Made by a program: the position numbers and the translations under genes
Notes under the pieces: generated by a model
What the model was told of the DNA's origin: nothing
Seen by the model: only the letters and a program-made list of their open reading frames with translations
The model's database searches: none
Part shown: piece after piece, positions 1 through 64,000 of the stretch
Layout of the letters: the number at the start of each line of letters is the position of its first letter
Position numbering within the stretch: the first letter of the stretch is position 1
Assembly: GCA_003354135.1 (NCBI GenBank)
Contig: PIVK01000004.1
Coordinates: 31,187-95,186, forward strand
DNA length: 64,000 bases
Origin: Rhodospirillales bacterium
Lineage (GTDB): Bacteria; Pseudomonadota; Alphaproteobacteria; Rhodospirillales; GLO-3
Direction: 5' to 3'

Positions 1-33
1 CGCAAGCGGTAAATCCGTGTAAAAGCACCGGCC

Positions 34-1203
34 ATGACGCTCATCACCACCACAGACCACTTGGCCGATTTCTGCCGGAGTCTCGACGGTGCCGACTACG
101 TTACTGTCGACACCGAATTCATGCGCGAGAAGACTTACTGGCCCAAGCTCTGCCTGGCCCAGGTGGCGGGACCGGGAGAAAGCGGCCCAGCAGCGGCCAT
201 CGATACCCTGGCGCCGGGAATCGACCTAAAGCCTCTGCTCGACCTCCTGGCCGATACATCGGTGCTCAAGGTCTTCCATGCCGCCCGCCAGGACATGGAG
301 ATCTTCTACCATCTCATGGGCCACCACGTGCCCGACCCCATCTTCGACACCCAGGTTGCGGCCATGGTCTGCGGCTTCGGAGACTCCGTGGGGTATGAGA
401 CCCTGGCCTCTAAACTGGCCAATGCCAAGGTCGACAAGTCGTCCCGTTTCACCGACTGGTCGCTCCGGCCGCTGTCCGAGCGTCAGGTGCACTACGCCTT
501 GGCCGACGTTACTCATCTCCGCATCGTTTACCAAAAACTCAGCAAGACGCTGGACGCCAACGGGCGAGTCGGCTGGCTGAACGAGGAGATGGCGACCCTG
601 ACCGCACCCGAAACCTATCAACTGGACCCGGACCGAGCCTTCAAACGCATCAAGGTCCGGAGCGCCAAGCCGCGCATGCTGGCGGTTCTGCGCGAATTGG
701 CGGCCTGGCGCGAACGCATGGCCCAGACCCGTGACCTGCCCCGCAACCGGGTGCTGCGCGATGAGGCCCTGGTCGAAATTGCTCATCACACCCCCAAGAC
801 GGTGGAGCAGTTAGGCCGCACCCGGGGCCTCGGCAAGCACATGGCCGAAGGCCATCAGGGACGCGAGATCCTGCAGGCCGTGAGCTGCGGCCTTGAGGTG
901 CCGGACGCCAATTGCCCCAGCCCCCCATCCCGCGATCCCCTGCCCCGGGGCCTGGGACCGATGACCGACTTGCTCAAGGTGCTGCTCAAGATGAAAAGCG
1001 AGGATGCCGGCGTGGCTCAAAAACTGGTCGGATCGGTCGCCGACGTGGAACAGATCGCGGCCTACGGGGAAGAAGCCGACGTTCCGGCGCTGCACGGATG
1101 GCGCCGGAACGTGTTCGGAGACGACGCGATCAAACTGCGTAAGGGCGAAATCGCACTCGCCGCCGACGGCGGCAAGGTCGAAGTGGTGGAATTGGTCGAC
1201 TAG
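34..1203 (+). CDS. rnd: Ribonuclease D (DEDD 3'-5' exoribonuclease with HRDC-like C-terminal part)
   Basis: 389-aa ORF starting at ATG 34. It has exonuclease motifs typical of RNase D: VTVDTEFMRE, HAARQDMEI and YALADVTHL. Confidence 0.9.
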   Translation: MTLITTTDHLADFCRSLDGADYVTVDTEFMREKTYWPKLCLAQVAGPGESGPAAAIDTLAPGIDLKPLLDLLADTSVLKVFHAARQDMEIFYHLMGHHVPDPIFDTQVAAMVCGFGDSVGYETLASKLANAKVDKSSRFTDWSLRPLSERQVHYALADVTHLRIVYQKLSKTLDANGRVGWLNEEMATLTAPETYQLDPDRAFKRIKVRSAKPRMLAVLRELAAWRERMAQTRDLPRNRVLRDEALVEIAHHTPKTVEQLGRTRGLGKHMAEGHQGREILQAVSCGLEVPDANCPSPPSRDPLPRGLGPMTDLLKVLLKMKSEDAGVAQKLVGSVADVEQIAAYGEEADVPALHGWRRNVFGDDAIKLRKGEIALAADGGKVEVVELVD

Positions 1204-1271
1204 CGTCCCGAATCCGAAGTTCGTATCATTATGGGGCAAGCGTTTTTCGAACTTAGAATTTGATCAGGACA

Positions 1272-2765
1272 CTAGACGATCTCATCGTCCAACCCCATGG
1301 AGCGGGCCAGCGTCCGGAAGCGACGTTCCACGGCCTCGCCGATGAACACCTCTCTCTCGTCCGGCAAGCGCAGCCGCAGCGTCCCGCCGTCGGTCTCCAG
1401 CGCCGTGCGCGGCAGCAGCCCCGGCGCACCGCCAGATACCGTGTTGGCGAGACGCAACGCTAAACCCAGCACGTTGGCCTTGGCCCGGCGCCCCTCGTCC
1501 AGCAGGTCGCGTACTGGCGCCACGAGGGAGGAATCCGGATCGCCGTTGTAGCGGACGAAGGTGCTGATGGCGAGGAACACCCGATCGGCGTGGGCAAGGC
1601 CTGCGAATGGCAGGCGAAGTGCGCGCTGGAAGGCGATCTCGGCCCGGGAGTCGGGATGTTCGGTCCAGCCCTGGTCACTGATCAGGCAGGCGGCCAGACG
1701 CATGCGGCGTTCCACCGGCGTTTCGTCGGGAAACAGCGGCGAAATCCAGTCCAGCAGCTCCCGGTCTCCGAAGGCGAACCGCCCGGTGCGCTCGGCCAGG
1801 GTCTCGCAGGCCGCAATCAGCGGGTCTTGGTCTCGCAATTCGGGAGCCAGAGACTTGAGCATCTGTCCCTCGCGCATGCCGAAGGCGGAGAACACAACTT
1901 CCTTAGGCCTGACGGCGTCCAGGAGCGCCCCCATGGCCTTGGCGGCGTAAGGCAGGGTCGGGAGGCGGCGACGGGCGACTCCGGGAATCTTCTCCAGCGA
2001 ACCCCGGCTCAGGCCGCCGATCAGGCGCACAAGCCTTGTCGTGTCATCCAAGGACACCGTGTAATTGTCGATCACGTGCAACGGGTATCCGGCCTGATCG
2101 AGGAAGATCCTGGCGATGGCACGCCAGGAACCGCCCACCGCATGGAAGGACCGCCCCCGGACGGTATCGAGCCAGGAAATCCTGGACATGTGTTTCTTGA
2201 TCTCCTCCGTGATGCCTTTGCCCCGTTGGTTGGCCATTCCGGCCAGGCGTAGGTGGCCCAGTGGCAAAGTGGCGTAGCGCCCGAAAGATCCACGATCCAG
2301 TTCCACCAGATCGAGACTCCCGCCGCCCAGGTCGCCCAGGATGCCGTCCGCCCCCGGAACCCCCGACAGCACGCCCAAGGCGGCCGAACGCGCCTCCTCC
2401 TCGCCCGAGAGCACCTGCACCGTCCTCCCAAACCGTTCCTGGACCGCAGAAGCGAATTCAGAACCGTCCTCGGCATCGCGCACCGCCGCCGTCGCCACCA
2501 TCTGCAGGCGTTCCACCCCCATGGCATTCGATAGGCTGATGAACCGGGTCAGCGACTTCATGGCCAGGTCCACGCCCCCAGGGTTGAGGCAGCCGGTTTC
2601 GTTCAACATCAGGCCCAATTCGCACTGGGCCTTTTCGTTGAAGATGGGGAACGGCAGACGCGTCGGGGTGTCGTAGACCACCAGGCGCACGGTGTTGGAC
2701 CCGATGTCGATAACGCCGACCCGGCCCATGCCGTCATGGTTGCTGGTTAAAGGTTGGGAAGACAT
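1272..2765 (-). CDS. ppx: Ppx/GppA-family exopolyphosphatase / guanosine pentaphosphate phosphohydrolase
   Basis: The ORF carries the N-terminal sugar-kinase/actin-fold signature GVIDIGSNTVRLVVYD and DLGGGSLDLV. The start is uncertain: GTG 2834, ATG 2765 or ATG 2729. Confidence 0.8.
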   Translation of the reverse strand: MSSQPLTSNHDGMGRVGVIDIGSNTVRLVVYDTPTRLPFPIFNEKAQCELGLMLNETGCLNPGGVDLAMKSLTRFISLSNAMGVERLQMVATAAVRDAEDGSEFASAVQERFGRTVQVLSGEEEARSAALGVLSGVPGADGILGDLGGGSLDLVELDRGSFGRYATLPLGHLRLAGMANQRGKGITEEIKKHMSRISWLDTVRGRSFHAVGGSWRAIARIFLDQAGYPLHVIDNYTVSLDDTTRLVRLIGGLSRGSLEKIPGVARRRLPTLPYAAKAMGALLDAVRPKEVVFSAFGMREGQMLKSLAPELRDQDPLIAACETLAERTGRFAFGDRELLDWISPLFPDETPVERRMRLAACLISDQGWTEHPDSRAEIAFQRALRLPFAGLAHADRVFLAISTFVRYNGDPDSSLVAPVRDLLDEGRRAKANVLGLALRLANTVSGGAPGLLPRTALETDGGTLRLRLPDEREVFIGEAVERRFRTLARSMGLDDEIV

Positions 2766-2891
2766 CACGAAACTGGTATTTCCCGTAAGGAACCACTGGG
2801 CTAGACTGCTGGGCCTGGAACGCGAAGCTGCCACAGGGACGGGAGAGATTCAACTCCGGCCCGCCCTTCCACTCTGAATCGGAGGCCCCGC

Positions 2892-3413
2892 TTGAAGATC
2901 CTCTACTTGCTGCGACACGCCAAGTCCAGCTGGAGCGACCTGAACCTGGAGGATTTAGACCGCCCGCTGACCGGACGGGGGCGCAAGGCAGCCAAGGCCA
3001 TGGCTGCCTTCCTCAAGCGTGAGGGCATGTGCCCGGCGGTGGTTTTATGCTCGACCGCCAAACGCACCCGCCAGACATTGAAACGCATCCGCCCGGCCCT
3101 GGACGAAGGCGTGGAAGTCAGGATCGATGAGCGGCTCTACTTGGCCGGGCCGGCGGAAATCCTGGGACTCCTGGGCGAGTTGGAGGATTCCGTGCCGTCG
3201 GCTATGGTCATCGGCCACAACCCGGGCCTGGAGGAACTGGCACTGACCCTGCTGGGCAGCGGCGAGGCCGCGGCGGCCCGGGACATAAAGGCCAAGTTCC
3301 CGACCGGTGCGCTGGCCATGCTGACGTCCGGCGCGGCGTGCTGGCAGGACCTGGAGCCTGGGACGCTGCACCTGGAATCCTTCGTCAAGCCCAAAGACCT
3401 GGAAAACGCATGA
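2892..3413 (+). CDS. Histidine phosphatase family protein (SixA-like phosphohistidine phosphatase)
   Basis: The N-terminus LYLLRHAKSSW carries the RHG-type catalytic motif, and HNPGLEEL lies near the C-terminal third. The start is TTG 2892, with GGAGG 6 nt upstream. Confidence 0.75.
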   Translation: MKILYLLRHAKSSWSDLNLEDLDRPLTGRGRKAAKAMAAFLKREGMCPAVVLCSTAKRTRQTLKRIRPALDEGVEVRIDERLYLAGPAEILGLLGELEDSVPSAMVIGHNPGLEELALTLLGSGEAAAARDIKAKFPTGALAMLTSGAACWQDLEPGTLHLESFVKPKDLENA

Positions 3414-3427
3414 ATCCCAAGCCCCAT

Positions 3428-3483
3428 TCGTGACCCACATCACTGTATTCCCACCTCGTGACCCACATCACTGTATTCCCACC
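3428..3483. repeat. Perfect tandem duplication, 2 x 28 bp (TCGTGACCCACATCACTGTATTCCCACC)
   Basis: Copies at 3428-3455 and 3456-3483 are identical when read directly. They lie in the 135-nt gap between the sixA-like stop and the tadG-like start. Confidence 0.95.
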
Positions 3484-3548
3484 AGATATTCCTTAGAGTT
3501 GAATGATAAACGCGATATATTTTCCTTTGATCAACGAGGGTAACGCGC

Positions 3549-4808
3549 ATGCGAGACAATAGGAAACCCCTGCAGCGACCAGTCCGGCGCCTTGCCCGTG
3601 ACGAGCGCGGCGGAATCGTTATCATGTTCGCCCTACTCTTCCCCGTTTTTTCCGGCATGGTGGCGCTCAGCATTGACATCGGAAGCTGGTACGCCGACAA
3701 GCGGGCGCTGCAAAGTGCAGCGGATTCCGGCGCGATAGCGGCGGCTTTTGAGTTGTGGGACGGGACCGGCTCCGCCGTCATGGAAAATGCCGCCCGGACC
3801 GAGGCCAAGCGCAACGGCTACGATTCCACCAACGGGACCTTTTCCATCATTCTCGACTATTACGGCGACAGCACCGGGGTCGAGGTTTCCCTCAGCCAAC
3901 CCGGAAAGACCTTCCTTGTTAACGTTCTGCTGCCCAACCTCTCGGTTACGATCAATGCGCGGGCAGTAGCCAGGCTGTCCACTGTGGACCAGGCCTGCGT
4001 GCTGACGCTTGCCGAGACAGGAACGGCAATCACTATAGCCGGTGGAGGCGTCCAGCTGGAGGGGTGCGGGTTGATGGCCAATTCGACGGCCGAACCGGCC
4101 ATCACGTCGGGGCGTACGTCTCTAGACGCGGATTGCGTAAGGGCGGTCGGGGGCATCGAGCTAGGAAACGATACGGAGCTGGATTGCGGGGCGGCCGTTT
4201 CCGGGACCCGAGCTCAGAAAGACCCCTTCGCTGATGTGATGGCCCCCACAATGCCGGGAGGCGCCTGCCAGGATGCGAACACGGATATCAGCAACGGCCG
4301 CTTGAAACCGAATGTGCGTTACTGCAAAGGTATGAAGCATACTAACGCTGGCGGTGATGTAGTGTTGGATCCCGGGACTTACTATTTCGACGGTGGCGAC
4401 ATCAGTATTACTGGTGGCTCCTTCACGGGCAGTAACGTAACAATCATTCTCGGAACTTCGACCGGAGAGGATGCGGCCAGTATAAGTGTTACGGGCCAAG
4501 GCGACGTGGAGCTTACCGCCCCCAGTTCAGGAACCTATGCCGGAATCCTATTCTACCAAGACGGCAACCCGCAATCGAATAAAAAAGTGCAGTTCGTTGG
4601 ACAGAGCCACATGAGCCTGTCAGGCGTGCTCTATTTCCCCAACTCGACGGTCGAGTTCTCTGGCGGCAGTTCGCTCTCGGCACCGGATTGTACCCAGATC
4701 GTGTCAAATAGGCTCAGCTTCACGGGGGTAGCTCACCTGAAAGCAGATTGCGAAAGCTTAGGTCTCGACGACGGGATGGCCATCTTGGGCGTCCGGATCG
4801 TAGAATAG
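3549..4808 (+). CDS. TadG-like Flp-pilus assembly protein (TadE/G-like N-terminal domain)
   Basis: The N-terminus RDERGGIVIMFALLFPVFSGMVALSIDIGSWY is typical of the TadE/TadG pseudopilin-like family. The C-terminal half is Gly/Ser/Thr-rich and beta-rich. GAGGG lies 8 nt upstream of the ATG. Confidence 0.75.
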   Translation: MRDNRKPLQRPVRRLARDERGGIVIMFALLFPVFSGMVALSIDIGSWYADKRALQSAADSGAIAAAFELWDGTGSAVMENAARTEAKRNGYDSTNGTFSIILDYYGDSTGVEVSLSQPGKTFLVNVLLPNLSVTINARAVARLSTVDQACVLTLAETGTAITIAGGGVQLEGCGLMANSTAEPAITSGRTSLDADCVRAVGGIELGNDTELDCGAAVSGTRAQKDPFADVMAPTMPGGACQDANTDISNGRLKPNVRYCKGMKHTNAGGDVVLDPGTYYFDGGDISITGGSFTGSNVTIILGTSTGEDAASISVTGQGDVELTAPSSGTYAGILFYQDGNPQSNKKVQFVGQSHMSLSGVLYFPNSTVEFSGGSSLSAPDCTQIVSNRLSFTGVAHLKADCESLGLDDGMAILGVRIVE

Positions 4809-4837
4809 AGGGGGGGAGGACCCTGCGGAGGTACGCC

Positions 4838-5293
4838 ATGGCACCCGGACGGATAAAACGGTACGGAACAGGGCTCTTAGGCATGCTGCGGGCATTCGTA
4901 CGCTGCCAACGGGGGCTGGCGGCGATCGAGTTTGCGTTGCTGTCCACCATCCTGCTTACCGTCCTTATGGGCCTGGTCGATTACGGCATGGCCATGTTCC
5001 GCAAGATCGAGCTGGAAAATGCCGTGCGCTCCGGCGCACAATACGCCCTCCTCAGAGGTCATGATTCCTCCGTCATCAGCACCGTCGTCAAGGATTCGAC
5101 CAATCTTTCCGACGTCACCGTGTCCTCGGTCTGCCTCTGCACGGACCCGGCGGGTAACAGTAACAACTGCACGAATTCGGCCTGCAGCGGCCTGGCATGG
5201 TACGTCACCATCACGGCAGCCAACACCTTCGACACCTTTTTCCTGCCCGCCGACATCGACCTGAGCGAGAGCCTCACAATACGGATCCAATAG
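4838..5293 (+). CDS. TadE-like pilus assembly protein
   Basis: Contains the TadE signature GLAAIEFALLSTILLTVLMGLVDYG. I placed the start at ATG 4838, inside the longer ORF 4748-5293. Confidence 0.7.
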   Translation: MAPGRIKRYGTGLLGMLRAFVRCQRGLAAIEFALLSTILLTVLMGLVDYGMAMFRKIELENAVRSGAQYALLRGHDSSVISTVVKDSTNLSDVTVSSVCLCTDPAGNSNNCTNSACSGLAWYVTITAANTFDTFFLPADIDLSESLTIRIQ

Positions 5294-5296
5294 GCC

Positions 5297-5734
5297 ATGA
5301 GACCAACGGCAAAGCAAAATCGGACAGGTTGCCCCCGCATTCTCGGGCGACTCCGCGCCTGCCGGCTGGGCGCGGCGGCCATTGAGTTCGCGCTGGTCAT
5401 GCCCATCTTCTTCGTCATGGTGCTGGGAATCATGGAGGTGGCCCGGGCCATGTGGATCAAGAGCACGCTCCAGTGGGCTGTCGAGCAGACGACCCGCTAC
5501 GCGCTCGCCAATCCAACCGCCAATGTCGACGACCTGGAGACCTATGCCGTCAACCGGGCGACCCACCTGAATGGGGCCGGTCCCGACAATTTCACCGTGG
5601 TGACCCCAAGCCCATTAAATGGCGTACACTTCGTCGAGATCACGGCGAGCTACGCCTTCACCACCCTGATGCCCATTACCGCCTTGCCCGACATGACCTT
5701 GACGGCGAAATCCAAGTTTCCGCGGAACGATTAG
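5297..5734 (+). CDS. TadE-like pilus assembly protein (second copy)
   Basis: Contains GAAAIEFALVMPIFFVMVLGIMEVARAMW. It follows the previous gene after 3 nt. Confidence 0.7.
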   Translation: MRPTAKQNRTGCPRILGRLRACRLGAAAIEFALVMPIFFVMVLGIMEVARAMWIKSTLQWAVEQTTRYALANPTANVDDLETYAVNRATHLNGAGPDNFTVVTPSPLNGVHFVEITASYAFTTLMPITALPDMTLTAKSKFPRND

Positions 5735-5849
5735 AGGGCAGTACCATGGCGAGCGTTGGCAGAATAGTATTGATCATCCTCCATCCATTTGGGACAGTTG
5801 TCCACTCGGATGACATAAGAGACCGTCAGAACCGTTCTGGAGTAGGCAC

Positions 5850-6806
5850 ATGAAAGTCCTCATCGTTGGTATTTTGGTGCTTACCCTCGGCGTCGCTGCC
5901 GTCAGCACCTACCTGATTAAGAGCTTCCAGACGCCCGAAGCGTTGGAGCACCTGGAAAAACAGAAGGCGACGCCCAAGAAGTTCGTCCTGGTGGCCGCCA
6001 GAGACCTGCCGGTGGGACACACCATCGTAGACGCGGACATAACTTGGCAGGCCTGGATTGATGAGGCCCTGCGGCCCGAATACGTGGTTCGCCAGGAAGG
6101 CGGCGGCGGGCCCGAAACGGACCTCTCCGAGACCGTGATCGGCAGTCTCGTGCGCCTGGGATTTGTCGCCGGTGAACCCTTGACGTCCGGCAAGCTGTTC
6201 AAGCGGGACCAGCCCGGTTTCCTCGCTGGTATGCTGACCCCGGGGATGCGGCCATTCGTCATCAAGGTGTCGGCAAACACAGCGGCGGCAGGCTTCATCT
6301 TTCCCGGTGATCGGGTCGACGTGGCTCTCACCCATAGCCAGGCCAATCAGCTCATTGACCCCAAAACGCGCCGCGAGGGCCCACCGTACCTTGCGTACCT
6401 GACGGAAACCATTCTACCTGACAAGAAGGTCCTGGTGATCGGCCAACAGGTCACCGACTTCAAGGGTCAGGCCGTCACGGTGCCTTCCATCACCATCGAG
6501 GTCACTCCGAAAGAGTACGAAATTCTGTCGGTCGCCGGCAAGATGGGGGCCCTGTCCCTAGCGCTCCGCAGCCTCGACCAACCGGCCGCCTCGGAAGACC
6601 GGCCCGAGGATGAGAGGTTCACCACCGACGTCGAGGTCAGCCCCTTCCTGAGAAACCTTTGGGCGCGCAGAAAGAGCCAGTTGGAAGAGGAGGCGGAAGA
6701 CGAGGCGGAAGACGAGGCGGAAGCGCCGGTGGCGCCCCCCATCACGGTCTACCGCGGCCAAGCCCAGGCGACCGAGGAAATCACCGAGGAAATCACCGAG
6801 GAGTAG
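5850..6806 (+). CDS. cpaB: Flp pilus assembly protein CpaB with an acidic repeat tail
   Basis: An N-terminal transmembrane helix (MKVLIVGILVLTLGVAAVSTYLI) is followed by a CpaB/SAF-like core. The C-terminus carries EAEDEAEDEAEA and EEITEEITEE repeats. Confidence 0.75.
   Translation: MKVLIVGILVLTLGVAAVSTYLIKSFQTPEALEHLEKQKATPKKFVLVAARDLPVGHTIVDADITWQAWIDEALRPEYVVRQEGGGGPETDLSETVIGSLVRLGFVAGEPLTSGKLFKRDQPGFLAGMLTPGMRPFVIKVSANTAAAGFIFPGDRVDVALTHSQANQLIDPKTRREGPPYLAYLTETILPDKKVLVIGQQVTDFKGQAVTVPSITIEVTPKEYEILSVAGKMGALSLALRSLDQPAASEDRPEDERFTTDVEVSPFLRNLWARRKSQLEEEAEDEAEDEAEAPVAPPITVYRGQAQATEEITEEITEE
6690..6797 (+). repeat. In-frame short tandem repeats inside the cpaB 3' end
   Basis: GAGGCGGAAGAC occurs twice plus a partial third copy (6690-6725). 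GAGGAAATCACC occurs twice (6774-6797). Confidence 0.9.
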
Positions 6807-6821
6807 GGCCTGGAGCATGAT

Positions 6822-6861
6822 CGACATAAACCGGGCCATTGCCGTGACTTGGTTTATGTCG
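6822..6861. repeat. Hairpin with an 11-bp perfect stem (CGACATAAACC / GGTTTATGTCG) and an 18-nt loop
   Basis: Read directly. It lies 16 nt after the cpaB stop. The arm sequence resembles the arm of the next hairpin. Confidence 0.8.
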
Positions 6862-6900
6862 TGAATCGTCAGCTATCTCAAAAGGACAGAGCGGATTTAT

Positions 6901-6939
6901 GTGACAAACCGGAGCCATCTTATGGCTCCGGTTTGTCAC
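6901..6939. terminator. Probable bidirectional terminator hairpin between convergent cpaB and the hemerythrin-like gene
   Basis: A 16-bp perfect stem (GTGACAAACCGGAGCC / GGCTCCGGTTTGTCAC) with a 7-nt loop. There is no clear U-tract, so the terminator function is inferred from position. Confidence 0.55.
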
Positions 6940-6951
6940 GATCCACTTGCA

Positions 6952-7383
6952 TCAGGGGGCCAATCTCAGGCCGCTCTCCCGCGCCTCGGCGAAGTCCTCG
7001 ATAGCCTTGTCCGCCTCCTCCATGTGGTTAACCAGCCAGTCGTCGATGAAGCAGCGGATGACATAAGCGTTGGAACGGCTGGGATTGTTTCGATAGCTGC
7101 GGCGGAAATCGTCCAATGTCCCGACGAGAACCGTATGTTGATCTTTATGGACATCCGCCGACGGGTAGGCAATGCGCCGCATCCAATCCTCCTCCTTGCG
7201 GAAATGCTTGTTCACCTCGTCTGAGAGAACTCCCAAGGCCTCGTCGAATCCGCGCACATCGTGCTCGGACTCTCCCAAGACGACGTCGAGCGCGCAAACA
7301 CAGTCGCCGAGCCGCTCATGGTCACGGGCGAGGGACGCCATCAGGCGATCCCTGTCCTTGGTTGATTGTGCGCCCTGCGGCAT
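6952..7383 (-). CDS. Hemerythrin-like metal-binding domain protein (bacteriohemerythrin family)
   Basis: Shows the His/Glu spacing typical of hemerythrin domains: HFRKEEDWM, DVHKDQH and WLVNHMEEAD. I placed the start at ATG 7383, which is preceded by AAGGAGAAGG. Confidence 0.75.
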   Translation of the reverse strand: MPQGAQSTKDRDRLMASLARDHERLGDCVCALDVVLGESEHDVRGFDEALGVLSDEVNKHFRKEEDWMRRIAYPSADVHKDQHTVLVGTLDDFRRSYRNNPSRSNAYVIRCFIDDWLVNHMEEADKAIEDFAEARESGLRLAP

Positions 7384-7554
7384 GGCCTTCTCCTTGCGTT
7401 GATTACCCGTTTTTGTTCGCACAGCCTCATTCACAGATTGGGGCTTTAACCCGCCGCGTCAACCCCTGGCTCTAAATTTTTCCGAAATTTCCATCGCGAA
7501 ACGAAAAGCGCCGGGAGAAGACAGCTCTTCTCCCGGCGACGGCCCGTCGCCACC

Positions 7555-7962
7555 CTACTCCGCCGTATCCGGCACCATATCCACGTCATCGGGCGATGCG
7601 TATTCTATGTATTCGCCGTCACCCTTGAGATCGACGATCATGATCGGGCCCTCGATGTGGTGCTCGGGGTCCGGGTTGGTGTTGAGGTAGTTCCAAACAT
7701 AACACGCGGCGAGAATCTCATTGGGACTGGCGTCACCGGCAGCGCCCCGCTTCATGTAGGCCTCCAGCACCTTCTGCGCCTTCTGGATCTCGGTTTCCGA
7801 ATAGCGTCTCTCGTAGGGCATGTGCCGGCTGAACTGCTCGAACAGGTCGTCCGGAACTTGGAAGTCGGCGACAGAGCCGCCGAAAAAGTAACTTACGGTC
7901 CTCATGGCTCTCATGATCCGGTTGGCGTCATCTGTGGCGCGCCACTTTAGTGCCTCCGGCAA
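7555..7962 (-). CDS. Hypothetical protein
   Basis: A 135-aa ORF with protein-like composition and no recognised motif. The start is TTG 7962 or an internal ATG. Confidence 0.4.
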   Translation of the reverse strand: MPEALKWRATDDANRIMRAMRTVSYFFGGSVADFQVPDDLFEQFSRHMPYERRYSETEIQKAQKVLEAYMKRGAAGDASPNEILAACYVWNYLNTNPDPEHHIEGPIMIVDLKGDGEYIEYASPDDVDMVPDTAE

Positions 7963-8042
7963 AGAAGAGAAACCGTTTCCTGATCCAGCGCATGCGCATT
8001 ATGATGCCCCTGTCGCCAGGAACTGTCCTTGAGGTTCTGCCC

Positions 8043-8258
8043 ATGACTACCTATCGTCGGCTCAGCGACACGATCGTCGACGCCCACACCATCGCCTGTT
8101 CCGGGAAACGCCAGGACATTGCCGAAGTTCTGTTGCGCGCCCTGGAGTTGGAACTTCAGATCCTGGGCTCCTATAAAAGCGAGGAACGGCGATCCATGGA
8201 ACTTCAGGAAGAGGCTTTCGTGCGCCATAACCGGGCCTTCCCGAACAGCCACCTTTGA
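8043..8258 (+). CDS. Hypothetical small protein (71 aa)
   Basis: ATG 8043 has GAGG 7 nt upstream. No motif was recognised. Confidence 0.3.
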   Translation: MTTYRRLSDTIVDAHTIACSGKRQDIAEVLLRALELELQILGSYKSEERRSMELQEEAFVRHNRAFPNSHL

Positions 8259-8404
8259 TCGGTCCCCGGCAATAATTGGCTCGGGCGCCCCCCCTTCTTG
8301 ATCGTACACACTCGATCCGCAGAACGGCCGTGTTTAAGGGCGATTGGTATTATCCGTGCAGAATCGAATTGCGGCTGCGTCCGGCGAATCCGCGTTTTCG
8401 GGAC

Positions 8405-9079
8405 TTATTCCGTCATAACGTTACGAACGAAGGGCACGGTGATGTTGCGGTGCTCGGCCAGCGCGGCGAGGTCGATGGCTTCGACCCACCGCCCGGCGGC
8501 GACGAACGAACGTTCCATGCGCGCCACCATGTAGGGCACCACATCGGCATCCACACGCAGCTGGCGGTCGGCAAACAGTTTGACCAGCACGGCCGCGAGC
8601 AGACCGTCGTCCGGGGCATGGATGGCCACGGTGGGAACGGCATTGAGGCGGGACGCCAAATCCTTCAACCCGATACGCCAGCGCGCCGCCGGCTGGCGGG
8701 CGCTCAGCACCAAATGTTTCCCCGCCTCCCGCGCCAGGTTGTAGAGATGCAGCAGCGCTTCGGCCAGGCCGGCCTCCGGCAGTGCCTCGGCGTCGTCGAT
8801 CACGCAGGCATTCACATCGTCAAGCAGAGCCGGTGGCTCGATCAAGCGGAGTTGTTCGGCCGAGACCTCCCGCGCACCGCTCTTTGCCATGAAAACCCGG
8901 AGCAGGTGGGTCTTGCCGCATCCAGCAGGCCCGTGGATGACCAGGGCCGGTGCCGGCCAGTCGGGCCAGCGGTCGAGCCAGGTCACCGCCTCGCGGTTGC
9001 TATCGGCAACCAGGAAATCCGCCGCCGACAAGGCCGGCCGGTGTTCGAATTCCAAGGTGAACTGGCGCTGCCGGCTCAC
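8405..9079 (-). CDS. hda: DnaA regulatory inactivator Hda (HdaA)
   Basis: Carries a AAA+ Walker A motif in a typical Hda context (LVIHGPAGCGKTHLL, then DDAE). GTG 9079 forms a GTGA overlap with the upstream gene's stop. The long N-terminal part of ORF 8405-9559 is rejected. Confidence 0.8.
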   Translation of the reverse strand: MSRQRQFTLEFEHRPALSAADFLVADSNREAVTWLDRWPDWPAPALVIHGPAGCGKTHLLRVFMAKSGAREVSAEQLRLIEPPALLDDVNACVIDDAEALPEAGLAEALLHLYNLAREAGKHLVLSARQPAARWRIGLKDLASRLNAVPTVAIHAPDDGLLAAVLVKLFADRQLRVDADVVPYMVARMERSFVAAGRWVEAIDLAALAEHRNITVPFVRNVMTE

Positions 9080-10149
9080 GCGGTCCCGCCGCTGTCGAGA
9101 AAGAACCGACTTTCCTTGTAGCGTTCGAGGCCGAACCGGATCAACACCCCGATGACCGCCGCGACCGGCACTGCCAAAAGGACGCCGGTGAAGCCGAACA
9201 GCGCACCGCCCGCCAACAGGGCGAAAATCAGCCAGACCGGATGCAGGCCGACGCTCTCGCCTACCAGCTTCGGCGTCAGAATATAGCTCTCCGCCGTCTG
9301 GCCGATGATGAAGACCGCCGCCACCAGAAGAACCGGTTGCCACTCGGCGAACTGGAAGATGGCGATGGAAACGCCGGTCACCAGACCGATACCCGCCCCC
9401 ACATAAGGGATGAACGAAATCAACCCCGCGCCCAGTCCCACCAGCAGGGAGAAATCGAGCCCAACGACCGTGAGCCCCACCACATAATAGGCGGCCAGAA
9501 CCAGAACCACCGTGGCTTGGCCACGCAGAAAGCAGCTCAGCGTGCGGTCGATCTCGCACACTTGCCGGCGGATGACCGGCCCCGAATCCTGCGGCAGATA
9601 ACTATCCACCCAGGCCACGATGCGGTCCCAGTCCCTAAGCAGGTAGAACGCCACGATGGGCGAGATGACCACCAGGGAAAGAGTGTTGAGGATGGCGACC
9701 CCGCCACTGAGCAGCCCTTTGAGGGCCTGGCCGATCCAGGCCACCGCATCGCCGGCATATCCGCCCGCCGCGCCTTTAAGCTTCTCCGCCTGCTCCGGCG
9801 TGAGGCCTGCCTGCAGGCGCTCCATCAGAAGCTGCACCTGCTCGCGCAACGTCTCGATCATCTCCGGCACGCGGGCCGCCAGTTCCAACACTTGGGACTG
9901 GAGCGGCGGCACCAGCAGCAACAGGATCAAGATCAGCATCCCGAAGAAAAACAGCGTGATCCCGATCACCGCGAGCGTGCGCGACGTGCCGGCCCGTTCC
10001 ATCCGGTCGGCGACGGGATCAAGAAAATAGGCCACCAGCATGCCGACAACGAAAGGCATCAGGATCTGGCGCAGCAGGTAGACGGCAACCAGCGCCCCCC
10101 CCAGGCCGGCAAGCCAAAACCAGGCCCGTTCCTTCGCTGCCTCGTTCAT
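9076..10149 (-). CDS. AI-2E family transporter (PerM/UPF0118 permease)
   Basis: A multi-pass membrane protein with family-like segments (YFLDPVADRMER, ISFIPYVGAGIG). ATG 10149 forms an ATGA overlap with the upstream stop. Confidence 0.8.
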   Translation of the reverse strand: MNEAAKERAWFWLAGLGGALVAVYLLRQILMPFVVGMLVAYFLDPVADRMERAGTSRTLAVIGITLFFFGMLILILLLLVPPLQSQVLELAARVPEMIETLREQVQLLMERLQAGLTPEQAEKLKGAAGGYAGDAVAWIGQALKGLLSGGVAILNTLSLVVISPIVAFYLLRDWDRIVAWVDSYLPQDSGPVIRRQVCEIDRTLSCFLRGQATVVLVLAAYYVVGLTVVGLDFSLLVGLGAGLISFIPYVGAGIGLVTGVSIAIFQFAEWQPVLLVAAVFIIGQTAESYILTPKLVGESVGLHPVWLIFALLAGGALFGFTGVLLAVPVAAVIGVLIRFGLERYKESRFFLDSGGTA

Positions 10150-10703
10150 TCCGTGCCCTCCTCCATCATGGCCATACGGCCCCATGTCCAGACGTAGACC
10201 GCCCCGGACGCCACCGTGGTCACAGCAACCACGTAGACAAGAATTCCGATCAACTGTCCCAACTCATAGCCCATCCCCAGGCCGCCCAGAGCCAGGGCCA
10301 CGAGTATGATCTGGGCCACCGTATTGACCTTGCTGATCATCATCGGATGCATGGAAAGCCGGTTGGTCAGCACTTGGTAGAGCAGCGCCCCGCCGATGAT
10401 CAGCACGTCCCGGAACACCACCAAAATGACCAGCCACACAGGCAGGTACCCCTGGTATCCAAGCATGATGTACGCGCAGATCAGAAGCGCCTTGTCCGCC
10501 AGCGGGTCGAGAAACGCTCCCAGTTCGCTTTCGGCATGAAACTTCTTGGCGATCAAACCGTCGACGGCGTCCGACACGCCGGCGGCAACGAAGACCCAGA
10601 AGGCACCGACCATGTGATTCTCGACGATCAGCCACACCATAATCGGCACCATGATCAAGCGTGCGAGGGAAATCAGGTTCGGGACGTGCTTGATCACGGC
10701 CAC
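10146..10703 (-). CDS. CDP-alcohol phosphatidyltransferase family protein
   Basis: Motif DAVDGLIAKK-x8-G-x3-DPLAD matches DxxDGxxAR...GxxxDxxxD. The only plausible start is GTG 10703, which overlaps the upstream gene by 10 nt. Confidence 0.7.
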   Translation of the reverse strand: MAVIKHVPNLISLARLIMVPIMVWLIVENHMVGAFWVFVAAGVSDAVDGLIAKKFHAESELGAFLDPLADKALLICAYIMLGYQGYLPVWLVILVVFRDVLIIGGALLYQVLTNRLSMHPMMISKVNTVAQIILVALALGGLGMGYELGQLIGILVYVVAVTTVASGAVYVWTWGRMAMMEEGTE

Positions 10704-11851
10704 GGTTTCTCCGGAACGGTCGTCGTTGGAAACGGTTCCGGCTCGAAAACCATCTCCGGTTCGGACTGAACCATGGGCGGAGCCGAGCTCAACACCCAGA
10801 CATCGGCGTCGGGCCAGAGATAGAGGTCGGCTTGGCGCAAGGCCACGGCCAACTGATCGACATCGCCGACATGGTGCAGGTCGACCTCGACCTGATGGCG
10901 CGACAGCATTACCACCTCGGTCTTCTCGACGACAGCGACTTCCGCCAGCGTTCGCTTGATGCCGATCCAGTCGCCGAGGCCCGATATGGAAACCCGGACC
11001 CGCGTTACACCGCTGCTTCCAAAGGATATCAGGTTGTCGCGTTTCCAAGCGCCCTCGATAGAGCGTGTCAATTCCATCGCCGCCCGGCGCATCAGGGAAT
11101 CCGCGTCTTCGCCCTTCAAGGGCTTGAAGCTGCGGGCGTAGCCCATCTCCTGACCAGCGGCCCCATAGCGGGAGACCTGGACTTCGAGCAGCGGCTGCAC
11201 CTGCCAGGGGTCGACCCGCATAACCGCAGAAGGCACCAGGATCTCCGCTGCCTCATAGCGTCCGGCCAATTCCAGCAGCACTCCGATGTCACCCGCCGCC
11301 GCCTGTTCGGCGGTGATGGCCGAGATATCTCCGAGGTCGCCCAACGCCATCACCGTCGGAACCAGAGAATCCACCGGAGGGCGGGCATTCCAGGCATCAC
11401 GCCACGGATTGATTTCGTCCCATAGCACCAGGGGCCCCAGGCCCTGGTAGACCGGCAACACCAGGACCGGCTTGCTCATGGTTTCGGCGAAAGGCAGCCC
11501 GTAATCCCTGAGCAGTCTCCGCACCGCCTTGCTCTTGAAGGTGAAGTCCATCCAGCCGATGTAGCGCACCGAAGACGTCTTCTCGTTGACGACTCCGAAA
11601 TGTTGCACCAGGGCCGCGACCTCGTTGTCGGACAATAATGGAAGATTCTCGCGGTCCTCGAAGAGCGCAATGCGCTCCAGCAGCCGTGCGAAGGCAATCC
11701 GTTGCGCCTGGAGCAAAGCCTTGTCGCGCGCCTGGTTCACCGTTCCCGCGGTCACGTCGACCTTGACGTCGGTGATCTCGTAGGTTCCGGCCAGCGCCGA
11801 CCCTGTCCCCACCAGAACCCCCAAAAGGAACAGGAGCACGGAGAGCCACAT
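10694..11851 (-). CDS. Secreted/periplasmic protein of unknown function (resembles what I recall as DUF2066)
   Basis: A signal peptide (MWLSVLLFLLGVLVGTGSALA) begins at ATG 11851. The family assignment is from memory only. Confidence 0.55.
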   Translation of the reverse strand: MWLSVLLFLLGVLVGTGSALAGTYEITDVKVDVTAGTVNQARDKALLQAQRIAFARLLERIALFEDRENLPLLSDNEVAALVQHFGVVNEKTSSVRYIGWMDFTFKSKAVRRLLRDYGLPFAETMSKPVLVLPVYQGLGPLVLWDEINPWRDAWNARPPVDSLVPTVMALGDLGDISAITAEQAAAGDIGVLLELAGRYEAAEILVPSAVMRVDPWQVQPLLEVQVSRYGAAGQEMGYARSFKPLKGEDADSLMRRAAMELTRSIEGAWKRDNLISFGSSGVTRVRVSISGLGDWIGIKRTLAEVAVVEKTEVVMLSRHQVEVDLHHVGDVDQLAVALRQADLYLWPDADVWVLSSAPPMVQSEPEMVFEPEPFPTTTVPEKPWP

Positions 11852-11987
11852 CGGGTGGCCCGGATTGCAGCGATAAGGCATTGCTTTGCACATCGGATAA
11901 AGTATCTTCAGCCCTCTTGGATGACGCTGCCCCAAACCATTACACGGGTGGCGTAATCTATCACCCGTTCGGCGGGAGGGAAAAGAG

Positions 11988-13052
11988 ATTAGCAAGCTCA
12001 GCTACAAGGATGCCGGTGTCGACATCGACGCGGGCAACGCGCTGGTCGAAGCCATCAAGCCCCTGGCCGGCAGTACGGACCGTCCCGGCGTCTCTTCCGG
12101 CCTCGGCGGGTTCGGGGCCATGTTCGACCTCAAAGCCGCAGGATACAAGGACCCGATCCTGGTCTCCGGAACCGACGGCGTGGGCACCAAGCTCAAGATC
12201 GCCATCGCCGCCGGCAAACACGACACGGTGGGAATCGACCTGGTGGCCATGTGTGCCAACGACCTGGTGGTACAGGGCGCGGAACCGCTGTTTTTCCTCG
12301 ACTACATCGCCACCGGAGCGCTTAACGTCGACGACGGCAAGGCCATTGTCAAGGGCATCGCCGAGGGCTGCACCCAGGCGGGCTGTGCGTTGATCGGCGG
12401 GGAAACCGCCGAGATGCCCGGGATGTACGCGGACGGCGATTATGATCTGGCCGGTTTTTGTGTCGGCGCGGTGGAACGGGAAGAAATCCTCACCGGACAA
12501 GACGTCGCCGAAGGCGACGTTCTGCTGGGGCTGGCGTCCAGCGGCCTCCATTCCAATGGGTTCTCCCTGGTCCGCAAGGTGCTGGAACTTCTCAATCTGG
12601 ATTACGATCACGATACCCCCTACGCCCCCGGCCACCCCCTGGGCGAGGCCCTGTTGGAACCGACCCGAATCTATGTCAAAGCCTGTTTGACTGCCATCCG
12701 CATGGGCGGGGTGCGCACACTGGCCCACATCACTGGCGGCGGACTGCTCGAAAACATTCCCCGCGTTCTCCCCGACACCATGTCAGTCGACATCGATGCG
12801 GGCAGCTGGCAGGTGCCGGAAGTCTTCCGCTGGCTGGCCCGGGCCGGCGGCATCGGACCTCGGGAGATGGAGCGGACTTTCAACTGCGGCATCGGCATGG
12901 TGGCGGTTGTGGCCCCCGACCGGGCGGACGCCTTGAAAAAAGCCATGACGGAGCATGGCGAAAGCGTATCCGTAATCGGTCGCGTCGTCCCCCACCAGGA
13001 GCGCGATCCCCGTGTTCGGCTCTGGGGCCTAGAGGAACAATGGCGCCTGTGA
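11988..13052 (+). CDS. purM: Phosphoribosylformylglycinamidine cyclo-ligase (AIR synthetase), probable non-canonical ATT start
   Basis: The conserved PurM N-terminus ([23 protein letters not shown]) is encoded in frame upstream of the first ATG (12120). There is no ATG, GTG or TTG between the stop at 11922 and 12120. ATT 11988 lies 7 nt after GGGAGGG. Confidence 0.85.
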
Positions 13053-13702
13053 GCAAACTCAAGATCGCCGTCCTGGTTTCGGGCGGCGGCACCAACCTGC
13101 AATCCCTGATCGACCACTGCCGGGACCCGAATTCCCCGGTCGAGATCACGCTGGTTCTCTGCAACGTGCCTGGTGCGTTCGCCCTAGAACGGGCGAAAAA
13201 GGCCGACATCCCCACCGTGGTGGTGAACCACAAGGACTTCGATGGCCGCGAGCCTTTCGAGAGCGCCATGCACGCGGAACTGGAACGGTCGGGCGCAGAA
13301 CTGGTCTGCCTGGCTGGTTTCATGCGCCTGCTCACCGACGGGTTCGTCGACAAGTGGCACGACAGGCTCATCAATATCCATCCGTCCCTGCTGCCCGCCT
13401 TTCGTGGCCTGCATGTTCAACAGAAAGCCATCAACTACGGAGCGCGGTTCTCGGGCTGCACGGTCCATTTCGTTCGTCCGGCCATGGACGACGGGCCGAT
13501 CATCGTTCAGGCGGTGGTTCCCATTTACGGAAATGACGACGAGGGCAGCCTGGCGGCACGCATCCTGGCCGAGGAACACAAGATCTACCCCCTGGCGGTA
13601 CGCCTCATCGCCGAAGGCCGGTGCCGTGTGGTTGGCGAGCGGGTGGTGGTGGAAAACGCGAGGGCGCCCGAAGGCGCCCTCATCAATCCCTCGCCGGAAT
13701 GA
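13040..13702 (+). CDS. purN: Phosphoribosylglycinamide formyltransferase
   Basis: Contains [18 protein letters not shown] and [15 protein letters not shown] 13040 overlaps the purM 3' end by 13 nt. Confidence 0.9.
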
Positions 13703-13712
13703 GTTCTCGGCG

Positions 13713-14135
<423 letters not shown>

Positions 14136-14355
14136 GCTGAAAACCTCTCGGAATGTCTTTCCCTGTGATCCAGAGCACCCGGAAAACCGCCGCCCCAGCC
14201 TTAAAGTGGCGCCTTCATAGACCCATCGCTTGGAGATGGCAACCCGCTCTCTCTTCTCCTCGGGTCCTCAGTTAGTCGGGGTCGGTGCCATAAAAAAACC
14301 CGGCTGGCGACAGAGACGTTTTCCCATCGCCCCGTCCCATGCTATCACCCGTCCC

Positions 14356-16245
14356 ATGCTGCACGTAAACGACCTCACATACCGGATCGGCGGGCGCACG
14401 CTCTTTGATCAGGCGACTGTCCATATCCCGGTTGGACACACGACCGGTCTGGTGGGCCGCAACGGGTCCGGCAAGACAACGCTGTTCCGCCTGGTCTTCG
14501 GAGACCTGCATGCCGACGGCGGCACGCTCAGACTCCGCCCCCGAGCCAGCGTCGGCGGGGTGGCACAGGAGGCTCCCGACGGCGACTCCACCCTCATCGA
14601 TTGGGTCTTGGCGGCGGACACCGAACGCGCCGCCCTATCCGCGGAGGCCGAAACCGCCAGCGATCCCTACCGCATCGCCGAAATCCACACCCGCCTCGCC
14701 GACATCGAAGCCCATGCGGCCCCGGCCCGCGCGGCAACCATCCTTTCGGGCCTCGGGTTCGACGAGGCGGCACGACAACGCCCGCTCAGCGACTTCTCCG
14801 GCGGTTGGCGTATGCGGGTGGCACTCGCCGCGACGCTGTTCGTACGGCCCGACCTTCTGCTGCTTGACGAGCCAACCAATCATCTCGATCTGGAGGCCTC
14901 CCTCTGGCTGGAGAGCCACCTAGCGCGCTGGCCGGGAACCCTGATCATTATCAGCCATGACCGCAATCTGCTCAACCGCGTGGTGGACGAGATCGTCCAC
15001 CTGGATGGGGCCAAGCTCACCCGCTATTCCGGCGACTACGACCGCTTCGAACGGACCCGGCGCGAAAAGCTGGCGCTGGCCGCCAAACAGCGCCACAAGC
15101 AACTGGCGCAGCGGCGCCACATCCAGGACTTCATCGACCGCTTTCGTGCCAAGGCAACCAAGGCCCGCCAAGCCCAGAGCCGCATCAAGATGCTGGAGCG
15201 CATGGAACCCATCGCCGCCGCCATCGGAGAGACGGTTACCACCTTCGATTTCCCCAAGCCCAAACCCCTGTCACCACCTCTTGTCGCCCTGGAGGATGCG
15301 GAGGTAGGCTACGGGGCGGGCCCGCCGGTGCTGCGCGGTTTGGACCTCCGCATCGATATGGACGATCGCATCGGGCTTCTGGGTGCCAACGGCAACGGCA
15401 AATCGACTCTGATCAAGCTACTGGCCGGGAAACTCAAGCCCCAGAACGGAAAGCTCGGAAAATCGAAGAAGCTGGAGATCGGCTATTTCGCCCAGCACCA
15501 GACCGACGAACTCAACCCCGCCACCAGCGCTTTCGAGCACATGCAGCATGTTGCCCCCATGATGACCGCGGTTAAGGCGCGCGGACATCTCGGCGCTTTC
15601 GGCTTTTCCCAAGCCAAAGCGGATACCCGGGTGGCCGACCTTTCGGGCGGCGAGAAAGCGCGGCTTCTGTTCGCCCTGATGAGCCTGGGCGCACCGCAAT
15701 TGATGCTGCTCGACGAGCCCACCAACCATCTCGACATCGATACCCGCGAGGCCTTGGTGCAGGCGCTCAACACATATGACGGCGCCGTGATCCTGGTCAG
15801 CCACGACCCCCATCTTCTGGAACTGGTCTGCGACCGCCTGTGGCTGGTGGCGGATGGCACCTGCACCCCCTTCGACGGCGACATGGCCGACTACCGCCGT
15901 CTGCTTTTGGAACAACGGCGGGGAGAGAAACGGGACGCAAGAGGGCCTGCCAACGGCAATACCCCCAAGATGGCACGCCGTAACCGTGCCGCCAAGCGGG
16001 CGGAAACGGCTTCCCTCCGCGCGACGGTCAAGGCGAAGGAAAAGCGCGTGGAAGCTCTGGGCAAGGAAAAAGAGACCCAGGAACACCGGCTCGCCGATCC
16101 CACCCTCTATGATGGACCGGCCGACGCCATCACGGCCCTGCAGACCGAGTTGACCCGCGTGACCGCCGACCTGGAGAAGGCGGAACACGAATGGCTGGAG
16201 GCGCATGATGCGCTGGAAGCGGCGGGATCCCCGCCCAAGCTTTAA
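14356..16245 (+). CDS. ABC-F family ATPase (two ABC domains, no transmembrane domain)
   Basis: Two Walker A motifs (GRNGSGKTT, GANGNGKST), two LSGG signatures and a C-terminal coiled-coil tail. I placed the start at ATG 14356. Confidence 0.85.
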   Translation: MLHVNDLTYRIGGRTLFDQATVHIPVGHTTGLVGRNGSGKTTLFRLVFGDLHADGGTLRLRPRASVGGVAQEAPDGDSTLIDWVLAADTERAALSAEAETASDPYRIAEIHTRLADIEAHAAPARAATILSGLGFDEAARQRPLSDFSGGWRMRVALAATLFVRPDLLLLDEPTNHLDLEASLWLESHLARWPGTLIIISHDRNLLNRVVDEIVHLDGAKLTRYSGDYDRFERTRREKLALAAKQRHKQLAQRRHIQDFIDRFRAKATKARQAQSRIKMLERMEPIAAAIGETVTTFDFPKPKPLSPPLVALEDAEVGYGAGPPVLRGLDLRIDMDDRIGLLGANGNGKSTLIKLLAGKLKPQNGKLGKSKKLEIGYFAQHQTDELNPATSAFEHMQHVAPMMTAVKARGHLGAFGFSQAKADTRVADLSGGEKARLLFALMSLGAPQLMLLDEPTNHLDIDTREALVQALNTYDGAVILVSHDPHLLELVCDRLWLVADGTCTPFDGDMADYRRLLLEQRRGEKRDARGPANGNTPKMARRNRAAKRAETASLRATVKAKEKRVEALGKEKETQEHRLADPTLYDGPADAITALQTELTRVTADLEKAEHEWLEAHDALEAAGSPPKL

Positions 16246-17090
16246 CCCACCAGCCCGGCCACGGCTTCAGCCGGCAGGGCGGATGCCTCCCAGCGCACAG
16301 CTTCCGCCCCCCAGGCGCAGGCGACGGTAAGGGCGTCCGCCATCGCCGCCCCCGACACCAGGGCGTGTATTAAACCGGCTGCAAAAGCGTCGCCCGCACC
16401 CGTCGTATCCACCACCTCGACTGCGGGTGCCGCGATTTCGATGACGGTTCCGTCCCGGCCGAAGGCCGTCGCCCCCTGAGCACCGCGGGTAATCACCACC
16501 CACTCCAGCAGATCGCCGGCCACCAGCCGCCCCGTCTCAAAGGGCTGAACCAGGGCCTTGGCCTCCAGGTCGGACTCGGAGGCCACGAGGATATGGGCCG
16601 GGCGCGATCCCGGCTCCAAGGGAGGCATGTGGGCGATGATACGGCAGTCACGCGCCTTTTCGGCCAGGACCTGGGCCAGATCGAGGGATCGGCTGCGAAC
16701 ATAGAGGCAGTCGGTCGAAACATTGAGAAGACGCTGCGGCAGTTTCGCTTCATAAGCGCGCGTGAGGTTGACGATGGTCCGCTCGCCGTCGGCGTCAATC
16801 ATGATCAGAGACCGGGTGCTGCTTCCCGAAACCTGCACCACCTGGGAGATGTCCATCCCAGCTGAGGCCAAGCCCCGCAACAGCTTGACGCCCAAGGGGT
16901 CTGATCCCACCGCCGTGAGAAGCCGCACCTGATGCGGAACGGTCACCAACGCTACTCCGATGTTGGCGCCCCCGCCCCCAAAGCGGGCTCCATGGGACTT
17001 GCCCTCCATGTGGGTCCCGGGGGTCAGCGGCCGGTTCAAAAACACCACTTCATCCAGTGCCACGGATCCGACGATCAGGATACCAGCCAT
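16242..17090 (-). CDS. PfkB-family carbohydrate/ribokinase-like kinase
   Basis: Contains the N-terminal GGGGANIGVA-type motif and the C-terminal DTTGAGDAFAAG motif. Its stop overlaps the convergent ABC-F stop by 4 nt. Confidence 0.8.
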   Translation of the reverse strand: MAGILIVGSVALDEVVFLNRPLTPGTHMEGKSHGARFGGGGANIGVALVTVPHQVRLLTAVGSDPLGVKLLRGLASAGMDISQVVQVSGSSTRSLIMIDADGERTIVNLTRAYEAKLPQRLLNVSTDCLYVRSRSLDLAQVLAEKARDCRIIAHMPPLEPGSRPAHILVASESDLEAKALVQPFETGRLVAGDLLEWVVITRGAQGATAFGRDGTVIEIAAPAVEVVDTTGAGDAFAAGLIHALVSGAAMADALTVACAWGAEAVRWEASALPAEAVAGLVG

Positions 17091-17170
17091 GTCCTATTCC
17101 TTTCTCGGTACAGGTCAAGTTTACACCAAACTCCCTTGTGTGAAAACGTTACCGGGAGTAGGCAAGCGTC

Positions 17171-18325
17171 ATGCCGTCCGTCCACCGTCAGGCGGTCCGT
17201 CTGGGCCTCTACTATACCGCCGTGTTCGCGGTCATCGGCATCCATATGCCGTTTTGGCCCATCTGGCTGCAAGCGCAGGGCCTGAGACCGAGCGAGATCG
17301 GCATCATTCTCGGGGCTGCCATCACCGCCAAAATCGTCGGCAATCCACTCGCCGCCCACCTGGCCGACCGGTCCGGCGAGCGTAAGCGGGTGATGATAAT
17401 CCTTGGAATAACGGCCACGGCAGCGTTCTCATTGTTCACATACGCCCAGGGATTCTGGCCACTGTTCACCCTGACGGTTGTATTCCTGCTGCTGTGGGGT
17501 CCCATCATTCCGTTGGGCGAAAGCATCGCCATGCTGAGCGTCGAACGGAACGGCATCGACTATGGGCGGGTTCGGCTCTGGGGATCAGCGAGTTTTATCG
17601 CGGCGGCCGTTCTCACGGGTTGGGGCCTGGTCGGACGTTCCGAGGACCTGCTCTATTTCCTGATCCTGGGAATGCTCGCGATCACGACACTAACCTTGTT
17701 CATGATTCCGGACGAACGAACCCCGAAGGCCACCGGAAGAGCCCCGCTGCTCGGGGTCCTGGGCCAAGGTCGATTCGTCCTATTCCTCGCCGCGACGGCA
17801 CTAATTCAGTCCAGCCACGCCGTTTACTACGGATTTGCCACTATCCACTGGCGGAGCGCAGGTTACCGCGAAGACATCATCGGCTGGCTGTGGGCTGAAG
17901 GGGTGATCGCCGAGATTCTGCTGTTCATGGCGGGCACATGGCTGCTCGCGCGAATCGGCCCCGTCCGCCTGATCCTGCTGGGCGGGCTGGCCGGCATGCT
18001 GCGTTGGGGGATTGCCGGTGCAACGGATACGCTTTCCGCCCTGCTGTTCGTGCAGATCCTGCATGCCTTCACCTTCGGCGCAGCCCATTTAGGCGCCATT
18101 CACTTCATTTCGCGCGCGGTGCCCCCCGCCCTCTCAGCCACGGCCCAGAGCATCTATTCAGCCGTCGTTATGGGCCTCGCCTTGGGCTTCATGACCTTCG
18201 TCTCGGGTGAACTCTATGCCGTGCTGGCCGGACAGGCCTTCCTCGCCATGGCCGGGTTGTCGCTTGCCGGTACAGTTCTGGCGCTGTTTCTCGAGCGGAT
18301 TGATGACCAAGGTTCTGAAAAGTAA
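17171..18325 (+). CDS. MFS transporter
   Basis: 384 aa with about 12 hydrophobic segments and an MFS-like loop motif (DRSGERKRVM). Confidence 0.7.
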   Translation: MPSVHRQAVRLGLYYTAVFAVIGIHMPFWPIWLQAQGLRPSEIGIILGAAITAKIVGNPLAAHLADRSGERKRVMIILGITATAAFSLFTYAQGFWPLFTLTVVFLLLWGPIIPLGESIAMLSVERNGIDYGRVRLWGSASFIAAAVLTGWGLVGRSEDLLYFLILGMLAITTLTLFMIPDERTPKATGRAPLLGVLGQGRFVLFLAATALIQSSHAVYYGFATIHWRSAGYREDIIGWLWAEGVIAEILLFMAGTWLLARIGPVRLILLGGLAGMLRWGIAGATDTLSALLFVQILHAFTFGAAHLGAIHFISRAVPPALSATAQSIYSAVVMGLALGFMTFVSGELYAVLAGQAFLAMAGLSLAGTVLALFLERIDDQGSEK

Positions 18326-18507
18326 CGCCCCTCCCAGGCATCCGGAATCGTGTAAAGTGTTTGTTAATCCTCGACCGTATATGGTTTTATTAGGATGATT
18401 CGGACTTGCCTGCGCAAACCTGCGCGGCACCACGGGGAAAAGGGATAGCCCCCCATCTCCATCTAGGCATTCTACCGGGGAATAGGTTGGCAGGACATCA
18501 CTTAACT

Positions 18508-19017
18508 ATGTTTGTCGTTGCAAAACAGATCCTGATTCTGTTCGGGTTCACCAAGCACCAGATGTTCATCGCCACGGTGTGCATCCTGGTCTTGTTGGGC
18601 AACTTTGCCGGCGGCTTGATGCGGAGCATCTTCGTCGCCTACGCCGGCCCCCGACCGACACGCAAGCTGACCGAAAGCATTGCCTTCCGCCTGGCTCTGG
18701 TCTCCGAGCTCGCGTTGATTGTCTTTGCGCTCTATTACCACGGCGTGCTCATCAGCTTCGTCGAGGCGTCGCACATCATCTATTGGATCTTTACCCTTTT
18801 GTCCGGCCCCATCCTCGCCTTCATGGGATCTCAGATCACATACATGGTCCTTCAAAAGCGAATCGAGTCCAACAAAAGGGCCTACAGAAAGTGGGAAAAA
18901 AAGATGCGTGCCAAGCGCCTCGCCGCACGGGAATCAAGAATTGAATCCGAACGCGAAGCCAAACAGGCCGATACGCGCCGCACCGGCGGCACCCAACGTT
19001 TTAAACCCCACAGCTGA
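18508..19017 (+). CDS. Hypothetical membrane protein with a basic coiled C-terminal tail
   Basis: Four hydrophobic segments are followed by a KR/E-rich tail. I placed the start at ATG 18508. Confidence 0.45.
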   Translation: MFVVAKQILILFGFTKHQMFIATVCILVLLGNFAGGLMRSIFVAYAGPRPTRKLTESIAFRLALVSELALIVFALYYHGVLISFVEASHIIYWIFTLLSGPILAFMGSQITYMVLQKRIESNKRAYRKWEKKMRAKRLAARESRIESEREAKQADTRRTGGTQRFKPHS

Positions 19018-19467
19018 TCAGCCCTTCTGCTCCCAACCTCCCCGTTCCGTCTGCTGCCAATAGGCGAGGTCGAACCCGGATTCCTTGTAGGCTTTCCAGC
19101 GATCCCGCGCCGCCGCCACGGCCGCCTGGTCGTTGCCGTCGAATAGTTCGAAGCACCGCTCGTAGTCCCCCACCCGTTCCGATGCAACGCCATCCGTGAG
19201 GAACAGGAATGTCGCCCCGTTCGGGTTTTCGTCCTCCGTCGCAAGCCACACCGGTTGATCCTCGGCACGACCGTCGCGGGCCGTGCCGTGGGGCAGCCAG
19301 GAAGCGGGGTCATAGGTCCAGAGCAGATTGGTCAGCGACTCGACCCTCTCGGTCGATCCCCCCAGCACCACCGCCCGCTTTCCTGCGGCCATGGTTTTCT
19401 CCAGGAGCTTGGGCAATGCCCGCTCCAAGGGCCAGCGCTGCAAATGGTAGAAGGCGATGGCGGTCAT
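19018..19467 (-). CDS. holC: DNA polymerase III subunit chi
   Basis: The N-terminus FYHLQRWPLERALPKLLEK matches chi. It has the classic position downstream of pepA. Confidence 0.85.
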   Translation of the reverse strand: MTAIAFYHLQRWPLERALPKLLEKTMAAGKRAVVLGGSTERVESLTNLLWTYDPASWLPHGTARDGRAEDQPVWLATEDENPNGATFLFLTDGVASERVGDYERCFELFDGNDQAAVAAARDRWKAYKESGFDLAYWQQTERGGWEQKG

Positions 19468-19473
19468 GAGGCC

Positions 19474-20994
19474 CTACTTCTCGTAGAAGTCCGCCACGAT
19501 GCGGTCGAGAAGACGCACCCCAAAGGCGGTGCCGCCCTTGGGCACCGTCGGCGTCCCCTTCTTCGACCAGGAGACACCGGCAATATCCAGGTGCGCCCAG
19601 GGAACATCGCCGACGAAGCGCTGCAGGAACTGGGCGGCGGTGATGCTGCCCGCGCCCCGGCCCCCGATGTTCTTCATGTCTGCGGCGTCCGAGCGCAGCA
19701 TCTTGTCGTATTCATCGCCCAGCGGCAGCCGCCACAGATGCTCGCCAACCTCGGTGCCGGCGGCCACCAAGTTGGTGGCCAACTCGTCGTTGTTTGAAAA
19801 GACGCCCGCCATCTCGTGCCCCAAACTGATGATTATTGCACCCGTCAGCGTCGCCAGATCGACCATGAGCTTGGGTTTGAACGTCTCCATGCAGTACCAA
19901 AGAGCATCCGCCAACACCAGCCGTCCCTCGGCGTCGGTGTTGAGAACCTCGATCGTCTGCCCGGACATGGAGGTAACGATATCCCCCGGACGTTGGGCGG
20001 TGCCGGACGGCATATTCTCGACCAGCCCCACCACGCCGACGGCGTTGACCCTAGCCTTACGTCCGGCCAGAGCCTTCATCAGGCCGGTCACCACGCCGGC
20101 CCCACCCATATCCCACTTCATCTCCTCCATACCGGCCGACGGTTTGATGGAGATCCCCCCGGTGTCGAAGGTCACGCCCTTGCCGACGAAGGCAAGAGGG
20201 GCCTTGTCCTTGCTCGTCCTGCCCTTCTTTGCGGGCTTGCCGGCGCCCCACCAGGTCATGGTAACCAGCCGGGCCTCGCGGGCACTGCCTTGGGCAACAC
20301 CGAGAAGCGCACCCATACCGAGTTCCTTCATATCTTTGGGCTTGAGTACATTGACCTCGACGCCCAAGGGCTCCAATTCATCCTTGATGATCTTTGCGAA
20401 GGACTCGGGGAAAAGGACGTTGGCCGGTTCGGACACCAGGTCGCGGGTTAGAAACACGCCGTCCGCCACCTTGTCCGAGACCCGGTAGGCCGCCCGGGCC
20501 TTTTCCCCCTCCTCGCAGTGAACGTGAAGGGTCTTCAGCGAAGGCTTGTCGTCCTTCTTTTGCTTGGTCCGATACTTGTCGAAGCGGTAGGACCGCAACC
20601 GTGCCCCAAGGGCAATCTCGGCTGCCATCTCATGCGCAGCAAGCTCCGAGTCCTCAAGCCGATCGACGGCGACGTGAACGGACGCAGCCCTCTTGGAAGA
20701 TAGCGCGGCGTAGATCTGCCCGCCCACCGCCTGCAGTCCCAAGATATCGACGTCCTTGGCCTCGCCAAGCCCGTAGACATAAACCCGGTCCAACCTGGTA
20801 CCTGCCGGTGCCAGAACCGTCAGCGACTGGCCCTTGCCGCCCTTGAAACGGCTCGCCTCGATCGCGCGGACCAAGCCGCCGTTCATGGACTCGTCCAGTG
20901 ATCGGGCGCTGGAGGTCAACTCACGCTCCGCGAACACACCGACAACCACCATGCCGGTTTGGGGAAGGCCAGGCTTGGAAAATACGATCTTCAT
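19474..20994 (-). CDS. pepA: Leucyl aminopeptidase (M17)
   Basis: Contains M17 signatures VGKGVTFDTGGISIKP and NTDAEGRLVLAD. ATG 20994 is preceded by GGGAGAG. Confidence 0.92.
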   Translation of the reverse strand: MKIVFSKPGLPQTGMVVVGVFAERELTSSARSLDESMNGGLVRAIEASRFKGGKGQSLTVLAPAGTRLDRVYVYGLGEAKDVDILGLQAVGGQIYAALSSKRAASVHVAVDRLEDSELAAHEMAAEIALGARLRSYRFDKYRTKQKKDDKPSLKTLHVHCEEGEKARAAYRVSDKVADGVFLTRDLVSEPANVLFPESFAKIIKDELEPLGVEVNVLKPKDMKELGMGALLGVAQGSAREARLVTMTWWGAGKPAKKGRTSKDKAPLAFVGKGVTFDTGGISIKPSAGMEEMKWDMGGAGVVTGLMKALAGRKARVNAVGVVGLVENMPSGTAQRPGDIVTSMSGQTIEVLNTDAEGRLVLADALWYCMETFKPKLMVDLATLTGAIIISLGHEMAGVFSNNDELATNLVAAGTEVGEHLWRLPLGDEYDKMLRSDAADMKNIGGRGAGSITAAQFLQRFVGDVPWAHLDIAGVSWSKKGTPTVPKGGTAFGVRLLDRIVADFYEK

Positions 20995-21042
20995 GGAACT
21001 CTCCCTCTGACGCAAAATTCGATGTTTCTTGGCATCTCAGTT

Positions 21043-22011
21043 CTATTGCTTCGACTCGGCCTGCAAATGGTCCAGGTCCATTTCGGAGGTCCTCTCACCG
21101 GAAAACAGGAACATCAGACCGCCCGGGAGGCTGATTGCGACAGCCAACAAACCAAACACGATGGACAGAACCAAGGAACTCTCGGCCGGAATGCCGATCA
21201 ACGCAAAGGCCCCTACCATTGCTCCTTCACGCACCCCCCAACCCGCAATGGAAATGGGAAGCGTCGTTATCAGAATCACCGGTGGGACGAGAATAATGCA
21301 GTCCATCGCCGTTACCGGAATATCGAGCCCCCGCGCCAGCACGTAGACGGCCAGGGAAATATTGATGTTCCCCAAAGCACTTACACCTATGGCCAACGGC
21401 GTCCAGCGAATACTGAGAAAAACCCGGCGCGTATCAGCCGCAAGGTAGGCCATGCCCCGGATCGCCTTCCACCCACGGATGGATTCCGGCATGCGGTCGA
21501 GCAGCATGAGGACCACGACCCCGCCGACCGCCGCCACGGACAAAAGGGGAAAAACCCAAGTGACGGTATCGCCCTCGATTCGCGCCACCAGAAGGGGCTG
21601 CAAGACGGCAACCAGGAGGATCAGGGCCAGAACCGTAGCCACCCGGTCGAGCATTACGCCGTTGACGGCCCCCGGCAGGCTCAGCCCGCCCTTATAGGAC
21701 TTGTAAATTCGCACGGCGTCGCCCCCGACCGACGAGGGCAGGATTTGATTGAAGAAAATTCCGATATAGAGAAAGGTAAATGCCTTCCAGAACGGCAACG
21801 GCTCGCCCATGGCCCTGAGCGCAATCAGCCACCGCCAATTGGCAATGGGGAGCTGGACAAAAAGCAGCGCCAAGCCGGCCGCCAGGTATTCGGGAGCCAT
21901 GCCCCCGGCACGAGTCAGGGCCTGATCGAGATCGATGTTCTGGACCAAAAACCAGATCAGCGCCCCCGACAAAAGGAACTTGATGCCTATCAGAAGACGC
22001 TTTTTCGACAT
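21043..22011 (-). CDS. Flippase-like / lysylphosphatidylglycerol-synthase transmembrane-region family membrane protein (UPF0104)
   Basis: A polytopic membrane protein with the N-terminus KKRLLIGIKFLLSGALIWFLV. The family call is based on overall resemblance. Confidence 0.55.
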   Translation of the reverse strand: MSKKRLLIGIKFLLSGALIWFLVQNIDLDQALTRAGGMAPEYLAAGLALLFVQLPIANWRWLIALRAMGEPLPFWKAFTFLYIGIFFNQILPSSVGGDAVRIYKSYKGGLSLPGAVNGVMLDRVATVLALILLVAVLQPLLVARIEGDTVTWVFPLLSVAAVGGVVVLMLLDRMPESIRGWKAIRGMAYLAADTRRVFLSIRWTPLAIGVSALGNINISLAVYVLARGLDIPVTAMDCIILVPPVILITTLPISIAGWGVREGAMVGAFALIGIPAESSLVLSIVFGLLAVAISLPGGLMFLFSGERTSEMDLDHLQAESKQ

Positions 22012-22075
22012 GATTGGACAGAAAGAACCTGAATGTGGAAGCCAGCAACACATTTATCAGGTCGAGAATGTGCTG

Positions 22076-23197
22076 TCACCTCGCACGGTCCCCGATCCGC
22101 ACCGGCATGCGCTTGCGTCCCCAGTCACCGGGCGGACCGTCGAAAACACCGGCGCATGCCGCGCCGCAGGCGCTGCAATGCCCGTCCGCCGTCAGGTTCC
22201 AGGTGGACAACCGATACCAGTCCCGCCCGATCAGCATGGTCCCGCAGCCGAGGCAGTAGGTGCTGTCCCCTTCCGGGTAGTGGGCGTTGCCGATGTAGGC
22301 GTAGCGCACGCCGTTCCTCATGGCGGTCTCGCGCGCCCTGATCAGGGTGGCGAGCGGCGTCGGCGGGGTCTTCATCATCTTGTGGTCGGGATGGAAGGCG
22401 GAGAAGTGCATGGGAACGTCAGGTCCGAGGTTCTCCACCACCCAACGGGTCATTTCGTCCAGTTCACCGTCAGAGTCGTTCTCCCCGGGAATCAGCAGGG
22501 TCGTAATTTCGACCCAGACATCGGTCTCGTGCACCAGATAGACCAGGGTATCCAGGACCGGCTGCAGGTGGGCTGTGGAAAGCTTCTGATAGAACCTCTC
22601 GGCAAACGCTTTGAGGTCCACGTTGGCGGCATCCATCAGACCGAAAAATTCCGTCCGCGCTTCCGGGTTGATGTAGCCGGCCGTGACAGCGACATTCTTT
22701 AGCCCCCGTTCGCGGCAGGCAGCAGCCACGTCCACAGCATACTCGAGAAAAATCGTGGGATCGTTGTAAGTGTAGGCAACGCTCCTGGACCCGGTCTTCA
22801 GCGCCGCCTCGGCGATCATGATGGGGGCCGCCTTGGCCTGGAGATGGTCAAAATCGCGGGCATTGGAGAGGTCCCAGTTCTGGCAGAACTTGCAGGTCAG
22901 ATTGCATCCAGCGGTGCCAAAGCTGAGCACAGGGGTTCCGGGCAGGAAATGGTTGAGGGGCTTCTTCTCGATGGGATCGACACAAAACCCGCTGGACCGC
23001 CCGTAGGTGGTCAACACAATTCCATCATCATGGCGGGCGCGAACAAAACAGAGTCCTCGCTGTCCTTCTTTGAGCTTGCACTCGCGCGGGCAGATGTCGC
23101 ACTGGATCCGCCCGTCGTCCAGGACATGCCAATAACGCCCGGGATGGTGGCTCTGGATACCCTCTCCCAGCGTAGCGAAATCGTCGAATCCGCTCAT
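22076..23197 (-). CDS. amrS: AmmeMemoRadiSam system radical SAM enzyme
   Basis: Contains the radical-SAM CNLTCKFCQN (CxxxCxxC) motif, preceded by the Cys-rich CDICPRECKL and the GFCVDPIEKKPLNHF block typical of this family. Confidence 0.85.
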   Translation of the reverse strand: MSGFDDFATLGEGIQSHHPGRYWHVLDDGRIQCDICPRECKLKEGQRGLCFVRARHDDGIVLTTYGRSSGFCVDPIEKKPLNHFLPGTPVLSFGTAGCNLTCKFCQNWDLSNARDFDHLQAKAAPIMIAEAALKTGSRSVAYTYNDPTIFLEYAVDVAAACRERGLKNVAVTAGYINPEARTEFFGLMDAANVDLKAFAERFYQKLSTAHLQPVLDTLVYLVHETDVWVEITTLLIPGENDSDGELDEMTRWVVENLGPDVPMHFSAFHPDHKMMKTPPTPLATLIRARETAMRNGVRYAYIGNAHYPEGDSTYCLGCGTMLIGRDWYRLSTWNLTADGHCSACGAACAGVFDGPPGDWGRKRMPVRIGDRAR

Positions 23198-23244
23198 CAG
23201 ATCACCCCCTTTACAGTTCTTTTTCCGACAGGAAATAATTATTG

Positions 23245-23250
23245 ATTATA
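23245..23250 (-). promoter_or_regulatory. Possible -10 box (TATAAT on the minus strand) about 50 nt upstream of amrS
   Basis: An exact TATAAT hexamer, but no convincing -35 element. Confidence 0.25.
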
Positions 23251-23346
23251 GGGGATAGACCTGCTGCGAACGTGCACATTTTGCAGGCTTCCGATGTGAA
23301 CGGGGCGCCAACGGGCCGTGTTGTTTCTGATCGGCGAAGACGCTGA

Positions 23347-23427
23347 AGTGACCTTCCCCTGGAATCCCGGACCAAGTGGTAAATTACTTATGGACTATCT
23401 GGTCCGAAATTCCAGGGGAAGGTCACT
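23347..23427. repeat. Long imperfect palindrome/hairpin: 19-bp perfect outer stem plus 7-bp inner stem
   Basis: 23347-23365 (AGTGACCTTCCCCTGGAAT) is the exact reverse complement of 23409-23427. The inner pair is CGGACCA (23368-23374) with TGGTCCG (23400-23406). Confidence 0.9.
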
Positions 23428-23639
23428 CCGTTCATTCCTAAAAGAATTCCTCGGAGCCGGAACCGGAAAAACTTCGGTCCATTTTCGCCCCCCTCCAAAC
23501 CTATGCGACTCTAATGTTTCTGCGGGTTTCAGAGGGGCGGAGGGTGAATTGGAGTTTTCTTCCTAAAACGATTCTGTAACACTATCTACCTGTTGTTTTT
23601 CAATGTGTTACGTGGATACAAATTTATATTAGACCCGAA

Positions 23640-23680
23640 TGAATTCTAAATTAGATAAAACTGAATTCTAAATTTGATAA
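23640..23680. repeat. Two direct 19-bp repeats, TGAATTCTAAATT(A/T)GATAA, with 22-bp periodicity in an AT-rich tract
   Basis: Copies at 23640-23658 and 23662-23680 differ at one position. Confidence 0.85.
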
Positions 23681-23823
23681 TTAACCTATAACGCCCCCCT
23701 CCTTGAGGGAGGAGTTATGTCGAAACAATCGAATATCGGCGTCATAAGCGCCATTCTCCATCCCGGCACTTAATTATAAATACATCAATCTCATCCAAAA
23801 ATCACCAGGCCGACAAAGAAGGG

Positions 23824-24516
23824 TTACGTTTTGGGGTAATTTAGATGGTAGCCGCCTATAACCAAAGAAACAATTTCAACATCTCTCTCCACGCCGATGT
23901 TTGTCGCGCCGACAACAAACGGATCTTCCATGCCTCCCGGGCGTGTCAGCCAAATCTTTCCCGTGGCACCCTCTTCCGTATATCTCCTAATTGTATATTC
24001 CCGCTTACCGTCTAGGCCGTGCCGAATACAGACCACGTTATCGTGGGATTTCGGGCCACAATCTAAGTCAGAAAAATATACGATGACCGCAACAGACCCC
24101 GAGGGATAGGCGGGAGCTGCGGCGTCCCCTTTAATCTCCACGCCGTATTTTGGGTAATCCGCATAACTGGAGTGGTGATTGAAAAGTACAGTTCTGGCAG
24201 ATTCTCTTTGTGTTGTATCTCTTGAACGCCAAACCCCCATTTCAATTGTACCGATAACTGGTACACGGTCAGGCTGCGCATTAATTGGAACAGTCAACAA
24301 CTCATCAATAGAACGTCCGGCATGATGGGCAATGGCAACAAGCTCTGCCGGGCTGGGCTCCGCAAGGCCGCGCTCCATTCTGGATACTTTATTTTGTTGC
24401 GCACCAATAATCTGCGCAAAGTCGAACTGACTTAGCTTTCCTCTAATCTGCCGAATCGTCCCTCCGAGAACGGTAGACGAATGCACGTGCGGTCGTGGGT
24501 GCGCCAGTTTCGGCAT
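23824..24516 (-). CDS. XRE-HTH / S24 (LexA-CI)-like repressor with both catalytic residues substituted
   Basis: The N-terminal HTH is IRQIRGKLSQFDFAQIIGAQQNKVSRMERG. The C-terminal S24-like fold has GDAAAP where GDSMxP is expected, and TIRRY where a (V/I)KR(L/V)-type segment is expected. Confidence 0.7.
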   Translation of the reverse strand: MPKLAHPRPHVHSSTVLGGTIRQIRGKLSQFDFAQIIGAQQNKVSRMERGLAEPSPAELVAIAHHAGRSIDELLTVPINAQPDRVPVIGTIEMGVWRSRDTTQRESARTVLFNHHSSYADYPKYGVEIKGDAAAPAYPSGSVAVIVYFSDLDCGPKSHDNVVCIRHGLDGKREYTIRRYTEEGATGKIWLTRPGGMEDPFVVGATNIGVERDVEIVSLVIGGYHLNYPKT

Positions 24517-24983
24517 TAATAACCCTCTCGCCCTTAGTAATCATTTCTGAATAAATGGGGCGTGACCGGGGGAAAGTCAAGGGGGCTCTTTGTTGCCATC
24601 CGCCTCCATGAGGACGAACCTCGATCAGGAGTACGGGGTCCGCAACGGCCTCGACAAGGCAACATCGGGCGATGTCCGCCAGATCAAAGTTCCCAAAAGT
24701 TCTAGGACTTGAGCGTGGTTGTGGTCGTGGCACCGGGCAAGATTGGTAGGGCCGCTAGGGTCCAAAATCAGACTGCCATCGCAAGTTGAAACCCAATGCC
24801 GCCCGCCAAAAAAAATTCGGCCTCACTGCCGTTTTTAGGTTCAACCTCTCCAATGATGACGGCAAAACGGTTGGCGATGCTGTCTATGTATCCTCGGCAT
24901 TCCTTGTTCTTATCGCCGTCTCCTTTGGCGTGGTTGCTGTCGTAATACCTTGGAGGTAAAGCTCCCCCGGTCCGCGATAGCGT

Positions 24984-25223
24984 CTAGGCGCTCTTTCCCG
25001 CTTTGGCGATGAGAGCGCGTATGGCAAGAGCCTTCCCGTTAAAGGCACAATGGCAACGGCCCTCCCAAATTAGGATCCCGTCCCGGTCCCGGACTTCTCC
25101 GTAAGGGTTGGGGCCGGTGCGGTTAATCCAGGCGGTCAGCCTTCTTGGGACTGTTACCCTGTTTCGTTTTGCGTTGGCGCGTGCTTCGCGGAGCAACGCC
25201 TTGCAAGAATCATGGTCGGACAT
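24984..25223 (-). CDS. Hypothetical protein (79 aa), possibly the 5' part of a disrupted gene
   Basis: The ORF ends at TAG 24984-24986, and further open sequence lies downstream (see findings). Confidence 0.3.
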   Translation of the reverse strand: MSDHDSCKALLREARANAKRNRVTVPRRLTAWINRTGPNPYGEVRDRDGILIWEGRCHCAFNGKALAIRALIAKAGKSA

Positions 25224-25271
25224 GGTCAGGTTCCTTCTAGCGTGGTTCTCGAGTTGGATACTTTGGCGGCA

Positions 25272-25475
25272 TCATCGAAGGGTGGCGGGCGCCCCTTCTA
25301 TGATGGCGTTACACGGCTTCTGGCTTGCTCCTGGTCCTCGAAGATTGAAAAGATACGCAACCGTCTTCTCCGCATACCCAGCGGCTGTGAAAATAGCCTT
25401 CTTGTCGTTCTTCAGGACTTCCAGACAGGACTTGATATAACCGGTGTGGTCTTTCCGGGGCTGTTGTGCGGTCAT
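25272..25475 (-). CDS. Hypothetical small protein (67 aa)
   Basis: ATG 25475 lies 4 nt after the XRE gene's stop, with GGAGAGGG upstream. This suggests translational coupling. Confidence 0.4.
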   Translation of the reverse strand: MTAQQPRKDHTGYIKSCLEVLKNDKKAIFTAAGYAEKTVAYLFNLRGPGASQKPCNAIIEGAPATLR

Positions 25476-25479
25476 TGTG

Positions 25480-26028
25480 TCAGCCCTCTCCGCTTTCGCT
25501 TTCGCTATCGTTATCGCCAATCGTCTTGGCGAGTTCGAACACCCGTTTCCGAACGGCCGCGTCCTTTATCCGGTAGTAAGCCCGGACCAATTCAACGGTC
25601 TCCTTTCTGGCAAAAGGGTCAAAGCCGAGTGCGGTTTCACCCTTAGCGGGGGCCGGGTCGGACCCGATCCCTTTACGGCAGGCGTCCTCGGCGTCCCTGA
25701 TTACCTGCGGTATGTCGTCAAAGAAAAACGACACGGGGACATTCAGAATTTCGGAAAACTCATGAAGGCGGGAGGCGCCGATACGGGTCGCCCCACGCTC
25801 GTACTTTTGAATTTGCGGGAAGGTGAGACCGACGGCTTCACCCAGCGTTTCCTGGCTCATGCCCAGGAATGTCCTGCGCAACCAAACGCGGCGCCCGACA
25901 TGAACATCGATCGGGCGGGGTGTCCCTATCTGCTGTATCTGCTGTCCGTTTTCACGAATGCCGGGGCGAAGTTTACGCTTACGGCGTTTTTTCGGTGTGG
26001 TGGGGGGCTTGGCCGAATCGTCCGTCAT
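25480..26028 (-). CDS. XRE-family helix-turn-helix transcriptional regulator
   Basis: Contains the HTH_3 core LGMSQETLGEAVGLTFPQIQKYERGATRIGASRL, a basic N-terminus and an acidic C-terminus. Confidence 0.8.
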   Translation of the reverse strand: MTDDSAKPPTTPKKRRKRKLRPGIRENGQQIQQIGTPRPIDVHVGRRVWLRRTFLGMSQETLGEAVGLTFPQIQKYERGATRIGASRLHEFSEILNVPVSFFFDDIPQVIRDAEDACRKGIGSDPAPAKGETALGFDPFARKETVELVRAYYRIKDAAVRKRVFELAKTIGDNDSESESGEG

Positions 26029-26303
26029 ATTGCTCTCTCTGTGTCCTTGACAGGACCAGGACGACCATATCGGGAGTAGCTGGACTGGAGGCGTAAAGCC
26101 ACCATGTCAGGGCCTCAAGGAAAGCTTTCAAACCGCCCCATGAAGAGGGCTTGAAACGACGGCCAAACGCTACCGATATTCGGCTCAGGTGAGTTCGCGT
26201 CATCACCCTTTTAAGAGCATCCCAATCACATAGGTATGCTGCGATTACCACAAACAAGCAGACCAGTCAAATACGGATGATTACAACGCACTTTCCGCTA
26301 ATT

Positions 26304-26337
26304 ATGTTTTCAATAATCTTGTGTGATTTGAAAACAT
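26304..26337. promoter_or_regulatory. Palindrome ATGTTTTCAA-N14-TTGAAAACAT (possible operator)
   Basis: 10-bp perfect inverted arms, about 280 nt upstream of the XRE gene's start. Confidence 0.3.
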
Positions 26338-26671
26338 TAACCTACACTAATTCGTAGTTGGCAAATCCAAAGATGGATGGCCCGCTTACTCAATATTGGG
26401 AGGGCAGACGGCCATGTAATGGTCGGATAAGCTGGAATGGATGTCTTGTCCGGTCAAAGCCCATTCGACCGTAGCGGTTAACTGGTCCCGGTCGTGGTTT
26501 TCCGTTTCGGGGGAACGGGGAGACTTATCCCATCGACATCATCGCTGGAATCGTCAATCTGCAGATGGGATACTGAGCGGGATCCTGTGAGGGTCAAACG
26601 CATCCGACGCCAATAACTTTCACACGCGGACTTTCGCAGTAGGTCTAATAGAACGGAATGAGGGCTACATC

Positions 26672-27478
26672 ATGACCACCGTCCGCCAATCCGCTGTTGC
26701 CGGGGCTTTCTATCCCGGGAACGCCCGGGAACTGGACACTGCCGTACGCGCCTACCTTGATGAGGCCGGGGCCTGGCAGGGTCCCGTGCCCAAGGCGATC
26801 ATCGCCCCCCATGCCGGCTACGTCTATTCCGGACCCGTCGCTGCCACCGCCTATGTCCGTTTGGCTGCGGTCCGGGACGTGATTACACGCGTCGTGTTGC
26901 TGGGCCCCTGCCACCGGGTTCCCGTCAAAGGACTGGCCGCCAGCTCAGCAGACGCTTTTGTTACTCCTTTGGGGCAAATCCCACTTGATCGTAAGGCCAT
27001 CGAGGATATGCTCGATATGTCCCAGGTCCAGATCTTCGACCAGCCTCATGCTTTGGAGCATAGCCTCGAAGTCCACCTGCCTTTCCTGCAGGAGATGTTG
27101 GGCGAGTTTTCGCTAGTCCCCCTCGTAGTCGGCCCGGCATCAGCAGACGAAATCGCCGAGGTGTTGGACCGTCTCTGGGGCGGGCCCGAGACACTGATCG
27201 TCATCAGCACCGACCTCAGTCATTACCTCGATTACGAGTCCGCCATCGACATTGACGCAAGAACCTGCAAAGCGATCGAGAACATGGACGGTAATGCCAT
27301 CTCGGACAATGCTGCCTGCGGCCGCTATCCGGTGCGGGGCCTGCTGGCCACTGCCAAGCGCCGTGCCATGACCATCGAGACCGTGGACCTGCGCAACTCC
27401 GGCGACACAGCAGGCCCCCGCAACCAGGTGGTTGGCTACGGATCCTGGGTGTTGACCGAAGGGGATGCCGATGCCTGA
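26672..27478 (+). CDS. amrB: AmmeMemoRadiSam system protein B (Memo-like)
   Basis: The N-terminus AVAGAFYPG followed by IAPHAGYVYSG and DLSHY is the Memo-family pattern. Confidence 0.85.
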   Translation: MTTVRQSAVAGAFYPGNARELDTAVRAYLDEAGAWQGPVPKAIIAPHAGYVYSGPVAATAYVRLAAVRDVITRVVLLGPCHRVPVKGLAASSADAFVTPLGQIPLDRKAIEDMLDMSQVQIFDQPHALEHSLEVHLPFLQEMLGEFSLVPLVVGPASADEIAEVLDRLWGGPETLIVISTDLSHYLDYESAIDIDARTCKAIENMDGNAISDNAACGRYPVRGLLATAKRRAMTIETVDLRNSGDTAGPRNQVVGYGSWVLTEGDADA

Positions 27479-28118
27479 AGACCGTCATGAGGGCGAACAA
27501 GACTTTGGCGCCCAGACCAAACGCCTGTTGCAGGAGCACGGGGAGTCCTTGCTCCATTTGGCGGGCGGGTCGATTGCGTATGGCTTGGCACACGACACGG
27601 TGCAACCCGTGGAGGTCGAGGTCCATCCGGCCGCGCTCCGCGAACAGGGCGCCTGCTTCGTAACCCTGAAGAGGGCGGGGCACCTCCGCGGCTGCATCGG
27701 TTCGCCGCAGGCTCGGCGCTCCCTGGTGCAGGACGTGGTCGAGAATGCCTATGCCGCCGCCTTCCGCGATCCTCGGTTTCCAAAGCTCACCTCCGACGAG
27801 GTGGAGAATCTCCAACTCTCCATTTCGGTGTTAAGTCCGCAGGCGCCCATCGCATTTTCCGGCGAGGCCGACTTACTGGCGCGTCTGCGGCCCCGTATCG
27901 ACGGACTGGTCATCGCCGAAGGCATGCGCCGAGCCCTGTTCCTCCCATCGGTCTGGGAGCAGTTGCCCGACCCCAAGACTTTCCTCGGCCACCTCAAGCT
28001 CAAGGCGGGCATGGCTGCCAACCATTTTTCCGATGATTTTCAGGCTTGGCGTTTTGTCGCCGAGGAGCTTCATGCCCGCAATCTCGACAACCCGCAATCC
28101 ATCTGGAGTCACTCATGA
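27465..28118 (+). CDS. amrA: AmmeMemoRadiSam system protein A (AMMECR1 domain)
   Basis: Contains the AMMECR1 hallmark GACFVTLKRAGHLRGCIGS. It overlaps amrB by 14 nt. Confidence 0.85.
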   Translation: MPMPEDRHEGEQDFGAQTKRLLQEHGESLLHLAGGSIAYGLAHDTVQPVEVEVHPAALREQGACFVTLKRAGHLRGCIGSPQARRSLVQDVVENAYAAAFRDPRFPKLTSDEVENLQLSISVLSPQAPIAFSGEADLLARLRPRIDGLVIAEGMRRALFLPSVWEQLPDPKTFLGHLKLKAGMAANHFSDDFQAWRFVAEELHARNLDNPQSIWSHS

Positions 28119-28909
28119 TCGAAATTCCCCAATCATTCATAGACCGGGCCGCCGAGATCTCACGGCGTGCGGGGCGCACCATCATGGAGATCTACGAAAG
28201 CGGATTCGAGGTCGAGACCAAGGACGACAAGTCCCCCGTCACCGAAGCGGACCGTAGGGCCGAGAAGATTATCGTCCAGGCGATCCGATCCGAAATAACC
28301 GGCCTCTATCCCATTATCGCCGAGGAAGCCGCCGCAGCCGGCGACGTGCCCGACCTGACCGGGCGGAACGAGCCCTTCTGGTTGGTCGACCCCCTGGACG
28401 GCACCAAGGAGTTCATCAGAAAGAGCGGCGAGTTCACGGTCAATATCGCGCTCATCGACGCCGGGCGGCCGGTTTTGGGCGTGGTCTATGCCCCGGCAAT
28501 CGGCGAGATGTTCATCGGCGGCCCGACCGGCGCCTTTGCCGAAACGCCCGATCGCGCCCTGCATCCCATCACCTGCCGCAAGACACCTGCCGAAGGCATG
28601 ACGGCCGTCGTCAGCCGTAGCCACAAGTCGCCAGAGACCAACGACTTCCTGGCTCCCTTCGCCGTCCACGAGGAGGTGAGTGCCGGCTCGTCTCTCAAGT
28701 TCTGTCGCATTGCCATGGGCCGGGCCGACATCTACCCGCGCCTGGGCCGGACCATGGAATGGGACACGGCGGCGGGACATGCGGTTCTGGAGGCCGCCGG
28801 AGGGGCCGTGACCCGCCTCGACCGCTCTCCGTTCGACTACGGAAAGCCGGGGTTCGAAAATCCCCATTTCGTGGCCTGCGGGGCAGATATTCCCTGGCCT
28901 GAGGACTAA
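28115..28909 (+). CDS. cysQ: 3'(2'),5'-bisphosphate nucleotidase (inositol monophosphatase family)
   Basis: Contains SPVTEADRRAE, WLVDPLDGTKEF and WDTAAGHAVL. ATG 28115 forms an ATGA overlap with the amrA stop. Confidence 0.75.
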   Translation: MIEIPQSFIDRAAEISRRAGRTIMEIYESGFEVETKDDKSPVTEADRRAEKIIVQAIRSEITGLYPIIAEEAAAAGDVPDLTGRNEPFWLVDPLDGTKEFIRKSGEFTVNIALIDAGRPVLGVVYAPAIGEMFIGGPTGAFAETPDRALHPITCRKTPAEGMTAVVSRSHKSPETNDFLAPFAVHEEVSAGSSLKFCRIAMGRADIYPRLGRTMEWDTAAGHAVLEAAGGAVTRLDRSPFDYGKPGFENPHFVACGADIPWPED

Positions 28910-28957
28910 GATCGGATTTGTTTTTGTTTCGTTTTCTCTAATGTGTTTGTGTTTTTG

Positions 28958-28986
28958 TTGCGTTTACGCCGCATCTCGTCTATACT
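28958..28986 (+). promoter_or_regulatory. Candidate sigma-70-type promoter TTGCGT-N17-TATACT behind a T-rich tract
   Basis: The hexamers and the 17-nt spacer were read directly. The T/G-rich stretch at 28915-28957 could act as an UP-like element. Confidence 0.4.
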
Positions 28987-28993
28987 TCCTGTC

Positions 28994-29185
28994 GATAGCG
29001 GGGAGTGCGGGAACAGCATTAAACCCCGTCACTGACAGAGGAAGCCGATGCCGTAGTTCGGCACAAAAGAGCCGCCGTACTCCTGTACGGTGACTTCGGC
29101 CTCGGGGTCACCCACTTGCGATGGCCCGGGCCGTCGATTAGAAGGGTTGAAGGGCCGTCGCGTCACAGCGGCGGCCCTTCAGGTT
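28994..29185 (+). ncRNA. Candidate ~190-nt structured small RNA, or 5' leader of the downstream sua5/tsaC-type gene
   Basis: Bounded by the candidate promoter and a 13-bp GC-rich hairpin with a weak U-tract. It contains several internal stems and no ORF. Both ends are estimates. Confidence 0.35.
29149..29180 (+). terminator. GC-rich hairpin (GAAGGGCCGTCGC / GCGGCGGCCCTTC) followed by AGGTTTC
   Basis: A 13-bp stem (one G-U pair) and a 6-nt loop, read directly. The U-tract is short. Confidence 0.45.
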
Positions 29186-29222
29186 TCAACGCCCCTTCAA
29201 ATGCTAACGCAAGGCCCGTTCC

Positions 29223-30173
29223 GTGACCGACAGCCGGCTCCTATCCCCCTCTCCTGCTTCCCTATCCGAAGCCGCGCGGCTCCTGGGCGAGGGTAAGCTG
29301 GTTGCCTTTCCCACCGAAACAGTCTACGGCCTGGGCGCCGATGCCACCAACGATCAGGCGGTCGCAGCCATCTTTGCCGCTAAGGACAGGCCGGCCTTCA
29401 ACCCCCTCATCGTTCACATACCGGATCTCGCGGCAGCGGAGGCTCTGGTGGAATTCGACACGCGGGCCAGCACCCTGGCAGCGCGCCTCTGGCCGGGACC
29501 GCTGACCCTGGTGCTGAAGCGGCGGCGCGATTGCCCGGTGTCCCTTTTGGCAAGCGCCGGCCTGGAGACCCTGGCCGTCCGCATCCCGGCCCACGAACTC
29601 GCCCACACACTGCTGGAGACGGTGGGCTGTCCCATTGCCGCCCCCAGCGCCAACCGCTCCGAAGAGGTCAGTCCGACCCGGGCAACGCACGTTCTGCAAT
29701 CCCTGGGAGGCCGAATCGACGCCGTCCTCGACGGTGGCCCTTGCCAAGTGGGACTGGAATCGACCGTGCTCGACCTCTCCGGCCCGATGGCGACCCTATT
29801 GCGCCCCGGTGGCGTCCCGGCCGAGGACATCGAGGCAGTTACCGGACCGCTGGCCGAGGCCGGCAAGGACGCCCCTCCCAAGTCCCCCGGCCTGCTGAGC
29901 CGCCACTATGCGCCCCGGACACCGCTCAGGATGAACGCTCGCACCCCTGCGGAGGGAGAAGCCCTGCTCGCCTTCGGCCCCGACACCTCCGCCGACACCA
30001 CCCGTAACCTGAGCCCCGACGGAGACCTCACCGAAGCGGCGGCCAACCTTTTCGCCGTGCTGCGCGAACTGGATGAAGGCGGCTTCACGGGCATCGCAGT
30101 CCGGCCCATCCCCGAGGACGGCCTGGGCAGGGCGATCAATGACCGGCTGCGCCGGGCGGCGGGGCGGCGCTAA
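29223..30173 (+). CDS. L-threonylcarbamoyladenylate synthase (Sua5/YwlC/TsaC family, long form)
   Basis: Contains the YrdC-domain motif VAFPTETVYGLGADA and PSANRS. GTG start. Confidence 0.85.
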   Translation: MTDSRLLSPSPASLSEAARLLGEGKLVAFPTETVYGLGADATNDQAVAAIFAAKDRPAFNPLIVHIPDLAAAEALVEFDTRASTLAARLWPGPLTLVLKRRRDCPVSLLASAGLETLAVRIPAHELAHTLLETVGCPIAAPSANRSEEVSPTRATHVLQSLGGRIDAVLDGGPCQVGLESTVLDLSGPMATLLRPGGVPAEDIEAVTGPLAEAGKDAPPKSPGLLSRHYAPRTPLRMNARTPAEGEALLAFGPDTSADTTRNLSPDGDLTEAAANLFAVLRELDEGGFTGIAVRPIPEDGLGRAINDRLRRAAGRR

Positions 30174-30188
30174 CCCCAGCTACCGCCG

Positions 30189-32006
30189 TCAGCCTTCCAG
30201 GGCTTCGCGCAGTACCTCGAGCTCCAGCCATTCCTCCTCCATGGCGGTCAGATCGCTCCGCACCACCTCCAAACGCGCTGTTGCGGAATGGAAAGCGTCC
30301 GGGTCACGCGAGAAGAGGCCGGCATCGTGCAAGGCCTCTTCCAGCCGCGACACTTCCGTCTCAGCCCCCGCCAGAAGGTCCGGCAATTCTCCCAGACGGC
30401 GCTGGTCCTTGTAGGAGAGCTTGGTCTTGGTCTTGGCCTTGGATTTCGGCTTCTCCCTGGCCTTCTTGGGTGCAGAGACCCTGGTCGTATCCGCCTTAGC
30501 CAGTCCCGTTGCCCCCGCCTTCTGGGCCAAGTAATCCGTATAGCCGCCTGCGTATTCGACCGCCGAGCCGTCCCCCTCCATAACGATGGTCGAGGTGACG
30601 ATGCGGTCCAAGAAATCGCGGTCGTGGCTGACCAGAAGCAGGGTCCCGTCGAACTCGTCCAGAACCTCCTGCAGAAGGTCCAGGGTGTCCATGTCGAGGT
30701 CGTTGGTGGGCTCATCGAGGATCAGGAAATTGCTGGGTCTGGACAAAACCTTGGCCAACAACAGCCGGTTGCGCTCGCCACCCGAGAGCTTGCTGACCGG
30801 TGCCCGCGCATAGCGGGGGTCGAACAGGAACTCCTTCATGTAGGTGACCACGTGACGCGGCTTGCCACGGACGTCAATCTGGTCGCCCCCGGTATCGGCC
30901 AGCACGTCCCACAGCGTCTTGTCCAGGTCCAGCGCAGAGCGGGTCTGGTCAAGATAAATCGGCGTCAATCCCGTGCCCAACCGTATGGTCCCGGTGTCGG
31001 GCTCCAGGTCGCCGGTCAGCAGCCTCAAAAGCGTCGTCTTGCCCGCCCCGTTAGGCCCCATGATGCCGACCCGGTCGCCCCGCATGATGCGTGTCGAGAA
31101 CCCTTTGAGGAGGATCCGGTCGCCGAGGGTCTTGGAGATCTTCTCCGCATCAACCACCAGGCGGCCCGACCTGCTTCCCGACTCGGCTGCCAGCTTGACC
31201 CGATCCTGGGGGTCGATCCGCTTCGCCCGCTCGGCCCGCAAGGCATTCAGGCGCCTGAGCCGTCCCTCGTTCCGCCGGCGGCGCGCCGTGATGCCCTGAT
31301 GCGACCAGCGGGTCTCTTCCACAATCAGCTTTTCGAGCTTGCGGGTCTCTTCGGCCTCTCGCGCCAGAACTTCTTCGGACCAAGACTCAAAGGCGTCGAA
31401 ACCCTTCTCCAGGCGCAGCACCACGCCCCGGTCCAGCCACAGCGTGGTGCGAGTCAGGTGATCGAGGAAAGCACGATCATGGCTGACAGCCAAGAAGGCG
31501 CCACGAAAGGCCTGCAGTTCTTCCTCCAGCCATTCGATGGTCGGCAGGTCCAAATGGTTGGTGGGCTCGTCGAGCAGCAGCACGTCGGGCTCGCCCACCA
31601 GGGCGCGCGCGATGGCCGCCCGCTTGCGTTCGCCGCCCGACAGAACGTCGGGCGCCATCGCTCCATCTATTTTCAGCGCGTCAAGCAACACCTGGACGCG
31701 GTGATGCTCGTCCGCCTCGCCATGCGGCAGGCCCGCCGCCACGTAGTCCGCCAAATTGGCGTATCCCCTGAAGTCCGGTCCCTGGGGCAGATAGGCCACA
31801 TGGCAGCCGGGCTGAACGAAGACCTCGCCCGCGTCGGGTTCGACGATTCCGGCCATAATCTTCATTAGGGTCGACTTGCCCGACCCGTTGCGCCCCACCA
31901 GGCAAATGCGCTCGCCTTTGGCGACGGAGAACTCCAACCCCGGAAACAGATCTTCTCCACCCCAGGTGAGACGGACGTCCTTCAGTGCGAGCAGGGGTGG
32001 AGACAC
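30189..32006 (-). CDS. uup: ABC-F family ATPase, Uup-like
   Basis: Two ABC domains (GRNGSGKST, GPNGAGKTT; LSGGERKR, LSGGERNR) and a C-terminal coiled-coil/basic tail. Confidence 0.75.
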   Translation of the reverse strand: MSPPLLALKDVRLTWGGEDLFPGLEFSVAKGERICLVGRNGSGKSTLMKIMAGIVEPDAGEVFVQPGCHVAYLPQGPDFRGYANLADYVAAGLPHGEADEHHRVQVLLDALKIDGAMAPDVLSGGERKRAAIARALVGEPDVLLLDEPTNHLDLPTIEWLEEELQAFRGAFLAVSHDRAFLDHLTRTTLWLDRGVVLRLEKGFDAFESWSEEVLAREAEETRKLEKLIVEETRWSHQGITARRRRNEGRLRRLNALRAERAKRIDPQDRVKLAAESGSRSGRLVVDAEKISKTLGDRILLKGFSTRIMRGDRVGIMGPNGAGKTTLLRLLTGDLEPDTGTIRLGTGLTPIYLDQTRSALDLDKTLWDVLADTGGDQIDVRGKPRHVVTYMKEFLFDPRYARAPVSKLSGGERNRLLLAKVLSRPSNFLILDEPTNDLDMDTLDLLQEVLDEFDGTLLLVSHDRDFLDRIVTSTIVMEGDGSAVEYAGGYTDYLAQKAGATGLAKADTTRVSAPKKAREKPKSKAKTKTKLSYKDQRRLGELPDLLAGAETEVSRLEEALHDAGLFSRDPDAFHSATARLEVVRSDLTAMEEEWLELEVLREALEG

Positions 32007-32091
32007 GGCGCGTCCTTTCGGTCCTGGTGCTGTCCTACCCCCTGTCCCCGTCTTCCTGCAAGCGGCAAGACTGTGCTAGACATTATCTGCT

Positions 32092-33498
32092 GTGACTGAA
32101 GACGTGCTCGAAGTCATTCACGAGGTGGTGGGGGACAAGGGTTGGATCGCCGATCCGGCCGGCATGGCCTCCTACCTCGCCGAGGAACGCGGCCGGTATA
32201 CCGGAACCGCGAACGTCGTGGTGCGCCCGGCCTCGGCCATGGAAGTGGCGGAGGTCGTGCGCCTCTGCGCCCGGACAGGCCTTGAAATCGTGCCTCAGGG
32301 CGGCAACACGGGCTTGGTCGGCGGCAGTGTGGCCCGGGGAGGCATCGTGCTCTCCACCGAACGCCTGACCAAGGTTCGCGAGGTGGATACGCTCAACCAT
32401 ACCATCAACGTCGAGGCGGGTGTGATCCTGGCGGATGTGCAGCGAGCGGCGGAGGATGCAGGGGCTTTCTTCCCGCTTTCACTCGGCGCCGAGGGGAGAT
32501 GTCACATCGGCGGCACCATCGCCACCAATGCCGGCGGCACCAACGTGCTTCACTATGGCAACGTGCGGGACTTGGTGCTGGGCCTGGAAGTGGTTTTGCC
32601 CGACGGGCAGGTGTGGGACGGCATGAGGAGCCTGCGCAAAGACAACACAGGTTACGACCTGAAGCAGCTCTTCATCGGCTCCGAGGGGACTCTGGGCATC
32701 ATCACCGCAGCCCAACTGAAGCTGTTTCCCAGGCCGGTCAGCCGCGAAACCGCCTTCGTCGCCTGCGAAACCGTCAGCGCCGCGTTATCGCTATTCGAAC
32801 GGGTCCGGGAAGACCTGGGAAACACCCTGACCGGCGTCGAGTTGGTGGCACGCCGGGTGCTGGAGTTCGGCACGCGCCATATCCCGGGTGTCGCCGATCC
32901 CTTCAGCGCTCCTCACCCCTGGTACCTCCTGATCGAACTGACCAGCCCACGCCCCGACGACGACCTCAGGGGGGGGCTGGAGAAGTGCCTGGGTCCTGCC
33001 TTTGAGGACGGGACGGCCACGGATGCCGTGCTGGCCGAAAGCATTGCCCAAGGAGACGCGCTCTGGGCGATCCGCGAAGCCATCCCCGAGGCCCAGAAAC
33101 ACGAGGGCGGCAGTATCAAGCATGACGTGGCAGTGCCTGTTTCACGCGTGGCCGAGTTCGTCGAAAAGGCGACGAAAGCGGTGGAAGGTGCCCTCCCTGG
33201 CGTCCGGGTCTGCCCCTTCGGCCACATGGGTGACGGCAATCTCCACTTCAATCTGTCCCAGCCCGAGGGGATGGAAACGAAAGCCTTCCTGGCCCGCTGG
33301 GAGGAGATGAACCGCATCGTCCACGACATCGCCGTCTCCATGAACGGCACTTTCTCGGCCGAGCACGGTATCGGCATGCTAAAGAAGGACGAACTGGCGC
33401 ATTACCGTTCGCAGGTCGAACTCGATCTCATGCGTACCCTTAAGCGGGCGCTCGATCCAAACAACATCATGAACCCGGGTAAGGTCGTCGACTCCTAA
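32092..33498 (+). CDS. FAD-linked oxidase (GlcD / D-2-hydroxyacid dehydrogenase family)
   Basis: Contains the FAD_binding_4 pattern (VVRPASAMEVAEVV, VPQGGNTGLVGGS) and the C-terminal FSAEHGIG. Confidence 0.8.
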   Translation: MTEDVLEVIHEVVGDKGWIADPAGMASYLAEERGRYTGTANVVVRPASAMEVAEVVRLCARTGLEIVPQGGNTGLVGGSVARGGIVLSTERLTKVREVDTLNHTINVEAGVILADVQRAAEDAGAFFPLSLGAEGRCHIGGTIATNAGGTNVLHYGNVRDLVLGLEVVLPDGQVWDGMRSLRKDNTGYDLKQLFIGSEGTLGIITAAQLKLFPRPVSRETAFVACETVSAALSLFERVREDLGNTLTGVELVARRVLEFGTRHIPGVADPFSAPHPWYLLIELTSPRPDDDLRGGLEKCLGPAFEDGTATDAVLAESIAQGDALWAIREAIPEAQKHEGGSIKHDVAVPVSRVAEFVEKATKAVEGALPGVRVCPFGHMGDGNLHFNLSQPEGMETKAFLARWEEMNRIVHDIAVSMNGTFSAEHGIGMLKKDELAHYRSQVELDLMRTLKRALDPNNIMNPGKVVDS

Positions 33499-34073
33499 GG
33501 GCTCGTGACAAAATAACCGCTGCGGATTTCACCGGATTTTTGTTCCGACAAGGGACGCATACTGCCGGTGCCGGTTGCCATTTCCACCAGCATCTTCCGC
33601 CTGCCATACCCCATCTCCTGGCAAAGAGTGTTGATGCATTCTTTCTGATAATCGCGACCAGCGATCTTGGCATCTATCTCAATGGTGAGTGGATCAACCT
33701 TGAGCGTCCGACTTGCGGAACGCCGCTCAAGGTCTTCCTGGGAGAACACGGTTTTGACCTTGTGGGGATGTGCCTCCTTCTCCCATTCCCAGAACCAGAC
33801 CTCCTCACCGTTCGCAAGGAAGATGTAGGGGATGCCAAGTTGCTCAGCGTATCCCTTTGCCTGATCTTCCGCCTCAACGGGATTGATGGAGGCGCGCTTC
33901 GCTTCAACGACCGCCAAACTGTGTCCGTGCCGATTGCAGAGGACGTAATCTGCCTTGGTGTTGTCAGGTAGCAGATATTCGTAACGGACGCTCACGTCGT
34001 CTGTGAGATTCCATCCCACGTCCTTCAACTGGGCATCCATCTTGACGCGAGAAAATGTCTCGTTGGTATTCAT
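33495..34073 (-). pseudogene. Truncated restriction-enzyme R-subunit/helicase (HsdR-type N-terminal nuclease domain, cut at Walker A)
   Basis: A Mrr/HsdR_N-like nuclease core (ADYVL...AVVEAKR) is followed by RDYQ and MATGTG. Unrelated residues and a stop follow where the GKT and the rest of the helicase should be. Confidence 0.6.
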
Positions 34074-34301
34074 CCGCTCTTCATAGAATCTCGGGGATCG
34101 GGGCGCCATCTCAGCGTCCGTCAGATCGTCGCTGAGGAGTGGCAATCTGCTTTTAGGTGGATTGCCACCGGGGAGCACGTCGGCGTGTCTAAGCGGTGAG
34201 GAATGGTGAGGATTCAGTTGGAGGCAAGTTTGAACAAACGATGGATGGTTTCGTCCGGTTGAGGCAGACTGTCATCCACACGGAACTTGAGGTCTTTCAA
34301 A

Positions 34302-35306
34302 ATGGGCGTTTTCACGACGAATCGCAGACTTCCCGAAGTCACTTTCCAGAAGGAGAAGGATTTTGAGGAAGAGGTGTTCGCGAACTCCAAACTCTTGTTC
34401 GGTGAGAAGACCATCCTCTTGGACACCAAGACCCTCCTGAAGGGGAACCTTCTGGGAGGAACCATCCCTGACGGGTTCCTTTTTGACCTATCGGACGAGA
34501 CTGACCCAAAGTTCTATTTGATTGAAGTTGAACTGGCGAAACATAGTTTCAACAGTCATATTTTCCCCCAAATCACCAAGTTTTTTGCGTTCTTCAAGAA
34601 CCAAGAGCAGCGTCAGGACCTTACGGGGAAGTTATTTGAAATCATTAGTTCCGACAAAAAACTTCGGGGTCTGTTCAAGAAGCATCTCGGCGACCAAGAG
34701 ATTTTCAAGTTCATAAACGACGTGGTTGAAAACAGTCAGAACATTCTCATCGTGATTGATGGTGAGAAGGGCGAGATTTCGCAGATGGGCGAGGTCTATA
34801 CCGACACCTGGGGAAAGATGGTGAAACACATCGTTCTTCGGAAATACGAGGATCGTAAGGACACGGTTTATCATTTAGAACCTGATTTTGAGATCCTTGA
34901 GATCGTTGGTGATGAGAAGGTTGCGGCAGAGAGAACGAGTTACGACGAGGAACACCATACGGATGGCGTTTCTGAGAACGTCGTTGCCATTTATAGGGAG
35001 TTGAAACACAGGGTTCTGAGCATCAATCCAGAACTAGTGATAAATCCAACGAAGAGTTATATTTCAATAAAGAACGATAAAAATGTTGCATATATAAAAA
35101 TGAGCAAGAAAAAAATGAACCTTATACCTATGGTTCCAGAGAGTACTATTAGAAAACATGTCAAAAAATATACGGTGAAGTCATTCCCTGCGAGCGTAAA
35201 AAAGTTTTGGAACGGAGATTGTGCGGACATTGTGATTGAGCATGGGGACGGGATGGACGAACTGATCAACGTCCTTACTCCGATCATCCAAGCAGAGGAA
35301 GACTAA
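34302..35306 (+). CDS. Hypothetical protein, possible PD-(D/E)xK-like nuclease N-domain; visibly low GC
   Basis: Contains IPDGFLFD and YLIEVELAKH, which resemble a restriction-endonuclease-fold signature. The sequence is K/E/I/N-rich, unlike the neighbouring genes. Confidence 0.5.
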   Translation: MGVFTTNRRLPEVTFQKEKDFEEEVFANSKLLFGEKTILLDTKTLLKGNLLGGTIPDGFLFDLSDETDPKFYLIEVELAKHSFNSHIFPQITKFFAFFKNQEQRQDLTGKLFEIISSDKKLRGLFKKHLGDQEIFKFINDVVENSQNILIVIDGEKGEISQMGEVYTDTWGKMVKHIVLRKYEDRKDTVYHLEPDFEILEIVGDEKVAAERTSYDEEHHTDGVSENVVAIYRELKHRVLSINPELVINPTKSYISIKNDKNVAYIKMSKKKMNLIPMVPESTIRKHVKKYTVKSFPASVKKFWNGDCADIVIEHGDGMDELINVLTPIIQAEED

Positions 35307-35330
35307 TCATCTGTTTGGAAGTTCCCCGCG

Positions 35331-35650
35331 ATGTCATCGTTGAACCCCATCAGAACCCTGACCAATCCACCGATTCTCTATTCCCGGTCAGCAGTCCTTT
35401 CCAAACCCAGTCCCGTCCCACCGGAGTGGGGTGTCTATGCGTGGTTCTTCAAGGAAATCCCTGGCACCACACCAACGGACGGGTGCGTGACCAAGGACGG
35501 TCTGACCCTTCTCTATGTCGGCATATCCCCGGATAAGGTCGGCAAACCCGACAGCAAGGCAACCTGCGCAATAGACTGCGAACCCACTACGGTGGGAAGC
35601 GGATGACCTTCACCCACCTTGGTGAGCAGTGGTTGTGTAAACGGCGGTGA
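35331..35650 (+). pseudogene. GIY-YIG-like nuclease gene, frameshifted and truncated
   Basis: GVYAWFF and LLYVGIS lie in one frame. The expected continuation NLRNRLRTHYGG appears in a different frame from about 35563 and stops at 35650. Confidence 0.55.
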
Positions 35651-35689
35651 CAAATCCCGCCGCTTCCGTGGCCTAATTTGTCACCGCCG
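35642..35689. repeat. 14-bp perfect inverted repeat (CGGCGGTGACAAAT / ATTTGTCACCGCCG) with a 20-nt loop
   Basis: Read directly. It lies at the junction between the GIY-YIG remnant and the receiver-domain remnant. Confidence 0.85.
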
Positions 35690-36027
35690 CTTACGTTGAA
35701 ACGGTTCTCACCGGCAAAGAGGCGCAGGAAGAAATCCGAAAAGATGTTTCCCGCTACGACATTGTCGTGACGAACCAGATCATGCCTGACATGTCCGGCG
35801 TCGAACTCGTTCAGTGGATACCCATCACTCGCCCTGACTTGCCGGTGATCCTGTGCAGCGGGAATTTGCCGCAAGTTTCGGACAGTCTGGCCGACATAGG
35901 CATCCACCATTTCCTGCAGAAGCCGTTTGACTTCCACGACCTAGCCAAAGCCATCCGCAAGATCCTGGATGATCCGGATCGCTCCTGCAACGGTTCGGGG
36001 CAACCGGATTCCGCATCGGAATCGTGA
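35677..36027 (+). pseudogene. Response-regulator receiver domain fragment (N-terminus missing, phospho-acceptor Asp replaced by Asn)
   Basis: Contains DIVVTNQIMPDMSG (expected D-x-x-M-P), PVILCSG and FLQKPF. The beta1/acidic pocket is missing, and there is no start codon for the full domain. Confidence 0.5.
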
Positions 36028-36179
36028 GGCCCCCGCGCCCGGACGGGCTGCGGAGCAAAAGCGAGAGCGCTGGTCTTCACACCTTCGGAGAGGAACAACA
36101 GGGCGTTCGGGTCCCCGTCGATGAACATGACAGGTCACAGAAAACCATCAGAACCTTTCTAATTGATTGGTACTGACGA

Positions 36180-38885
36180 CTAGGACACGTACGATACCTT
36201 CGACGCCGGGGTCCGCGTATCCATGTTGCGGCCGCGGTTCATGTGATCGTCGATCTCACCCGCGCAGCCCGTCATACGACCGAACAGGAAGGCGGTGAAG
36301 GCCGCCGTCTCCAGAGACGCCTCAGAGTAGTCGCCCGAGATGTAGCGCGGCCAGAGCAGCTTCAGCAGCAAAGCGGCGATGACCGCATCGATGTTCACGC
36401 AGAACACGTTCTTGGTCACGCCGGCGTCAAACAGCGCCTGAGCCACGTTCTGATAGAAGTCGTGGAAGATGTTGTACTCATTGCGTTTCTTGAACAACTC
36501 GTCAATAAACACCTCGCGCGGGTCCTTGTTGACCACCTTGCCCTTGAAGACCGGATGGTTGACGCCCGGAATGTTGCGCACACTCTCGCCGGCCACCTTG
36601 CGGGCCTTCTTGTCGTCCCCGAACGCGGTGGCATAGGCCTCCGCCATCTGCTTCAAATCGAGGCCGTGTTTGGGATTGGCCGCATCGTCGAGGCCACGGC
36701 CCTTGAAGTTCTCAATCAGGAACTGGATACCCTCGTAACCGTTGCCTCCGTGGGCAAAGCCGGTATGGGTCAGGAAGCCGACCATGGACTTGTTGATCTG
36801 CACCCGCTCCGGACTTTCTGGACCGTCTGCGGCCACACCGCCCTTGGCGCCCTGGGCCGAGATTGTGCCGACACCATTGGAGATCAGCAGCCCCAAAAGA
36901 ACCTGGAAGGGGAAGAGGATCTCCGGCGTCGGCTTCTCGTTGGCCAAAGCCAGGTACGCCAGTTCGGTCATCGTCCACGACTCCATGATCTGTTTCATGG
37001 GGATGCCGTTGAATTTATCCTTTTTGTGCTCCTTGCCGGGCACCGTAACGCCGATCATCAGGGCGTGGCAGCGGATGTACCAAGGCAAATTGTAGACCGT
37101 AAGGCGCGAGACGCGTTTGCGCATCAGCGGGCTCCAGGCGATGGTCGTGGTGATCGCCGCCAGGACCGCGTCCGCGGTGATGTGGCCTTTGATGCCGTGC
37201 AGAAAGTCGGTGAAGACCGAACTCGCCTTGCGCTTCCTGATCGCATCCAGCATGGCCAGGGCCTTGGGATCGGCTGACTCGCCGGTGAGGGCCGCAAGCT
37301 GCTCCTTGGTCGGCTTGATGACCGGCAGCTTGAACTTGGTGTCCGTGCCGTCCATGAGCCCTAAGTGGGCAAAAAGGTCTATCAGGACGTCGGCCGCTTT
37401 GCGCGCACCATCGACCGCTTTGGGGCCGAGAATGCTGGTGGCCGCCGCTAGGACGCTGTTGGGCGCGTTGCCTGCGGCCCGGGCCGCGTCGGCGGCTGCC
37501 AGCGCGGGATCACCCATCATATTGACGTAGGCGGCGATGGCCGTATTCATCAGCGCGTTGTCGTTGGGGCCGTTGTCCTGTTCCAGCAGCACCATGCAGG
37601 CGTTGGACTCCAGCGGCAGACTGGAAAGATCGAGAATCGAACGGCCGAAGATCTTGGTGACCTGGGTCTTGGCATCCATGATCGAGCAGCCCGAGGAATC
37701 CTTCATGGACTGGCGCGGGTAGCTGGTGCCGACCGACTTGCCAATGGCCGCAATCTGGTCGTCATAAGGCGACAGAGCCTTGACGATGGGCAGGTCCAGC
37801 TCCGTGGGCAGCTTGATCCCCTGGTTGTTGCCGAACCACGGCTTGAGTTCAAGGTTGCCCTCGGGCGGAAAGTCGGGTTCGACTCCATTCAGGGCCATGA
37901 CCTCGGTCAGAGCCGCCGGGATGTGAGAGATGTTGATCACCACCGCGCCTTGGGCCGACACCACCGGGTTGTCGGGAGTGAATATCTCATCCACCCCGAA
38001 CTGGTCCATGCACCACTTCTCCTTGGCCGCAGCGTCGTCGCCCGAACCGGCGATGGCGCCCGCGTGACCCACGGCGCGGGTCAGCTTGGCCTTCCATCGA
38101 CCGACCACGCAGGCGACCGTCGGCTTGGTCAGATTCAAGTCCTGTTCGTAGTACCCGCCGGGTTCGACGTACATCACCGCGCCCTTGGACCGGGCGTCGT
38201 TGGCCAGGCCGTGGGCCCATTCGGCGGGCGCATAGTGGATGTAGACGTCTTTACCGCTGGAGACCAGCGTCGTCGTGCCCCAGCCGGAAAGACCGAGGTA
38301 GTTGGCGATGGTGGTGGTGAAGTTGCCCGAGTTGGAGTAGATCGCAATGCAGCCCTTGCGCAGCGTCTCCTCGGGCTTGTCGCCACCCAGCGCGCCACCG
38401 AAGCGCACATGGTTCCAGGAGTCGGCGATGCCGAGGCAGTTGGCGCCGAAGACGTCGACGTTGCCCTGCTGACCCAGCGCCCGGATTTCGCGCGCATCGT
38501 GCACCGAAACTTTCTCGGTGAGGATTATGACCTTCTCCAGATCCGAATTGACGCGGATCAGCTCGGCCACGCCGTCGCGGACGCCGGCCGGCGGCAGATA
38601 GACGACACCGACGTTGAACCGGTGCCCGGCCTCCATGCCCTCACGCACGTTGTTGTAGACCGGGATGTCACCAACTGCGGTCTCCAGGACCTGGCCGGCG
38701 CGGCCCGGCGAGGTGCCGAAGAGTACGTTGCCACCAGAATAGGCGTGGCTGATCGGAGTCACGGTGCGTGACTCGCCCCCCAGGATGTTGAGGACGCAGA
38801 TGCGGTCCTTGCGGGTCGCGAGTTGCGCCAGCGAATCGACGCCGACGAAGTAGTTGGGGAATGCCTGAATACCCTGCTTTTTCAT
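36180..38885 (-). CDS. aclA: ATP-citrate lyase alpha-like large subunit (succinyl-CoA-synthetase-alpha-like domain fused to a citrate-synthase/citryl-CoA-lyase-like domain), 901 aa
   Basis: Contains the phosphohistidine loop RAVGHAGAIAG, a CoA-ligase alpha-like N-half, and a C-terminal GVNHPVFKGKVVNKDPR (citrate-synthase GHxVxK..DPR-type motif). ATG 38885 is preceded by AGGGAG. Confidence 0.75.
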   Translation of the reverse strand: MKKQGIQAFPNYFVGVDSLAQLATRKDRICVLNILGGESRTVTPISHAYSGGNVLFGTSPGRAGQVLETAVGDIPVYNNVREGMEAGHRFNVGVVYLPPAGVRDGVAELIRVNSDLEKVIILTEKVSVHDAREIRALGQQGNVDVFGANCLGIADSWNHVRFGGALGGDKPEETLRKGCIAIYSNSGNFTTTIANYLGLSGWGTTTLVSSGKDVYIHYAPAEWAHGLANDARSKGAVMYVEPGGYYEQDLNLTKPTVACVVGRWKAKLTRAVGHAGAIAGSGDDAAAKEKWCMDQFGVDEIFTPDNPVVSAQGAVVINISHIPAALTEVMALNGVEPDFPPEGNLELKPWFGNNQGIKLPTELDLPIVKALSPYDDQIAAIGKSVGTSYPRQSMKDSSGCSIMDAKTQVTKIFGRSILDLSSLPLESNACMVLLEQDNGPNDNALMNTAIAAYVNMMGDPALAAADAARAAGNAPNSVLAAATSILGPKAVDGARKAADVLIDLFAHLGLMDGTDTKFKLPVIKPTKEQLAALTGESADPKALAMLDAIRKRKASSVFTDFLHGIKGHITADAVLAAITTTIAWSPLMRKRVSRLTVYNLPWYIRCHALMIGVTVPGKEHKKDKFNGIPMKQIMESWTMTELAYLALANEKPTPEILFPFQVLLGLLISNGVGTISAQGAKGGVAADGPESPERVQINKSMVGFLTHTGFAHGGNGYEGIQFLIENFKGRGLDDAANPKHGLDLKQMAEAYATAFGDDKKARKVAGESVRNIPGVNHPVFKGKVVNKDPREVFIDELFKKRNEYNIFHDFYQNVAQALFDAGVTKNVFCVNIDAVIAALLLKLLWPRYISGDYSEASLETAAFTAFLFGRMTGCAGEIDDHMNRGRNMDTRTPASKVSYVS

Positions 38886-38913
38886 CTCTGATATCTCCCT
38901 GTCCGCCGGTCGC

Positions 38914-40224
38914 TTACTTCTTGGCCTTGCGGGGCTTGACCCGCGCATCGTCCGCCGGAATGCCGAGCAGCTTGCCGACTTCCACGCGTCCGCCGTTCTC
39001 CATCCACTCGTCGGCCTTCTGGGCGTAGTGGACCACGTCCGTCATCGCCGAGTCGAAGCCGAAGATGCGATAGGGAAGACGGAGCGCATCCAGGGTGTCC
39101 TTGAAATAACCCATACCGCGGATCACCTGCGGTCCACCGCGACCGATAACGACATAAAGCGGGGCCGGGCCGTGTTCCGAAAAGTGTTCTCGAAGTGAAT
39201 CCGCAATGGCGCGGAAGGTAATGTAGATGTCCGTGTTGTTGGCCTTGCCGCCGATCAGGAACAGCACGTTGGACTGGGCCAGCCAGTACTTGAGGCAGAT
39301 CCGCGACACCTCGCGCATCTTGGCATACGGCGGGTTGCCGCCGAAGTCCGACGAGATGATGGCGTCGTCGCCCAGGCCTTCAGAGACCAAAGAGTTGGCG
39401 CCGCCGCCGAAGGTCGGGGCGAGGATGGTGCCCTTCTCGTTGATGACGTAGACGTCGCTCTGACCCTGGTAGGTCCGGAGTTGGTTGATCTCCTGTTCGA
39501 AGTCCGAGTGGTCGGCGGCGAACAGATCGTCCGGCAGGTTGGCACGTGCGACGCGTGGATCGTCTCGGTCAAAGCCGCACTTGAAGTCACAAGCGACCGG
39601 CGAAAGATAACCGGGCCGGCTCACCGTCATACGGATCGGGTTCAGCTCCAGCGTCGTCATGCCATAAAGGTGGAACAGGTCCCACAGCTTGGGCAGCTGC
39701 TGCACCAACGGCGAGACAATCTCCTTCGGGGCGCCCAAGTCGGACAGCGCGTTGGCGATGACGAAGGACTTGAGACCGGTCAGGGGATCGAAGGGGATCT
39801 CGACGATCTTACCCTTCGGCAGTTCCTCGATGTCCGTGCCGCCGTGATGGGTCAGCGTGATGGCCGGTGCCCGGTAGCGCGTCGAGTCCGAGATCGAGAA
39901 GTAGACCTCGTAGTCGGCCGGCACGCCGCCTTCGAAAGTGACACCGTTGGCTTTGGCTGTGGCGTTGCCATGCTTGTGCTCGACGAAATAGAGTCGCTCT
40001 TTTTCCGCCAGCGCGGTCCGCATGTCCTTGGCGCGGCCAAGCAAACCTGCCTTGCCTTTCTTGCCGACGCCGCCTTTGAAGATAGGCTTGACGAAAACCT
40101 CGCCGCAGCGCTCGATCAGTTCCTTAATCTCGGCGTCACTCGCCTCGGACCCCAACACTTCTGCAGAGGGGAACCCCACCTGCTTCAAAAGCTTGGAACC
40201 ATAGAGCATTCCGGTTACTTGCAT
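38914..40224 (-). CDS. aclB: ATP-citrate lyase beta-like subunit (ATP-grasp, succinyl-CoA-synthetase-beta-like)
   Basis: 436 aa with an ATP-grasp-like N-half (VFVKPIFKGGVGKKGKAGL). ATG 40224 is preceded by AAGGGGGAG. It lies immediately upstream of the alpha-like subunit. Confidence 0.7.
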   Translation of the reverse strand: MQVTGMLYGSKLLKQVGFPSAEVLGSEASDAEIKELIERCGEVFVKPIFKGGVGKKGKAGLLGRAKDMRTALAEKERLYFVEHKHGNATAKANGVTFEGGVPADYEVYFSISDSTRYRAPAITLTHHGGTDIEELPKGKIVEIPFDPLTGLKSFVIANALSDLGAPKEIVSPLVQQLPKLWDLFHLYGMTTLELNPIRMTVSRPGYLSPVACDFKCGFDRDDPRVARANLPDDLFAADHSDFEQEINQLRTYQGQSDVYVINEKGTILAPTFGGGANSLVSEGLGDDAIISSDFGGNPPYAKMREVSRICLKYWLAQSNVLFLIGGKANNTDIYITFRAIADSLREHFSEHGPAPLYVVIGRGGPQVIRGMGYFKDTLDALRLPYRIFGFDSAMTDVVHYAQKADEWMENGGRVEVGKLLGIPADDARVKPRKAKK

Positions 40225-40395
40225 TTCTACTCCCCCTTGGCCTCTCCCGACGTTCAGCCTGCTGGAAAGACGCCGACCACAGACAGCCGGCATTCAGGTC
40301 AATAAAAGCGGTTATCCTTCCCGATTTCCCCGGATCGTAATATGAGAAAAGGCTAAGATACAGACTTTTCTCCAGGGAATTTCGGCATGGTCGCC

Positions 40396-41220
40396 TTAGT
40401 ACTCCTGCGGCAATTCCTTAAGATCCGCCCACGAATAAACGGGCCCCTTGGTGCAGACATAGTCCTTGCCCACATTGCAGCGGCCGCATTTGCCGATGCC
40501 ACACTTCATCTTATTTTCGATGGTGGTGTAGATCTGCGTGTCCTCGAAGCCCGCCCCTTTCAGGTTCTGGATCACGAACTTGATCATGATCGGCGGGCCG
40601 CAGGTGATGGCGATGGCGTTTTTGGGCGACGGGCTCTTGTCCATAACATTGGTGGGCACAAAGCCGCAGAACTCGTTCCAACCCTCCTCCTCGCTGTCGA
40701 TCGAAAGGTGCACCTCCGCATCACCGCGTAGCTTCTCCAGCTCCTTGGCATACATGATATCGCGGGATGAACGGCCACCGTAGAAGACGGTGATGTCCTT
40801 GAAATCCTTACGTTGCAACACCGCAGTCTGGATAATAGGCCAGATCGGGGCCAGGCCGCAGCCGCCGCCGATGAAGATCAGGTTCTTGCCCTTCCAGTCT
40901 TCGACCGGGAAGTTGTTGCCATAAGGACCACGGACGCCGATGACATCGCCTATTTCCATATCATGGATGGCCGTCGTCACGCGGCCCACCCGCATAATGC
41001 TGAATTGCTTGTATTCCTTGATCAGCGGCGAGGAGGCGATGGAAATCATCGACTCGCCTTTTCCGAATACCGACAGCATGGCGCACTGGCCGCACTCGTG
41101 GTCGAAACCGTCACCGTTGACGAATTCGACACGGAAGGTCTTGATCGCGCGGGCACCCTCGACCTCGGAGTTGACGTCGATGATACGCCCCATCTTCGGA
41201 AGATAAATATTATCCGACAT
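40396..41220 (-). CDS. FAD/NAD(P)-binding oxidoreductase with C-terminal [2Fe-2S] (sulfhydrogenase gamma / AsrB / FlxA-like)
   Basis: A ferredoxin-reductase-type fold (FIGGGCGLAPIWPI) and the C-terminal CGIGKCGRCNVG cluster motif. Confidence 0.75.
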   Translation of the reverse strand: MSDNIYLPKMGRIIDVNSEVEGARAIKTFRVEFVNGDGFDHECGQCAMLSVFGKGESMISIASSPLIKEYKQFSIMRVGRVTTAIHDMEIGDVIGVRGPYGNNFPVEDWKGKNLIFIGGGCGLAPIWPIIQTAVLQRKDFKDITVFYGGRSSRDIMYAKELEKLRGDAEVHLSIDSEEEGWNEFCGFVPTNVMDKSPSPKNAIAITCGPPIMIKFVIQNLKGAGFEDTQIYTTIENKMKCGIGKCGRCNVGKDYVCTKGPVYSWADLKELPQEY

Positions 41221-42253
41221 CGTGAGCCACCTTGTTCACGACCGCGACGATGTCGATGCCCACCGGGCATTCGCTGATACACCGGCCACAGCCGACACAC
41301 TGATACGTATCGTGGTTTTGGACAAAATAGAGGAACTTGTGACAGACCCGCTGTCTCAGCCGCGCCCCCAGCGTGTTGCGTGGGTTGTGACCCGACGAGT
41401 GCATGGTGAAGTCCGGGAACTGGCAGTTGTCCCAGGTGCGGACCCGCTGTCCTCGTAGCGGGGTTACGTTGGTCACTTCGTCGTTGATGTCGAAGCAGTG
41501 GCACGTCGGACACAGGAAGGTGCAGATGCCGCAGCCGATGCAGGCCTGCGCCATTTCACCCCAGACCTCGGAATCGAAGTTTTTTTGCAGATTCTCGGGG
41601 ACCGTCTTGATGTCGACAATCTCGCGCATTGGGGCCTTTTCGGCGTCGGCCTTGGCCTTGGCGGCCGTTTTCTTGTCGGCCGCCGAAGCGTTACCCAACG
41701 CCTTGCCGCCGGCCTTGACGATCTCCTCGCCGACCTTGGTCAGCGCTTTGACGAGATAGCTGTCACCGAGATCGACCATCAGGACGTCGAGACCGTCCTC
41801 GGAGTGCGGCGACCCGCCGACGGCGGTGCAGAAGCAGTTGCGCGACGGCGGCGTGTTGCAGGCGAGGCCCACCTGGGCCACCTTCTTGCGCCGCATCCAG
41901 TAATAGATGTCGTCGAATTCCTTGCTGAAGACCGTGTCGTTACGCGGACCTGCTCGTCCGTCACACGGCCGAACACCGAACACCACCTTGGGCGCCGCCA
42001 GGGCGGGCAGGGTCTCGGTCACCATCGGCGCCTCGCCCTTCTTCTGTGCAAACTCGCAGTAGACCTCGCGCTGCGGGAATGAAAAATCCTTGGGCGGCTT
42101 GACCGTATTGGTGTGGTCCAAAGCCGCGTCTTCGGGCTTTTCGACCTGCTTGAAATTCCACACCTCGTCCTCAAAAGCGGGCGCGTGGACTTCATACGAC
42201 GAGAGTGCGATCACCCAGTCGCGCAGGTTGTCTTTTTTCAGTACCTTTTCCAT
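41210..42253 (-). CDS. 4Fe-4S dicluster protein (sulfhydrogenase beta / AsrA / FlxB-like)
   Basis: Contains CIGCGICTFLCPTCHCFD and CVGCGRCISECPVG. It overlaps the downstream flavoprotein gene by 11 nt. Confidence 0.7.
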   Translation of the reverse strand: MEKVLKKDNLRDWVIALSSYEVHAPAFEDEVWNFKQVEKPEDAALDHTNTVKPPKDFSFPQREVYCEFAQKKGEAPMVTETLPALAAPKVVFGVRPCDGRAGPRNDTVFSKEFDDIYYWMRRKKVAQVGLACNTPPSRNCFCTAVGGSPHSEDGLDVLMVDLGDSYLVKALTKVGEEIVKAGGKALGNASAADKKTAAKAKADAEKAPMREIVDIKTVPENLQKNFDSEVWGEMAQACIGCGICTFLCPTCHCFDINDEVTNVTPLRGQRVRTWDNCQFPDFTMHSSGHNPRNTLGARLRQRVCHKFLYFVQNHDTYQCVGCGRCISECPVGIDIVAVVNKVAHDVG

Positions 42254-42257
42254 GGGG

Positions 42258-43319
42258 CTACCTGATGAAATCGTTGGGATCGTCGTCGCGGAACGAGGAC
42301 ACGAAAGAAGGCTGCCCGGGATCCATGCCGACGTCGTAGCCGAAGGTATCCTTGGCCTCGAAGTCGAGGACGCTGTTGAGCAGACGGACCGGAATGTTCA
42401 CCGGACACACCCGTTCGCATTCGCCGCAATCGACGCAGCGCCCGGCCAGGTGCATGGCGCGAACCAAGTGATAGCCGATGTTCTCCGACGTGGTGGCGGA
42501 GCGCTCGATCCACTTGATGCGGTTCGCCTTCTCTTCCGCAGAAGTGTCCTGGAGGACGTGCATGTTGATGCTGTCGACGACACACTCCTCGCAATAACAC
42601 ATGGGGCAGACCGAGCGGCAGGCGAAGCAACGAATGCAGCGATCAAAATGATGTCCCCAGAACTTCCACTTGTCGGCCGTCGAGCCTTCGTCGACCGTCT
42701 TGATGGCGGCGAAGGCATCGGCAAGGCCGCGATCCTCGACCGCCTCGCCGAATTCGTCGTCGAAAATGACGGGGTGAGGATGGCGGCACTCGAGGCACCG
42801 ATCGGCCATCACGTCCTTGGCGGCGACCTTCACGGTCTCGCCCGAGGTGGTGGTGACCTTGTAGCCGTTGCCGTCGAATTCCGTCTTCTCCGCCTGCAGG
42901 CCCTTGAGCTTCTTGGCCAACTTGTAGCGGTCCACCATGCCGGTTCCCTCGCAAGACACGCCCAACACGTGGATGTCGTCGCGAGGGAAGTAGTTCTCCT
43001 GAAGCAGCACGTTGACGGCACGCGTGTCACATCCCTTGGCAACGATAGCCAAGCGCTTGGACTTGTCTTCGCCCCCGGGAGCCGCTCCGTGGCCGTGCGC
43101 GGCCTTGGTTTGGCGCTTGCGCTCCTCCACCAGATAGAGGGCCAGGTTATGCACGCAGGTGGGGTCCCAGATCAAACCGTCCGCCTGATCCGCCTCGGTA
43201 ATAAATTTTGGGGACGCCAGATTGCCGGCCGTGCTCTCGATGAAGCCGACCACCGCCCCGACTTCGCCGTTCTCCAGCAGGGCTTTCGCCCGGTCCTTGA
43301 TGTCTTGAAGGTTGACCAT
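42258..43319 (-). CDS. Fe-S cluster protein associated with Hdr/Mvh-type complexes (FlxC-like)
   Basis: Contains CIRCFACRSVCPMCYCEEC and CVDCGECERVCPVNI. Its start shares one nucleotide with the MvhD stop (TGATG). Confidence 0.65.
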   Translation of the reverse strand: MVNLQDIKDRAKALLENGEVGAVVGFIESTAGNLASPKFITEADQADGLIWDPTCVHNLALYLVEERKRQTKAAHGHGAAPGGEDKSKRLAIVAKGCDTRAVNVLLQENYFPRDDIHVLGVSCEGTGMVDRYKLAKKLKGLQAEKTEFDGNGYKVTTTSGETVKVAAKDVMADRCLECRHPHPVIFDDEFGEAVEDRGLADAFAAIKTVDEGSTADKWKFWGHHFDRCIRCFACRSVCPMCYCEECVVDSINMHVLQDTSAEEKANRIKWIERSATTSENIGYHLVRAMHLAGRCVDCGECERVCPVNIPVRLLNSVLDFEAKDTFGYDVGMDPGQPSFVSSFRDDDPNDFIR

Positions 43320-43741
43320 CAGCGCTTCGCCTTCATCTTCTCTTGGGGGCCCAGATGCTTGAGATCCTCGACAAATCCCTCGATGACCTGGGCGTACTTG
43401 CCGCCTTCCGCCGCCGAAACCCAGGACATGCGGAACCGCTCCTCCTCCAGACCGATGAATTCAAGGAGCTTCTTGACCATGAAAATCTTACGCCGGGCGA
43501 AATAGTTGCCCTTCATGTAGTGGCAGTCGCCCGGGTGGCAGCCGGAGACCAGCACGCCGTCGGCACCCTTGTTGAAAGCCGACAGGATATAGGTCGGAGA
43601 CACCGAACCCGAACACATGACCTGGATCGGCACGGCATTCGACGGGTACTGCACACGGGATACGCCCGCAAGGTCGCTTCCGGCAGAGGAACACCACTTG
43701 CACAGGAAGGCAACGATCTTGGGCTCAAAGTCTTTGGACAT
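43319..43741 (-). CDS. MvhD/FlpD-type [2Fe-2S] electron-transfer subunit (FlxD-like)
   Basis: Contains KIVAFLCKWCSSAGSDLAG and VSGCHPGDCHY, the characteristic MvhD Cys pattern. I preferred ATG 43741 over TTG 43756. Confidence 0.8.
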   Translation of the reverse strand: MSKDFEPKIVAFLCKWCSSAGSDLAGVSRVQYPSNAVPIQVMCSGSVSPTYILSAFNKGADGVLVSGCHPGDCHYMKGNYFARRKIFMVKKLLEFIGLEEERFRMSWVSAAEGGKYAQVIEGFVEDLKHLGPQEKMKAKR

Positions 43742-43780
43742 GGGGGCGGACTCCAACCACTTTATCCGTTTCTCTTCACG

Positions 43781-45730
43781 CTACATTCCCAGGGCGGCCG
43801 AGATCATCTCGTTGACCTGGAGGGCCGTGATATTCCTCACATCGATGGCTTGACGCACGCAGGTCGCGGAACAGGTGCCGCACCCTTCGCACAGGACGTC
43901 GTTGACCCAAGCCTTGCCGTTCTTGAGGGAGATTGCCTCGTAGGGGCAAGCGTCGACGCACATCTCGCAACCGGTACAATGCGAATCCCGCACCTCGGCA
44001 ATCGCGGGGCTGTGCATCAGTTCGTCGGACGACAACAGTGAAATCACCTTGGCGGCAGCCGCGCTGGCCTGGGATACCGTTTCGGGAATGTCCTTCGGCC
44101 CCTGGGCGGCGCCGGCGAGGAACACGCCTGCGGTGACGCTTTCCACAGGCTTCAGCTTGGGGTGGGATTCGGCAAGGAACCCATCCTTGTCGAGGCCGAT
44201 CTTCAGAGTCTTGGCGACTTCGCGGGTGCCGTCCGAAGACTGCATGGCAAGCGCCAGAACCACCATATCGGCGTCGATCTGGATATTCTGGCCCGAAAGC
44301 GTATCAACGCCCTGCACGACTATCTTGCCGTCCTTCTCGTAGACCTTGGACACACGGCCGCGGAGATACATTGCCCCGTCGCCTTCCATGGCCCGCTGCA
44401 CGAACTCTTCGTAGCCCTTCCCGCCCGAGCGGATGTCGATATAGAAGATGTACGCTTGGCCGTCGGGCACATGGTGCTTGTAGAGCATGGCGTGCTTGGC
44501 CGTGTACATGCAGCAGATCTTGGAACACCAGGCGCAGTGTTGCTCGGGATTTCGCGAGCCGGCGCACTGGATGAAAACCACCGATTTCGGCGTTTTGCTG
44601 TCCGACGGGCGCAGCACGTGGCCCTCGGTCGGACCGGAGGCCGAGCACATGCGCTCGAACTGCAGGCCATCTAGGACGTCAAGGTATTTGCCGGCACCGT
44701 ATTCGCCCAGGTTCCCCTGGTCGTAAAGCTTGAAACCGGTGGCAACCACGATGGCGCCGATCTCCTCGTCGAAGATCTTGCCCTTCATGTCGTAGTTGAT
44801 GGCGCCGGCGTCGCAGACGTCCTTGCACTTGCCGCAGGCGATGGGGTTGAGACCCAGACAAGCCTCCTCGTCCAACGTGTAGGTGGCCGGAATGGCCTGG
44901 GCGAAGGGGATATGGATCGCGCGCCGGGCGCTGATGTTGATGTCGTACTCGTTGGGCACCACGACCGGGCAGACCTGGGTGCAGTCGTCGCACAACTTGC
45001 AGGTCTCGGGGTCGACATAGGGCGCTTTCTTCGTGATGGTCGCCTTGAAGTTGCCGACGAAGCCCGACAACTTGGTCACCTTGGCGTTGACGTGGAGCTC
45101 GATATTGGGATTGTTGGACAGTTCCACCATCTTCGGCGACAGGATGCACTGCGAACAGTCGAGTGTCGGGAAGGTCTCCGACAGCTTGATCATATTGCCG
45201 CCGACCGTGCGGTCCTTTTCCACCAGCACCACCTTAAACCCGGAGGCCGCCAGGTCGAGCGATGTCTGGATGCCGGCGATCCCGCCGCCGATGACCATCA
45301 CCTTACGGTTGACCGGAACGCCGATCGGGGTCAGAGAGTCGTTCTTCGATACCCGGCGGATGGCGCTCTTGGTGATCTTCATGGCCTTCGCCGTGGCCTC
45401 GTCCATATTTTTATGGACCCAGCTGCACTGCTCGCGGATGTTGGCGATCTCGCACTGGAACTGGTTCATGTCGGCACGTTCGGAGACGGTACGGAATGTC
45501 TTCTCGTGCAGGTTCGGCGAACAGCACGACACGATGACACTATCCAGCTTGTTGTCCCGGATCGCCTCGATCATAGTGTTCTGACCGGGGTCGGAACACA
45601 TGTAAACGTAGTCCTCGGAGAAGACGACGGCCTCCTCCTCGGCTAATTCTTCGGCCATCTTTTTCACGTCGACAGTGCCGGCAATATTCTTGCCGCAATG
45701 GCAGACGAAGACACCTACACGTTTCGTCAT
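43781..45730 (-). CDS. hdrA: HdrA-like heterodisulfide reductase subunit A family flavo-Fe-S protein
   Basis: Contains the N-terminal VFVCHCGKNI, the FAD site VIGGGIAGIQTSLDLA, and multiple ferredoxin motifs (CKLCDDCTQVCP, CTGCEMCVDACP, CEGCGTCSATC). GAGGTG lies 5 nt upstream of the ATG. Confidence 0.85.
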   Translation of the reverse strand: MTKRVGVFVCHCGKNIAGTVDVKKMAEELAEEEAVVFSEDYVYMCSDPGQNTMIEAIRDNKLDSVIVSCCSPNLHEKTFRTVSERADMNQFQCEIANIREQCSWVHKNMDEATAKAMKITKSAIRRVSKNDSLTPIGVPVNRKVMVIGGGIAGIQTSLDLAASGFKVVLVEKDRTVGGNMIKLSETFPTLDCSQCILSPKMVELSNNPNIELHVNAKVTKLSGFVGNFKATITKKAPYVDPETCKLCDDCTQVCPVVVPNEYDINISARRAIHIPFAQAIPATYTLDEEACLGLNPIACGKCKDVCDAGAINYDMKGKIFDEEIGAIVVATGFKLYDQGNLGEYGAGKYLDVLDGLQFERMCSASGPTEGHVLRPSDSKTPKSVVFIQCAGSRNPEQHCAWCSKICCMYTAKHAMLYKHHVPDGQAYIFYIDIRSGGKGYEEFVQRAMEGDGAMYLRGRVSKVYEKDGKIVVQGVDTLSGQNIQIDADMVVLALAMQSSDGTREVAKTLKIGLDKDGFLAESHPKLKPVESVTAGVFLAGAAQGPKDIPETVSQASAAAAKVISLLSSDELMHSPAIAEVRDSHCTGCEMCVDACPYEAISLKNGKAWVNDVLCEGCGTCSATCVRQAIDVRNITALQVNEMISAALGM

Positions 45731-45776
45731 CGAGTCACCTCACGCTTATCCTTGGTGCAATCCAACTCACAGGGCC

Positions 45777-46334
45777 TTAAGCGGCCTGCTTGCCGAATGC
45801 CTCCAAGCCGTAATCGTGGCCCTTCTCGAAGGCCTTGATGTTGATCTTCAGGAACCGATCTGGCACCAGACCGGGCAAAGCCTTTTTCATAGCCTCGGCC
45901 GACACGATGTCGGTCACGGCCGTGAAGAAGCCCAGCGTCACCAAGTTGGTGAACAACCGGTTGCCCAGTTCCTCGGCGAAACGGGTCGCGGGCACCGGGC
46001 ACATGTTGTGCTTCGGGTTGACCTCGATCGGTTTCACCAGGTCCTCGTCGATAATAAGGATGCCCCCGTCACCGAGTTCCAGCGAGTACTTGTCGTAGGC
46101 CTCCTGCGAAAGGGCAACCAAGATACCGGGAAGAATGGCGTAGGGATAAAGCACCTTCTCGTCGGAAACCACGAGCTGCGACGAACAGGCACTGCCACGC
46201 GCCTCGGGGCCGAAGCTCTGGGTCATGGTCGCATACATATTGTCGTACAGCGACAAGGCCTTGCCGGTGATCAGCGCACAGCGGACGATCCCCTGGCCGC
46301 CGAACCCGGAGAACTTGATCTCGGCGCCACTCAT
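45777..46334 (-). CDS. 2-oxoacid:ferredoxin oxidoreductase gamma subunit
   Basis: The N-terminus IKFSGFGGQGIV is typical of gamma subunits. ATGA overlap with the beta subunit's stop. Confidence 0.85.
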   Translation of the reverse strand: MSGAEIKFSGFGGQGIVRCALITGKALSLYDNMYATMTQSFGPEARGSACSSQLVVSDEKVLYPYAILPGILVALSQEAYDKYSLELGDGGILIIDEDLVKPIEVNPKHNMCPVPATRFAEELGNRLFTNLVTLGFFTAVTDIVSAEAMKKALPGLVPDRFLKINIKAFEKGHDYGLEAFGKQAA

Positions 46335-47347
46335 TTCTTCTTCGCCCGGCTGGCCGGGGCCTTCTTCTTCGCCGCTGTCTTCTTGGCCGGGGCTTTCTTT
46401 GTCGGGGCCTTGGCCGCGACCTTCTTCCCGAGGTCCTTTTTTGCCTTTGCAGCGTCCTTCTTGTTGGCTTCCTTCTCAGGCTCGGTCTCGCCGTAAAGCT
46501 GATAGTCGTCACCGATAACGTTGGTCAGACGGTCGTTCACCGCCTCAAGGAAGGTCGGCTTCTGCTTCTCGACGAACTTGCCCATGATGATCTTGCCCTG
46601 GAAGTCGATATCGGTTTCCCGCGTATCGATACCGTGCTTGATCTCGGCGTTGTCGTGGTAGTACTGCAGCGCCTTGACGCCGTCACCCAGCCTGTTGCGG
46701 CGCAGATAGAGCGTCGTGCAGGGCGTGATGACTTCGACAAAGGAGAAGCCCTTGTGGTTCAGCGCCTCCTGGATCGACGTTGTGATGCGACGCGCGTGCA
46801 GCGAGGTCCAGCGGGCCACGTAGGTCGCGCCGCAGGCGTCCGCCAGGAACGGTAAGCTGAACGGGTATTCATAGTTACCGTAGGGTGTCGTCGATGCGTT
46901 GGCCGTAATAGGCGTGGTCGGAGTCAACTGGCCGCCCGTCATGCCGTAGGTGAAGTTGTTCACGCAGATGACGGTGATGTCCATATTGCGGCGCGCGGCG
47001 TGGATGAAGTGGTTGCCGCCGATGCCGGTCAGGTCGCCATCGCCGGAGACCACCACGACCTTCATGCCGGGGTTGGCCAGCTTGAGTCCGGTTGCCAAGG
47101 GAATGGCGCGGCCGTGCGTCGCGTGGATCGAGTCCATCTTGACGTAGCCCGCGACACGGCCGGTGCAGCCGATGCCGGATACGACGGCCACGTTGTCAAG
47201 GTCCATCTCGTTGCGCTTCAGCGCCTCGGCGAACGAGGTGACGACCGTTCCAATGCCGCAGCCGGGGCACCAGATGTGGGGCATCCTTTCCATACGAAGG
47301 AAGCCGGCCATGGGGTTTTCAGTTGCGAAGCGGGATTCGTCGCTCAT
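46331..47347 (-). CDS. 2-oxoacid:ferredoxin oxidoreductase beta subunit (TPP-binding) with a Lys/Ala-rich C-terminal tail
   Basis: Contains WCPGCGIG and the TPP motif SGDGDLTGIGGNHF...NN. The last 46 residues contain 18 Lys and 14 Ala. Confidence 0.85.
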   Translation of the reverse strand: MSDESRFATENPMAGFLRMERMPHIWCPGCGIGTVVTSFAEALKRNEMDLDNVAVVSGIGCTGRVAGYVKMDSIHATHGRAIPLATGLKLANPGMKVVVVSGDGDLTGIGGNHFIHAARRNMDITVICVNNFTYGMTGGQLTPTTPITANASTTPYGNYEYPFSLPFLADACGATYVARWTSLHARRITTSIQEALNHKGFSFVEVITPCTTLYLRRNRLGDGVKALQYYHDNAEIKHGIDTRETDIDFQGKIIMGKFVEKQKPTFLEAVNDRLTNVIGDDYQLYGETEPEKEANKKDAAKAKKDLGKKVAAKAPTKKAPAKKTAAKKKAPASRAKKK

Positions 47348-48480
47348 TTTGCTGCCTCCTCAATGGCGGCCAGGATGACATTGGGATCATGGACGGCACC
47401 ACCGCAATGGGGAACGCTGATCACCTTGCACTGACCGCCCACGATGCGCTCCACTTCGAGGACCATCTGTCCGTAGTTGATTTCGGGCATGATGATCGCC
47501 TTGACGTTCTTGGCGATTTTGCGCACCTGGTTTTCGGCGAAGGGCCAGCAGGTGATAAGCCGCATGGCGCCCACCTTTAGACCCTTCCTGCGCGCATCCT
47601 GAACCGCTTTAACGGCGATACGCGACGTGATGCCGTAGGAGATGACGACCACCTCCGCGCCATCGATCTGATCCTCCTCGACACGAACGATCTTGTCGCG
47701 GTTACCGTCGATCTTCTCGATCATGTGGGTAACCACGATCTCGTTCTGCTTCGGATCCATCAACGGATAGCCGCGTTCGTCGTGGGTCAGGCCGGTGATG
47801 TGGAAACGGTACCCCTCGCCCGCCTTGACCATCGGGGCCGGAACTCGGTCCTTCTCGAAGCGGTAGGGCAGGTATTTGTCCTTGGGACCGGTGTACCAAT
47901 TGCGCTCGACGACCTCGATATCCTTGGCCTCGGGGATGTCCACGCGCTCGTGCATGTGGCCGACCGTCTCGTCGGTCATGATGAAGACCGGCACGCGGTA
48001 GGTCTCCGACAGGTTGAAGGCCTCGACGGCAAGGTCAAAACACTCCTGCGGGCTGTCGGGCGAAAGCGCGATCACGCGGTAGTCACCGTGCGACCCCCAG
48101 CGGGCCTGCATCATGTCCTGCTGCGCGGTCTGCGTCGGCAGGCCGGTCGAAGGACCGCAACGCTGCACGTTGGCAATAACCATCGGAGTCTCGGTCATGG
48201 CGGCCAAGCCGATGTTCTCCATCATCAGCGAGAAACCGGGACCCGAGGTCACGGTCATGACCTTGCGACCGCCCCAGGCGGCGCCGATAAGGGCCGCGAC
48301 CGAAGCGATCTCGTCCTCCATCTGGATAAACAGGCCACCCGCTTCGGGGCAGCGCTCGGCAAACCGTTCGGCGGTTTCGGTGGAGGGAGTAATGGGGTAT
48401 CCGGCAAAGAAACGACACCCCGCAGCGAGGGCTCCTTCGGCAAGGGCATGGTCTCCGTCGAGGAAATGGGACCCCGACAT
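47344..48480 (-). CDS. 2-oxoacid:ferredoxin oxidoreductase alpha subunit
   Basis: Contains FFAGYPITPSTE and GPSTGLPT. I preferred ATG 48480 (GAAGGG upstream). The alternative, ATG 48534, would add a basic 18-aa extension and overlap the delta gene. Confidence 0.85.
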   Translation of the reverse strand: MSGSHFLDGDHALAEGALAAGCRFFAGYPITPSTETAERFAERCPEAGGLFIQMEDEIASVAALIGAAWGGRKVMTVTSGPGFSLMMENIGLAAMTETPMVIANVQRCGPSTGLPTQTAQQDMMQARWGSHGDYRVIALSPDSPQECFDLAVEAFNLSETYRVPVFIMTDETVGHMHERVDIPEAKDIEVVERNWYTGPKDKYLPYRFEKDRVPAPMVKAGEGYRFHITGLTHDERGYPLMDPKQNEIVVTHMIEKIDGNRDKIVRVEEDQIDGAEVVVISYGITSRIAVKAVQDARRKGLKVGAMRLITCWPFAENQVRKIAKNVKAIIMPEINYGQMVLEVERIVGGQCKVISVPHCGGAVHDPNVILAAIEEAAK

Positions 48481-48505
48481 TACGCCCTTCGGATCTGCGG
48501 CGACT

Positions 48506-48760
48506 TTACGCACTTTGCTTCTCCTCTTCGTCATACGTCACGTAAATCGCGAATTCAGGGCAAACGATTTCGCAGAAATGACAGTTGCGACACTGATCGG
48601 CAGTCTTCACATAAGGGGGGTGATACCCCTTCTTGTTGTAATCTGGAGATATCTCCAGGACGTTGGTCGGGCAATATTCGACGCAGAAGCCGCAGCCCTT
48701 ACACCAATCATTTTTGATGTGAACCTCGCCAAGTGCCGGTTTGATTTTCCCGAAGAACAT
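48506..48760 (-). CDS. 2-oxoacid:ferredoxin oxidoreductase delta subunit (2 x [4Fe-4S] ferredoxin)
   Basis: Contains CKGCGFCVEYCP and CRNCHFCEIVCP. ATG 48760 is preceded by GAGGAG. Confidence 0.8.
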   Translation of the reverse strand: MFFGKIKPALGEVHIKNDWCKGCGFCVEYCPTNVLEISPDYNKKGYHPPYVKTADQCRNCHFCEIVCPEFAIYVTYDEEEKQSA

Positions 48761-48770
48761 AGCTTTCTCC

Positions 48771-49652
48771 TCAGAGCAGACCTTTGTCTGCCAAGACGGG
48801 TTTCGGGTCGATGTGGTGGAGATCCAAGCGCAGGTCCTCCTCGTCCGAGCAGCCAAGCGCCAAGGCCATCAACTGCGTGAAATAGACAACGGGCATGTTC
48901 TTGAAATCCGGGAAAAGTTCCCGGGTCTGCTCCTGACGGTTATCCAAATTGAAGGCGCACAGCGGGCAACTGACGGCAACGATGTCGGCTCCCTGGGAGC
49001 TGGCGTTACCAACGATCTTGTTAGTCTGTTCGGCCACGATCCCGGGCTTGTCGACCGTTTGATAGGACGCGCAGCACTCGGTCTTCATCGCGAAATCGAC
49101 CGGGGTTCCGCCCAGGGCCGTCACCAGGTCTTCCATGATGGTCGGATTTTCGGTGTCGTCGATGGCCGCTTCCTGCGGACGTACCAGCATGCAGCCGTAG
49201 TAGCAGGCGACTTTGAGTCCTTCGAGGGGCTTCTCGACCCTTGCTGCGATGTCCTTGAACCCGAACTCGTCACGCAGGAACTCAAGCAAGTGAAAAACGT
49301 TGACGTCGCCCTCGTAATCCACGTCCTCAAGGTACATGAAGTCGTTGAGCCGATCCTTCGCCTCGTTGTCCCGCTTCACATGCTCGTTGGCCCTTTTGAG
49401 GGTGTTGTAGCACATGGAGCAGACCGTCATGAGTTGGTCGGTGCCCGCTTCCTTGGCCCGGATCAAATTGCGGACCGGAGCCATGCGATTCATCAGGTTG
49501 TCGGAGGTGAGCGAGTGGACGGTGCCGCAGCAGTTCCACCGCGTAAGCTCCTCGACCTCGACGCCCAAGCGCTCCATGGCCGAAAACGTCGAGTCATCGA
49601 AGTTTTTGGCATGGTTCTTAAGCGTACAACCGGGATAGTAGCTAAGCTTCAT
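48771..49652 (-). CDS. HdrB-like protein with two CCG (Cys-rich) domains (also the SdhE / TfrB C-terminal type)
   Basis: Contains YYPGCTLKN...NCCGTV and YYGCMLVRP...ECCASY. I placed the start at ATG 49652, inside the longer ORF. Confidence 0.75.
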   Translation of the reverse strand: MKLSYYPGCTLKNHAKNFDDSTFSAMERLGVEVEELTRWNCCGTVHSLTSDNLMNRMAPVRNLIRAKEAGTDQLMTVCSMCYNTLKRANEHVKRDNEAKDRLNDFMYLEDVDYEGDVNVFHLLEFLRDEFGFKDIAARVEKPLEGLKVACYYGCMLVRPQEAAIDDTENPTIMEDLVTALGGTPVDFAMKTECCASYQTVDKPGIVAEQTNKIVGNASSQGADIVAVSCPLCAFNLDNRQEQTRELFPDFKNMPVVYFTQLMALALGCSDEEDLRLDLHHIDPKPVLADKGLL

Positions 49653-49678
49653 CACTACTTCTTCTTCTACCGTGTAAT

Positions 49679-49937
49679 ACCAAGGTGCGGTGATAATGAC
49701 CCATAGAGACGGCTTCCCCTGATTTTTGGCTAGGAGCGCGCATCGAAGCGATGTGAGGCATCGGGAGATGCGTGCGACGCGATCCAAAAGTCAGGGGAAA
49801 CCGCCGTTCCGGTCGCTTATACAGCCCGTCGGAGGGCGTCGGGAAGCCTTGACGATGCGCCGCATCGCCTGCGTCTTTCCTCCTACCCGACGGGCTGTAT
49901 AAGTGATCTCTATGGGTCATTATCACCGCACCTTGGT
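49679..49937. repeat. 259-bp nested-palindrome element with perfect 31-bp terminal inverted repeats (MITE-like element or structured intercistronic RNA)
   Basis: 49679-49709 is the exact reverse complement of 49907-49937. The inner stems are 49710-49729 with 49784-49803 (20 bp, 1 mismatch and 1 G-T) and 49816-49832 with 49887-49903 (17 bp, perfect). Confidence 0.9.
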
Positions 49938-50270
49938 TAACCTACATCCTTCAGCGGGAGGAGACGGCAGGGTTAAAATGAGACAGCGGCGCCCGATCAA
50001 TGCTCTTCGGCAGTGTGCAACGAATAAATTACTCCGTTACATCGCCGAGATAATTACGGACAGTTGTTCTTGAATTAGTATTCAAAAACGAACTTGATGC
50101 CCTAGCCCCAGTCTCCCATACCTTCTTTTTCTACAACCACTTTCCTCCCTTGAAAAGCAGCCGACTTAGTCTCTTTTACATTGGCTTCCCTTTTACGGGA
50201 GGCCGGTTGTATTATTGAGGACGTCCGACGAGACGAACAACCCCGGGTATAACTGTCTCACGGTCGCGCA

Positions 50271-50675
50271 TCAGGAGGTAAACTTCCTCATGGCGCTGAT
50301 CAACGCGATCGGCGGCAGGTTCTCGCCCGGGTTGGGCAGTTCCTGAACCACCAAGTGATCCTTTCTCTGGCGCAAGTTGATCTGACGCAAGGCCTCGATG
50401 GTGCCGGCGATGTTGACGCCCTTAGGGCACCGACTGTCGCAAGTGAGGCACGAGACGCAAAGCCAGATGGCCTTGGAATTCAGCAGCTGATCCTGCATGC
50501 CGAGCTGAGAAAGGCGGATAATCTGGTTGGGCAAGATGTCCATATGGGGCCCCATCGGACACCCGGCGGAACAGTTGCCGCACTGGTAACAGGCCAGAAG
50601 ATTCTGGTCGGCCAGTTTCTCGACCTTCGAGACAAACTCCGTCGAGGCCTTCGTGGGGGAGATGCTTACATGCAC
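50271..50675 (-). CDS. HdrC-like 4Fe-4S dicluster protein
   Basis: Contains CYQCGNCSAGCP and CVSCLTCDSRCP. GTG 50675 has GAGGGAAGGA 8 nt upstream. The longer ORF to 50912 would overlap the upstream gene. Confidence 0.7.
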   Translation of the reverse strand: MHVSISPTKASTEFVSKVEKLADQNLLACYQCGNCSAGCPMGPHMDILPNQIIRLSQLGMQDQLLNSKAIWLCVSCLTCDSRCPKGVNIAGTIEALRQINLRQRKDHLVVQELPNPGENLPPIALISAMRKFTS

Positions 50676-50691
50676 GGTCGCTGTCCTTCCC

Positions 50692-51228
50692 TCAGGCGTT
50701 TTCCATGTTCGGCGTGAAGTCGCCCATGTCGACCCACACACCCATGTTCTCGACACTATCCATCTGGCTCTGGAGAAGGTCGTAGTGAAATCTCTCCTCG
50801 TCAGCCAGCTTCTCGGCGTACTCGCGGACCTTGGGGTCCTTGGTGCGCTGGATAAGGTTTTCAAAATTGGCAATGGCGCGGCGTTCCATATCCATGGCGA
50901 TGCGGAGCGCATCGGAATCGCCGGCCAGTTCTCCCTTCTTGCGCTTGCGTACGGCTTCGTCGAGTTCGTCGACCAACCCGGAACGTCCGCCCTTGGCCTT
51001 CACCTCTTCCACGATAACCTTCCAGCCCTCGTTGCCGACGATGGGGGCGAAGATGCAGCCCAACTCGTCGGTATGCCCAGCCTCTTCCTTGGAGAGACGT
51101 TCGAACATGGCCTTGCCGTCGCGGTTTTCCGTCACGGCAGCGGCGCGCTTATAGAACTTCTCACCGTTGATCTCCAGGTCGACGGCCTCGCGGATAAGAG
51201 CGAGAATTTGTTCATCGATCTGCGTCAT
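50692..51228 (-). CDS. Ferritin-like diiron protein (rubrerythrin family without a rubredoxin domain; erythrin-like)
   Basis: Two E...ExxH pairs are present: EINGEKFY with EEAGH, and MERRAIANF with EERFH. Confidence 0.65.
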   Translation of the reverse strand: MTQIDEQILALIREAVDLEINGEKFYKRAAAVTENRDGKAMFERLSKEEAGHTDELGCIFAPIVGNEGWKVIVEEVKAKGGRSGLVDELDEAVRKRKKGELAGDSDALRIAMDMERRAIANFENLIQRTKDPKVREYAEKLADEERFHYDLLQSQMDSVENMGVWVDMGDFTPNMENA

Positions 51229-51260
51229 CTACCATCTCCACCCGTTCGAGTCGCAAGCCG

Positions 51261-52976
51261 TCAGCCAGACATCTTCTTCGGTGCAACCCCACCACCCAAC
51301 ATGCCGGTGCTGGCCGGCATCTGGTTGCAGCGCGCATGGCGGCGTGCCTTGACGTCTTCCGGCGCGTATGACGGCAAGAGAACCGGGGTCACCAGATCGG
51401 TCTTGATCTTGGCCTTTTTGATCTCGGCGTCGTACTTGGCGACGTGCTCGAGGCTGAGCGACTTGCCCAGCTTCGCCTTCTTGACGTACTCGCTGGTATA
51501 GATTCCGGCGCGGCGACCGAACACGTTGTAATCCAACACCGAATTACCCATAAGGCGGTTGCGTCCGTGCAGACCGCCGGTCGCCTCACCAGCCACGAAC
51601 AGGCCCGGAATGTCGGTCTCGCAACGCTCGTTGATCTCGATGCCGCCGTTCTGGTAGTGCAGCGACGGGTAGATCAGCATCGGCAACTCGGTGATGTCCA
51701 TTCCGTAGTTGATGTACTGGCGGTACATGGCCGGGAACTGGTGGGCCACATAACCCTCGCCGTGGATGGAATCGATCAGCGGGCTGTCCAGCCACACGCC
51801 GAGCCGCCCTGAAGGCGTTTCGATGCCGCCACCGTTTTGCAGACATTCGCGGATGATGGCCGAGGCCTCGATGTCGCGCGGCTCGCGCGGGAACACGAAC
51901 AGCTCTCCGTCCTTGTCCAGCGGCTGGCCGCCGGCACCACGGATCTTCTCGGTGATAAGGAAGCCTGCGATCTGCTCCGGGAAAACGGCGCCCGTCGGGT
52001 GGTACTGGACCGAGTCCATGTACATGAGCTTGGCTCCGGCCCGGTAGGCCATGACCAAGCCGTCACCCGTCGCACCATAGTGGTTGGTGGTGTCGAAACC
52101 GCGAATATGCAGCCGCCCGAAGCCGCCGGTGGCAACCAGGGTGGCCTTCGCCTTGACGGTGACGAACTCTTCCGTGTCGAGGTCGTAAAGCACGGCACCA
52201 GCACACTGGCCCTTGTTGTCGAGGATCAGCTCGACCGCCGGCATGAATTCGCGCACGGTGATCTTATCGGGGTTGTTGTGGACCTCGTCCATCAGGGAAC
52301 GCATGATGATGGCGCCCGTGTAGTCGCGGGACGACAGCATACGCTTGCGCGACGTGCCGCCGCCATGCAGCACCTGCAGCGAGCCATCCTCTTCCTTGTC
52401 CCAGATGACGCCCAGATCCTCAAGAGCCTTGACCACCTCGGGCCCATCCTCGGTGAGGGCCCGGACCAGTTCCGGCTTGTTCTCGAAGTGGCCACCGCCG
52501 ATGGCATCCAAGTAGTGGTGGGTTGGCGAGTCAGTGGAAGAGACCGCCGCCTGCATGCCGCCCTGCGACATCATGGAATTGGCGTCGCCCATGCGCAGCT
52601 TGGTGGCAATCAGCGACTTGACGCCGTTCTGCATGGCGACGATGGCCGCCTGGCAGCCGGCGCCGCCGCCGCCGATGATCAAGAGATCGGTCTCGTAGTC
52701 CGGCTTCTTGAGGTCGAACTTCTTGGCGTCGACCCAGGAATGGGACTCGAGCATATCCGCAACCTCGGTAGTCAGAGTCTCGCCCTTGTTGGGACCGACC
52801 CGGACCTTGCAGCGCGCATCCTTCTTAAAATCGGGATGAAAACCCTTAAGAACGTCCGCGCGCTCTTCGGCGGTCATCGGCGGATAGACGGGATCGGGCT
52901 TCTTGGCCAGTTCTAAACGCCTGGGCCTAGTCTGCTCAACCTTCTTCAGCGAAGTCGACATATAATCTGGATACAT
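51261..52976 (-). CDS. Fumarate reductase / succinate dehydrogenase flavoprotein-family subunit (soluble type, predicted non-covalent FAD)
   Basis: Contains the FAD site LLIIGGGGAGCQAA. NSMMSQGG stands where the histidyl-FAD enzymes have HTVAAQGG. There is an N-terminal extension of about 95 aa. ATG 52976 is preceded by GGGAGG. Confidence 0.75.
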   Translation of the reverse strand: MYPDYMSTSLKKVEQTRPRRLELAKKPDPVYPPMTAEERADVLKGFHPDFKKDARCKVRVGPNKGETLTTEVADMLESHSWVDAKKFDLKKPDYETDLLIIGGGGAGCQAAIVAMQNGVKSLIATKLRMGDANSMMSQGGMQAAVSSTDSPTHHYLDAIGGGHFENKPELVRALTEDGPEVVKALEDLGVIWDKEEDGSLQVLHGGGTSRKRMLSSRDYTGAIIMRSLMDEVHNNPDKITVREFMPAVELILDNKGQCAGAVLYDLDTEEFVTVKAKATLVATGGFGRLHIRGFDTTNHYGATGDGLVMAYRAGAKLMYMDSVQYHPTGAVFPEQIAGFLITEKIRGAGGQPLDKDGELFVFPREPRDIEASAIIRECLQNGGGIETPSGRLGVWLDSPLIDSIHGEGYVAHQFPAMYRQYINYGMDITELPMLIYPSLHYQNGGIEINERCETDIPGLFVAGEATGGLHGRNRLMGNSVLDYNVFGRRAGIYTSEYVKKAKLGKSLSLEHVAKYDAEIKKAKIKTDLVTPVLLPSYAPEDVKARRHARCNQMPASTGMLGGGVAPKKMSG

Positions 52977-53071
52977 ATGCGCCTCCCACAACGCGCTAAT
53001 CGATTCCGTAGGACGGATGGGCCGCCCCTGTGGTGTCTTCCTGTTCGTTTAAGCTCTTGCCGGCCGGGAAC

Positions 53072-53812
53072 CTACTCCATGTCCCTGGCATAGTAGCGAT
53101 CCGAGAGCTCCTTCTTGCTCATCGACATGAGTTCCTTGTACTCGGCGTCGAAGGCGCCCTTCTTGACGTCACGGAGCCTTTTGGCAAGCTCCTTGCTCTC
53201 CTTGCGGAGGTAGCGGCCGTAAAGCCTCTTGGCCAGCATGCCGACGGCGGGCTGAGTGATTTCGGCGGGGCAGCGTATGGTACACATCTGGCAGCCGACG
53301 CAATCGAACGACAGGTCCATGACCTTCGCGACGTCGCCGCGCATGGCCGCGTTCACGTAATCCATCACCTGTAGGCCCTGGACACATGCCTTGGTGCAGG
53401 TGTTGCAGGACACGCAGCGGAACACCTCCGGGTAGTATTTCCGGAAGGCCTCGACACCGGGCTTAACTTTCTTGATGTCGTAGATTTCTTTCCGGGCCGG
53501 TATCGACGGGAACTGCGCCAGGCTCATGCCGGGCTTAACCAGTGTCATGCAGGCTAGGCCCATGTGCATTTTATAGTCGCCGGGCATGCGGTAGACCGTC
53601 GCGCAGGCGCCGCAGTAGCCTTCCCGGCAACCCGCGCCGCGAACGATCGTATGGCCCGCATATTCAATAGCACCCATGATGGTCGCGTCCGACGGGACCT
53701 GAGCCGCTTTGCCCATGATATAGACGGTCACCATCTCGGCAACGGCGTCGGCCTTTCCCTTCTGCCGACGGCTCAGCGCGGATTTGGCTTTAGCTGCTTT
53801 GCCCTTGATCAT
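53072..53812 (-). CDS. Fumarate reductase / succinate dehydrogenase iron-sulfur-subunit-like protein with a basic N-terminal extension
   Basis: Contains [2Fe-2S]-type CREGYCGACATVY, then CVSCNTCTKAC and CVGCQMCTIRCP. ATG 53812 has GGGAGG 6 nt upstream. The first 20 residues carry 6 Lys and 2 Arg. Confidence 0.7.
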   Translation of the reverse strand: MIKGKAAKAKSALSRRQKGKADAVAEMVTVYIMGKAAQVPSDATIMGAIEYAGHTIVRGAGCREGYCGACATVYRMPGDYKMHMGLACMTLVKPGMSLAQFPSIPARKEIYDIKKVKPGVEAFRKYYPEVFRCVSCNTCTKACVQGLQVMDYVNAAMRGDVAKVMDLSFDCVGCQMCTIRCPAEITQPAVGMLAKRLYGRYLRKESKELAKRLRDVKKGAFDAEYKELMSMSKKELSDRYYARDME

Positions 53813-54336
53813 CCGTTACCTCCCTACCACAACGGCTCTTCTCTCGGGACGACATAGCGCCCTGCAAGCTGGCCTATGCGGCCACGCCTTCGCAAAATAT
53901 TCATTCCTAAATGTCTAGCCGTCTTTCCGGACTTTTAGATCGTTGTTATCGCGGTCGTCCGGTTAGCGACTCCCGTGAAGCCTGTGGTCTGTATATAGCA
54001 AATCTCTGATAGACGCAAAATTGATTTATGAAGTTGTTTGTTTCCAGTGCATTATATGGCGTTTTGGCGGCATTTTCGGAGTTTCCGCCGCTCCGGGACG
54101 TGCATAACCGGGACATGTTCGGACGAGACCCGTTCAGTGTCACCTGTCTCCAGACCAAGCAAAAAAGATGATGATACACCCGTCACGCGCCGAGACGATC
54201 TTTCACCCCGATTTTAGGCAAACCCGTTTCCCATGCGTTAACCATTGTTCTCCCTTGATTTCTTCGTAGTTTTCCCACATTTTCCTTGACTCTCCTGGAA
54301 GGGTGCCGCGCTGGGCCGGACTGGCCGGAAGGGCTT

Positions 54337-55464
54337 ATGAACAGCTTTACACGTTACGTATTTGGGCAACTCTTCGTCGGCATGATCGTCGTGACGGTGG
54401 CTTTGACCTGCGTGATCTGGCTCGCTCAGTCGCTGAGGTTTATCGAACTGATCGTTAACAGAGGCATTACGACAGGCACTTTCCTTTATCTAACCATGCT
54501 CCTGCTTCCCAACTTTTTGGTCCTGATCCTTCCGTTCGCCTTGTTTGCTGTCGTGGTCTTCACCTACAACCGTATGGTCGCCGACCGGGAACTCGTGGTT
54601 ATGCGAGCTGCGGGTATGAATCAGATGGAACTGGCGCGGCCGGCTCTCGTTCTGACAGGAGCGGTCATGCTGTTCGGTTACGTTCTGAACTTCTATCTCC
54701 TACCCGAGTCCTATCGCATGTTTCGGGAGCTGCAATGGGATATCCGCTACAACGCATCTCAGCTTCTGTTGCAGGAAGGGACCTTCAATACCGTCCGGGA
54801 CGACGTCACCATCTATGTCCGCAAGCGCGCCGCGGATGGCCAATTGCACGGCATCCTGGCCCATTTGACCAAGGAGAAAGGCAAACCTCGGACCATCATG
54901 GCCGAACGAGGCGCCTTGATCGAGACCGATACCGGCCCGCGGGTCATCATGTTCAACGGCAATCAGCAGGTCGTGGATAAGGCCACGAACAGCCTCTCGA
55001 TCCTTTATTTCGACCGCCACTCCCTCGACCTGGACACCCGCAGCAAACAGGCGACGATCCGGTACCGGGAGCCCAGGGAACGAACCTTCCTCGAACTTAT
55101 GAACATCAAAACCGATCCGACTGTTCAAGATCACGACCTGGGTAAGTTCGTCGTCGAGTTACACAAGCGGATCACCTCCCCACTTTCGGGGCTCGCTTAC
55201 ATGTTGGTTGGTTTGGCGGCCATGATCCACGGCAGTTTCAGCCGCCGCATGCAAACTCGCCGCATCGTCATCGCCGTCGGTGTTGTCATCGCACTCCAGG
55301 CCTCGACTCTCGGGCTGGAAAATTTGTGCGCTAGGAATCCCGCTCTGATCCCGTTGCTTTACCTTAGCCTCCTGGTTCCGGCAGCGATCAGTTATTTCTT
55401 CCTCGTACGGCACCCCAGGCGCCGCCCGGAAAATCCGGACGATGCCATGGCAACTCCCGCGTAG
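54337..55464 (+). CDS. lptF: LPS export ABC transporter permease LptF
   Basis: A YjgP/YjgQ-family membrane protein (N-terminus RYVFGQLFVGMIVVTVAL) upstream of lptG and lptD. Confidence 0.85.
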   Translation: MNSFTRYVFGQLFVGMIVVTVALTCVIWLAQSLRFIELIVNRGITTGTFLYLTMLLLPNFLVLILPFALFAVVVFTYNRMVADRELVVMRAAGMNQMELARPALVLTGAVMLFGYVLNFYLLPESYRMFRELQWDIRYNASQLLLQEGTFNTVRDDVTIYVRKRAADGQLHGILAHLTKEKGKPRTIMAERGALIETDTGPRVIMFNGNQQVVDKATNSLSILYFDRHSLDLDTRSKQATIRYREPRERTFLELMNIKTDPTVQDHDLGKFVVELHKRITSPLSGLAYMLVGLAAMIHGSFSRRMQTRRIVIAVGVVIALQASTLGLENLCARNPALIPLLYLSLLVPAAISYFFLVRHPRRRPENPDDAMATPA

Positions 55465-55485
55465 AGATTCCGGGGAGCCCAACAC

Positions 55486-56586
55486 GTGCGACTTTCAACC
55501 ACCCTGTCTCTATATATCGGACGCCAGTTCCTCTTCTTTTTCGTCGGAGTCCTCGTGATGTTTCTGGCGCTCATCTTCCTGTTCGACACGGTCGAATTGA
55601 TGCGACGATCTACGTCGGATCAAAACGTCACCATCCAGATGGTCTTCGAAATGGCGTTCATGAAGCTGCCGAACATGGGGCAGCAGGTCTTTCCCTTTGC
55701 GGCACTTTTCGGCGGCATGGCGACTTTCGCTCGTCTGACCCGCAACCACGAGCTGGTCGTAACACGAGCATCCGGGGTGTCGGTTTGGCAGTTTCTGCTT
55801 CCAGCCTTGGTCCTGGCGTGTCTTCTAGGGCTGTTTAGGATCATGGTCTTCAACCCTGTCGCCTCAGCAACCCTGGCCCGCTATGAGCAACTAGAGTCTG
55901 ATTACCTTAAGGGAGAAGAGAGTTATTTGGCCCTGTCAAAGACCGGGCTATGGCTACGCCAAGCCAATGCCGAAGGCCAATCAGTCATCCATGCCGAACA
56001 TGTGCTGCAACGGGGAAGCGACGTTGAACTCAGGAAGGTCATCGTCTTTATGTATGAAGGCCACGATAACTTCGCCAAGCGCATCGATGCCGCCCACGCC
56101 AGCCTTGAGGACGGATTCTGGCACATCCGAGACGCCTGGGTCCTGGCGCCGGAGGCACAACCCGTCTACAAGGCTGAATACTGGTTGGAGACGGATTTGA
56201 CCCTGGGACGCATCCAGGACAGCTTCGCACCACCGGAAACCATGTCCTTTTGGACCCTGCCGGGATTTATCGACACTCTGGAGCTTGCAGGGTTTTCCGC
56301 CATCCGCCATCGCCTGCATTGGCATTCCTTGCTCGCGTCTCCACTACTCATGTGTGCCATGGTGCTCATTGCCGCGACATTCTCGCTTCGCCATACACGC
56401 CGTGGCGGAACAACGTCCATAATCATCGGCGGCATCTTCACGGGGTTCATGCTCTACTTCTTTTCCAATATGGTTTTCGCCCTTGGGCTTTCAGACAGCA
56501 TCCCCGTGGCACTCGCGGCTTGGTCTCCTTCCGGAGTCGCCTCGCTGCTCGGGCTTGCCATGCTGCTCCATCTAGAGGATGGTTAG
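55486..56586 (+). CDS. lptG: LPS export ABC transporter permease LptG
   Basis: YjgP/YjgQ family (LSLYIGRQFLFFFVGVLVMF). GTG start. Confidence 0.85.
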   Translation: MRLSTTLSLYIGRQFLFFFVGVLVMFLALIFLFDTVELMRRSTSDQNVTIQMVFEMAFMKLPNMGQQVFPFAALFGGMATFARLTRNHELVVTRASGVSVWQFLLPALVLACLLGLFRIMVFNPVASATLARYEQLESDYLKGEESYLALSKTGLWLRQANAEGQSVIHAEHVLQRGSDVELRKVIVFMYEGHDNFAKRIDAAHASLEDGFWHIRDAWVLAPEAQPVYKAEYWLETDLTLGRIQDSFAPPETMSFWTLPGFIDTLELAGFSAIRHRLHWHSLLASPLLMCAMVLIAATFSLRHTRRGGTTSIIIGGIFTGFMLYFFSNMVFALGLSDSIPVALAAWSPSGVASLLGLAMLLHLEDG

Positions 56587-56592
56587 CCCCTC

Positions 56593-58842
56593 ATGAAACA
56601 ATTCGAAACCATGATCGCCAATGCGGCGCGTCTGTTGCTTACGGGAGCTTTGCTCCCGACCATTGCCGTAACCTTCGCTTTGTTGAGCACCCATGCGAGC
56701 ATTGCTTCTGCCAATACCCCCGGCCAAGCAGGAGAAAAAGCGGTCGAACAGGAACCGCCAATCCGCATGAAGGCCGACCAGCTGAGCTACGACCGAGATC
56801 TAGGTATCGTGACAGCCACCGGCAACGTCGAAGTGTTCCACGACAAGCGCATCCTTATGGCGGACACGTTGTCCTACAACGAGCGTGCCGATCTTCTTAG
56901 CGCATCGAGCAACATCACTCTTCTGGAGCCGGGGGGCGAAGTCCTGTTCGCCCAGTACATGGAGCTTAGCGGCGACATGAAGAATGGTGTCATCCAGGAC
57001 CTTCGTATGATCCTGCAGGACGGAGCCCGTGTCGCATCGTCGGGCGGCCACCGTTACGACGGGAACAGGACGGAGATGTACAACGCCGTCTATTCGCCAT
57101 GCCGCCTGTGCCCGGAAGACCCGAAAAAGCCACCCCTTTGGCAGATCAAGGCGGTCAAGATCAACCACGACCAGAAATGGCAAATGCTCGAGTACCAGGA
57201 TGCTTGGCTCGAAGTCCATGGTGTGCCGATATTATACACGCCGTACCTGCGCCATCCCGATCCTACGGCGCCACGAAAAACCGGTCTTCTCCCGCCAACC
57301 ATCGGAGGCTCGACCGAGCTCGGGCTGGTCTTCGATGCTCCGTTCTACTGGAACATCGCCCCCAACATGGATGCCACGATCCGCCCCATCTACACGGAGA
57401 AGGGCGGATCACTTCTTGCCGGTGAGTTCCGGGGGGGGTTCGACCGGGCCAGCCTCAAGGCCAAGGCCAGCATCACCCACAAGAGCACCATCGGCGACGG
57501 CTATCCTGACCCCGCAGATAGTTTAAACGGAATACGGGGCCATATCGAAGCCGAAGGGAACTTCGACATCGATGAAACATGGCGCTGGGGTTTCGACATC
57601 AATCGGACCACGGACGATACCTACATGCGCCGGTACGGCCTCGGCAGTTACAATACCTTGTCGACCAATGTCTTCGTCGAAGGTTTCCGCCGGCGGAATT
57701 ACGCTGCGGCCAACATGTATGCATTCCAGAACCTGAGCTCTTCTGTCGATTCCGATAGCACTCCCCTGGTGCTGCCGCTGCTGGAGTACAGCCATATCGG
57801 CGAACCCGATCGCTATGGCGGGCGGACAAATCTCGACCTCAATTTGATGGCGCTCAGCCGAGAAACCGGGACGAACACCCGGCGGATGTCTGCAATCCTC
57901 GGCTGGCGGTTGCCGTATGTCTCGGACGCTGGAAGCGTTTACACCCTGGCAACACAGGTCCAGGGCGACCTCTATCATGTCAACCGTCTGGAACGCGCCA
58001 ACAAATCGAACTTCTCTGGCTTCTCCGGACGTTTCCACCCCAGCCTGTCCATGGAATGGCGTCACCCCTTCGTACGTGAAGAAGGAAACGGCTCCATCCA
58101 CCAGCTCATCGAGCCCACCGTCTCAGCGGTCATTTCACCTTATGGCGGCAATCCGGACACCATTCCCAACGAGGACAGCCAAGTCTTTGAGTTCGACGAC
58201 ACTCATCTTTTCGCGATGAACCGGTTTTCCGGATTCGACCGAGTCGAGGGCGGGCCACGGCTCGACTACGGCCTGAAATGGGGTGTTTTCGGCAAGTCAG
58301 GTGGCAGCACGGCACTGCGGCTCGGCCAGACCTACCGTGTCAAGGCGGATGATACTTTCGCCAACGAATCCGGCTTGGAAGACAACTTCTCCGATGTCGT
58401 AGGCAGTGTCCACGTCCAGCCTGGCAAGAACATCAATGCCTTCTTTCGCACCCGCCTCGATAAGGAGGATCTGAGTATAGAACGCAATGAAGTTGCTCTG
58501 GGTATAGGCTCGCCCGCGCTGAACGTCAGCGCGAATTATATTTTCTTCGACAAGCAAGAAGGATCCGAGTTTCAAACCCGGGAACAGTTGGGTGCGTCTC
58601 TGTCGGCGAAATTCACCCGCTACTGGCGGGGATCGGTCAGCGGGTTGCGCGATCTGGTCGATGATGAAATGCGCTCGATTGATTTCGGCCTCACCTACGA
58701 GGACGAATGCTTGATCTTCAATACGCGAGCCACCCGCACCTTCTATGAGGACCGGGACCTGAAACCAACCGACGCTATCCTTTTCACCATAACGCTCAAG
58801 ACTTTAGGCCCGATCCGTACAGGTATCACCCAGAGAAGCTGA
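56593..58842 (+). CDS. lptD: LPS assembly outer-membrane protein LptD
   Basis: 749 aa with a signal peptide, an OstA-like N-domain and a large beta-barrel-type C-terminal region. It has the conserved position before surA. Confidence 0.85.
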   Translation: MKQFETMIANAARLLLTGALLPTIAVTFALLSTHASIASANTPGQAGEKAVEQEPPIRMKADQLSYDRDLGIVTATGNVEVFHDKRILMADTLSYNERADLLSASSNITLLEPGGEVLFAQYMELSGDMKNGVIQDLRMILQDGARVASSGGHRYDGNRTEMYNAVYSPCRLCPEDPKKPPLWQIKAVKINHDQKWQMLEYQDAWLEVHGVPILYTPYLRHPDPTAPRKTGLLPPTIGGSTELGLVFDAPFYWNIAPNMDATIRPIYTEKGGSLLAGEFRGGFDRASLKAKASITHKSTIGDGYPDPADSLNGIRGHIEAEGNFDIDETWRWGFDINRTTDDTYMRRYGLGSYNTLSTNVFVEGFRRRNYAAANMYAFQNLSSSVDSDSTPLVLPLLEYSHIGEPDRYGGRTNLDLNLMALSRETGTNTRRMSAILGWRLPYVSDAGSVYTLATQVQGDLYHVNRLERANKSNFSGFSGRFHPSLSMEWRHPFVREEGNGSIHQLIEPTVSAVISPYGGNPDTIPNEDSQVFEFDDTHLFAMNRFSGFDRVEGGPRLDYGLKWGVFGKSGGSTALRLGQTYRVKADDTFANESGLEDNFSDVVGSVHVQPGKNINAFFRTRLDKEDLSIERNEVALGIGSPALNVSANYIFFDKQEGSEFQTREQLGASLSAKFTRYWRGSVSGLRDLVDDEMRSIDFGLTYEDECLIFNTRATRTFYEDRDLKPTDAILFTITLKTLGPIRTGITQRS

Positions 58843-60143
58843 TGCAGAGACAACTTGTGACAACAAATTACGCAACGATGGGAATACGCCTCCTGGGCGC
58901 CATAGTTCTGGCCACTGCCGTCCTGCTGCCGCAGTCGGCTCCGGCGCAGAAGTCGGTGCGCATCGCGGGCATCGTCAACGACGATATTCTCACCGTTTAC
59001 GACGTCGATGCCAGGATGTCCCTCTTGATCGCCTCGTCCGGGTTGCGCGACACGGCGGAGACTCGCCGCCGCTTGATTCCCGAGGTCCTGCGGGCCCTCA
59101 TTGACGAGAAACTCAAGCTTCAAGAGGCAAAACGGATCGGCGTGACCGTTTCCGAGGGTCAGATCAAGAGCGCATTGGCCGACGTCGAAACCCGGAACGA
59201 CCTGGGCCCCGGCGGGCTTGCCGCCTTCTTTCGGAAAACGGGTATCGACAAATCGACTCTCGTCCAGCAGATCGAGGCCGAAATCTCCTGGTCGATCCTG
59301 CTGCAACGACGTCTCGTCAAGAGGATCCGCGTCGGCGAGAATGAGATCGACTCTAGGTTAGAACAGTACGAGTCTTCCAAGACAAAGTCGCACTTCCAGG
59401 TCCGGGAGATCTTCCTTCCGATTGATGGTGCCAAGGGGGATTCGGAGGCCCGGACCCTAGCCTCCCGTCTCGTCCAGCAATTGCGCGAAGGCGCTTCGTT
59501 CGCCGCCCTGGCGCGGAACTTTTCCAAAAGCGCGTCCGCTCCCCGGGGTGGCGATATCGGCTGGGTTGCCGAAGGTAGCCTGGGCAAGGAACTGGATACC
59601 GCGCTGAAACGGCTCTCGCCCGACCAGGTCGCCGGTCCGATCCAGACCCTGACCGGGTTCTACATTATCAGATTGGTTGGAAAACGCATTGGCAATCAGG
59701 CTGATCCCGGCGATACCACGGTGGCGTTGAGCCAGCTCTTCCTGCCCCTCCCCGCCGACGCCGACAGTACCCGCGTCAAGGCGGAAATCGACAGAGCCCG
59801 CAGGCTTGCCACCAAGGCGCGGTCCTGCAGTGAGCTGGAGACGGCAGGGAAGCAGGTCGGCTCCGCCACGTCCGGCGGATTGGGCAAAGTCAAGATGCGA
59901 ATCTTACCCCAGGATATCCAGACCCTGGTCTCCAACCTGGACGTCGGTGTTCCCAGCCAACCGCACCGATCGGCGGAAGGCGTTGTCGTCCTCATGGTAT
60001 GTGAGCGCATTCTGCCCCCGCACCCCAAGGCCCCCAGCCGCAAAAAAATCAAAAAGGCCCTGATGACCGAGCGTCTTGCCATCCAGGCCCGCCGTTATCT
60101 CCGGGACCTCAAGCGGGCCGCCGTGGTGGACATCCGCCTTTGA
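58842..60143 (+). CDS. surA: Periplasmic chaperone / peptidyl-prolyl isomerase SurA
   Basis: A signal peptide is followed by a SurA_N-like domain and a parvulin domain (GGDIGWV). The start is 58842 or ATG 58878. Confidence 0.8.
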   Translation: MQRQLVTTNYATMGIRLLGAIVLATAVLLPQSAPAQKSVRIAGIVNDDILTVYDVDARMSLLIASSGLRDTAETRRRLIPEVLRALIDEKLKLQEAKRIGVTVSEGQIKSALADVETRNDLGPGGLAAFFRKTGIDKSTLVQQIEAEISWSILLQRRLVKRIRVGENEIDSRLEQYESSKTKSHFQVREIFLPIDGAKGDSEARTLASRLVQQLREGASFAALARNFSKSASAPRGGDIGWVAEGSLGKELDTALKRLSPDQVAGPIQTLTGFYIIRLVGKRIGNQADPGDTTVALSQLFLPLPADADSTRVKAEIDRARRLATKARSCSELETAGKQVGSATSGGLGKVKMRILPQDIQTLVSNLDVGVPSQPHRSAEGVVVLMVCERILPPHPKAPSRKKIKKALMTERLAIQARRYLRDLKRAAVVDIRL

Positions 60144-61153
60144 GCCGGGCGCCGCTCGCCCTCACCATGGGAGACCCCAGTGGGGTCGGCGGCGAGATTA
60201 CCCTCGGGTCCTGGCGCCGTCGCAATTCCGCCCTCCCTCCGTTTTTCCTCGTCGGGGACCCGGATTGGCTTAATCGCCTCGCACGCCACCTGGGCCTCGA
60301 CGTGCCTATACAAGCCATCGGCCGGCCAGCAGAAGCGATGAAGGCCTTTCAGGACGCCCTGCCGGTCCTGCCACTGCCGTTGGCGGTACCCCCCACACCC
60401 GGCCGCCCGGACCCTGCCAACACCCCCATGGTCAAGCAGGCCATTGAGCGCGCCGTGGACCTGGTGACGTCGGGCGAGGCCTCGGCGGTCGTTACCAATC
60501 CCATTAGCAAGACGATCCTCCATCAGGCGGGGTTCCCGTACCCAGGCCACACGGAGTTCCTGGCCCACCTGGCCGATAGCCCCACCCGGCCAGTGATGAT
60601 GCTGGCCTGCCCCGTTCTTCGCGTGGTTCCGGTCACCATTCACGTGAGTCTGCGGGACGCCATCGCGATGCTGACCAAAGATATCATCGTCGAGACGGCG
60701 GCAATCACCGCCGAATCGCTCAGCCGCGACTTCTCCATCGCCAATCCCCGCCTCGCCGTGGCCGGTCTCAACCCGCACGCGGGGGAGGACGGCGCCATGG
60801 GGCACGAAGACCGGGAGATCGTCTGGCCGGCGGTCACCGCGCTCAGGGCTCGGGGCGTCGACGCCTTCGGCCCCATGCCGCCCGACACCATGTTCACCGA
60901 CGCTGCGCGCAAGGTCTACGACGCGGCGATCTGCATGTACCACGACCAGGGCCTGATCCCCATGAAGACGCTAGGATTCGATAAGGGCGTCAACATGACA
61001 CTCGGCCTACCCTTCGTCCGCACCTCGCCCGACCACGGCACCGCCTTCGACATTGCCGGCACCGGCCGAGCCTCCCCCCACAGCCTAATGGAGGCGCTCA
61101 AGCTGGCCAACGTTATGGCGACGGCGCGGCAAAGACGTCCCGAAGGCGCTTAA
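60140..61153 (+). CDS. pdxA: 4-hydroxythreonine-4-phosphate dehydrogenase
   Basis: Contains [27 protein letters not shown] and [15 protein letters not shown] start overlapping the surA stop. Confidence 0.9.
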
Positions 61154-61962
61154 TGGTCGACCTGCAACCGCTCCGCGAGGTCATCCGTGCCCACGGCCTA
61201 GACGCCCGCAAGTCCCTGGGCCAACATTTCCTCTTGGACACCAATCTCTGTGCCCGCATTGCCCGTGTGGCCGGGGTGAGCGAAGGCTGCCGCGTCATTG
61301 AGGTTGGCCCCGGCCCCGGTGGCCTTACCCGCGCCCTTCTGGCGGCCGGTGCCAAGGTGACAGCGGTGGAGATGGACCGCCGCTGCATCGCCGCACTCGG
61401 CGATCTGGCCGAGGCATACCCGGGCCGCCTCACCCTTATAGAAGGCAACGCCCTGGAGACCGACCTGCCCGCGCTGACGCCCGGACCCAGGCGCATCGTC
61501 TCCAACCTGCCCTATAACATCTCGACGCCCTTGCTGCTGCGCTGGCTCACGGAGATCAACGCCTATCAGTCCTTGACCCTGATGTTCCAAAAGGAGGTCG
61601 CCGACCGCCTCACCGCCCGCCCCGGCAGCAAGACCTACGGGCGGCTCTCGGTCATAACCCAGTGGCTCACCGAGGTGCGCTACGAGTTCAATCTAGACAA
61701 ACGCGCCTTCACCCCACCGCCCAAGGTGACCTCGACCGTTGTCACCCTGACCCCGCGCGCAGCCCCCCTGGCCCCCGCCCCCCGCAAGGCCCTGGAGACG
61801 GTGACGGCGGCCGCCTTCGGCCAGCGCCGCAAGATGCTCCGCCAGAGCCTGAAGGGACTCGGCCTTAACCTGGAAAGCCTGGGCGTCGCCCCCACGGCAC
61901 GCGCCGAGACCCTGACGGTGGAGCAGTTCTGCGCCCTGGCCCGCGCGCTGGCCGCAACCTGA
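61153..61962 (+). CDS. rsmA: 16S rRNA (adenine1518/1519-N6)-dimethyltransferase
   Basis: Contains LGQHFLLD, the SAM motif [12 protein letters not shown], and SNLPYNIS. Confidence 0.92.
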
Positions 61963-62012
61963 CCCGCCGCCCCTACCACAAGATCCAGATCGTCGCGCAC
62001 CCCCCCCCACGG

Positions 62013-62037
62013 ACGCCGGCGACATCGCCGCCGGCGT
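62013..62037. other. GC-rich hairpin between convergent rsmA and gmk
   Basis: A 9-bp stem (ACGCCGGCG / CGCCGGCGT) with a 7-nt loop. It is flanked by a C9 run and an A5 run and is not a canonical intrinsic terminator. Confidence 0.4.
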
Positions 62038-62064
62038 AAAAAGGATCACGCGTATCTTCAGCCC

Positions 62065-62700
62065 CTATTCGCAGAGTTGATGGACGAAGGCGTGCACACC
62101 CACCTGACGCTCGCGGCGCAGACGTTCGGCCGTCAGGATAGTCTGCACCGCAGACACGCTTTCCTCGACCGTGTGATTGACGATGATGTAGTCGTATTCG
62201 CGATAATGGCTCATCTCGGCCGCCGCCTTGGCCATGCGCCGAGAGATGACCTCAGTCGGGTCCTCGGCCCGCCTCCGTAGACGGCGTTCCAGTTCCGCAT
62301 GGCTGGGCGGCAGAATGAAGATGCTGACCAGATCGTCCCGCGCCGCGTCCCCCAGCTGCTGGGCGCCTTGCCAGTCGACGTCGAACATTACGTCATGACC
62401 GTTGGAGAGCGCGACCTCTACCGGCTCGCGCGGGGTGCCATAGAAGTTGTCGAACACATTGGCATGCTCCAGAAACTTACCGTTCGCCACCAAAGACTGG
62501 AAATGAGCGACGTCCATGAAAAAGTAGTCCTTGCCGTCCACCTCACCGGACCGCGGCGGTCGTGTGGTGGCCGAGATGGACATCGTGACATCGTCGTCGC
62601 GGGCCAGGATCTCGCGGGCAATGGTGGTCTTCCCGGCTCCGGACGGCGAGGACAGCACCAACATCACGCCGCGTCTGTGGATATCTTGAACGCCGTCCAC
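62065..62700 (-). CDS. gmk: Guanylate kinase
   Basis: Contains LSSPSGAGKTT and SATTRPPR. The start is uncertain: GTG 62700, GTG 62667 or ATG 62664. Confidence 0.88.
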   Translation of the reverse strand: MDGVQDIHRRGVMLVLSSPSGAGKTTIAREILARDDDVTMSISATTRPPRSGEVDGKDYFFMDVAHFQSLVANGKFLEHANVFDNFYGTPREPVEVALSNGHDVMFDVDWQGAQQLGDAARDDLVSIFILPPSHAELERRLRRRAEDPTEVISRRMAKAAAEMSHYREYDYIIVNHTVEESVSAVQTILTAERLRRERQVGVHAFVHQLCE

Positions 62701-62747
62701 GTTTAAACTCTCCCAATCAATCTCGTCGAAGGTGCCGGTCGTGGACC

Positions 62748-63629
62748 TTACTCGATATTCTGAACCTGTTCGCGGAACTGCTCTATGGCCACCTTGAGGT
62801 CGAGCCCGATGCGGGTCAGTTCGACATCCGACGACTTGGAGCAGAGCGTGTTGGCTTCGCGGTTGAACTCTTGGCACAGGAAGTCCAGCTTGCGCCCCAC
62901 CGCACCCGGCTGGACGAGAAGGTCCCGCGCAGCGGCAACATGGGCGGTCAGTCTGTCCAGTTCCTCGCGCAGATCCGCCTTGGCGGCCAGCAAAGCGACT
63001 TCCTGAGCAAGCCTGTCTTCGGGCATGTCCCCAACCAAGCCCCGCACCTGCTCGACCAGCCGGGCCCTGAGCGCGCCCGGCTGCACGGCCGCTAGGGTTC
63101 GGGCCTTGGCCTGAAGGGACTCGATCTCGTCCGCCAGACCCGAGAGTACCGGCGCCAAGCGCTCCCCTTCCTCGGCCCGCATGGCCGCCAGGTTATCGAT
63201 CGCCTCGTCCAGGTCCTCAAGAATTCTGGTCTCCACGGCAGCACGGACCTCGTCCGACGGCTCTTCCTCCAGGGGCTCCATGACGCCGCGCAGGCCCAAA
63301 ATCCCGTCGGCGCTCGACGGGGCGATGGTGGCCACCTTCTCTTCGATCTCGGGCAGAATCCGGATCACCTGGTCCAGCGCCTCGCGGTTGATCCGCCACG
63401 CGGCCTGGACCCGGCTTCGGACCACCTGCAGATTGAGGGTGATGCTGCCGCGCTGGAAGCGCCTCGAAACCTTATCGCGGGCCGGAATTTCCAGGAAATC
63501 AAAGCCGCCCGCCAGACGGCAGCGCACGTCGCGCCCTTTGCCGTTGACGCTTTTCACTTCCCAGGTCCAGGAGAACCGATCGTCGTGTCCCTGGACGCGG
63601 GCGAAACCGGTCATGGAGGTGATGGTCAC
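62748..63629 (-). CDS. yicC: YicC-family stress-induced protein (putative endoribonuclease)
   Basis: Contains the N-terminal SMTGFAR and the C-terminal LCQEFNREANTLCSKS and EQFREQVQNIE. Confidence 0.85.
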   Translation of the reverse strand: MTITSMTGFARVQGHDDRFSWTWEVKSVNGKGRDVRCRLAGGFDFLEIPARDKVSRRFQRGSITLNLQVVRSRVQAAWRINREALDQVIRILPEIEEKVATIAPSSADGILGLRGVMEPLEEEPSDEVRAAVETRILEDLDEAIDNLAAMRAEEGERLAPVLSGLADEIESLQAKARTLAAVQPGALRARLVEQVRGLVGDMPEDRLAQEVALLAAKADLREELDRLTAHVAAARDLLVQPGAVGRKLDFLCQEFNREANTLCSKSSDVELTRIGLDLKVAIEQFREQVQNIE

Positions 63630-63734
63630 GGCCGCCCCTTTGGTCTTGTCCCTGCCTCCCCTTTATAGCCCCCGCGGAACCGGGCAACAAGCGCGGGGCT
63701 CGCCACCGGCACGGCCCATGTCTATAAGGAGGGG

Positions 63735-64000
63735 ATGCGCAAGACCGTTCGTGACCCCCGTTCCGTCCTCATTACCGGCGCCTCCAGCGGAATCGGTGAG
63801 GCCTTGGCGCTGAACTACGCGGCGCCGGGTGTCTTCCTGGCCCTCTCGGGGCGGGACGTCGGGCGCCTGGAGGCAGTGGCCAAATCCTGCCGCGACAAGG
63901 GGGGGGTGGTGGACGCCCGGATCGTCCACGTAACCGAACGGAAAGAAATGGGGGAGTGGATCGCCGAGGTGGACAGCACTCATCCCCTGGACCTGGCGAT
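63735..64000 (+). CDS. Short-chain dehydrogenase/reductase (SDR), 5' partial at the window edge
   Basis: ATG 63735 follows AAGGAGGGG, and the sequence contains the TGASSGIG cofactor motif. The ORF runs off the window, so it is absent from the ORF track. Confidence 0.7.
   Translation, partial: MRKTVRDPRSVLITGASSGIGEALALNYAAPGVFLALSGRDVGRLEAVAKSCRDKGGVVDARIVHVTERKEMGEWIAEVDSTHPLDLA

Follow-up and report, generated by a model that had tools for sequence, protein, structure and literature searches.

Can a bacterium keep, within a single gene cluster, both the enzymes of the reductive TCA (rTCA) cycle and a supply of low-potential electrons for them? This question is raised by a locus in the window, by which we mean the whole stretch of 64,000 nucleotides that was analysed. 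All genes of the cluster are read from the minus strand, within 36180-53812, as a preliminary description of this DNA had reported, and open reading frames together with a profile search of this interval give 16 genes, which is also the length of the list in that description, although its stated total was 15. Pfam and NCBIfam searches return the order that had been given there (frdB, frdA, rbr, hdrC, hdrB, korD, korA, korB, korG, hdrA, mvhD, flxC, flxB, flxA, aclB, aclA), and profile-HMM annotation, which it had proposed as a check, leaves 16 of 16 proteins backed by profile, PDB or fold matches. The overlap motifs that it had quoted are each present: ATGA at korA/korB (47344-47347) and at korB/korG (46331-46334), TGATG at mvhD/flxC (43317-43321) and an 11-nt overlap of flxB and flxA, ATGTCGGATAA (41210-41220). 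With starts picked by ribosome-binding site and homologue alignment, 12 of the 15 junctions overlap or are shorter than 50 nt, as had been said of most of them; the three longer ones are frdB-frdA (about 95 nt), flxA-aclB (about 171 nt) and hdrC-hdrB (618 nt).

What do these genes encode? The Fe-S subunit of a soluble Tfr-type fumarate reductase is specified by frdB (53072..53812; 246 residues; Pfam Fer4_9, Fer2 and Fer2_4) and contains one 2Fe-2S-type cysteine set and two CxxCxxCxxxC motifs. Its partner frdA (51261..52976; PF00890, 2.4e-72) encodes a TfrA-like fumarate reductase flavoprotein, read from an ATG behind the ribosome-binding site GGGAGG (the longest ORF opens with TTG at 52991); the resulting 571 residues match database protein P0243 at 100%. 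The top NCBIfam model for FrdA is TfrA (NF004900) with 339 bits, below the cut-off of 718 bits, and in the PDB it matches SdhA/FrdA. The following gene, rbr (50692..51228), encodes an erythrin-like diiron four-helix-bundle protein of 178 residues (PF02915, 4.8e-11) with two ExxH motifs and one cysteine and without a rubredoxin domain, which would probably protect the oxygen-sensitive enzymes of the cluster; it is found in Beta- and Gammaproteobacterial loci and is missing from the group L001/L003/L004/L068 and from type C loci. HdrC (50271..50675; about 134 residues from an inferred GTG start; TIGR03290, 1.1e-22) is a 2x[4Fe-4S] protein with two CxxCxxCxxxC motifs, and HdrB (48771..49652; 293 residues; PF02754; TIGR03288, 1e-56; PDB 7bkb_B, 1.1e-46) has both CCG cysteine motifs complete. 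The TfrB model NF004898 is covered consecutively by FrdB (23-183), HdrC (183-221) and HdrB (256-485), and the view that these three would together be the equivalent of a TfrB split into three proteins is supported. HdrA (43781..45730; 649 residues; NF040770 HdrA2, 1.6e-236) is of the full-length bifurcating type and aligns end to end with 8rvu_a (8.7e-189) and 5odc_A (1.1e-183), including the FAD motif and every cysteine motif.

Between hdrB and hdrA lie the four genes of a 2-oxoacid:ferredoxin oxidoreductase. The delta subunit KorD (48506..48760; 84 residues) is ferredoxin-like with its 2x[4Fe-4S] motifs intact and reaches 70 bits against OGOR_delta (NF042987; cut-off 125 bits). The alpha subunit KorA (47344..48534) scores 559 bits against NF006412, above the cut-off of 411 bits, and matches 1yd7_A (1.8e-110) and the 2-oxoglutarate synthase alpha subunit 8ys5_A (4.5e-85). 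The TPP-binding beta subunit KorB (46331..47347; PF02775) and the gamma subunit KorG (45777..46334; PF01558) stay below their cut-offs, with 243 of 364 bits for the OGOR beta model NF007207 and 188 of 235 bits for NF006323. Among the Kor subunits only KorA thus passes a curated cut-off, that of a generic model, and the enzyme is a putative 2-oxoglutarate enzyme with predicted specificity. MvhD, or FlxD (43319..43756, with an ATG at 43741 as the likelier start), is a [2Fe-2S] adaptor covered over its full length by PF02662 FlpD (2.5e-51) and aligned with the C-terminal part (642-776) of the fused HdrA2 model. FlxC (42258..43319; 353 residues) is a polyferredoxin or FrhB-like subunit with Fer4 families and a weak FrhB_FdhB_C match; it found no match in the NCBIfam search and is kept across all compared loci. 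FlxB (41210..42253) is a sulfhydrogenase-beta or AsrA-like Fe-S subunit (PF17179; ShyB/HydB, 2e-52; PDB 9nez_B, 3e-48), and FlxA (40396..41220; PF00175, PF10418) is a HydG/AsrB-like NAD(P)H/FAD/[2Fe-2S] subunit (NCBIfam, 1e-53 to 1e-64) and the predicted entry point of electrons.

[quoted passage not shown] The small subunit AclB (38914..40224) combines ATP-grasp (PF08442) and citrate-binding domains, the latter (PF16114 Citrate_bind) at 55.8 bits against a cut-off of 26.8 bits; its start was placed at 40224, behind a GGGGGAG ribosome-binding site, rather than at 40293, where the longest ORF begins, and its top PDB match is the large subunit of citryl-CoA synthetase (6hxq_B, 6.7e-32). The large subunit AclA (36180..38885) consists of a CoA-ligase module, with the phospho-histidine of GHAGA at H274, and a lyase domain with a diverged citrate-synthase fold, in which H712, H777 and D833 are invariant. 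A reading as the longest ORF of 922 residues was rejected, as 901 residues from 38885 agree with database protein P0001. No Pfam family matches the lyase domain up to E <= 10, and the domain is recognised by fold only: in Foldseek searches the ACL alpha subunit 6hxj (E 9e-9 over 675 columns) and also citrate synthases (TM about 0.6) come up as matches of the AF2 model of AclA (mean pLDDT 69.5).

How could these proteins act together? The steps from FlxA to HdrA and the splitting at HdrA are proposed from homology; those of Frd, Kor and ACL are proposed from the genes present, their conserved linkage and the thermodynamics. Electrons from NADH would enter at FlxA and pass over the Fe-S clusters of FlxB, FlxC and FlxD to the bifurcating FAD of HdrA, where the pairs would be split. 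The high-potential electron would travel through HdrC (and HdrB) to FrdB and FrdA, which would reduce fumarate to succinate, and the low-potential electron would reach the ferredoxin-like subunit KorD, directly or via free ferredoxin, so that KorABG could carboxylate succinyl-CoA to 2-oxoglutarate. ACL, with its CCS-like ligase and citrate-synthase-fold lyase, would cleave citrate to acetyl-CoA and oxaloacetate and close the cycle. Each turn would require exactly one fumarate reduction and one succinyl-CoA carboxylation, and for 2 NADH, fumarate, succinyl-CoA and CO2 about -29 kJ/mol is calculated from textbook potentials. In principle a flavin-based bifurcating enzyme can also run backwards, and it could be imagined that electrons of low potential from 2-oxoglutarate and of high potential from succinate merge at HdrA to reduce NAD+, yielding a quinone-independent oxidative TCA segment. 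An oxidative role has been proposed for the dimeric OGOR of related bacteria (PMC6315080, supplement). However, this direction is endergonic by an estimated +29 kJ/mol at standard potentials, the close linkage to ACL would be senseless in an oxidative cycle, and Endoriftia expresses the cluster together with other rTCA genes (PMC11636981), which makes such confurcation extremely improbable.

Is the arrangement more than a coincidence? In a gene-neighbourhood comparison of 70 loci, taken from species-representative genomes, a step that the preliminary description had recommended, the cluster order recurs in 69, with the core hdrB-korDABG-hdrA-mvhD-flxCBA kept and the flanks unrelated, indicating that the arrangement is not due to chance. 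Its spread over at least 69 species genomes of Alpha-, Beta- and Gammaproteobacteria is new, as is the modularity around this invariant core. About 35 of the 70 loci (type B) are without frdBA-rbr-hdrC in the examined approximately 6 kb upstream and 2 kb downstream, and Frd and HdrC are therefore not obligatory neighbours. Also new is a common 13-gene version in Aminicenantes-type contigs, with unrelated genes on either side, in which ACL is absent and frdBA is shifted to the far end (30 of 30 long loci, 23 of them complete). The same gene content despite rearrangement argues for a shared function, and the ACL-less version together with the modular distribution points to Frd, OGOR and Hdr/Flx as the functional unit. 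Such a unit might also serve as an NADH-driven reductive-branch module, from fumarate to succinate and from succinyl-CoA to 2-oxoglutarate, for 2-oxoglutarate/glutamate supply, redox balance or a citrate-synthase-dependent roTCA, with ACL as a proteobacterial add-on and autotrophic growth not implied. The uniformity of the ACL-less loci and hosts from photoheterotroph lineages (e.g., Blastochloris and Rhodomicrobium MAGs) would agree with this, as would the missing cycle enzymes: among about 35 flanking ORFs scanned in the window none encodes PFOR, aconitase, isocitrate dehydrogenase, fumarase, malate dehydrogenase or succinyl-CoA synthetase, and the earlier term "compact rTCA island" was an overstatement. 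Yet aclBA directly follows flxA here as well as in 50 or more proteobacterial loci, only a complete reductive cycle needs ACL, and the literature documents rTCA activity and citrate cleavage for organisms with type II ACL, so that we regard the non-autotrophic role as unlikely.

Do the electrons travel along a direct wire? Alternatively, as named in both PMC6315080 and PMC11636981, coupling could be indirect: a free-standing Flx/Hdr enzyme would bifurcate from NADH to ferredoxin and a disulfide, soluble ferredoxin would feed OGOR, and a Tfr-like fumarate reductase would oxidise the thiol made by HdrB, all without a megacomplex. The two conserved CCG motifs of HdrB form the disulfide-reducing site in methanogen HdrB, and with them intact a thiol/disulfide intermediate would fit better than a purely direct wire; moreover, the nearest relative of FrdA is the thiol:fumarate reductase TfrA. 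Type B loci retain hdrB with frdBA and hdrC not nearby, and the HdrA-to-HdrB wire without HdrC that they would need counts against the direct-wire mechanism. However, neither the cluster nor the scanned flanking ORFs contain a gene for a thiol carrier (e.g., DsrC-like) or a ferredoxin, and bacteria, to our knowledge, lack CoM and CoB. Furthermore, the kor genes always sit between hdrB and hdrA at median spacings of 10 and 5 nt (hdrB-korD about 10 nt in 60 loci), a constancy that shared diffusible carriers hardly explain, and indirect coupling appears to us possible but doubtful.

Could block transfer alone have kept the genes together, with independent enzymes and an Flx/Hdr acting on an unrelated substrate? 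The cluster proteins are 60-80% similar, about equally, to versions from Alpha-, Beta- and Gammaproteobacteria and from Aminicenantes-type contigs, a host housekeeping protein shares only 60-62% identity with the named relatives closest to it (Rhodospirillales genera and some differently labelled MAGs), and the flanks differ in every genome, which together indicate horizontal spread. Nevertheless, gene content survives at least two independent rearrangements as well as the gain or loss of modules at a single chromosomal position (amiC is followed by frdB in L073 versus hdrB in L009 and L012), which is unexpected from pure hitch-hiking, and this selfish-operon effect is very unlikely as the whole explanation. 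The cluster was not inserted recently, since its codon GC3 (0.74-0.84) agrees with that of host genes. The housekeeping flanks reported earlier are present on both sides, lptF, lptG, lptD, surA, pdxA and rsmA upstream and uup and a GlcD-like FAD oxidase downstream, and so is the neighbouring patch of decayed genes, of low GC (0.50), with a truncated HsdR N-terminus (33495-34178), a DUF5655 fragment (34287-35306) and a response-regulator receiver cut short at its N-terminus (35767-36027).

Is the cluster transcribed as one unit? The 473 nt between frdB and the divergent lptF (53813..54285) presumably hold the cluster promoter, judged by position; a consensus promoter scan of this region did not rise above the shuffled control. 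The non-coding gap of 618 nt between hdrC and hdrB (49653..50270), a module boundary without an Rfam match, contains a palindromic, MITE-like element of 259 bp (49679..49937), absent from the preliminary description. Its terminal inverted repeats are perfect over 26 nt (over 31 nt according to BLAST), and it has a Y-shaped fold of -162.8 kcal/mol (z = -14). The element is single-copy within the window and was not found in the 70 retrieved loci, nor did its terminal repeats have an exact match in the metagenome collection. The median distance from hdrC to hdrB is 20 nt in 29 loci; it widens to 273-507 nt in those Rhodospirillaceae-type loci that are closest, and to 223 nt in L035. A terminator-like hairpin occupies this place in the nearest relatives. 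Since tfrAB of Endoriftia, moreover, is the exception to the shared differential-expression pattern of the cluster (PMC11636981), two transcription units are plausible in view of the long gap, its very stable palindrome and the hairpin of the relatives.

How does the locus compare with known systems? The preliminary description was not aware of this exact combination as a characterised unit, but Rubin-Blum, Dubilier and Kleiner 2019 (PMC6315080) had presented aclAB, korABCD, tfrAB, rbr and flxABCD-hdrABC as a single conserved cluster, known from tubeworm symbionts and purple sulfur bacteria (Chromatiaceae), and had proposed the same bifurcation mechanism (main text and Supplementary Note 3). 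In Endoriftia, Mitchell et al. 2024 (PMC11636981) found operon-like co-expression, intergenic reads included. The literature found presents the Flx-Hdr-Kor-Frd complex as a hypothesis only, with no purified enzyme of the cluster type. The proposal of rTCA enzymes with their own low-potential electron supply fits both the conserved, order-shuffled co-occurrence across phyla and the Endoriftia transcripts (PMC11636981), and the window holds, in the chromosome of a Rhodospirillales-like alphaproteobacterium, a new member of the known rTCA/Hdr-Flx cluster, which we consider probable to work by bifurcation. FlxABCD-HdrABC of Desulfovibrio, a proposed free-standing bifurcating enzyme, is the model for indirect coupling. 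Methanogens have a single TfrB protein, whereas FrdB, HdrC and HdrB are separate in the Rhodospirillales cluster; the MAG RIFOXYD12_FULL_61_37 (PMC6315080), our locus L021, shares the identical 16-gene order with it at 57-77% identity.

The DNA between window positions 36180 and 53812 carries 16 co-directional genes on the minus strand, which according to an ORF listing and Pfam and NCBIfam scans are transcribed in the order frdB, frdA, rbr, hdrC, hdrB, korD, korA, korB, korG, hdrA, mvhD (flxD), flxC, flxB, flxA, aclB and aclA. This cluster is not new in kind, but a new alphaproteobacterial member of a cluster known since 2019, when type II aclAB, korABCD, tfrAB, rbr and flxABCD-hdrABC were reported as conserved clusters of the reductive TCA (rTCA) cycle in tubeworm symbionts (Ca. 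Endoriftia persephone and the Escarpia laminata symbiont), Thioflavicoccus mobilis and the aquifer MAG RIFOXYD12_FULL_61_37 (Rubin-Blum, Dubilier and Kleiner, mSphere 2019, PMC6315080). The preliminary description had known of no characterization of the combination as one unit, but this publication had exactly that combination, and it had counted 15 genes although its own list names 16. Its gene assignments are correct, its functional reading agrees with the literature, and the profile scans of the cluster proteins reproduce its gene order. As in the published clusters, type II aclAB, korABCD, tfrAB, flxABCD and hdrABC lie co-directionally in one cluster of the window, with the kor genes, encoding the subunits of the 2-oxoacid:ferredoxin oxidoreductase (OGOR), between hdrA and hdrBC, and with tfrAB adjoining hdrBC. 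In the aquifer MAG (locus L021) all 16 genes recur in identical order, and their proteins are 57-77% identical to those of the window. The genes acn, idh, mdh, pntAB and rnf, which are interspersed with or adjacent to the symbiont versions, were found neither inside the window cluster nor among the flanking ORFs scanned with Pfam, and the compact window version matches the aquifer MAG rather than the symbiont clusters. Supplementary Note 3 of the 2019 study proposes a complex that bifurcates NADH electrons directly to OGOR and fumarate reductase, a hypothesis restated in a 2026 survey (PMC13147460), and a literature search returned no purification or enzymology of the cluster enzymes.

Twelve of the 15 junctions are overlapping or shorter than 50 nt, in agreement with the earlier reading, counts that depend on start codons picked from the ribosome-binding site and from the point where homologues begin aligning. 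All overlap motifs named beforehand were found (ATGA at 47344-47347 and at 46331-46334, TGATG at 43317-43321 and an 11-nt overlap at 41210-41220). Longer are the junctions frdB-frdA (about 95 nt), flxA-aclB (about 171 nt) and hdrC-hdrB (618 nt). The flanking genes likewise agree with the original listing, with lptF, lptG, lptD, surA, pdxA and rsmA on one side and uup and a GlcD-like oxidase on the other, and the suspected patch of decayed foreign genes exists as a low-GC stretch (about 0.50) at window 33495-36130, directly downstream of aclA. It holds gene fragments, among them a truncated 227-aa N-terminal fragment of HsdR, a DUF5655 ORF, an unassigned 99-aa ORF and, at 35767-36027, a response-regulator receiver domain reduced to its C-terminal half, which covers model positions 50-111 only. 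A recent origin of the cluster itself as an island is ruled out by its GC3 of 0.74-0.84, which equals that of the host genes; only the patch at 33.5-36.1 kb is compositionally odd. A mosaic origin, with a Betaproteobacteria-like frd module and an Alphaproteobacteria-like kor module, was dismissed since the differences of 5-8 identity points are too weak.

Several observations concern the surroundings. A second stretch of lower GC content (0.54-0.55) at 23800-26100, where the ORFs 23824-24540 (minus strand) and 25441-26079 (plus strand) gave no Pfam match, may be another foreign patch. The pairs holC-pepA (19018-21036, minus strand) and lptF-lptG (54286-56586, plus strand) lie 33 kb apart with the rTCA cluster among the genes between them; in E. 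coli they are divergent immediate neighbours. The far end of the window (3531-6806) has genes for Tad/Flp pilus assembly (TadE/G-like, RcpC/CpaB), which are ordinary and unrelated to the cluster. The host Uup protein is 60-62% identical to those of Magnetospira, Novispirillum and Thalassospira, indicating a Rhodospirillales-like lineage. No tRNA genes are present in the window, and tblastx of both flanks against 70 related loci gave no match; none of these loci has flanking genes in common with the window, and no integration site could be defined.

How widely is this gene set distributed? A scan with the window HdrA as query against one genome per GTDB species yielded these 70 loci, and in 69 of them kor and flx genes surround hdrA in the window's order. 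The hosts are Alphaproteobacteria (Rhodospirillaceae strain LM-1 and related MAGs, Rhodomicrobiaceae, Hyphomicrobiales, Blastochloris sulfoviridis), Betaproteobacteria (Sideroxydans/Gallionellaceae, Rhodocyclaceae, Sulfuricellaceae, Hydrogenophilales), Gammaproteobacteria (Thiococcus pfennigii, Thiodictyon and other Chromatiaceae) and one MAG labelled Ignavibacteria (L013). Cultured among them are Thiococcus pfennigii, Blastochloris sulfoviridis DSM 729 and Rhodospirillaceae strain LM-1 (among loci L014, L031 and L001). Three of the hosts, with Thioflavicoccus mobilis counted in, are bacteriochlorophyll-b phototrophs. Judging by their record names, strain LM-1 (L001) and the MAGs L003 and L004 appear to stem from magnetotactic-bacteria projects. 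The alphaproteobacterial MAG MFD04428.bin.2.7 has the cluster twice, on separate contigs (L016 and L064), the second copy being more divergent and partly fragmentary in tblastn.

Three architectures can be distinguished. Type A, frdB-frdA-(rbr)-hdrC-hdrB-korDABG-hdrA-mvhD-flxCBA-aclBA, is that of the window, of Betaproteobacteria and of some Gammaproteobacteria. Type B, in about 35 loci, mostly of Alphaproteobacteria and Rhodocyclaceae, begins at hdrB (near locus position 6148) with unrelated genes upstream, so that in about half of the proteobacterial loci (L005-L012, L015, L016, L025, L031 and others), retrieved with about 6 kb of upstream and 2 kb of downstream sequence, frdBA-rbr-hdrC is not nearby. 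In Ca. Nitricoxidivorans (L073) a type A cluster follows tsaE-amiC, giving the order amiC, frdB, while amiC is followed by a type B cluster in L009 and L012, giving the order amiC, hdrB; the position looks like the same chromosomal site, suggesting that the frd-rbr-hdrC module was gained or lost there. Type C, hdrC-hdrB-korDABG-hdrA-mvhD-flxCBA-frdB-frdA, lacks rbr and aclBA and was found in two Aminicenantes assemblies. With the Aminicenantes HdrB as query, 30 metagenome contigs of 15 kb or more were obtained, and every one of them shows this architecture, 23 with all 13 genes. These clusters (L071, L072 and L074-L153; for example L074, 9554-20876) encode proteins 47-79% identical to those of the window, are bordered on both sides by unrelated or housekeeping genes, and show no ACL match within about 9.5 kb upstream.

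Across all architectures hdrB-korDABG-hdrA-mvhD-flxCBA is the invariant core. That the gene content was kept through rearrangement is a good comparative argument for Frd, OGOR and Hdr/Flx probably working together as one functional set to which ACL was added, and pure hitch-hiking of the genes, which would leave them neighbours with no shared task, is unlikely. The type C architecture also favours a second rival to the published bifurcation model, namely that the core would be a module of the reductive branch, independent of autotrophy; in type A the same core is joined to aclBA. No report of the Aminicenantes version was found in the searchable literature, and the 2019 supplements (PMC6315080) make no mention of Alphaproteobacteria, Betaproteobacteria or Aminicenantes. 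What is new here is this wider, modular and partly ACL-less distribution.

The 618-nt gap between hdrC and hdrB (49653-50270) sits exactly on the boundary between the module specific to type A and the part common to types A and B. The median spacing of the two genes is 20 nt (29 loci), and long gaps occur in the four closest Rhodospirillaceae-type loci (273-507 nt; L001 5760-6162, L003 5790-6159, L004 5651-6159, L068 5900-6174) and in the Rhodocyclaceae locus L035 (223 nt). Two of these four, L001 and L068, have a terminator-like hairpin, GC-rich and followed by a T run, after hdrC at the start of the gap, and in all four a conserved block of about 100 nt (…CCCACACGAAAGAGATA…GAGGGTGTTTC…TCTCGTATGGCAACA…) precedes hdrB. 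This block is not found in the window gap, which instead holds a 259-bp palindrome at 49679-49937 with terminal inverted repeats that match perfectly along 26 nt (31 nt according to BLAST), two nested inner hairpins and a predicted Y-shaped fold of -162.8 kcal/mol (z = -14). There is no further copy in the window or the 70 related loci, no exact match of the terminal repeats in the metagenome collection, and no clear target-site duplication when checked by eye. The idea of a multicopy MITE was rejected on this absence of other copies and of exact terminal-repeat matches; the palindrome may be a MITE, or may serve in processing or termination between hdrC and hdrB. No Rfam family reached its gathering score anywhere in the window, and the window gap and the equivalent gap of L001 gave chance-level matches only. 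Promoter-like and terminator-like sites from a consensus scan are no commoner than in shuffled sequence, so that sequence does not settle the transcription units. In Endoriftia, the only case with evidence for transcription as one operon, shared expression patterns and intergenic reads are consistent with an operon, from which tfrAB deviates (Mitchell et al., Nat Microbiol 2024, PMC11636981). Together with the palindrome and the gap, these transcript data make two transcription units plausible, which would be frdBA-rbr-hdrC and hdrB to aclA.

The HdrA of the window aligns end to end with the solved bifurcating HdrA structures 8rvu and 5odc (E 1e-184 to 1e-189) and keeps the FAD motif VIGGGIAG and every Cys motif. 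Its scores lie under the equivalog cut-offs (787 versus 1100 bits for HdrA2, NF040770, and 614 versus 1400 bits for HdrA), and by these scores it is to be classed as a bacterial relative, not a methanogen orthologue. Positions 1-641 of the HdrA2 model are matched by HdrA and positions 642-776 by MvhD. HdrB, which matches PDB HdrB entries at 1e-42 to 1e-47, has two CCG motifs with five Cys each (9/41/42/78/81 and 154/193/194/229/232), and HdrC, with 2x CxxCxxCxxxC, and KorD have two [4Fe-4S] motifs each. The Flx set is complete with FlxA (NAD/FAD/2Fe-2S), the sulfhydrogenase-beta-like FlxB, the Fe-S protein FlxC and FlxD (MvhD). Instead of the canonical order flxABCD-hdrABC, the genes are arranged as hdrC, hdrB, kor, hdrA, flxD, flxC, flxB, flxA. 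The sequence comparisons show the identity of the parts, their cofactor motifs and their conserved linkage.

All four subunits, alpha, beta, gamma and delta, of KorDABG were found by profile and PDB matches. KorA passes the curated cut-off of the generic alpha model only, and the OGOR-specific NCBIfam models stay under theirs (beta 243 versus 364 bits, delta 70 versus 125, alpha NF007206 382 versus 579), for which reason the specificity for 2-oxoglutarate is a prediction. KorA matches the alpha subunit of a 2-oxoglutarate synthase (8ys5_A) at 4.5e-85, and its best PDB match is the generic 2-keto acid enzyme 1yd7. The best family for FrdA is TfrA (NF004900, 339 bits versus a cut-off of 718). 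The TfrB model (NF004898) is tiled consecutively by FrdB (23-183), HdrC (183-221) and HdrB (256-485), suggesting that the three genes together equal one methanogen TfrB, with all TfrA and TfrB scores under the equivalog cut-offs. Rbr, a diiron protein, has two ExxH motifs and lacks a rubredoxin domain.

For citrate cleavage, AclB contains an ATP-grasp domain (PF08442, 46 bits) and a citrate-binding domain (PF16114, 55.8 bits), both above the Pfam cut-offs. AclA (901 aa) begins with a CoA-binding/ligase alpha module, in which the GHAGA phospho-histidine motif, at H274, aligns with citryl-CoA synthetase (CCS) and SCS and is invariant in 26 homologues. The nearest PDB entry by sequence for both subunits is the Hydrogenobacter citryl-CoA synthetase 6hxq (E 1e-31 to 1e-32), and classical ACL chains match more weakly (E 1e-7 to 1e-16), so that the nearest sequence relatives are not the bona fide ACL subunits that would mark a type I ACL of the Chlorobium/human kind. 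The C-terminal 600 residues of AclA gave no Pfam match even at E <= 10, and the PDB profile search with AclA recovered the N-terminal module only. As both methods are blind to the lyase domain, a fold comparison was needed. The AlphaFold model of AclA has high pLDDT in the C-terminal part and aligns with the entire Chlorobium limicola ACL alpha chain (6hxj, E 9e-9, 675 columns) as well as many citrate synthases (TM about 0.6). H712 and H777 (in the NHPVF...DPR stretch) and D833 (VNIDA) are invariant among homologues and resemble, by motif and not by a computed residue alignment, the catalytic His/His/Asp motifs of citrate synthases; that they are the catalytic residues is a lead. Overall, AclBA appears to be a type II ACL with predicted citrate-cleaving activity. 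Type II ACL was postulated from genomes of Magnetococcus and tubeworm symbionts and is called 'postulated' and 'putative' in two publications; the record of citrate cleavage by it is limited to activity in extracts from organisms with type II genes.

How could these parts act together? The question concerned is where 2-oxoglutarate synthase obtains electrons of about -500 mV when the rTCA cycle runs on NADH-level reductants. By textbook values the midpoint potentials are -320 mV for NADH, +30 mV for fumarate/succinate and about -520 mV for succinyl-CoA + CO2/2-oxoglutarate, from which the coupled reaction is calculated to be exergonic by about 29 kJ/mol, and a 1:1 stoichiometry of the two reductions equals one turn of the cycle. 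Oxidative (confurcating) operation, which would run the same enzymes in the opposite direction, is unlikely. Among the readings the published bifurcation model fits the evidence best. Briefly, electrons of NADH would enter at FlxA and be carried by FlxB, FlxC and FlxD to the flavin of HdrA, which would split each electron pair. The downhill electron would pass through HdrC/HdrB to FrdB, FrdA and fumarate, the uphill electron would reach KorD and OGOR for the carboxylation of succinyl-CoA, and ACL would complete the cycle. We infer the direction of electron flow, the physical complex and any role in this organism.

Foremost among the rivals is an indirect coupling, mediated by free ferredoxin and a thiol/disulfide carrier, for which the intact CCG motifs of HdrB and the existence of type B loci speak. 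A stronger form of direct coupling can be set beside it, in which the core, HdrC and FrdBA would form one soluble, NADH-driven, fumarate-pulled, electron-bifurcating 2-oxoglutarate synthase megacomplex without free ferredoxin or thiol carrier, older and wider than the proteobacterial rTCA cycle, ACL-less in the Aminicenantes type, and with the fumarate arm as a module gained or lost at the joint between hdrC and hdrB. This proposal is tentative, and we would rather bet against it. If the published bifurcation model holds, the strongly exergonic fumarate reduction would pull the endergonic carboxylation of the same cycle, and the complex would represent a new class of flavin-based bifurcating enzyme. 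As the idea has been in print since 2019, the window does not open this question. The comparative results sharpen it, with a gene set kept through rearrangement and across phyla to which the ACL genes are dispensable. The bifurcating complex is so far a hypothesis, which accounts for the residual interest, and the wider distribution points to cultured organisms suited to testing it, namely Blastochloris sulfoviridis DSM 729, Thiococcus pfennigii and Rhodospirillaceae strain LM-1, besides Thioflavicoccus mobilis.

Compared with known systems, AclBA shares with CCS (6hxq) and type I ACL (6hxj, 6hxi, 6qfb) the ATP-grasp and citrate-binding domains of AclB, the N-terminal phospho-His ligase module of AclA and a C-terminal citrate-synthase fold along the whole ACL alpha chain, and differs in the length of AclA (901 aa with long inserts) and in a lyase domain invisible to Pfam. 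The kor genes encode the same four subunit families as OorDABC/KorDABG (8ys5; NF007205-NF007207), but are embedded between hdr genes. In comparison with the thiol:fumarate reductase TfrAB of Methanothermobacter, TfrB is split over three genes and rbr is inserted before hdrC. Miura et al. (2008, cited in PMC13147460) reportedly described a soluble five-subunit NADH-dependent fumarate reductase, FrdABCDE, as an rTCA enzyme of Hydrogenobacter thermophilus, which is said to pair FrdAB with HdrB/HdrC-like subunits. Both would be soluble rTCA fumarate reductases with electrons ultimately from NADH; however, the GltD-like NADH-binding FrdE of H. thermophilus is absent among the 16 cluster genes, and NADH entry would here run via FlxABCD-HdrA. 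From the methanogen HdrABC-MvhAGD and Fdh-Hdr complexes (5odc, 7bkb, 8rvu) and the fused HdrA2-MvhD of Methanosarcina acetivorans the window set differs in its donor, which would be the NADH-type Flx, not hydrogenase, formate dehydrogenase or F420H2, and the host is not known to have CoM-S-S-CoB.

Closer is FlxABCD-HdrABC of Desulfovibrio vulgaris, an NADH dehydrogenase/heterodisulfide reductase (summarized in the supplement of PMC6315080), as the same seven protein families with intact cofactor motifs are found in the window. The gene order differs, with a gap between hdrC and hdrB and with kor between hdrB and hdrA, and no alcohol dehydrogenase is adjacent in the window cluster. The high-potential acceptor is presumed to be fumarate via Frd, in contrast to DsrC in D. 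vulgaris. Closest is the published rTCA cluster itself, with which the window shares the gene families, the single orientation and the way kor is placed between hdrA and hdrBC, whereas its host is an alphaproteobacterium instead of the published gammaproteobacteria and a palindromic insert lies in its 618-nt gap between hdrC and hdrB.

Follow-up and report, generated by a model that had tools for sequence, protein, structure and literature searches.

The DNA analysed here, a 64-kb window from a Rhodospirillales bacterium, carries on its minus strand the gene order frdB-frdA-rbr-hdrC-hdrB-korDABC-hdrA-flxDCBA-aclB-aclA, reading from 53812 to 36180 (Table 1). The Flx-like, MvhD-like, HdrA, kor, HdrB/HdrC-like, and FrdAB-like genes named by an earlier sequence-only reading were all found present and intact on this strand; the range it assigned to them, 40396-50675, stops at the start of hdrC and so omits rbr, frdA, and frdB, which its argument needs. 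It had also placed hdrBC beside frdAB and split them from hdrA by the four kor genes. This gene order was confirmed, with the correction that rbr, whose product has no rubredoxin domain, lies between hdrC and frdA. At the other end, flxA, aclB, and aclA are directly consecutive; the true aclA start probably lies near 38885, and AclA is 69% identical to that of a related locus (L031), whose gene adjoins aclB.

Table 1. Features of the cassette and adjoining genes, with window coordinates and the main domain or motif evidence.
Feature	Coordinates	Strand	Evidence
aclA, ATP-citrate lyase large subunit	36180..38948	-	succinyl-CoA ligase alpha-like N-terminus, 111 bits
aclB, ATP-citrate lyase small subunit	38914..40224	-	Pfam Citrate_bind + ATP-grasp_2
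flxA-like, FAD/NAD(P)H-binding, C-terminal [2Fe-2S] site	40396..41220	-	NAD_binding_1 + DHODB_Fe-S_bind
flxB-like Fe-S protein, sulfhydrogenase beta-like	41210..42253	-	Fer4_22; HydB/ShyB/AsrA-like
flxC-like Fe-S protein, FrhB/FdhB-like C-terminal region	42258..43319	-	two CxxCxxCxxxC motifs
flxD, MvhD-type [2Fe-2S] adaptor to HdrA	43319..43756	-	Pfam FlpD, E = 2.5e-51
hdrA, full-length flavoprotein, six Fe-S cluster motifs	43781..45730	-	methanogen HdrA alignment
korC, OGOR gamma subunit	45777..46334	-	2-oxoacid:ferredoxin oxidoreductase gamma, 188 bits
korB, OGOR beta subunit	46331..47347	-	2-oxoglutarate ferredoxin oxidoreductase beta, 243 bits
korA, OGOR alpha subunit	47344..48534	-	559 bits vs curated cut-off 411
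korD, OGOR delta subunit	48506..48760	-	OGOR_delta 68.8 bits; two CxxCxxCxxxC ([4Fe-4S]) motifs
hdrB-like, two CCG domains	48771..49652	-	CCG domain matched twice; C..CC..CxxC twice
non-coding insert, 615-nt, this genome only	49653..50270	-	equivalent gap in relatives mostly 18-53 nt
hdrC-like, two [4Fe-4S] motifs	50271..50675	-	Fer4_8/Fer4_17
rbr, rubrerythrin-like diiron four-helix protein	50692..51228	-	Pfam Rubrerythrin, E = 4.8e-11
frdA/tfrA-like flavoprotein	51261..52976	-	FAD_binding_2, 245 bits; TfrA model 339 bits
frdB/tfrB-N-like Fe-S subunit	53072..53812	-	Fer2 + Fer4 domains only; one [2Fe-2S], two [4Fe-4S] motifs

The earlier statement that the cluster has no membrane-anchor subunit also held. 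No membrane subunit was found among the cassette genes, and no cassette protein had a 19-residue Kyte-Doolittle window above 1.6, whereas LptF and LptG of the same window gave 43-48 such windows. The insert between hdrC and hdrB holds a 259-nt palindromic element (49679-49937) with 31-nt perfect terminal inverted repeats, and its predicted RNA fold has an energy of -162.7 kcal/mol (z = -15.8). KorB ends in a Lys/Ala-rich tail of about 47 aa.

In the Flx module, the FlxA-like protein carries a Cx4CxxC motif and matched HydG/AsrB-like models at 180-216 bits. The FlxB-like protein matched ShyB/HydB models at 175-178 bits, with sulfhydrogenase beta 9nez_B (168 bits) as its top PDB match, and the C-terminal part of FlxC resembles FdhB in the solved Fdh-MvhD-Hdr complexes (8rvu_E and 7bkb_E; 67 bits). 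HdrA residues 4-647 align end to end with methanogen HdrA (8rvu_a, 5odc_A; 615-632 bits), and the Cys motifs line up as well; both ferredoxin-type domains are present, and the bifurcating-HdrA architecture is complete. HdrB matched the methanogen Mvh/Fdh-HdrABC complexes (5odc, 7bkb, 8rvu) at 146-163 bits, the last value for 7bkb_B, and MvhD is shared with them as well. Those complexes draw electrons from a hydrogenase or a formate dehydrogenase, whereas the donor module here is Flx, predicted to use NAD(P)H; bacteria are not expected to contain CoM-S-S-CoB. The same seven protein types with the same domain layouts make up FlxABCD-HdrABC of Desulfovibrio vulgaris, a likeness at the domain level. 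In contrast to that set, korDABC here splits hdrA from hdrBC, frdBA is attached, no alcohol dehydrogenase gene is adjacent, and the electrons are proposed to end on fumarate via FrdAB and not on DsrC. The D. vulgaris set is reportedly known from genetics only. It is described as an NADH dehydrogenase/heterodisulfide reductase (Ramos et al. 2015, as cited in PMC5861303 and PMC6315080).

To examine conservation, 80 related loci were kept from 129 relatives in one genome scan. The arrangement is conserved far beyond chance; the same block, frdBA-(rbr)-hdrCB-korDABC-hdrA-flxD(CBA), was kept in 73 of the 80 loci and in several phyla, with hosts that include Gallionellaceae, Aminicenantes, and Zetaproteobacteria. 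It occurs in a proteobacterial order (47 loci), which keeps rbr, and in a circularly permuted order (26 loci), from which rbr is missing. Two of the permuted cassettes retain MvhD and lack flxABC; NAD(P)H via Flx is therefore not a universal donor. Furthermore, all but one of the 73 conserved blocks (72) have korDABC inserted after hdrB and before hdrA, the exception (L052) being a short contig that ends after hdrC. An Aerophobetes variant has hdrB-hdrA-frdB-frdA contiguous with no kor genes between.

The cassette directly adjoins aclBA here, in L031, and in the RIFOXYA12 MAG, a sibling of the published RIFOXY one, where flxA-aclB is followed by an aclA ortholog and the whole cassette order was confirmed. 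Two relatives read past both cassette ends have no ACL gene beside the cassette, and the korDABC insertion persists even there. The cassette is flanked by unrelated genes (Aminicenantes, with no ACL gene in flanks of about 10 kb) or by transposases on both sides (an alphaproteobacterial MAG). Given that no ACL is adjacent in the two relatives, these comparisons support Frd, HdrABC/MvhD, and Kor as a putative functional unit. The gene-level reading of the earlier note was thus borne out, and its mechanism is plausible and partly supported, but not new.

The mechanism was proposed in 2019 for the same gene order, by Rubin-Blum et al. (PMC6315080) in tubeworm symbionts, and the fumarate-driven idea was repeated by Mitchell et al. 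2024 (PMC11636981) and in a 2026 survey (PMC13147460). The rTCA clusters of Ca. Endoriftia and the Escarpia symbiont, and the loci of Thioflavicoccus mobilis and a RIFOXY gammaproteobacterial MAG, have the same content in the order tfrB-tfrA-rbr-hdrC-hdrB-korDABC-hdrA-flxDCBA-aclB-aclA (PMC6315080, PMC11636981). In Endoriftia the cluster is coexpressed, which favours the mechanism, but tfrAB shows a differential-expression pattern unlike the rest of the cluster, which counts against it (PMC11636981). No enzymology on any cassette member was found in the literature searched. The present locus differs from the tubeworm symbionts in its Rhodospirillales-like host (PepA shares no more than 71% identity with named relatives), in the 615-nt hdrC/hdrB insert, and in having no idh, acn, mdh, pntAB, or rnf genes within the 64-kb window; the symbiont clusters also contain pntAB and rnf (PMC11636981, PMC6315080). 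What is new is modest, namely the Rhodospirillales-like alphaproteobacterial host and a distribution wider than PMC6315080, PMC11636981, and PMC13147460 report.

As for the reductase itself, all six fumarate-site residues of FrdA (H232, T244, E245, R287, H355, and R390) are invariant, and the covalent-FAD His44 is replaced by Asn in 120 of 120 family members. The site residues and the Asn support a predicted fumarate-reductase type with noncovalent FAD. At its N-terminus FrdA carries a conserved extension of about 95 aa that sets it apart from Methanothermobacter TfrAB, and it is at most 80% identical to its relatives in the genome collection. That the pair instead acts on another dicarboxylate, an enoate, or L-aspartate, with only an indirect link to the rTCA cycle, appears improbable. 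FrdA does fall below every curated NCBIfam cut-off, with NadB models nearly equal to the Frd/Sdh models, and the family of FrdB is small and stands apart, with only 506 representatives among 1.84 billion proteins at E <= 1e-3; but the invariant fumarate site argues against such a substrate, as does the aclBA adjacency at three loci, and the Fe-S partner together with a natural FrdB-FrdA fusion (P0337) fits an Frd/Sdh-type enzyme rather than NadB.

Aminicenantes are usually regarded as heterotrophic, and their cassette without flanking ACL would fit a reversed, confurcating direction, in which reduced ferredoxin, generated as 2-oxoglutarate is oxidised, would help such anaerobic heterotrophs to pass electrons from succinate to NAD+. 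This direction is highly improbable. By our arithmetic from textbook potentials, ferredoxin (about -450 mV) and the succinate/fumarate couple (+30 mV) average about -210 mV, which puts the reduction of NAD+ (-320 mV) out of reach under standard conditions. Moreover, swapping the covalent-FAD His abolishes succinate oxidation in E. coli FrdA, and the His-to-Asn replacement is invariant in this family.

The best NCBIfam match of FrdA is the thiol:fumarate reductase TfrA (339 bits against a cut-off of 718). The NCBIfam TfrB model is covered in consecutive segments by FrdB (23-183), HdrC (183-221), and HdrB (256-485), so it looks as if the three were joined in methanogen TfrB. Methanothermobacter TfrAB and the cassette are both soluble without a membrane anchor, whereas in the cassette separate genes encode the Fe-S and the CCG parts, and no member of this FrdB family was found fused to a CCG domain. 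The HdrB scores lie close together for HdrB (192 bits) and SdhE (175 bits), the latter being in NCBIfam the CCG-type anchor subunit of 8-methylmenaquinol:fumarate reductase. Since both CCG motifs of HdrB are complete, as in disulfide-reducing HdrB, a disulfide could still be its substrate. Flx-HdrABC might then bifurcate NADH electrons to ferredoxin and to a disulfide carrier, either DsrC-like or a small heterodisulfide, whose thiol would feed a Tfr-like fumarate reduction, a variant offered by Rubin-Blum et al. 2019 (PMC6315080) and Mitchell et al. 2024 (PMC11636981). We regard this indirect coupling as unlikely. FrdB has no Pfam CCG domain, which leaves FrdAB alone without a recognisable thiol-oxidising module; each cassette has only one hdrBC pair and lacks a gene for a small cysteine-rich carrier; and across hosts so diverse the loci give no sign of a dedicated thiol carrier common to all.

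The HdrA- and HdrC-like proteins of AprAB-QmoABC in sulfate reducers feed an FrdA-family flavoenzyme with a small Fe-S partner, and HdrC here scored 80.6 bits on the HdrC and 76.5 bits on the QmoC model; QmoC, however, is membrane-bound and quinol-linked, and the substrate there is APS. Bcd-EtfAB is a functional analogue only, in which enoate-type C=C reduction drives NADH-dependent ferredoxin reduction at a similar potential (crotonyl-CoA near -10 mV, fumarate near +30 mV); the proteins are unrelated, with an Etf-type bifurcating flavin there and an HdrA-type one here. The genes of the Hydrogenobacter thermophilus fumarate reductase are reportedly scattered in the genome, and we know of no report of bifurcation by it. 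That enzyme, similar by description, is a soluble, five-subunit, NADH-linked reductase of an rTCA bacterium (Miura et al. 2008, as described in PMC13147460). On this model, Flx-HdrA-HdrBC could be a mere wire from NAD(P)H to FrdAB, with kor embedded for coregulation and ferredoxin reduced elsewhere, for example by Rnf; pntAB and rnf in the published symbiont clusters could supply low-potential electrons. Such an arrangement also seems unlikely, because HdrA retains its full bifurcating architecture, korDABC keeps its position even where ACL is not adjacent, and NADH oxidation by fumarate has an energy change of -58 kJ/mol (PMC13147460, Table 1), which it would be costly to waste.

Instead, with a probability of roughly 55%, we favour the cassette as an rTCA Flx-Hdr-Kor-Frd unit in which fumarate reduction would pay for reduced ferredoxin through HdrA bifurcation. 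Every step is drawn from homology and synteny, including the splitting of electrons at HdrA and the part of fumarate as their high-potential acceptor. This reading is favoured by the two full [4Fe-4S] motifs of FrdB, which has no [3Fe-4S]-type motif, by the nearly equal scores of HdrB on the HdrB and SdhE models, by the composite layout of TfrB, and by the Aerophobetes gene order; the complete CCG motifs of HdrB, the lack of FrdB-CCG fusions, and the cassettes without flxABC speak against it. FlxA would oxidise NAD(P)H, and FlxB, FlxC, and the MvhD-type FlxD would relay electrons to the HdrA flavin, where the pair would be bifurcated. The low-potential electron would pass through the HdrA ferredoxin domains to ferredoxin, or straight to KorD, the predicted electron entry into OGOR, and drive succinyl-CoA carboxylation by 2-oxoglutarate synthase, a Kor specificity that model scores suggest. 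The high-potential electron would run from the HdrC clusters through the HdrB CCG clusters and FrdB to the noncovalent FAD of FrdA and fumarate. Reduction of ferredoxin at -440 to -480 mV by NADH costs about +23 to +31 kJ/mol by our arithmetic. The net reaction would be 2 NAD(P)H + fumarate + 2 Fd(ox) -> 2 NAD(P)+ + succinate + 2 Fd(red), and thus one fumarate would yield exactly the two low-potential electrons for carboxylating its own succinyl-CoA.

The cassette was a tightly packed block of genes, all on the minus strand in the ORF map of the window. Every gene assignment made by the sequence-only reading, which had proposed fumarate-driven electron bifurcation from NAD(P)H to ferredoxin, was backed by both Pfam and NCBIfam. 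The feature that it had placed at 40396-50675 was real, but this range ended at the start of hdrC and so omitted a rubrerythrin-like gene (rbr) and frdAB. Two items were added to its map, namely rbr between hdrC and frdA and an unusually long hdrC-hdrB spacer. When the cluster was scanned for promoters and terminators, the counts stayed at chance level and were uninformative on operon structure, and Rfam and tRNA scans of the entire window returned no matches.

Features of the cassette and the adjoining ATP-citrate lyase (ACL) genes, in window coordinates
Feature	Coordinates	Strand	Remark
frdB-like	53812-53072	minus	
frdA-like	52976-51261	minus	
rubrerythrin-like (rbr)	51228-50692	minus	
hdrC-like	50675-50271	minus	
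non-coding insert, 615 nt	50270-49653		between hdrC and hdrB
hdrB-like	49652-48771	minus	
korD, korA, korB, korC	48760-45777	minus	
hdrA	45730-43781	minus	
flxD (MvhD)	43756-43319	minus	
flxC	43319-42258	minus	
flxB	42253-41210	minus	
flxA	41220-40396	minus	
aclB	40224-38914	minus	Citrate_bind domain
aclA	38948-36180	minus	

HdrA residues 4-647 aligned end to end with the methanogen proteins 8rvu_a and 5odc_A (615-632 bits), and the aligned motifs comprised the N-terminal Cys motif, DCSxC, the inserted ferredoxin motifs, QC..SR / CS..CCMY and both C-terminal CxxCxxCxxxC motifs. The protein is thus of the full-length methanogen type, with an N-terminal Cys domain, an FAD domain, inserted and C-terminal ferredoxin domains, and all cluster cysteines. 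The short HdrA of the sulfur-oxidizer Hdr-like system was rejected as a counterpart, as 6tjr (349 residues) matched only HdrA residues 326-565. In HdrB, the Pfam CCG domain was matched twice, each time with a C..CC..CxxC motif (CC at residues 42 and 194; CxxC at 79 and 230); the protein scored 163 bits against 7bkb_B, and 192, 175 and 43 bits on the NCBIfam HdrB, SdhE and TfrB models, respectively. A homology search with HdrB gave close cassette relatives only, at least 62% identical. HdrC carried two [4Fe-4S] motifs. The Flx features were all present: FlxA combined FAD/NAD(P) binding with a [2Fe-2S] cluster, FlxB and FlxC were Fe-S proteins, and FlxD was of the MvhD type. These are the protein types of the FlxABCD-HdrABC system, to which NADH oxidation with reduction of ferredoxin and a disulfide (DsrC) is ascribed; however, that system is a contiguous hdrCBA-flxDCBA operon, whereas korDABC splits hdrB from hdrA in the window and related loci. 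The kor genes encoded all four subunits (alpha, beta, gamma and delta) of a putative 2-oxoglutarate:ferredoxin oxidoreductase (OGOR). KorA scored above its cut-off, and the beta and delta subunits scored best on 2-oxoglutarate models, yet below the cut-offs.

The fumarate reductase part was examined by aligning the window FrdA and 120 members of its family with RefSeq E. coli K-12 FrdA. The dicarboxylate-site residues H232, T244, E245, R287, H355 and R390 (E. coli FrdA numbering) were invariant in the 120 family members, and it is beside this conservation that a listed rival, in which FrdAB acts on a substrate other than fumarate, has to be weighed. The position of His44, which carries the covalent FAD in E. 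coli FrdA, was Asn in 120 of 120. E. coli FrdA without the covalent FAD link keeps fumarate reduction and loses succinate oxidation. Unlike E. coli FrdA, which has a longer C terminus, the window FrdA bears an N-terminal extension of about 95 aa (residues 1-95) that was well conserved, with a commonest-residue frequency of 0.81-0.86 across the 120 relatives. HdrBC might dock onto this extension. An AlphaFold2 model of FrdA built on a 30-sequence alignment had a mean pLDDT of 47.6, too poor for the extension to be read.

FrdB (246 aa) consisted of Fer2 and Fer4 domains only; its cysteine motifs were a Cx4CxxC and two full CxxCxxCxxxC, and Pfam found no CCG domain in it. Where the window FrdB has a full CxxCxxCxxxC, E. 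coli FrdB has CTFVGYCSEVCP. The absence of a membrane anchor claimed by the sequence-only reading also stood up: with the window's own LptF and LptG as positive control, a scan detected zero hydrophobic segments in the cassette proteins, and there was neither space for an unannotated anchor gene nor a spare ORF, whereas quinol:fumarate reductase (QFR) and succinate:quinone reductase (SQR) have such an anchor. A membrane-bound QFR/SQR was consequently rejected, the anchor, the covalent-FAD His and the [3Fe-4S] motif all being missing. The FrdB family was small and separate, with 506 representatives at E <= 1e-3 in 1.84 billion proteins. Among the top 150 matches from these 1.84 billion representatives, the three longest and two of typical length were checked; one of the longest, P0337, was a natural FrdB-FrdA fusion, the other four had Fe-S domains only, and no Rosetta-stone fusion of FrdB with CCG domains occurred among the five.

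Thiol:fumarate reductase (TfrAB) differs from the cassette in that TfrB joins an SdhB-like Fe-S part and CCG domains in one polypeptide, whereas FrdB and HdrB are separate in the window. FrdA scored 339 bits on the TfrA model, against a curated cut-off of 718, and the alignment began only at FrdA residue 98. The NCBIfam TfrB model was covered consecutively by FrdB (model positions 23-183), HdrC (183-221) and HdrB (256-485), as if methanogen TfrB had arisen by fusion of parts that the window encodes in separate genes.

Taken as a whole, the cassette is best read as an HdrA-type flavin-based bifurcating system, a reading that is plausible and important and is unproven. NAD(P)H electrons would enter through FlxA, FlxB and FlxC to MvhD; the low-potential branch would run from HdrA to ferredoxin or KorD, and the high-potential branch through HdrC, HdrB, FrdB and FrdA to fumarate. 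Reduction of fumarate by NADH yields -58 kJ/mol (Table 1, PMC13147460), and we calculate a cost of about +23 to +31 kJ/mol for the transfer from NADH to ferredoxin at -440 to -480 mV, so that bifurcation is energetically allowed. The stoichiometry also fits, with one fumarate reduced giving two low-potential electrons, the need of one OGOR turnover. A plain NADH:fumarate reductase was listed as a rival. Reverse operation, or confurcation, was another listed rival, and a confurcating succinate oxidase was rejected on energetics. Within the bifurcating system, the HdrBC-FrdAB connection could be direct or pass through a thiol-mediated shuttle, itself a listed rival. Against the shuttle, no CCG module belongs to FrdAB itself, only one hdrBC pair is present per cassette, and no carrier gene lies within the cassette; by inference from these points, direct wiring is favored.

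The distribution of the cassette was then determined by a FrdA scan of 185,579 species-representative genomes, which gave 129 relatives with MAG labels of Gallionellaceae, Sideroxydans, Sulfuricellaceae, Hydrogenophilales, Rhodospirillaceae, Zetaproteobacteria, Aminicenantes and Rokuibacteriota. The best 80 of the 129 were analyzed. Because these were only 63-80% identical to the query, the window's own genome must be missing from the collection. Comparison of all 16 window proteins with the 80 loci by tblastn revealed three arrangements. Type I (47 of 80 loci) had the gene order of the window, frdB-frdA-rbr-hdrC-hdrB-korDABC-hdrA-flxDCBA, and its record titles named Gallionella, Sideroxydans, Sulfuricella, Hydrogenophilales, Rhodocyclaceae, Gammaproteobacteria and one Rhodospirillaceae MAG. 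In a RIFOXYA12 gammaproteobacterial MAG, the order was identical and flxA was followed by aclB-aclA, as in the window. Type II (26 loci; titles Aminicenantes/Acidobacteriota, Zetaproteobacteria, Rokuibacteriota and others) was a circular permutation without rbr, hdrC-hdrB-korDABC-hdrA-flxDCBA-frdB-frdA. Two type II loci, L060 (2831-7634) and L066 (6829-11656), read hdrA-flxD(MvhD)-frdB-frdA with flxC, flxB and flxA absent, and there something else must replace the Flx NAD(P)H module as electron donor. The remaining seven loci comprised five short or truncated contigs; L031 from a Gallionella MAG (9310-16240), in which frdB-frdA is followed by a 62-residue remnant of the FlxA C terminus and then aclB-aclA; and L080, a divergent Aerophobetes locus in which hdrB-hdrA-frdB-frdA is contiguous, with no kor genes intervening. 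In L031, the 12 genes running from rbr to flxA look cleanly deleted, unless the locus is an assembly artefact.

The surroundings of the cassette varied. In an Alphaproteobacteria MAG (GCA_030740435.1, locus L081), frdB to flxA was bracketed by DDE transposase genes (5263-6020 and 19368-20657), with no ACL gene beside the cassette, which suggests that the cassette is mobile as a unit. On an Aminicenantes chromosome, it was flanked by unrelated housekeeping genes. The invariant core of the cassette is therefore HdrABC, MvhD, KorABCD and FrdAB, and the FlxABC donor module, rbr and ACL are accessory. No other computational evidence speaks as strongly for Frd, Hdr and Kor acting jointly.

Several further features of the cassette were observed. 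The rbr product, a diiron protein without a rubredoxin domain, was encoded between frdA and hdrC in every complete type I cassette, and the permuted-order cassettes, from MAGs under Aminicenantes, Acidobacteriota and Zetaproteobacteria labels, lacked it. The protein may serve in oxygen or peroxide protection in microaerophilic hosts or be an extra subunit. At the site of the non-coding hdrC-hdrB insert, relatives mostly had 18-53 nt. The insert contained a palindromic element of 259 nt (49679-49937), bounded by terminal inverted repeats that match perfectly over 31 nt and enclosing two hairpins of 20 nt; as RNA, the element folded into a three-way junction (-162.7 kcal/mol, z = -15.8). This element had no Rfam match and no second copy in the window or in metagenome contigs, and may have arisen as a MITE-like insertion or may act in mRNA processing or stability within the operon. 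KorB ended in a Lys/Ala/Pro-rich, histone H1- or AlgP-like C-terminal tail (46331-46475) of about 47 aa. Such tails occurred in many type I cassettes (L003, L005, L006, L022, L029, L037, L079 and others) and, in most MAGs of Gallionellaceae and Sideroxydans, measured 90-200 aa; several loci (L001, L004, L010, L018, L044 and L045) had no more than short acidic ends, and the tail was absent from type II (Aminicenantes- and Zetaproteobacteria-type) cassettes.

Elsewhere in the window, pepA (19474-21015) and lptF-lptG (54286-56586), usually divergent neighbors in Proteobacteria, were separated by 33 kb, and the rTCA cassette lay on the lptF side of this interval. The G+C content dropped to 0.50 at 34-36 kb, where an HSDR_N_2 gene (restriction-enzyme N-terminal-like domain) and a DUF5655 gene are located. 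The region may be an inserted island. An AmmeMemoRadiSam set (22076-23197, 26672-27478 and 27465-28118) encoded a radical SAM enzyme, a Memo-like protein and AMMECR1; the gene for the first of these lay on the opposite strand, about 3.5 kb away from the other two. AclA had no Pfam match at E <= 1e-5, and its only NCBIfam match was succinyl-CoA ligase alpha (111 bits); it is a divergent ACL large subunit poorly covered by current profile libraries, of the kind named 'type II' ACL by Rubin-Blum 2019 (PMC6315080).

The bifurcation hypothesis is already published, so that the sequence-only reading was an independent rediscovery. Rubin-Blum, Dubilier and Kleiner (mSphere 2019, PMC6315080; bioRxiv 2018) described the cluster in Escarpia and Riftia symbionts, Thioflavicoccus mobilis and a RIFOXY MAG, in the order frdA, hdrC, hdrB, korD, korA, korB, korC, hdrA, flxD, flxC, flxB, flxA, aclB, aclA (their Table S1). 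Mitchell et al. (Nat Microbiol 2024, PMC11636981) found the Endoriftia cluster to be co-expressed, except for tfrAB, which had a different differential-expression pattern, and a 2026 survey (PMC13147460) restated the same idea; no enzymology of the cassette was found in the searchable literature. The window shares with the 2019 cluster its gene content, order, single strand and aclBA directly downstream of flxA, but lacks its idh, acn, mdh, pntAB and rnf, for which a Pfam/NCBIfam scan of the larger ORFs in the rest of the window gave no match; most of these ORFs belonged to housekeeping families, and three had no match at all. The hosts also differ. Those of the 2019 cluster are gammaproteobacterial sulfur oxidizers (Chromatiaceae and tubeworm symbionts), whereas the nearest named relatives of the window PepA were Rhodospirillales, Rhodospirillaceae and Magnetovibrio MAGs (66-71% identity) and that of HdrB was an Alphaproteobacteria MAG. 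The window is thus a new member of the cluster in a different host, and its PepA and HdrB neighbors point to Rhodospirillales-like Alphaproteobacteria. Beyond the three papers, the analysis adds a broader distribution, three gene arrangements, a variant without flxABC, transposase-flanked copies without an adjacent ACL, and the invariant FrdA His-to-Asn change. The window accordingly contributes breadth, not a new concept, to an idea that is in print and has a cultivable host in T. mobilis.

A further step, which we consider unlikely, would be that Flx, MvhD, HdrABC, FrdAB and KorABCD form one soluble supercomplex, in which HdrA bifurcates to fumarate and straight into KorD without free ferredoxin. 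The cassette would then be a module from fumarate to 2-oxoglutarate that pays for itself and spreads horizontally, and the overall reaction would be fumarate + succinyl-CoA + CO2 + 2 NAD(P)H -> succinate + 2-oxoglutarate + CoA. If this were true, Flx could be swapped for another MvhD partner as donor unit, and the module could bring the ferredoxin-dependent half of the rTCA cycle into Alpha-, Beta-, Gamma- and Zetaproteobacteria and in Aminicenantes-labelled MAGs.

The source of ferredoxin reduced enough for the 2-oxoglutarate and pyruvate synthases of rTCA bacteria has been described as unresolved (PMC10052474), a question pressing especially for microaerophiles. An HdrA-type NAD(P)H:ferredoxin bifurcase that depends on fumarate, if true, would answer it for a large group of organisms and would represent a new acceptor class for flavin-based bifurcation. 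Because the cassette is far more widespread than the published cases, any biochemical result on it would generalize widely.

Follow-up and report, generated by a model that had tools for sequence, protein, structure and literature searches.

What is the long palindrome that lies inside an otherwise compact carbon-fixation gene cluster, and why is it there? In the window, by which we mean the whole 64-kb stretch of DNA analysed here, a fumarate-reductase / 2-oxoacid:ferredoxin-oxidoreductase (rTCA) cluster contains a 618-nt spacer between its hdrC-like and hdrB-like genes, and this spacer holds a nested palindrome of 259 bp. An earlier, sequence-only reading had offered two answers: a MITE-like insertion, which it considered weakened by the apparent lack of a clean target-site duplication, and a structured intercistronic RNA that sets differential stability, processing or translation on either side. 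Here, we present evidence for the first. The element is very probably (probability of about 0.88) a MITE of an undescribed family, that is, mobile DNA that inserted at a TAA shortly before the hdrB-like gene.

All genes of the cluster, placed by Pfam domains and by a tblastn map against the proteins of a relative, lie on the minus strand (Table 1). The map gives about 10-95 nt for the other junctions, and the 618-nt gap is indeed the only long one. The element ends 25 nt before the hdrB-like ATG, and the duplicated target lies 22 nt before it. The genes downstream of the element align to their homologues over their full length by tblastn (the hdrB-like product has a full-length 71% match to the HdrB of locus L002), and the insertion was therefore tolerated rather than disruptive.

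Table 1. Positions of the features discussed, in window numbering, followed by the other copies of the element with their sources.
Feature	Position or source	Strand	Description or basis
FrdB-like gene	53734-53072	-	Pfam and tblastn map
FrdA-like gene	52976-51261	-	Pfam and tblastn map
Rubrerythrin-like gene	51228-50692	-	Pfam and tblastn map
hdrC-like 4Fe-4S gene	50271-50675, start approximate	-	Pfam Fer4_8/17; tblastn 50669-50274; stop at 50271
AT-richer remainder of the spacer, outside the MITE	49941-50270 (333 nt if counted from 49938)	-	
Upstream half of the reconstructed empty site, GAAGGATGTAGGT	49941-49953	-	Alignment with L001
Target-site duplication, distal copy	49938-49940		TAA; from alignment with other copies
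Right terminal inverted repeat, 31 nt	49907-49937		Terminal A of other copies missing
Inner hairpin module 2, 94 nt	49813-49906		20-bp basal stem, apex CGATG-N5-CATCG
Linker between the hairpin modules, 9 nt, CCGTTCCGG	49804-49812		Invariant in four full copies
Inner hairpin module 1, 94 nt	49710-49803		20-bp basal stem, internal loops, apex CGATG-N5-CATCG
Left terminal inverted repeat, T + 31-nt ACCAAGGTGCGGTGATAATGACCCATAGAGA	49678-49709		Exact reverse complement of 49907-49937; conserved in L006, L009, L012 and L007
Target-site duplication, hdrB-proximal copy	49675-49677	+	TAA; identical to 49938-49940
Leader from duplication to hdrB-like ATG, 22 nt, CACGGTAGAAGAAGAAGTAGTG	49653-49674	-	Purine run 5 nt before the ATG
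hdrB-like gene, two CCG domains, intact	48771-49652	-	Pfam CCG, E 3e-20; ATG at 49652
Genes beyond the hdrB-like gene, in order		-	4Fe-4S ferredoxin, KorA/B/G, HdrA-like, FlpD-like, then further on ACL-like genes
Copy L006	Rhodospirillales MAG Arabian11_MAG_19		Full copy, 259 bp between identical termini
Copy L009	Arabian11_MAG_19, another contig		Full, about 275 bp, 15-nt insertion in hairpin 1
Copy L012	Metagenome contig PVBE011104072, 374-680		Full copy, about 275 bp
Copy L007	Gammaproteobacteria MAG Glo_5		Truncated: terminus and hairpin 1 only

The anatomy first described for the palindrome was recovered in full. Its termini, 49679-49709 and 49907-49937, are exact reverse complements (31/31; two matches, vs 0 in 100 dinucleotide shuffles), and an inverted-repeat search returned both of the further inner stems, each 20 nt long: 49710-49729 with 49784-49803 at 90%, and 49813-49832 with 49887-49906 at 95%, the latter including the perfect 17 bp reported earlier. 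As a whole, the element is a weak palindrome (58-nt arms, 78%). Hairpin 1 is weakly similar to the reverse complement of hairpin 2, making the element two-fold symmetric, with each end built as ‘terminus plus hairpin’. Its interior is GC-rich, and it is non-coding, with only mechanical ORFs across it in the ORF listing. The true ends, T-ACCAAGG...CCTTGGT-A, were set by the other copies and are one base longer on each side than had been thought. Counted in this way, the element measures ~260 bp, and its terminal inverted repeats are 32 bp in other copies, where the terminal T/A is present, and 31 bp (perfect) in the window, where the right end lacks the terminal A.

These other copies, whose existence elsewhere the sequence-only reading had proposed to look for, were found by exact matching of the outermost 20 nt of the terminus, which gave five loci among one genome per species and three among metagenomes. 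Four of the eight are real copies (L006, L009, L012 and L007; Table 1). The other four (L008, L010, L011 and L013) are chance matches inside a Clostridia coding sequence, and the single hit of a viral-contig scan (L014) was likewise rejected as chance. With the window, the family thus numbers five loci from four assemblies, of which Arabian11_MAG_19 contributes two, a total that bears on the collections scanned, among which the source genome was not included. Once all are brought into one orientation (L009 and L012 lie the opposite way round), the full copies align with that of the window at 77-81% identity. The truncated copy L007 is 97% identical to the window over 130 nt and retains exactly one ‘terminus plus hairpin’ half. 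The copies occupy intergenic sites and adjoin housekeeping genes unrelated to the cluster in the window: genes for an AMP-binding enzyme and a glycosyltransferase, for a TPP enzyme and a GNVR tyrosine kinase, for an M32 carboxypeptidase and threonine synthase (thrC; L012), and for an alpha/beta hydrolase (L007). Because an inverted chimeric join in a metagenome-assembled genome might also leave a perfect 31-bp inverted repeat, we considered an assembly artefact; the same architecture recurs in four independent assemblies with diverged sequence and different flanks, and this explanation is scarcely credible.

Two of the flanking regions merit a remark of their own. At L007, the alpha/beta-hydrolase ORF (1589->543) runs at 543-567 on the minus strand through the TTA target into the MITE terminus and ends at the TGA of GGTGATAA, such that its last five codons and its stop come from the element. 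At L012, the copy separates the M32 carboxypeptidase gene from thrC. The GTG of thrC follows the duplication at a distance of 27 nt, and the copy has the same orientation relative to this downstream gene as the window copy has relative to the hdrB-like gene (22 nt to the ATG).

The flanks of the copies settle the matter of the target-site duplication. Each full copy is bordered by a 3-bp repeat (TAA/TAA at L006 and at L009, TTA/TTA at L012), and L007 has TTA at its one preserved end. The repeats are direct rather than inverted and differ between copies, which identifies them as a TWA duplication; a TA duplication of the IS630 type does not fit the flanks and was rejected. In the window, TAA occurs at 49675-49677 and again at 49938-49940. 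The duplication that had been declared absent is therefore present, with a 1-nt defect: the right-hand TAA follows an end that is one base short and is not perfectly adjacent to the element, and it was the missing terminal A that had hidden it.

If the element is an insertion, relatives of the cluster should offer an empty site. Neither the HdrB-like nor the HdrC-like protein of the window has an exact match on record. Among relatives of the HdrB-like protein, one is 85% identical (L001, on a 1.6-kb contig), and many others are at most 71% identical. The hdrC-hdrB spacer measures 73 nt in L001 and 17 nt in L002-L005 (71% HdrB identity), and the element is absent from this junction in all five. 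With the element and one TAA taken out, the window reads GAAGGATGTAGGTTACA, and L001 has GATGGATGTAGGTCACA directly before the hdrB ATG; the two agree at 15 of 17 positions across the junction, a score reached by three of 500 shuffles. The L001 junction motif GGATGTAGGTCACA matches the window once the element and one TAA are removed, and GGATGTAGGTTACACGG would be the direct join at the window site without the element. On this alignment, the L001 junction is the empty site, in a relative that is not close (85% in HdrB). The sequence-only reading had stated that absence from otherwise identical clusters in close relatives, together with presence at many unrelated loci, would mark plain mobile DNA; absence and unrelated loci are both borne out, with the nearest relative at the 85% just given and with five loci rather than many. 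Between the empty-site motif and the hdrB ATG, the window also has 19 extra nt, GGTAGAAGAAGAAGTAGTG (49653-49671, minus strand), that include a (GAA)3 run and are not in L001. Judging from the sequence, this stretch may be the working ribosome-binding region, the older GTAGGT motif now being 260 nt further away.

The element is identified as a MITE by its terminal inverted repeats, by a 3-bp TWA duplication that varies between copies, by its occurrence at unrelated loci and by the empty site of a relative, and its small size and lack of transposase coding agree with this assignment. The copies that define its ends and show its duplication have removed the one weakness that had been held against an insertion. 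What moved the element would, by analogy, be a DDE transposase acting in trans that duplicates a 3-bp TWA target. The duplication fits the IS427/IS1031-type transposases of the IS5 family: IS1237, a member of this group, duplicates TTA/TAA (PMC2516522), and eukaryotic PIF/Harbinger elements produce a 3-bp target-site duplication (PMC2213677). The group and the related PIF/Harbinger-Tourist MITEs share the 3-bp TTA/TAA (TWA) target with our element. The IS1237 termini, GAGGTGGTTTCAGTAGTCG, are unrelated to those of the MITE, TACCAAGGTGCGG, and no transposase gene bounded by the MITE’s termini was found. An IS5-family insertion sequence beside the frd cluster of L002 was considered as a partner and rejected, its ends also being unrelated; these two, IS1237 and the L002 insertion sequence, are the IS5-family termini compared. 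That insertion sequence (DUF4096 + DDE_Tnp_1; L002 1263-2020) lies directly upstream of the frd cluster and is intact in L002, with split ORFs in L003-L005.

Further searches brought to light neither a partner nor additional copies. The 64-kb window, the collected loci, plasmids and phages yielded no autonomous element bearing these termini, and no transposase was found among the genes flanking the other copies. The exact 20-mer scans of the genome and metagenome collections, to which diverged termini are not visible, returned only short elements. An nhmmer profile of the family found no further copy, intact or decayed, in the 64-kb window or the collected loci; a fuzzy search allowing up to five mismatches in the 20 nt gave nothing new; blastn of the element or of the terminus alone against plasmids and phages gave no match; and the terminus sequence had no match in the literature searched. 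The want of a DDE partner, together with the long internal hairpins and the strong single-stranded DNA fold described below, could instead suggest a palindromic element of the REP/REPIN or IS200/IS605 type, moved by a Y1 enzyme (RAYT/TnpA) through single-stranded hairpins. To our knowledge, such elements have neither long terminal inverted repeats nor target-site duplications, whereas every full copy here has 32-bp terminal inverted repeats and a 3-bp duplication, and we consider this origin very improbable.

Having assigned the element to the MITEs, we turn to its structure. On both strands, the fold of minimum energy takes the form of a three-way junction, as had been anticipated: RNA of the minus (transcribed) strand reaches -163.2 kcal/mol (z -13.5), RNA of the plus strand -175.5 kcal/mol (z -14.8) and single-stranded DNA -98.7 kcal/mol (z -14.1). 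RNAalifold applied to the five copies yields the same three-way junction, with 108 pairs and 97% of cells paired in the family alignment. Sixteen pairs have changed on both sides with pairing kept, vs one to three when the partners are slid by one to three columns, and no shuffle reached the observed covariation score. The compensatory changes sit in both inner hairpins (eight pairs in module 1, helix 2, the module that is 97% identical to the truncated L007 copy; seven in module 2, helices 4 and 5), and the termini barely vary. They also split the family into two subfamilies about 20% diverged from each other, one formed by the window and L007 and the other by L006, L009 and L012.

Since this fold is common to copies at unrelated loci, the structure belongs to the transposon and not to the operon in the window. 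That a structured RNA, as a leader or processing element, evolved in place between the two cistrons is accordingly a most doubtful account of its origin. The very stable fold on the transcribed strand and the location right before a start codon whose Shine-Dalgarno sequence is weak would suit such an RNA; the same sequence with its target-site duplication at unrelated loci in other organisms, its absence from the homologous junction of L001-L005 and the equal or better folding of the non-transcribed strand speak against it. Nor does Rfam lend it support: at permissive thresholds, 49400-50500 has only a chance miRNA hit (E 0.5). For annotation, this means that the long gap in the carbon-fixation cluster is mostly accounted for by mobile DNA and is not to be read as regulatory RNA.

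Why, then, do the copies keep their pairing? Template-switch correction of quasi-palindromes during replication is a known neutral mechanism that can maintain it. This mechanism and selection on the folded strand, for transposition or for RNA-level behaviour, are the two explanations that remain. Four G.T wobbles on the + strand of the window are conserved in all copies (columns 55/137, 159/254, 183/228 and 196/218 of alignment A2), and no A.C mismatch is conserved across them. This hints that the preferred folding strand is the window’s + strand, which is antisense to the operon here, in numbers that are too small to carry the point. Polymorphic wobbles and mismatches split 7:7, which is not significant, and a strand preference is therefore not established.

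The element could nonetheless have an incidental RNA-level effect on the operon into which it inserted, and known systems suggest what that effect may be. Correia elements generate a TA duplication, carry an IHF site and occur in more than 100 copies per genome. Like the element described here, these Neisseria elements (CREE/NEMIS) are non-coding MITEs with long terminal inverted repeats that lie beside or inside transcription units and form a long hairpin when transcribed. They are smaller (104-157 bp; PMC3184786), and the window element differs from them by its 260 bp, its TWA duplication, its two extra internal hairpin modules and the few copies known; there is no sequence similarity between the two. 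RNase III cuts Correia transcripts at the terminal inverted repeats, and some subtypes carry promoters (PMC10969869), as MITEs can in general (PMC10969869), whereas no sigma70-like promoter was detected by a promoter scan at the window element or in the spacer. Correia elements are the best model for what the window copy may do to the operon mRNA. [quoted passage not shown] ERIC/IRU elements of Enterobacteriaceae are imperfect palindromes co-transcribed with their neighbours, as is known for ERIC and presumed for the window element, and they alter mRNA decay in a context-dependent manner (PMC10969869). They differ in length (about 127 bp), in acting through RNase E, in sequence and in host group.

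The element inserted into a TTA (TAA on the + strand) of the hdrC-hdrB spacer, inside a cluster that forms a tight operon in relatives. By analogy with the systems above, the following course of events can be proposed. The element would be co-transcribed with the operon; in the transcript, a 31-bp perfect duplex topped by two long hairpins would form the predicted three-way junction (-163 kcal/mol). The perfect stem of the predicted transcript is a plausible RNase III substrate, and cleavage would part the transcript into a frd/rbr/hdrC half and a hdrB/kor/hdrA half. Translation of hdrB would then rely on the purine-rich leader downstream of the element, in which GAAGAAGAAG is a possible Shine-Dalgarno sequence at 5 nt from the ATG. 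To judge from the elements compared, the operon transcript would probably be cleaved and the stability of one half uncoupled from that of the other. We claim no outward promoter at the junction TGGTATTAC, which resembles a poor extended -10 in which the conserved final T is missing. A terminator scan of both strands had no hit at the element: in the transcript, AUUACACGG comes after the stem and contains no U run, and the stem is therefore not an intrinsic terminator. The scan’s single hit lies in the spacer on the + (non-coding) strand at 50180-50207, and shuffles give the same number.

Such effects raise the question of whether the MITE, mobile in origin, has been domesticated, its hairpins now acting as an RNA processing or insulator module that uncouples hdrB/kor/hdrA from the stability or translation of frd/hdrC. 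The compensatory changes that preserve both inner hairpins across subfamilies about 20% diverged would agree with this, as would the placement of two of the four full copies (the window copy and L012, before thrC), which lie between genes of the same direction, 22-27 nt ahead of the downstream start codon and in the same orientation to the downstream gene, and precedents exist in Correia and ERIC elements (PMC10969869). However, a structure kept at unrelated loci need not reflect a host function, as transposition or template-switch correction could do the same; the pattern of position and orientation has n=2; and TWA targets are expected in the AT-richer leaders of a GC-rich genome. Domestication thus seems unlikely to us. 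Its fullest form seems unlikely as well: that selection maintains the two ~94-nt hairpin modules because their folded strand has a function of use to the host, that the element is a portable RNA processing/insulator module repeatedly placed 22-27 nt upstream of start codons, and that here it sets how strongly the fumarate-reductase part is expressed relative to the HdrB/2-oxoacid-oxidoreductase part in an rTCA operon that now depends on it.

As a MITE, the element adds a new family to those known, found in marine, Rhodospirillales-like bacteria and distinguished by its TWA target, by the unusual length of its perfect termini and by a two-fold symmetric ‘TIR plus hairpin’ plan in which compensatory change preserves the stems. 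It also provides a test case for two questions: whether such structure serves transposition or RNA-level effects, and how a hairpin of -160 kcal/mol is tolerated 25 nt before a start codon in an essential operon.

The insertion does not account for the remaining ~333 nt of the long gap. Without the element and one TAA, the spacer would still be about 355 nt long, vs 73 and 17 nt in the relatives. The remainder has a GC content of 0.435-0.515, vs 0.55-0.66 in genes, in agreement with the AT-richer stretch of ~330 nt noticed earlier. Positions 49938-50270 show no similarity to the collected loci or to plasmids, and no Rfam hit, promoter-like site, terminal inverted repeat or duplication signature was found in them; their fold is only modestly better than that of shuffles (z -3.2).

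Several minor observations concern the wider window. It also carries an lptF-lptG-lptD-surA-pdxA-ksgA block, which fits a proteobacterium, and the best named relatives of its PdxA are from Magnetospirillum, Magnetovibrio, Phaeospirillum, Azospirillum and a ‘Rhodospirillales bacterium’ (62-66% identity); the host of the window is therefore a deep Rhodospirillales-like alphaproteobacterium, in keeping with a Rhodospirillales MAG that carries members of the element family. A 922-aa ORF that follows the ACL beta-like gene (36180-38948, minus strand) gives only weak hits to CoA_binding and Succ_CoA_lig (E ~1e-5) and resembles a divergent ACL alpha-like subunit. A 227-aa ORF (33495-34178, minus strand) that covers no more than the N-terminal part of a type I restriction HsdR subunit is probably a truncated gene, and it adjoins the gene of a DUF5655 protein (34287-35306).
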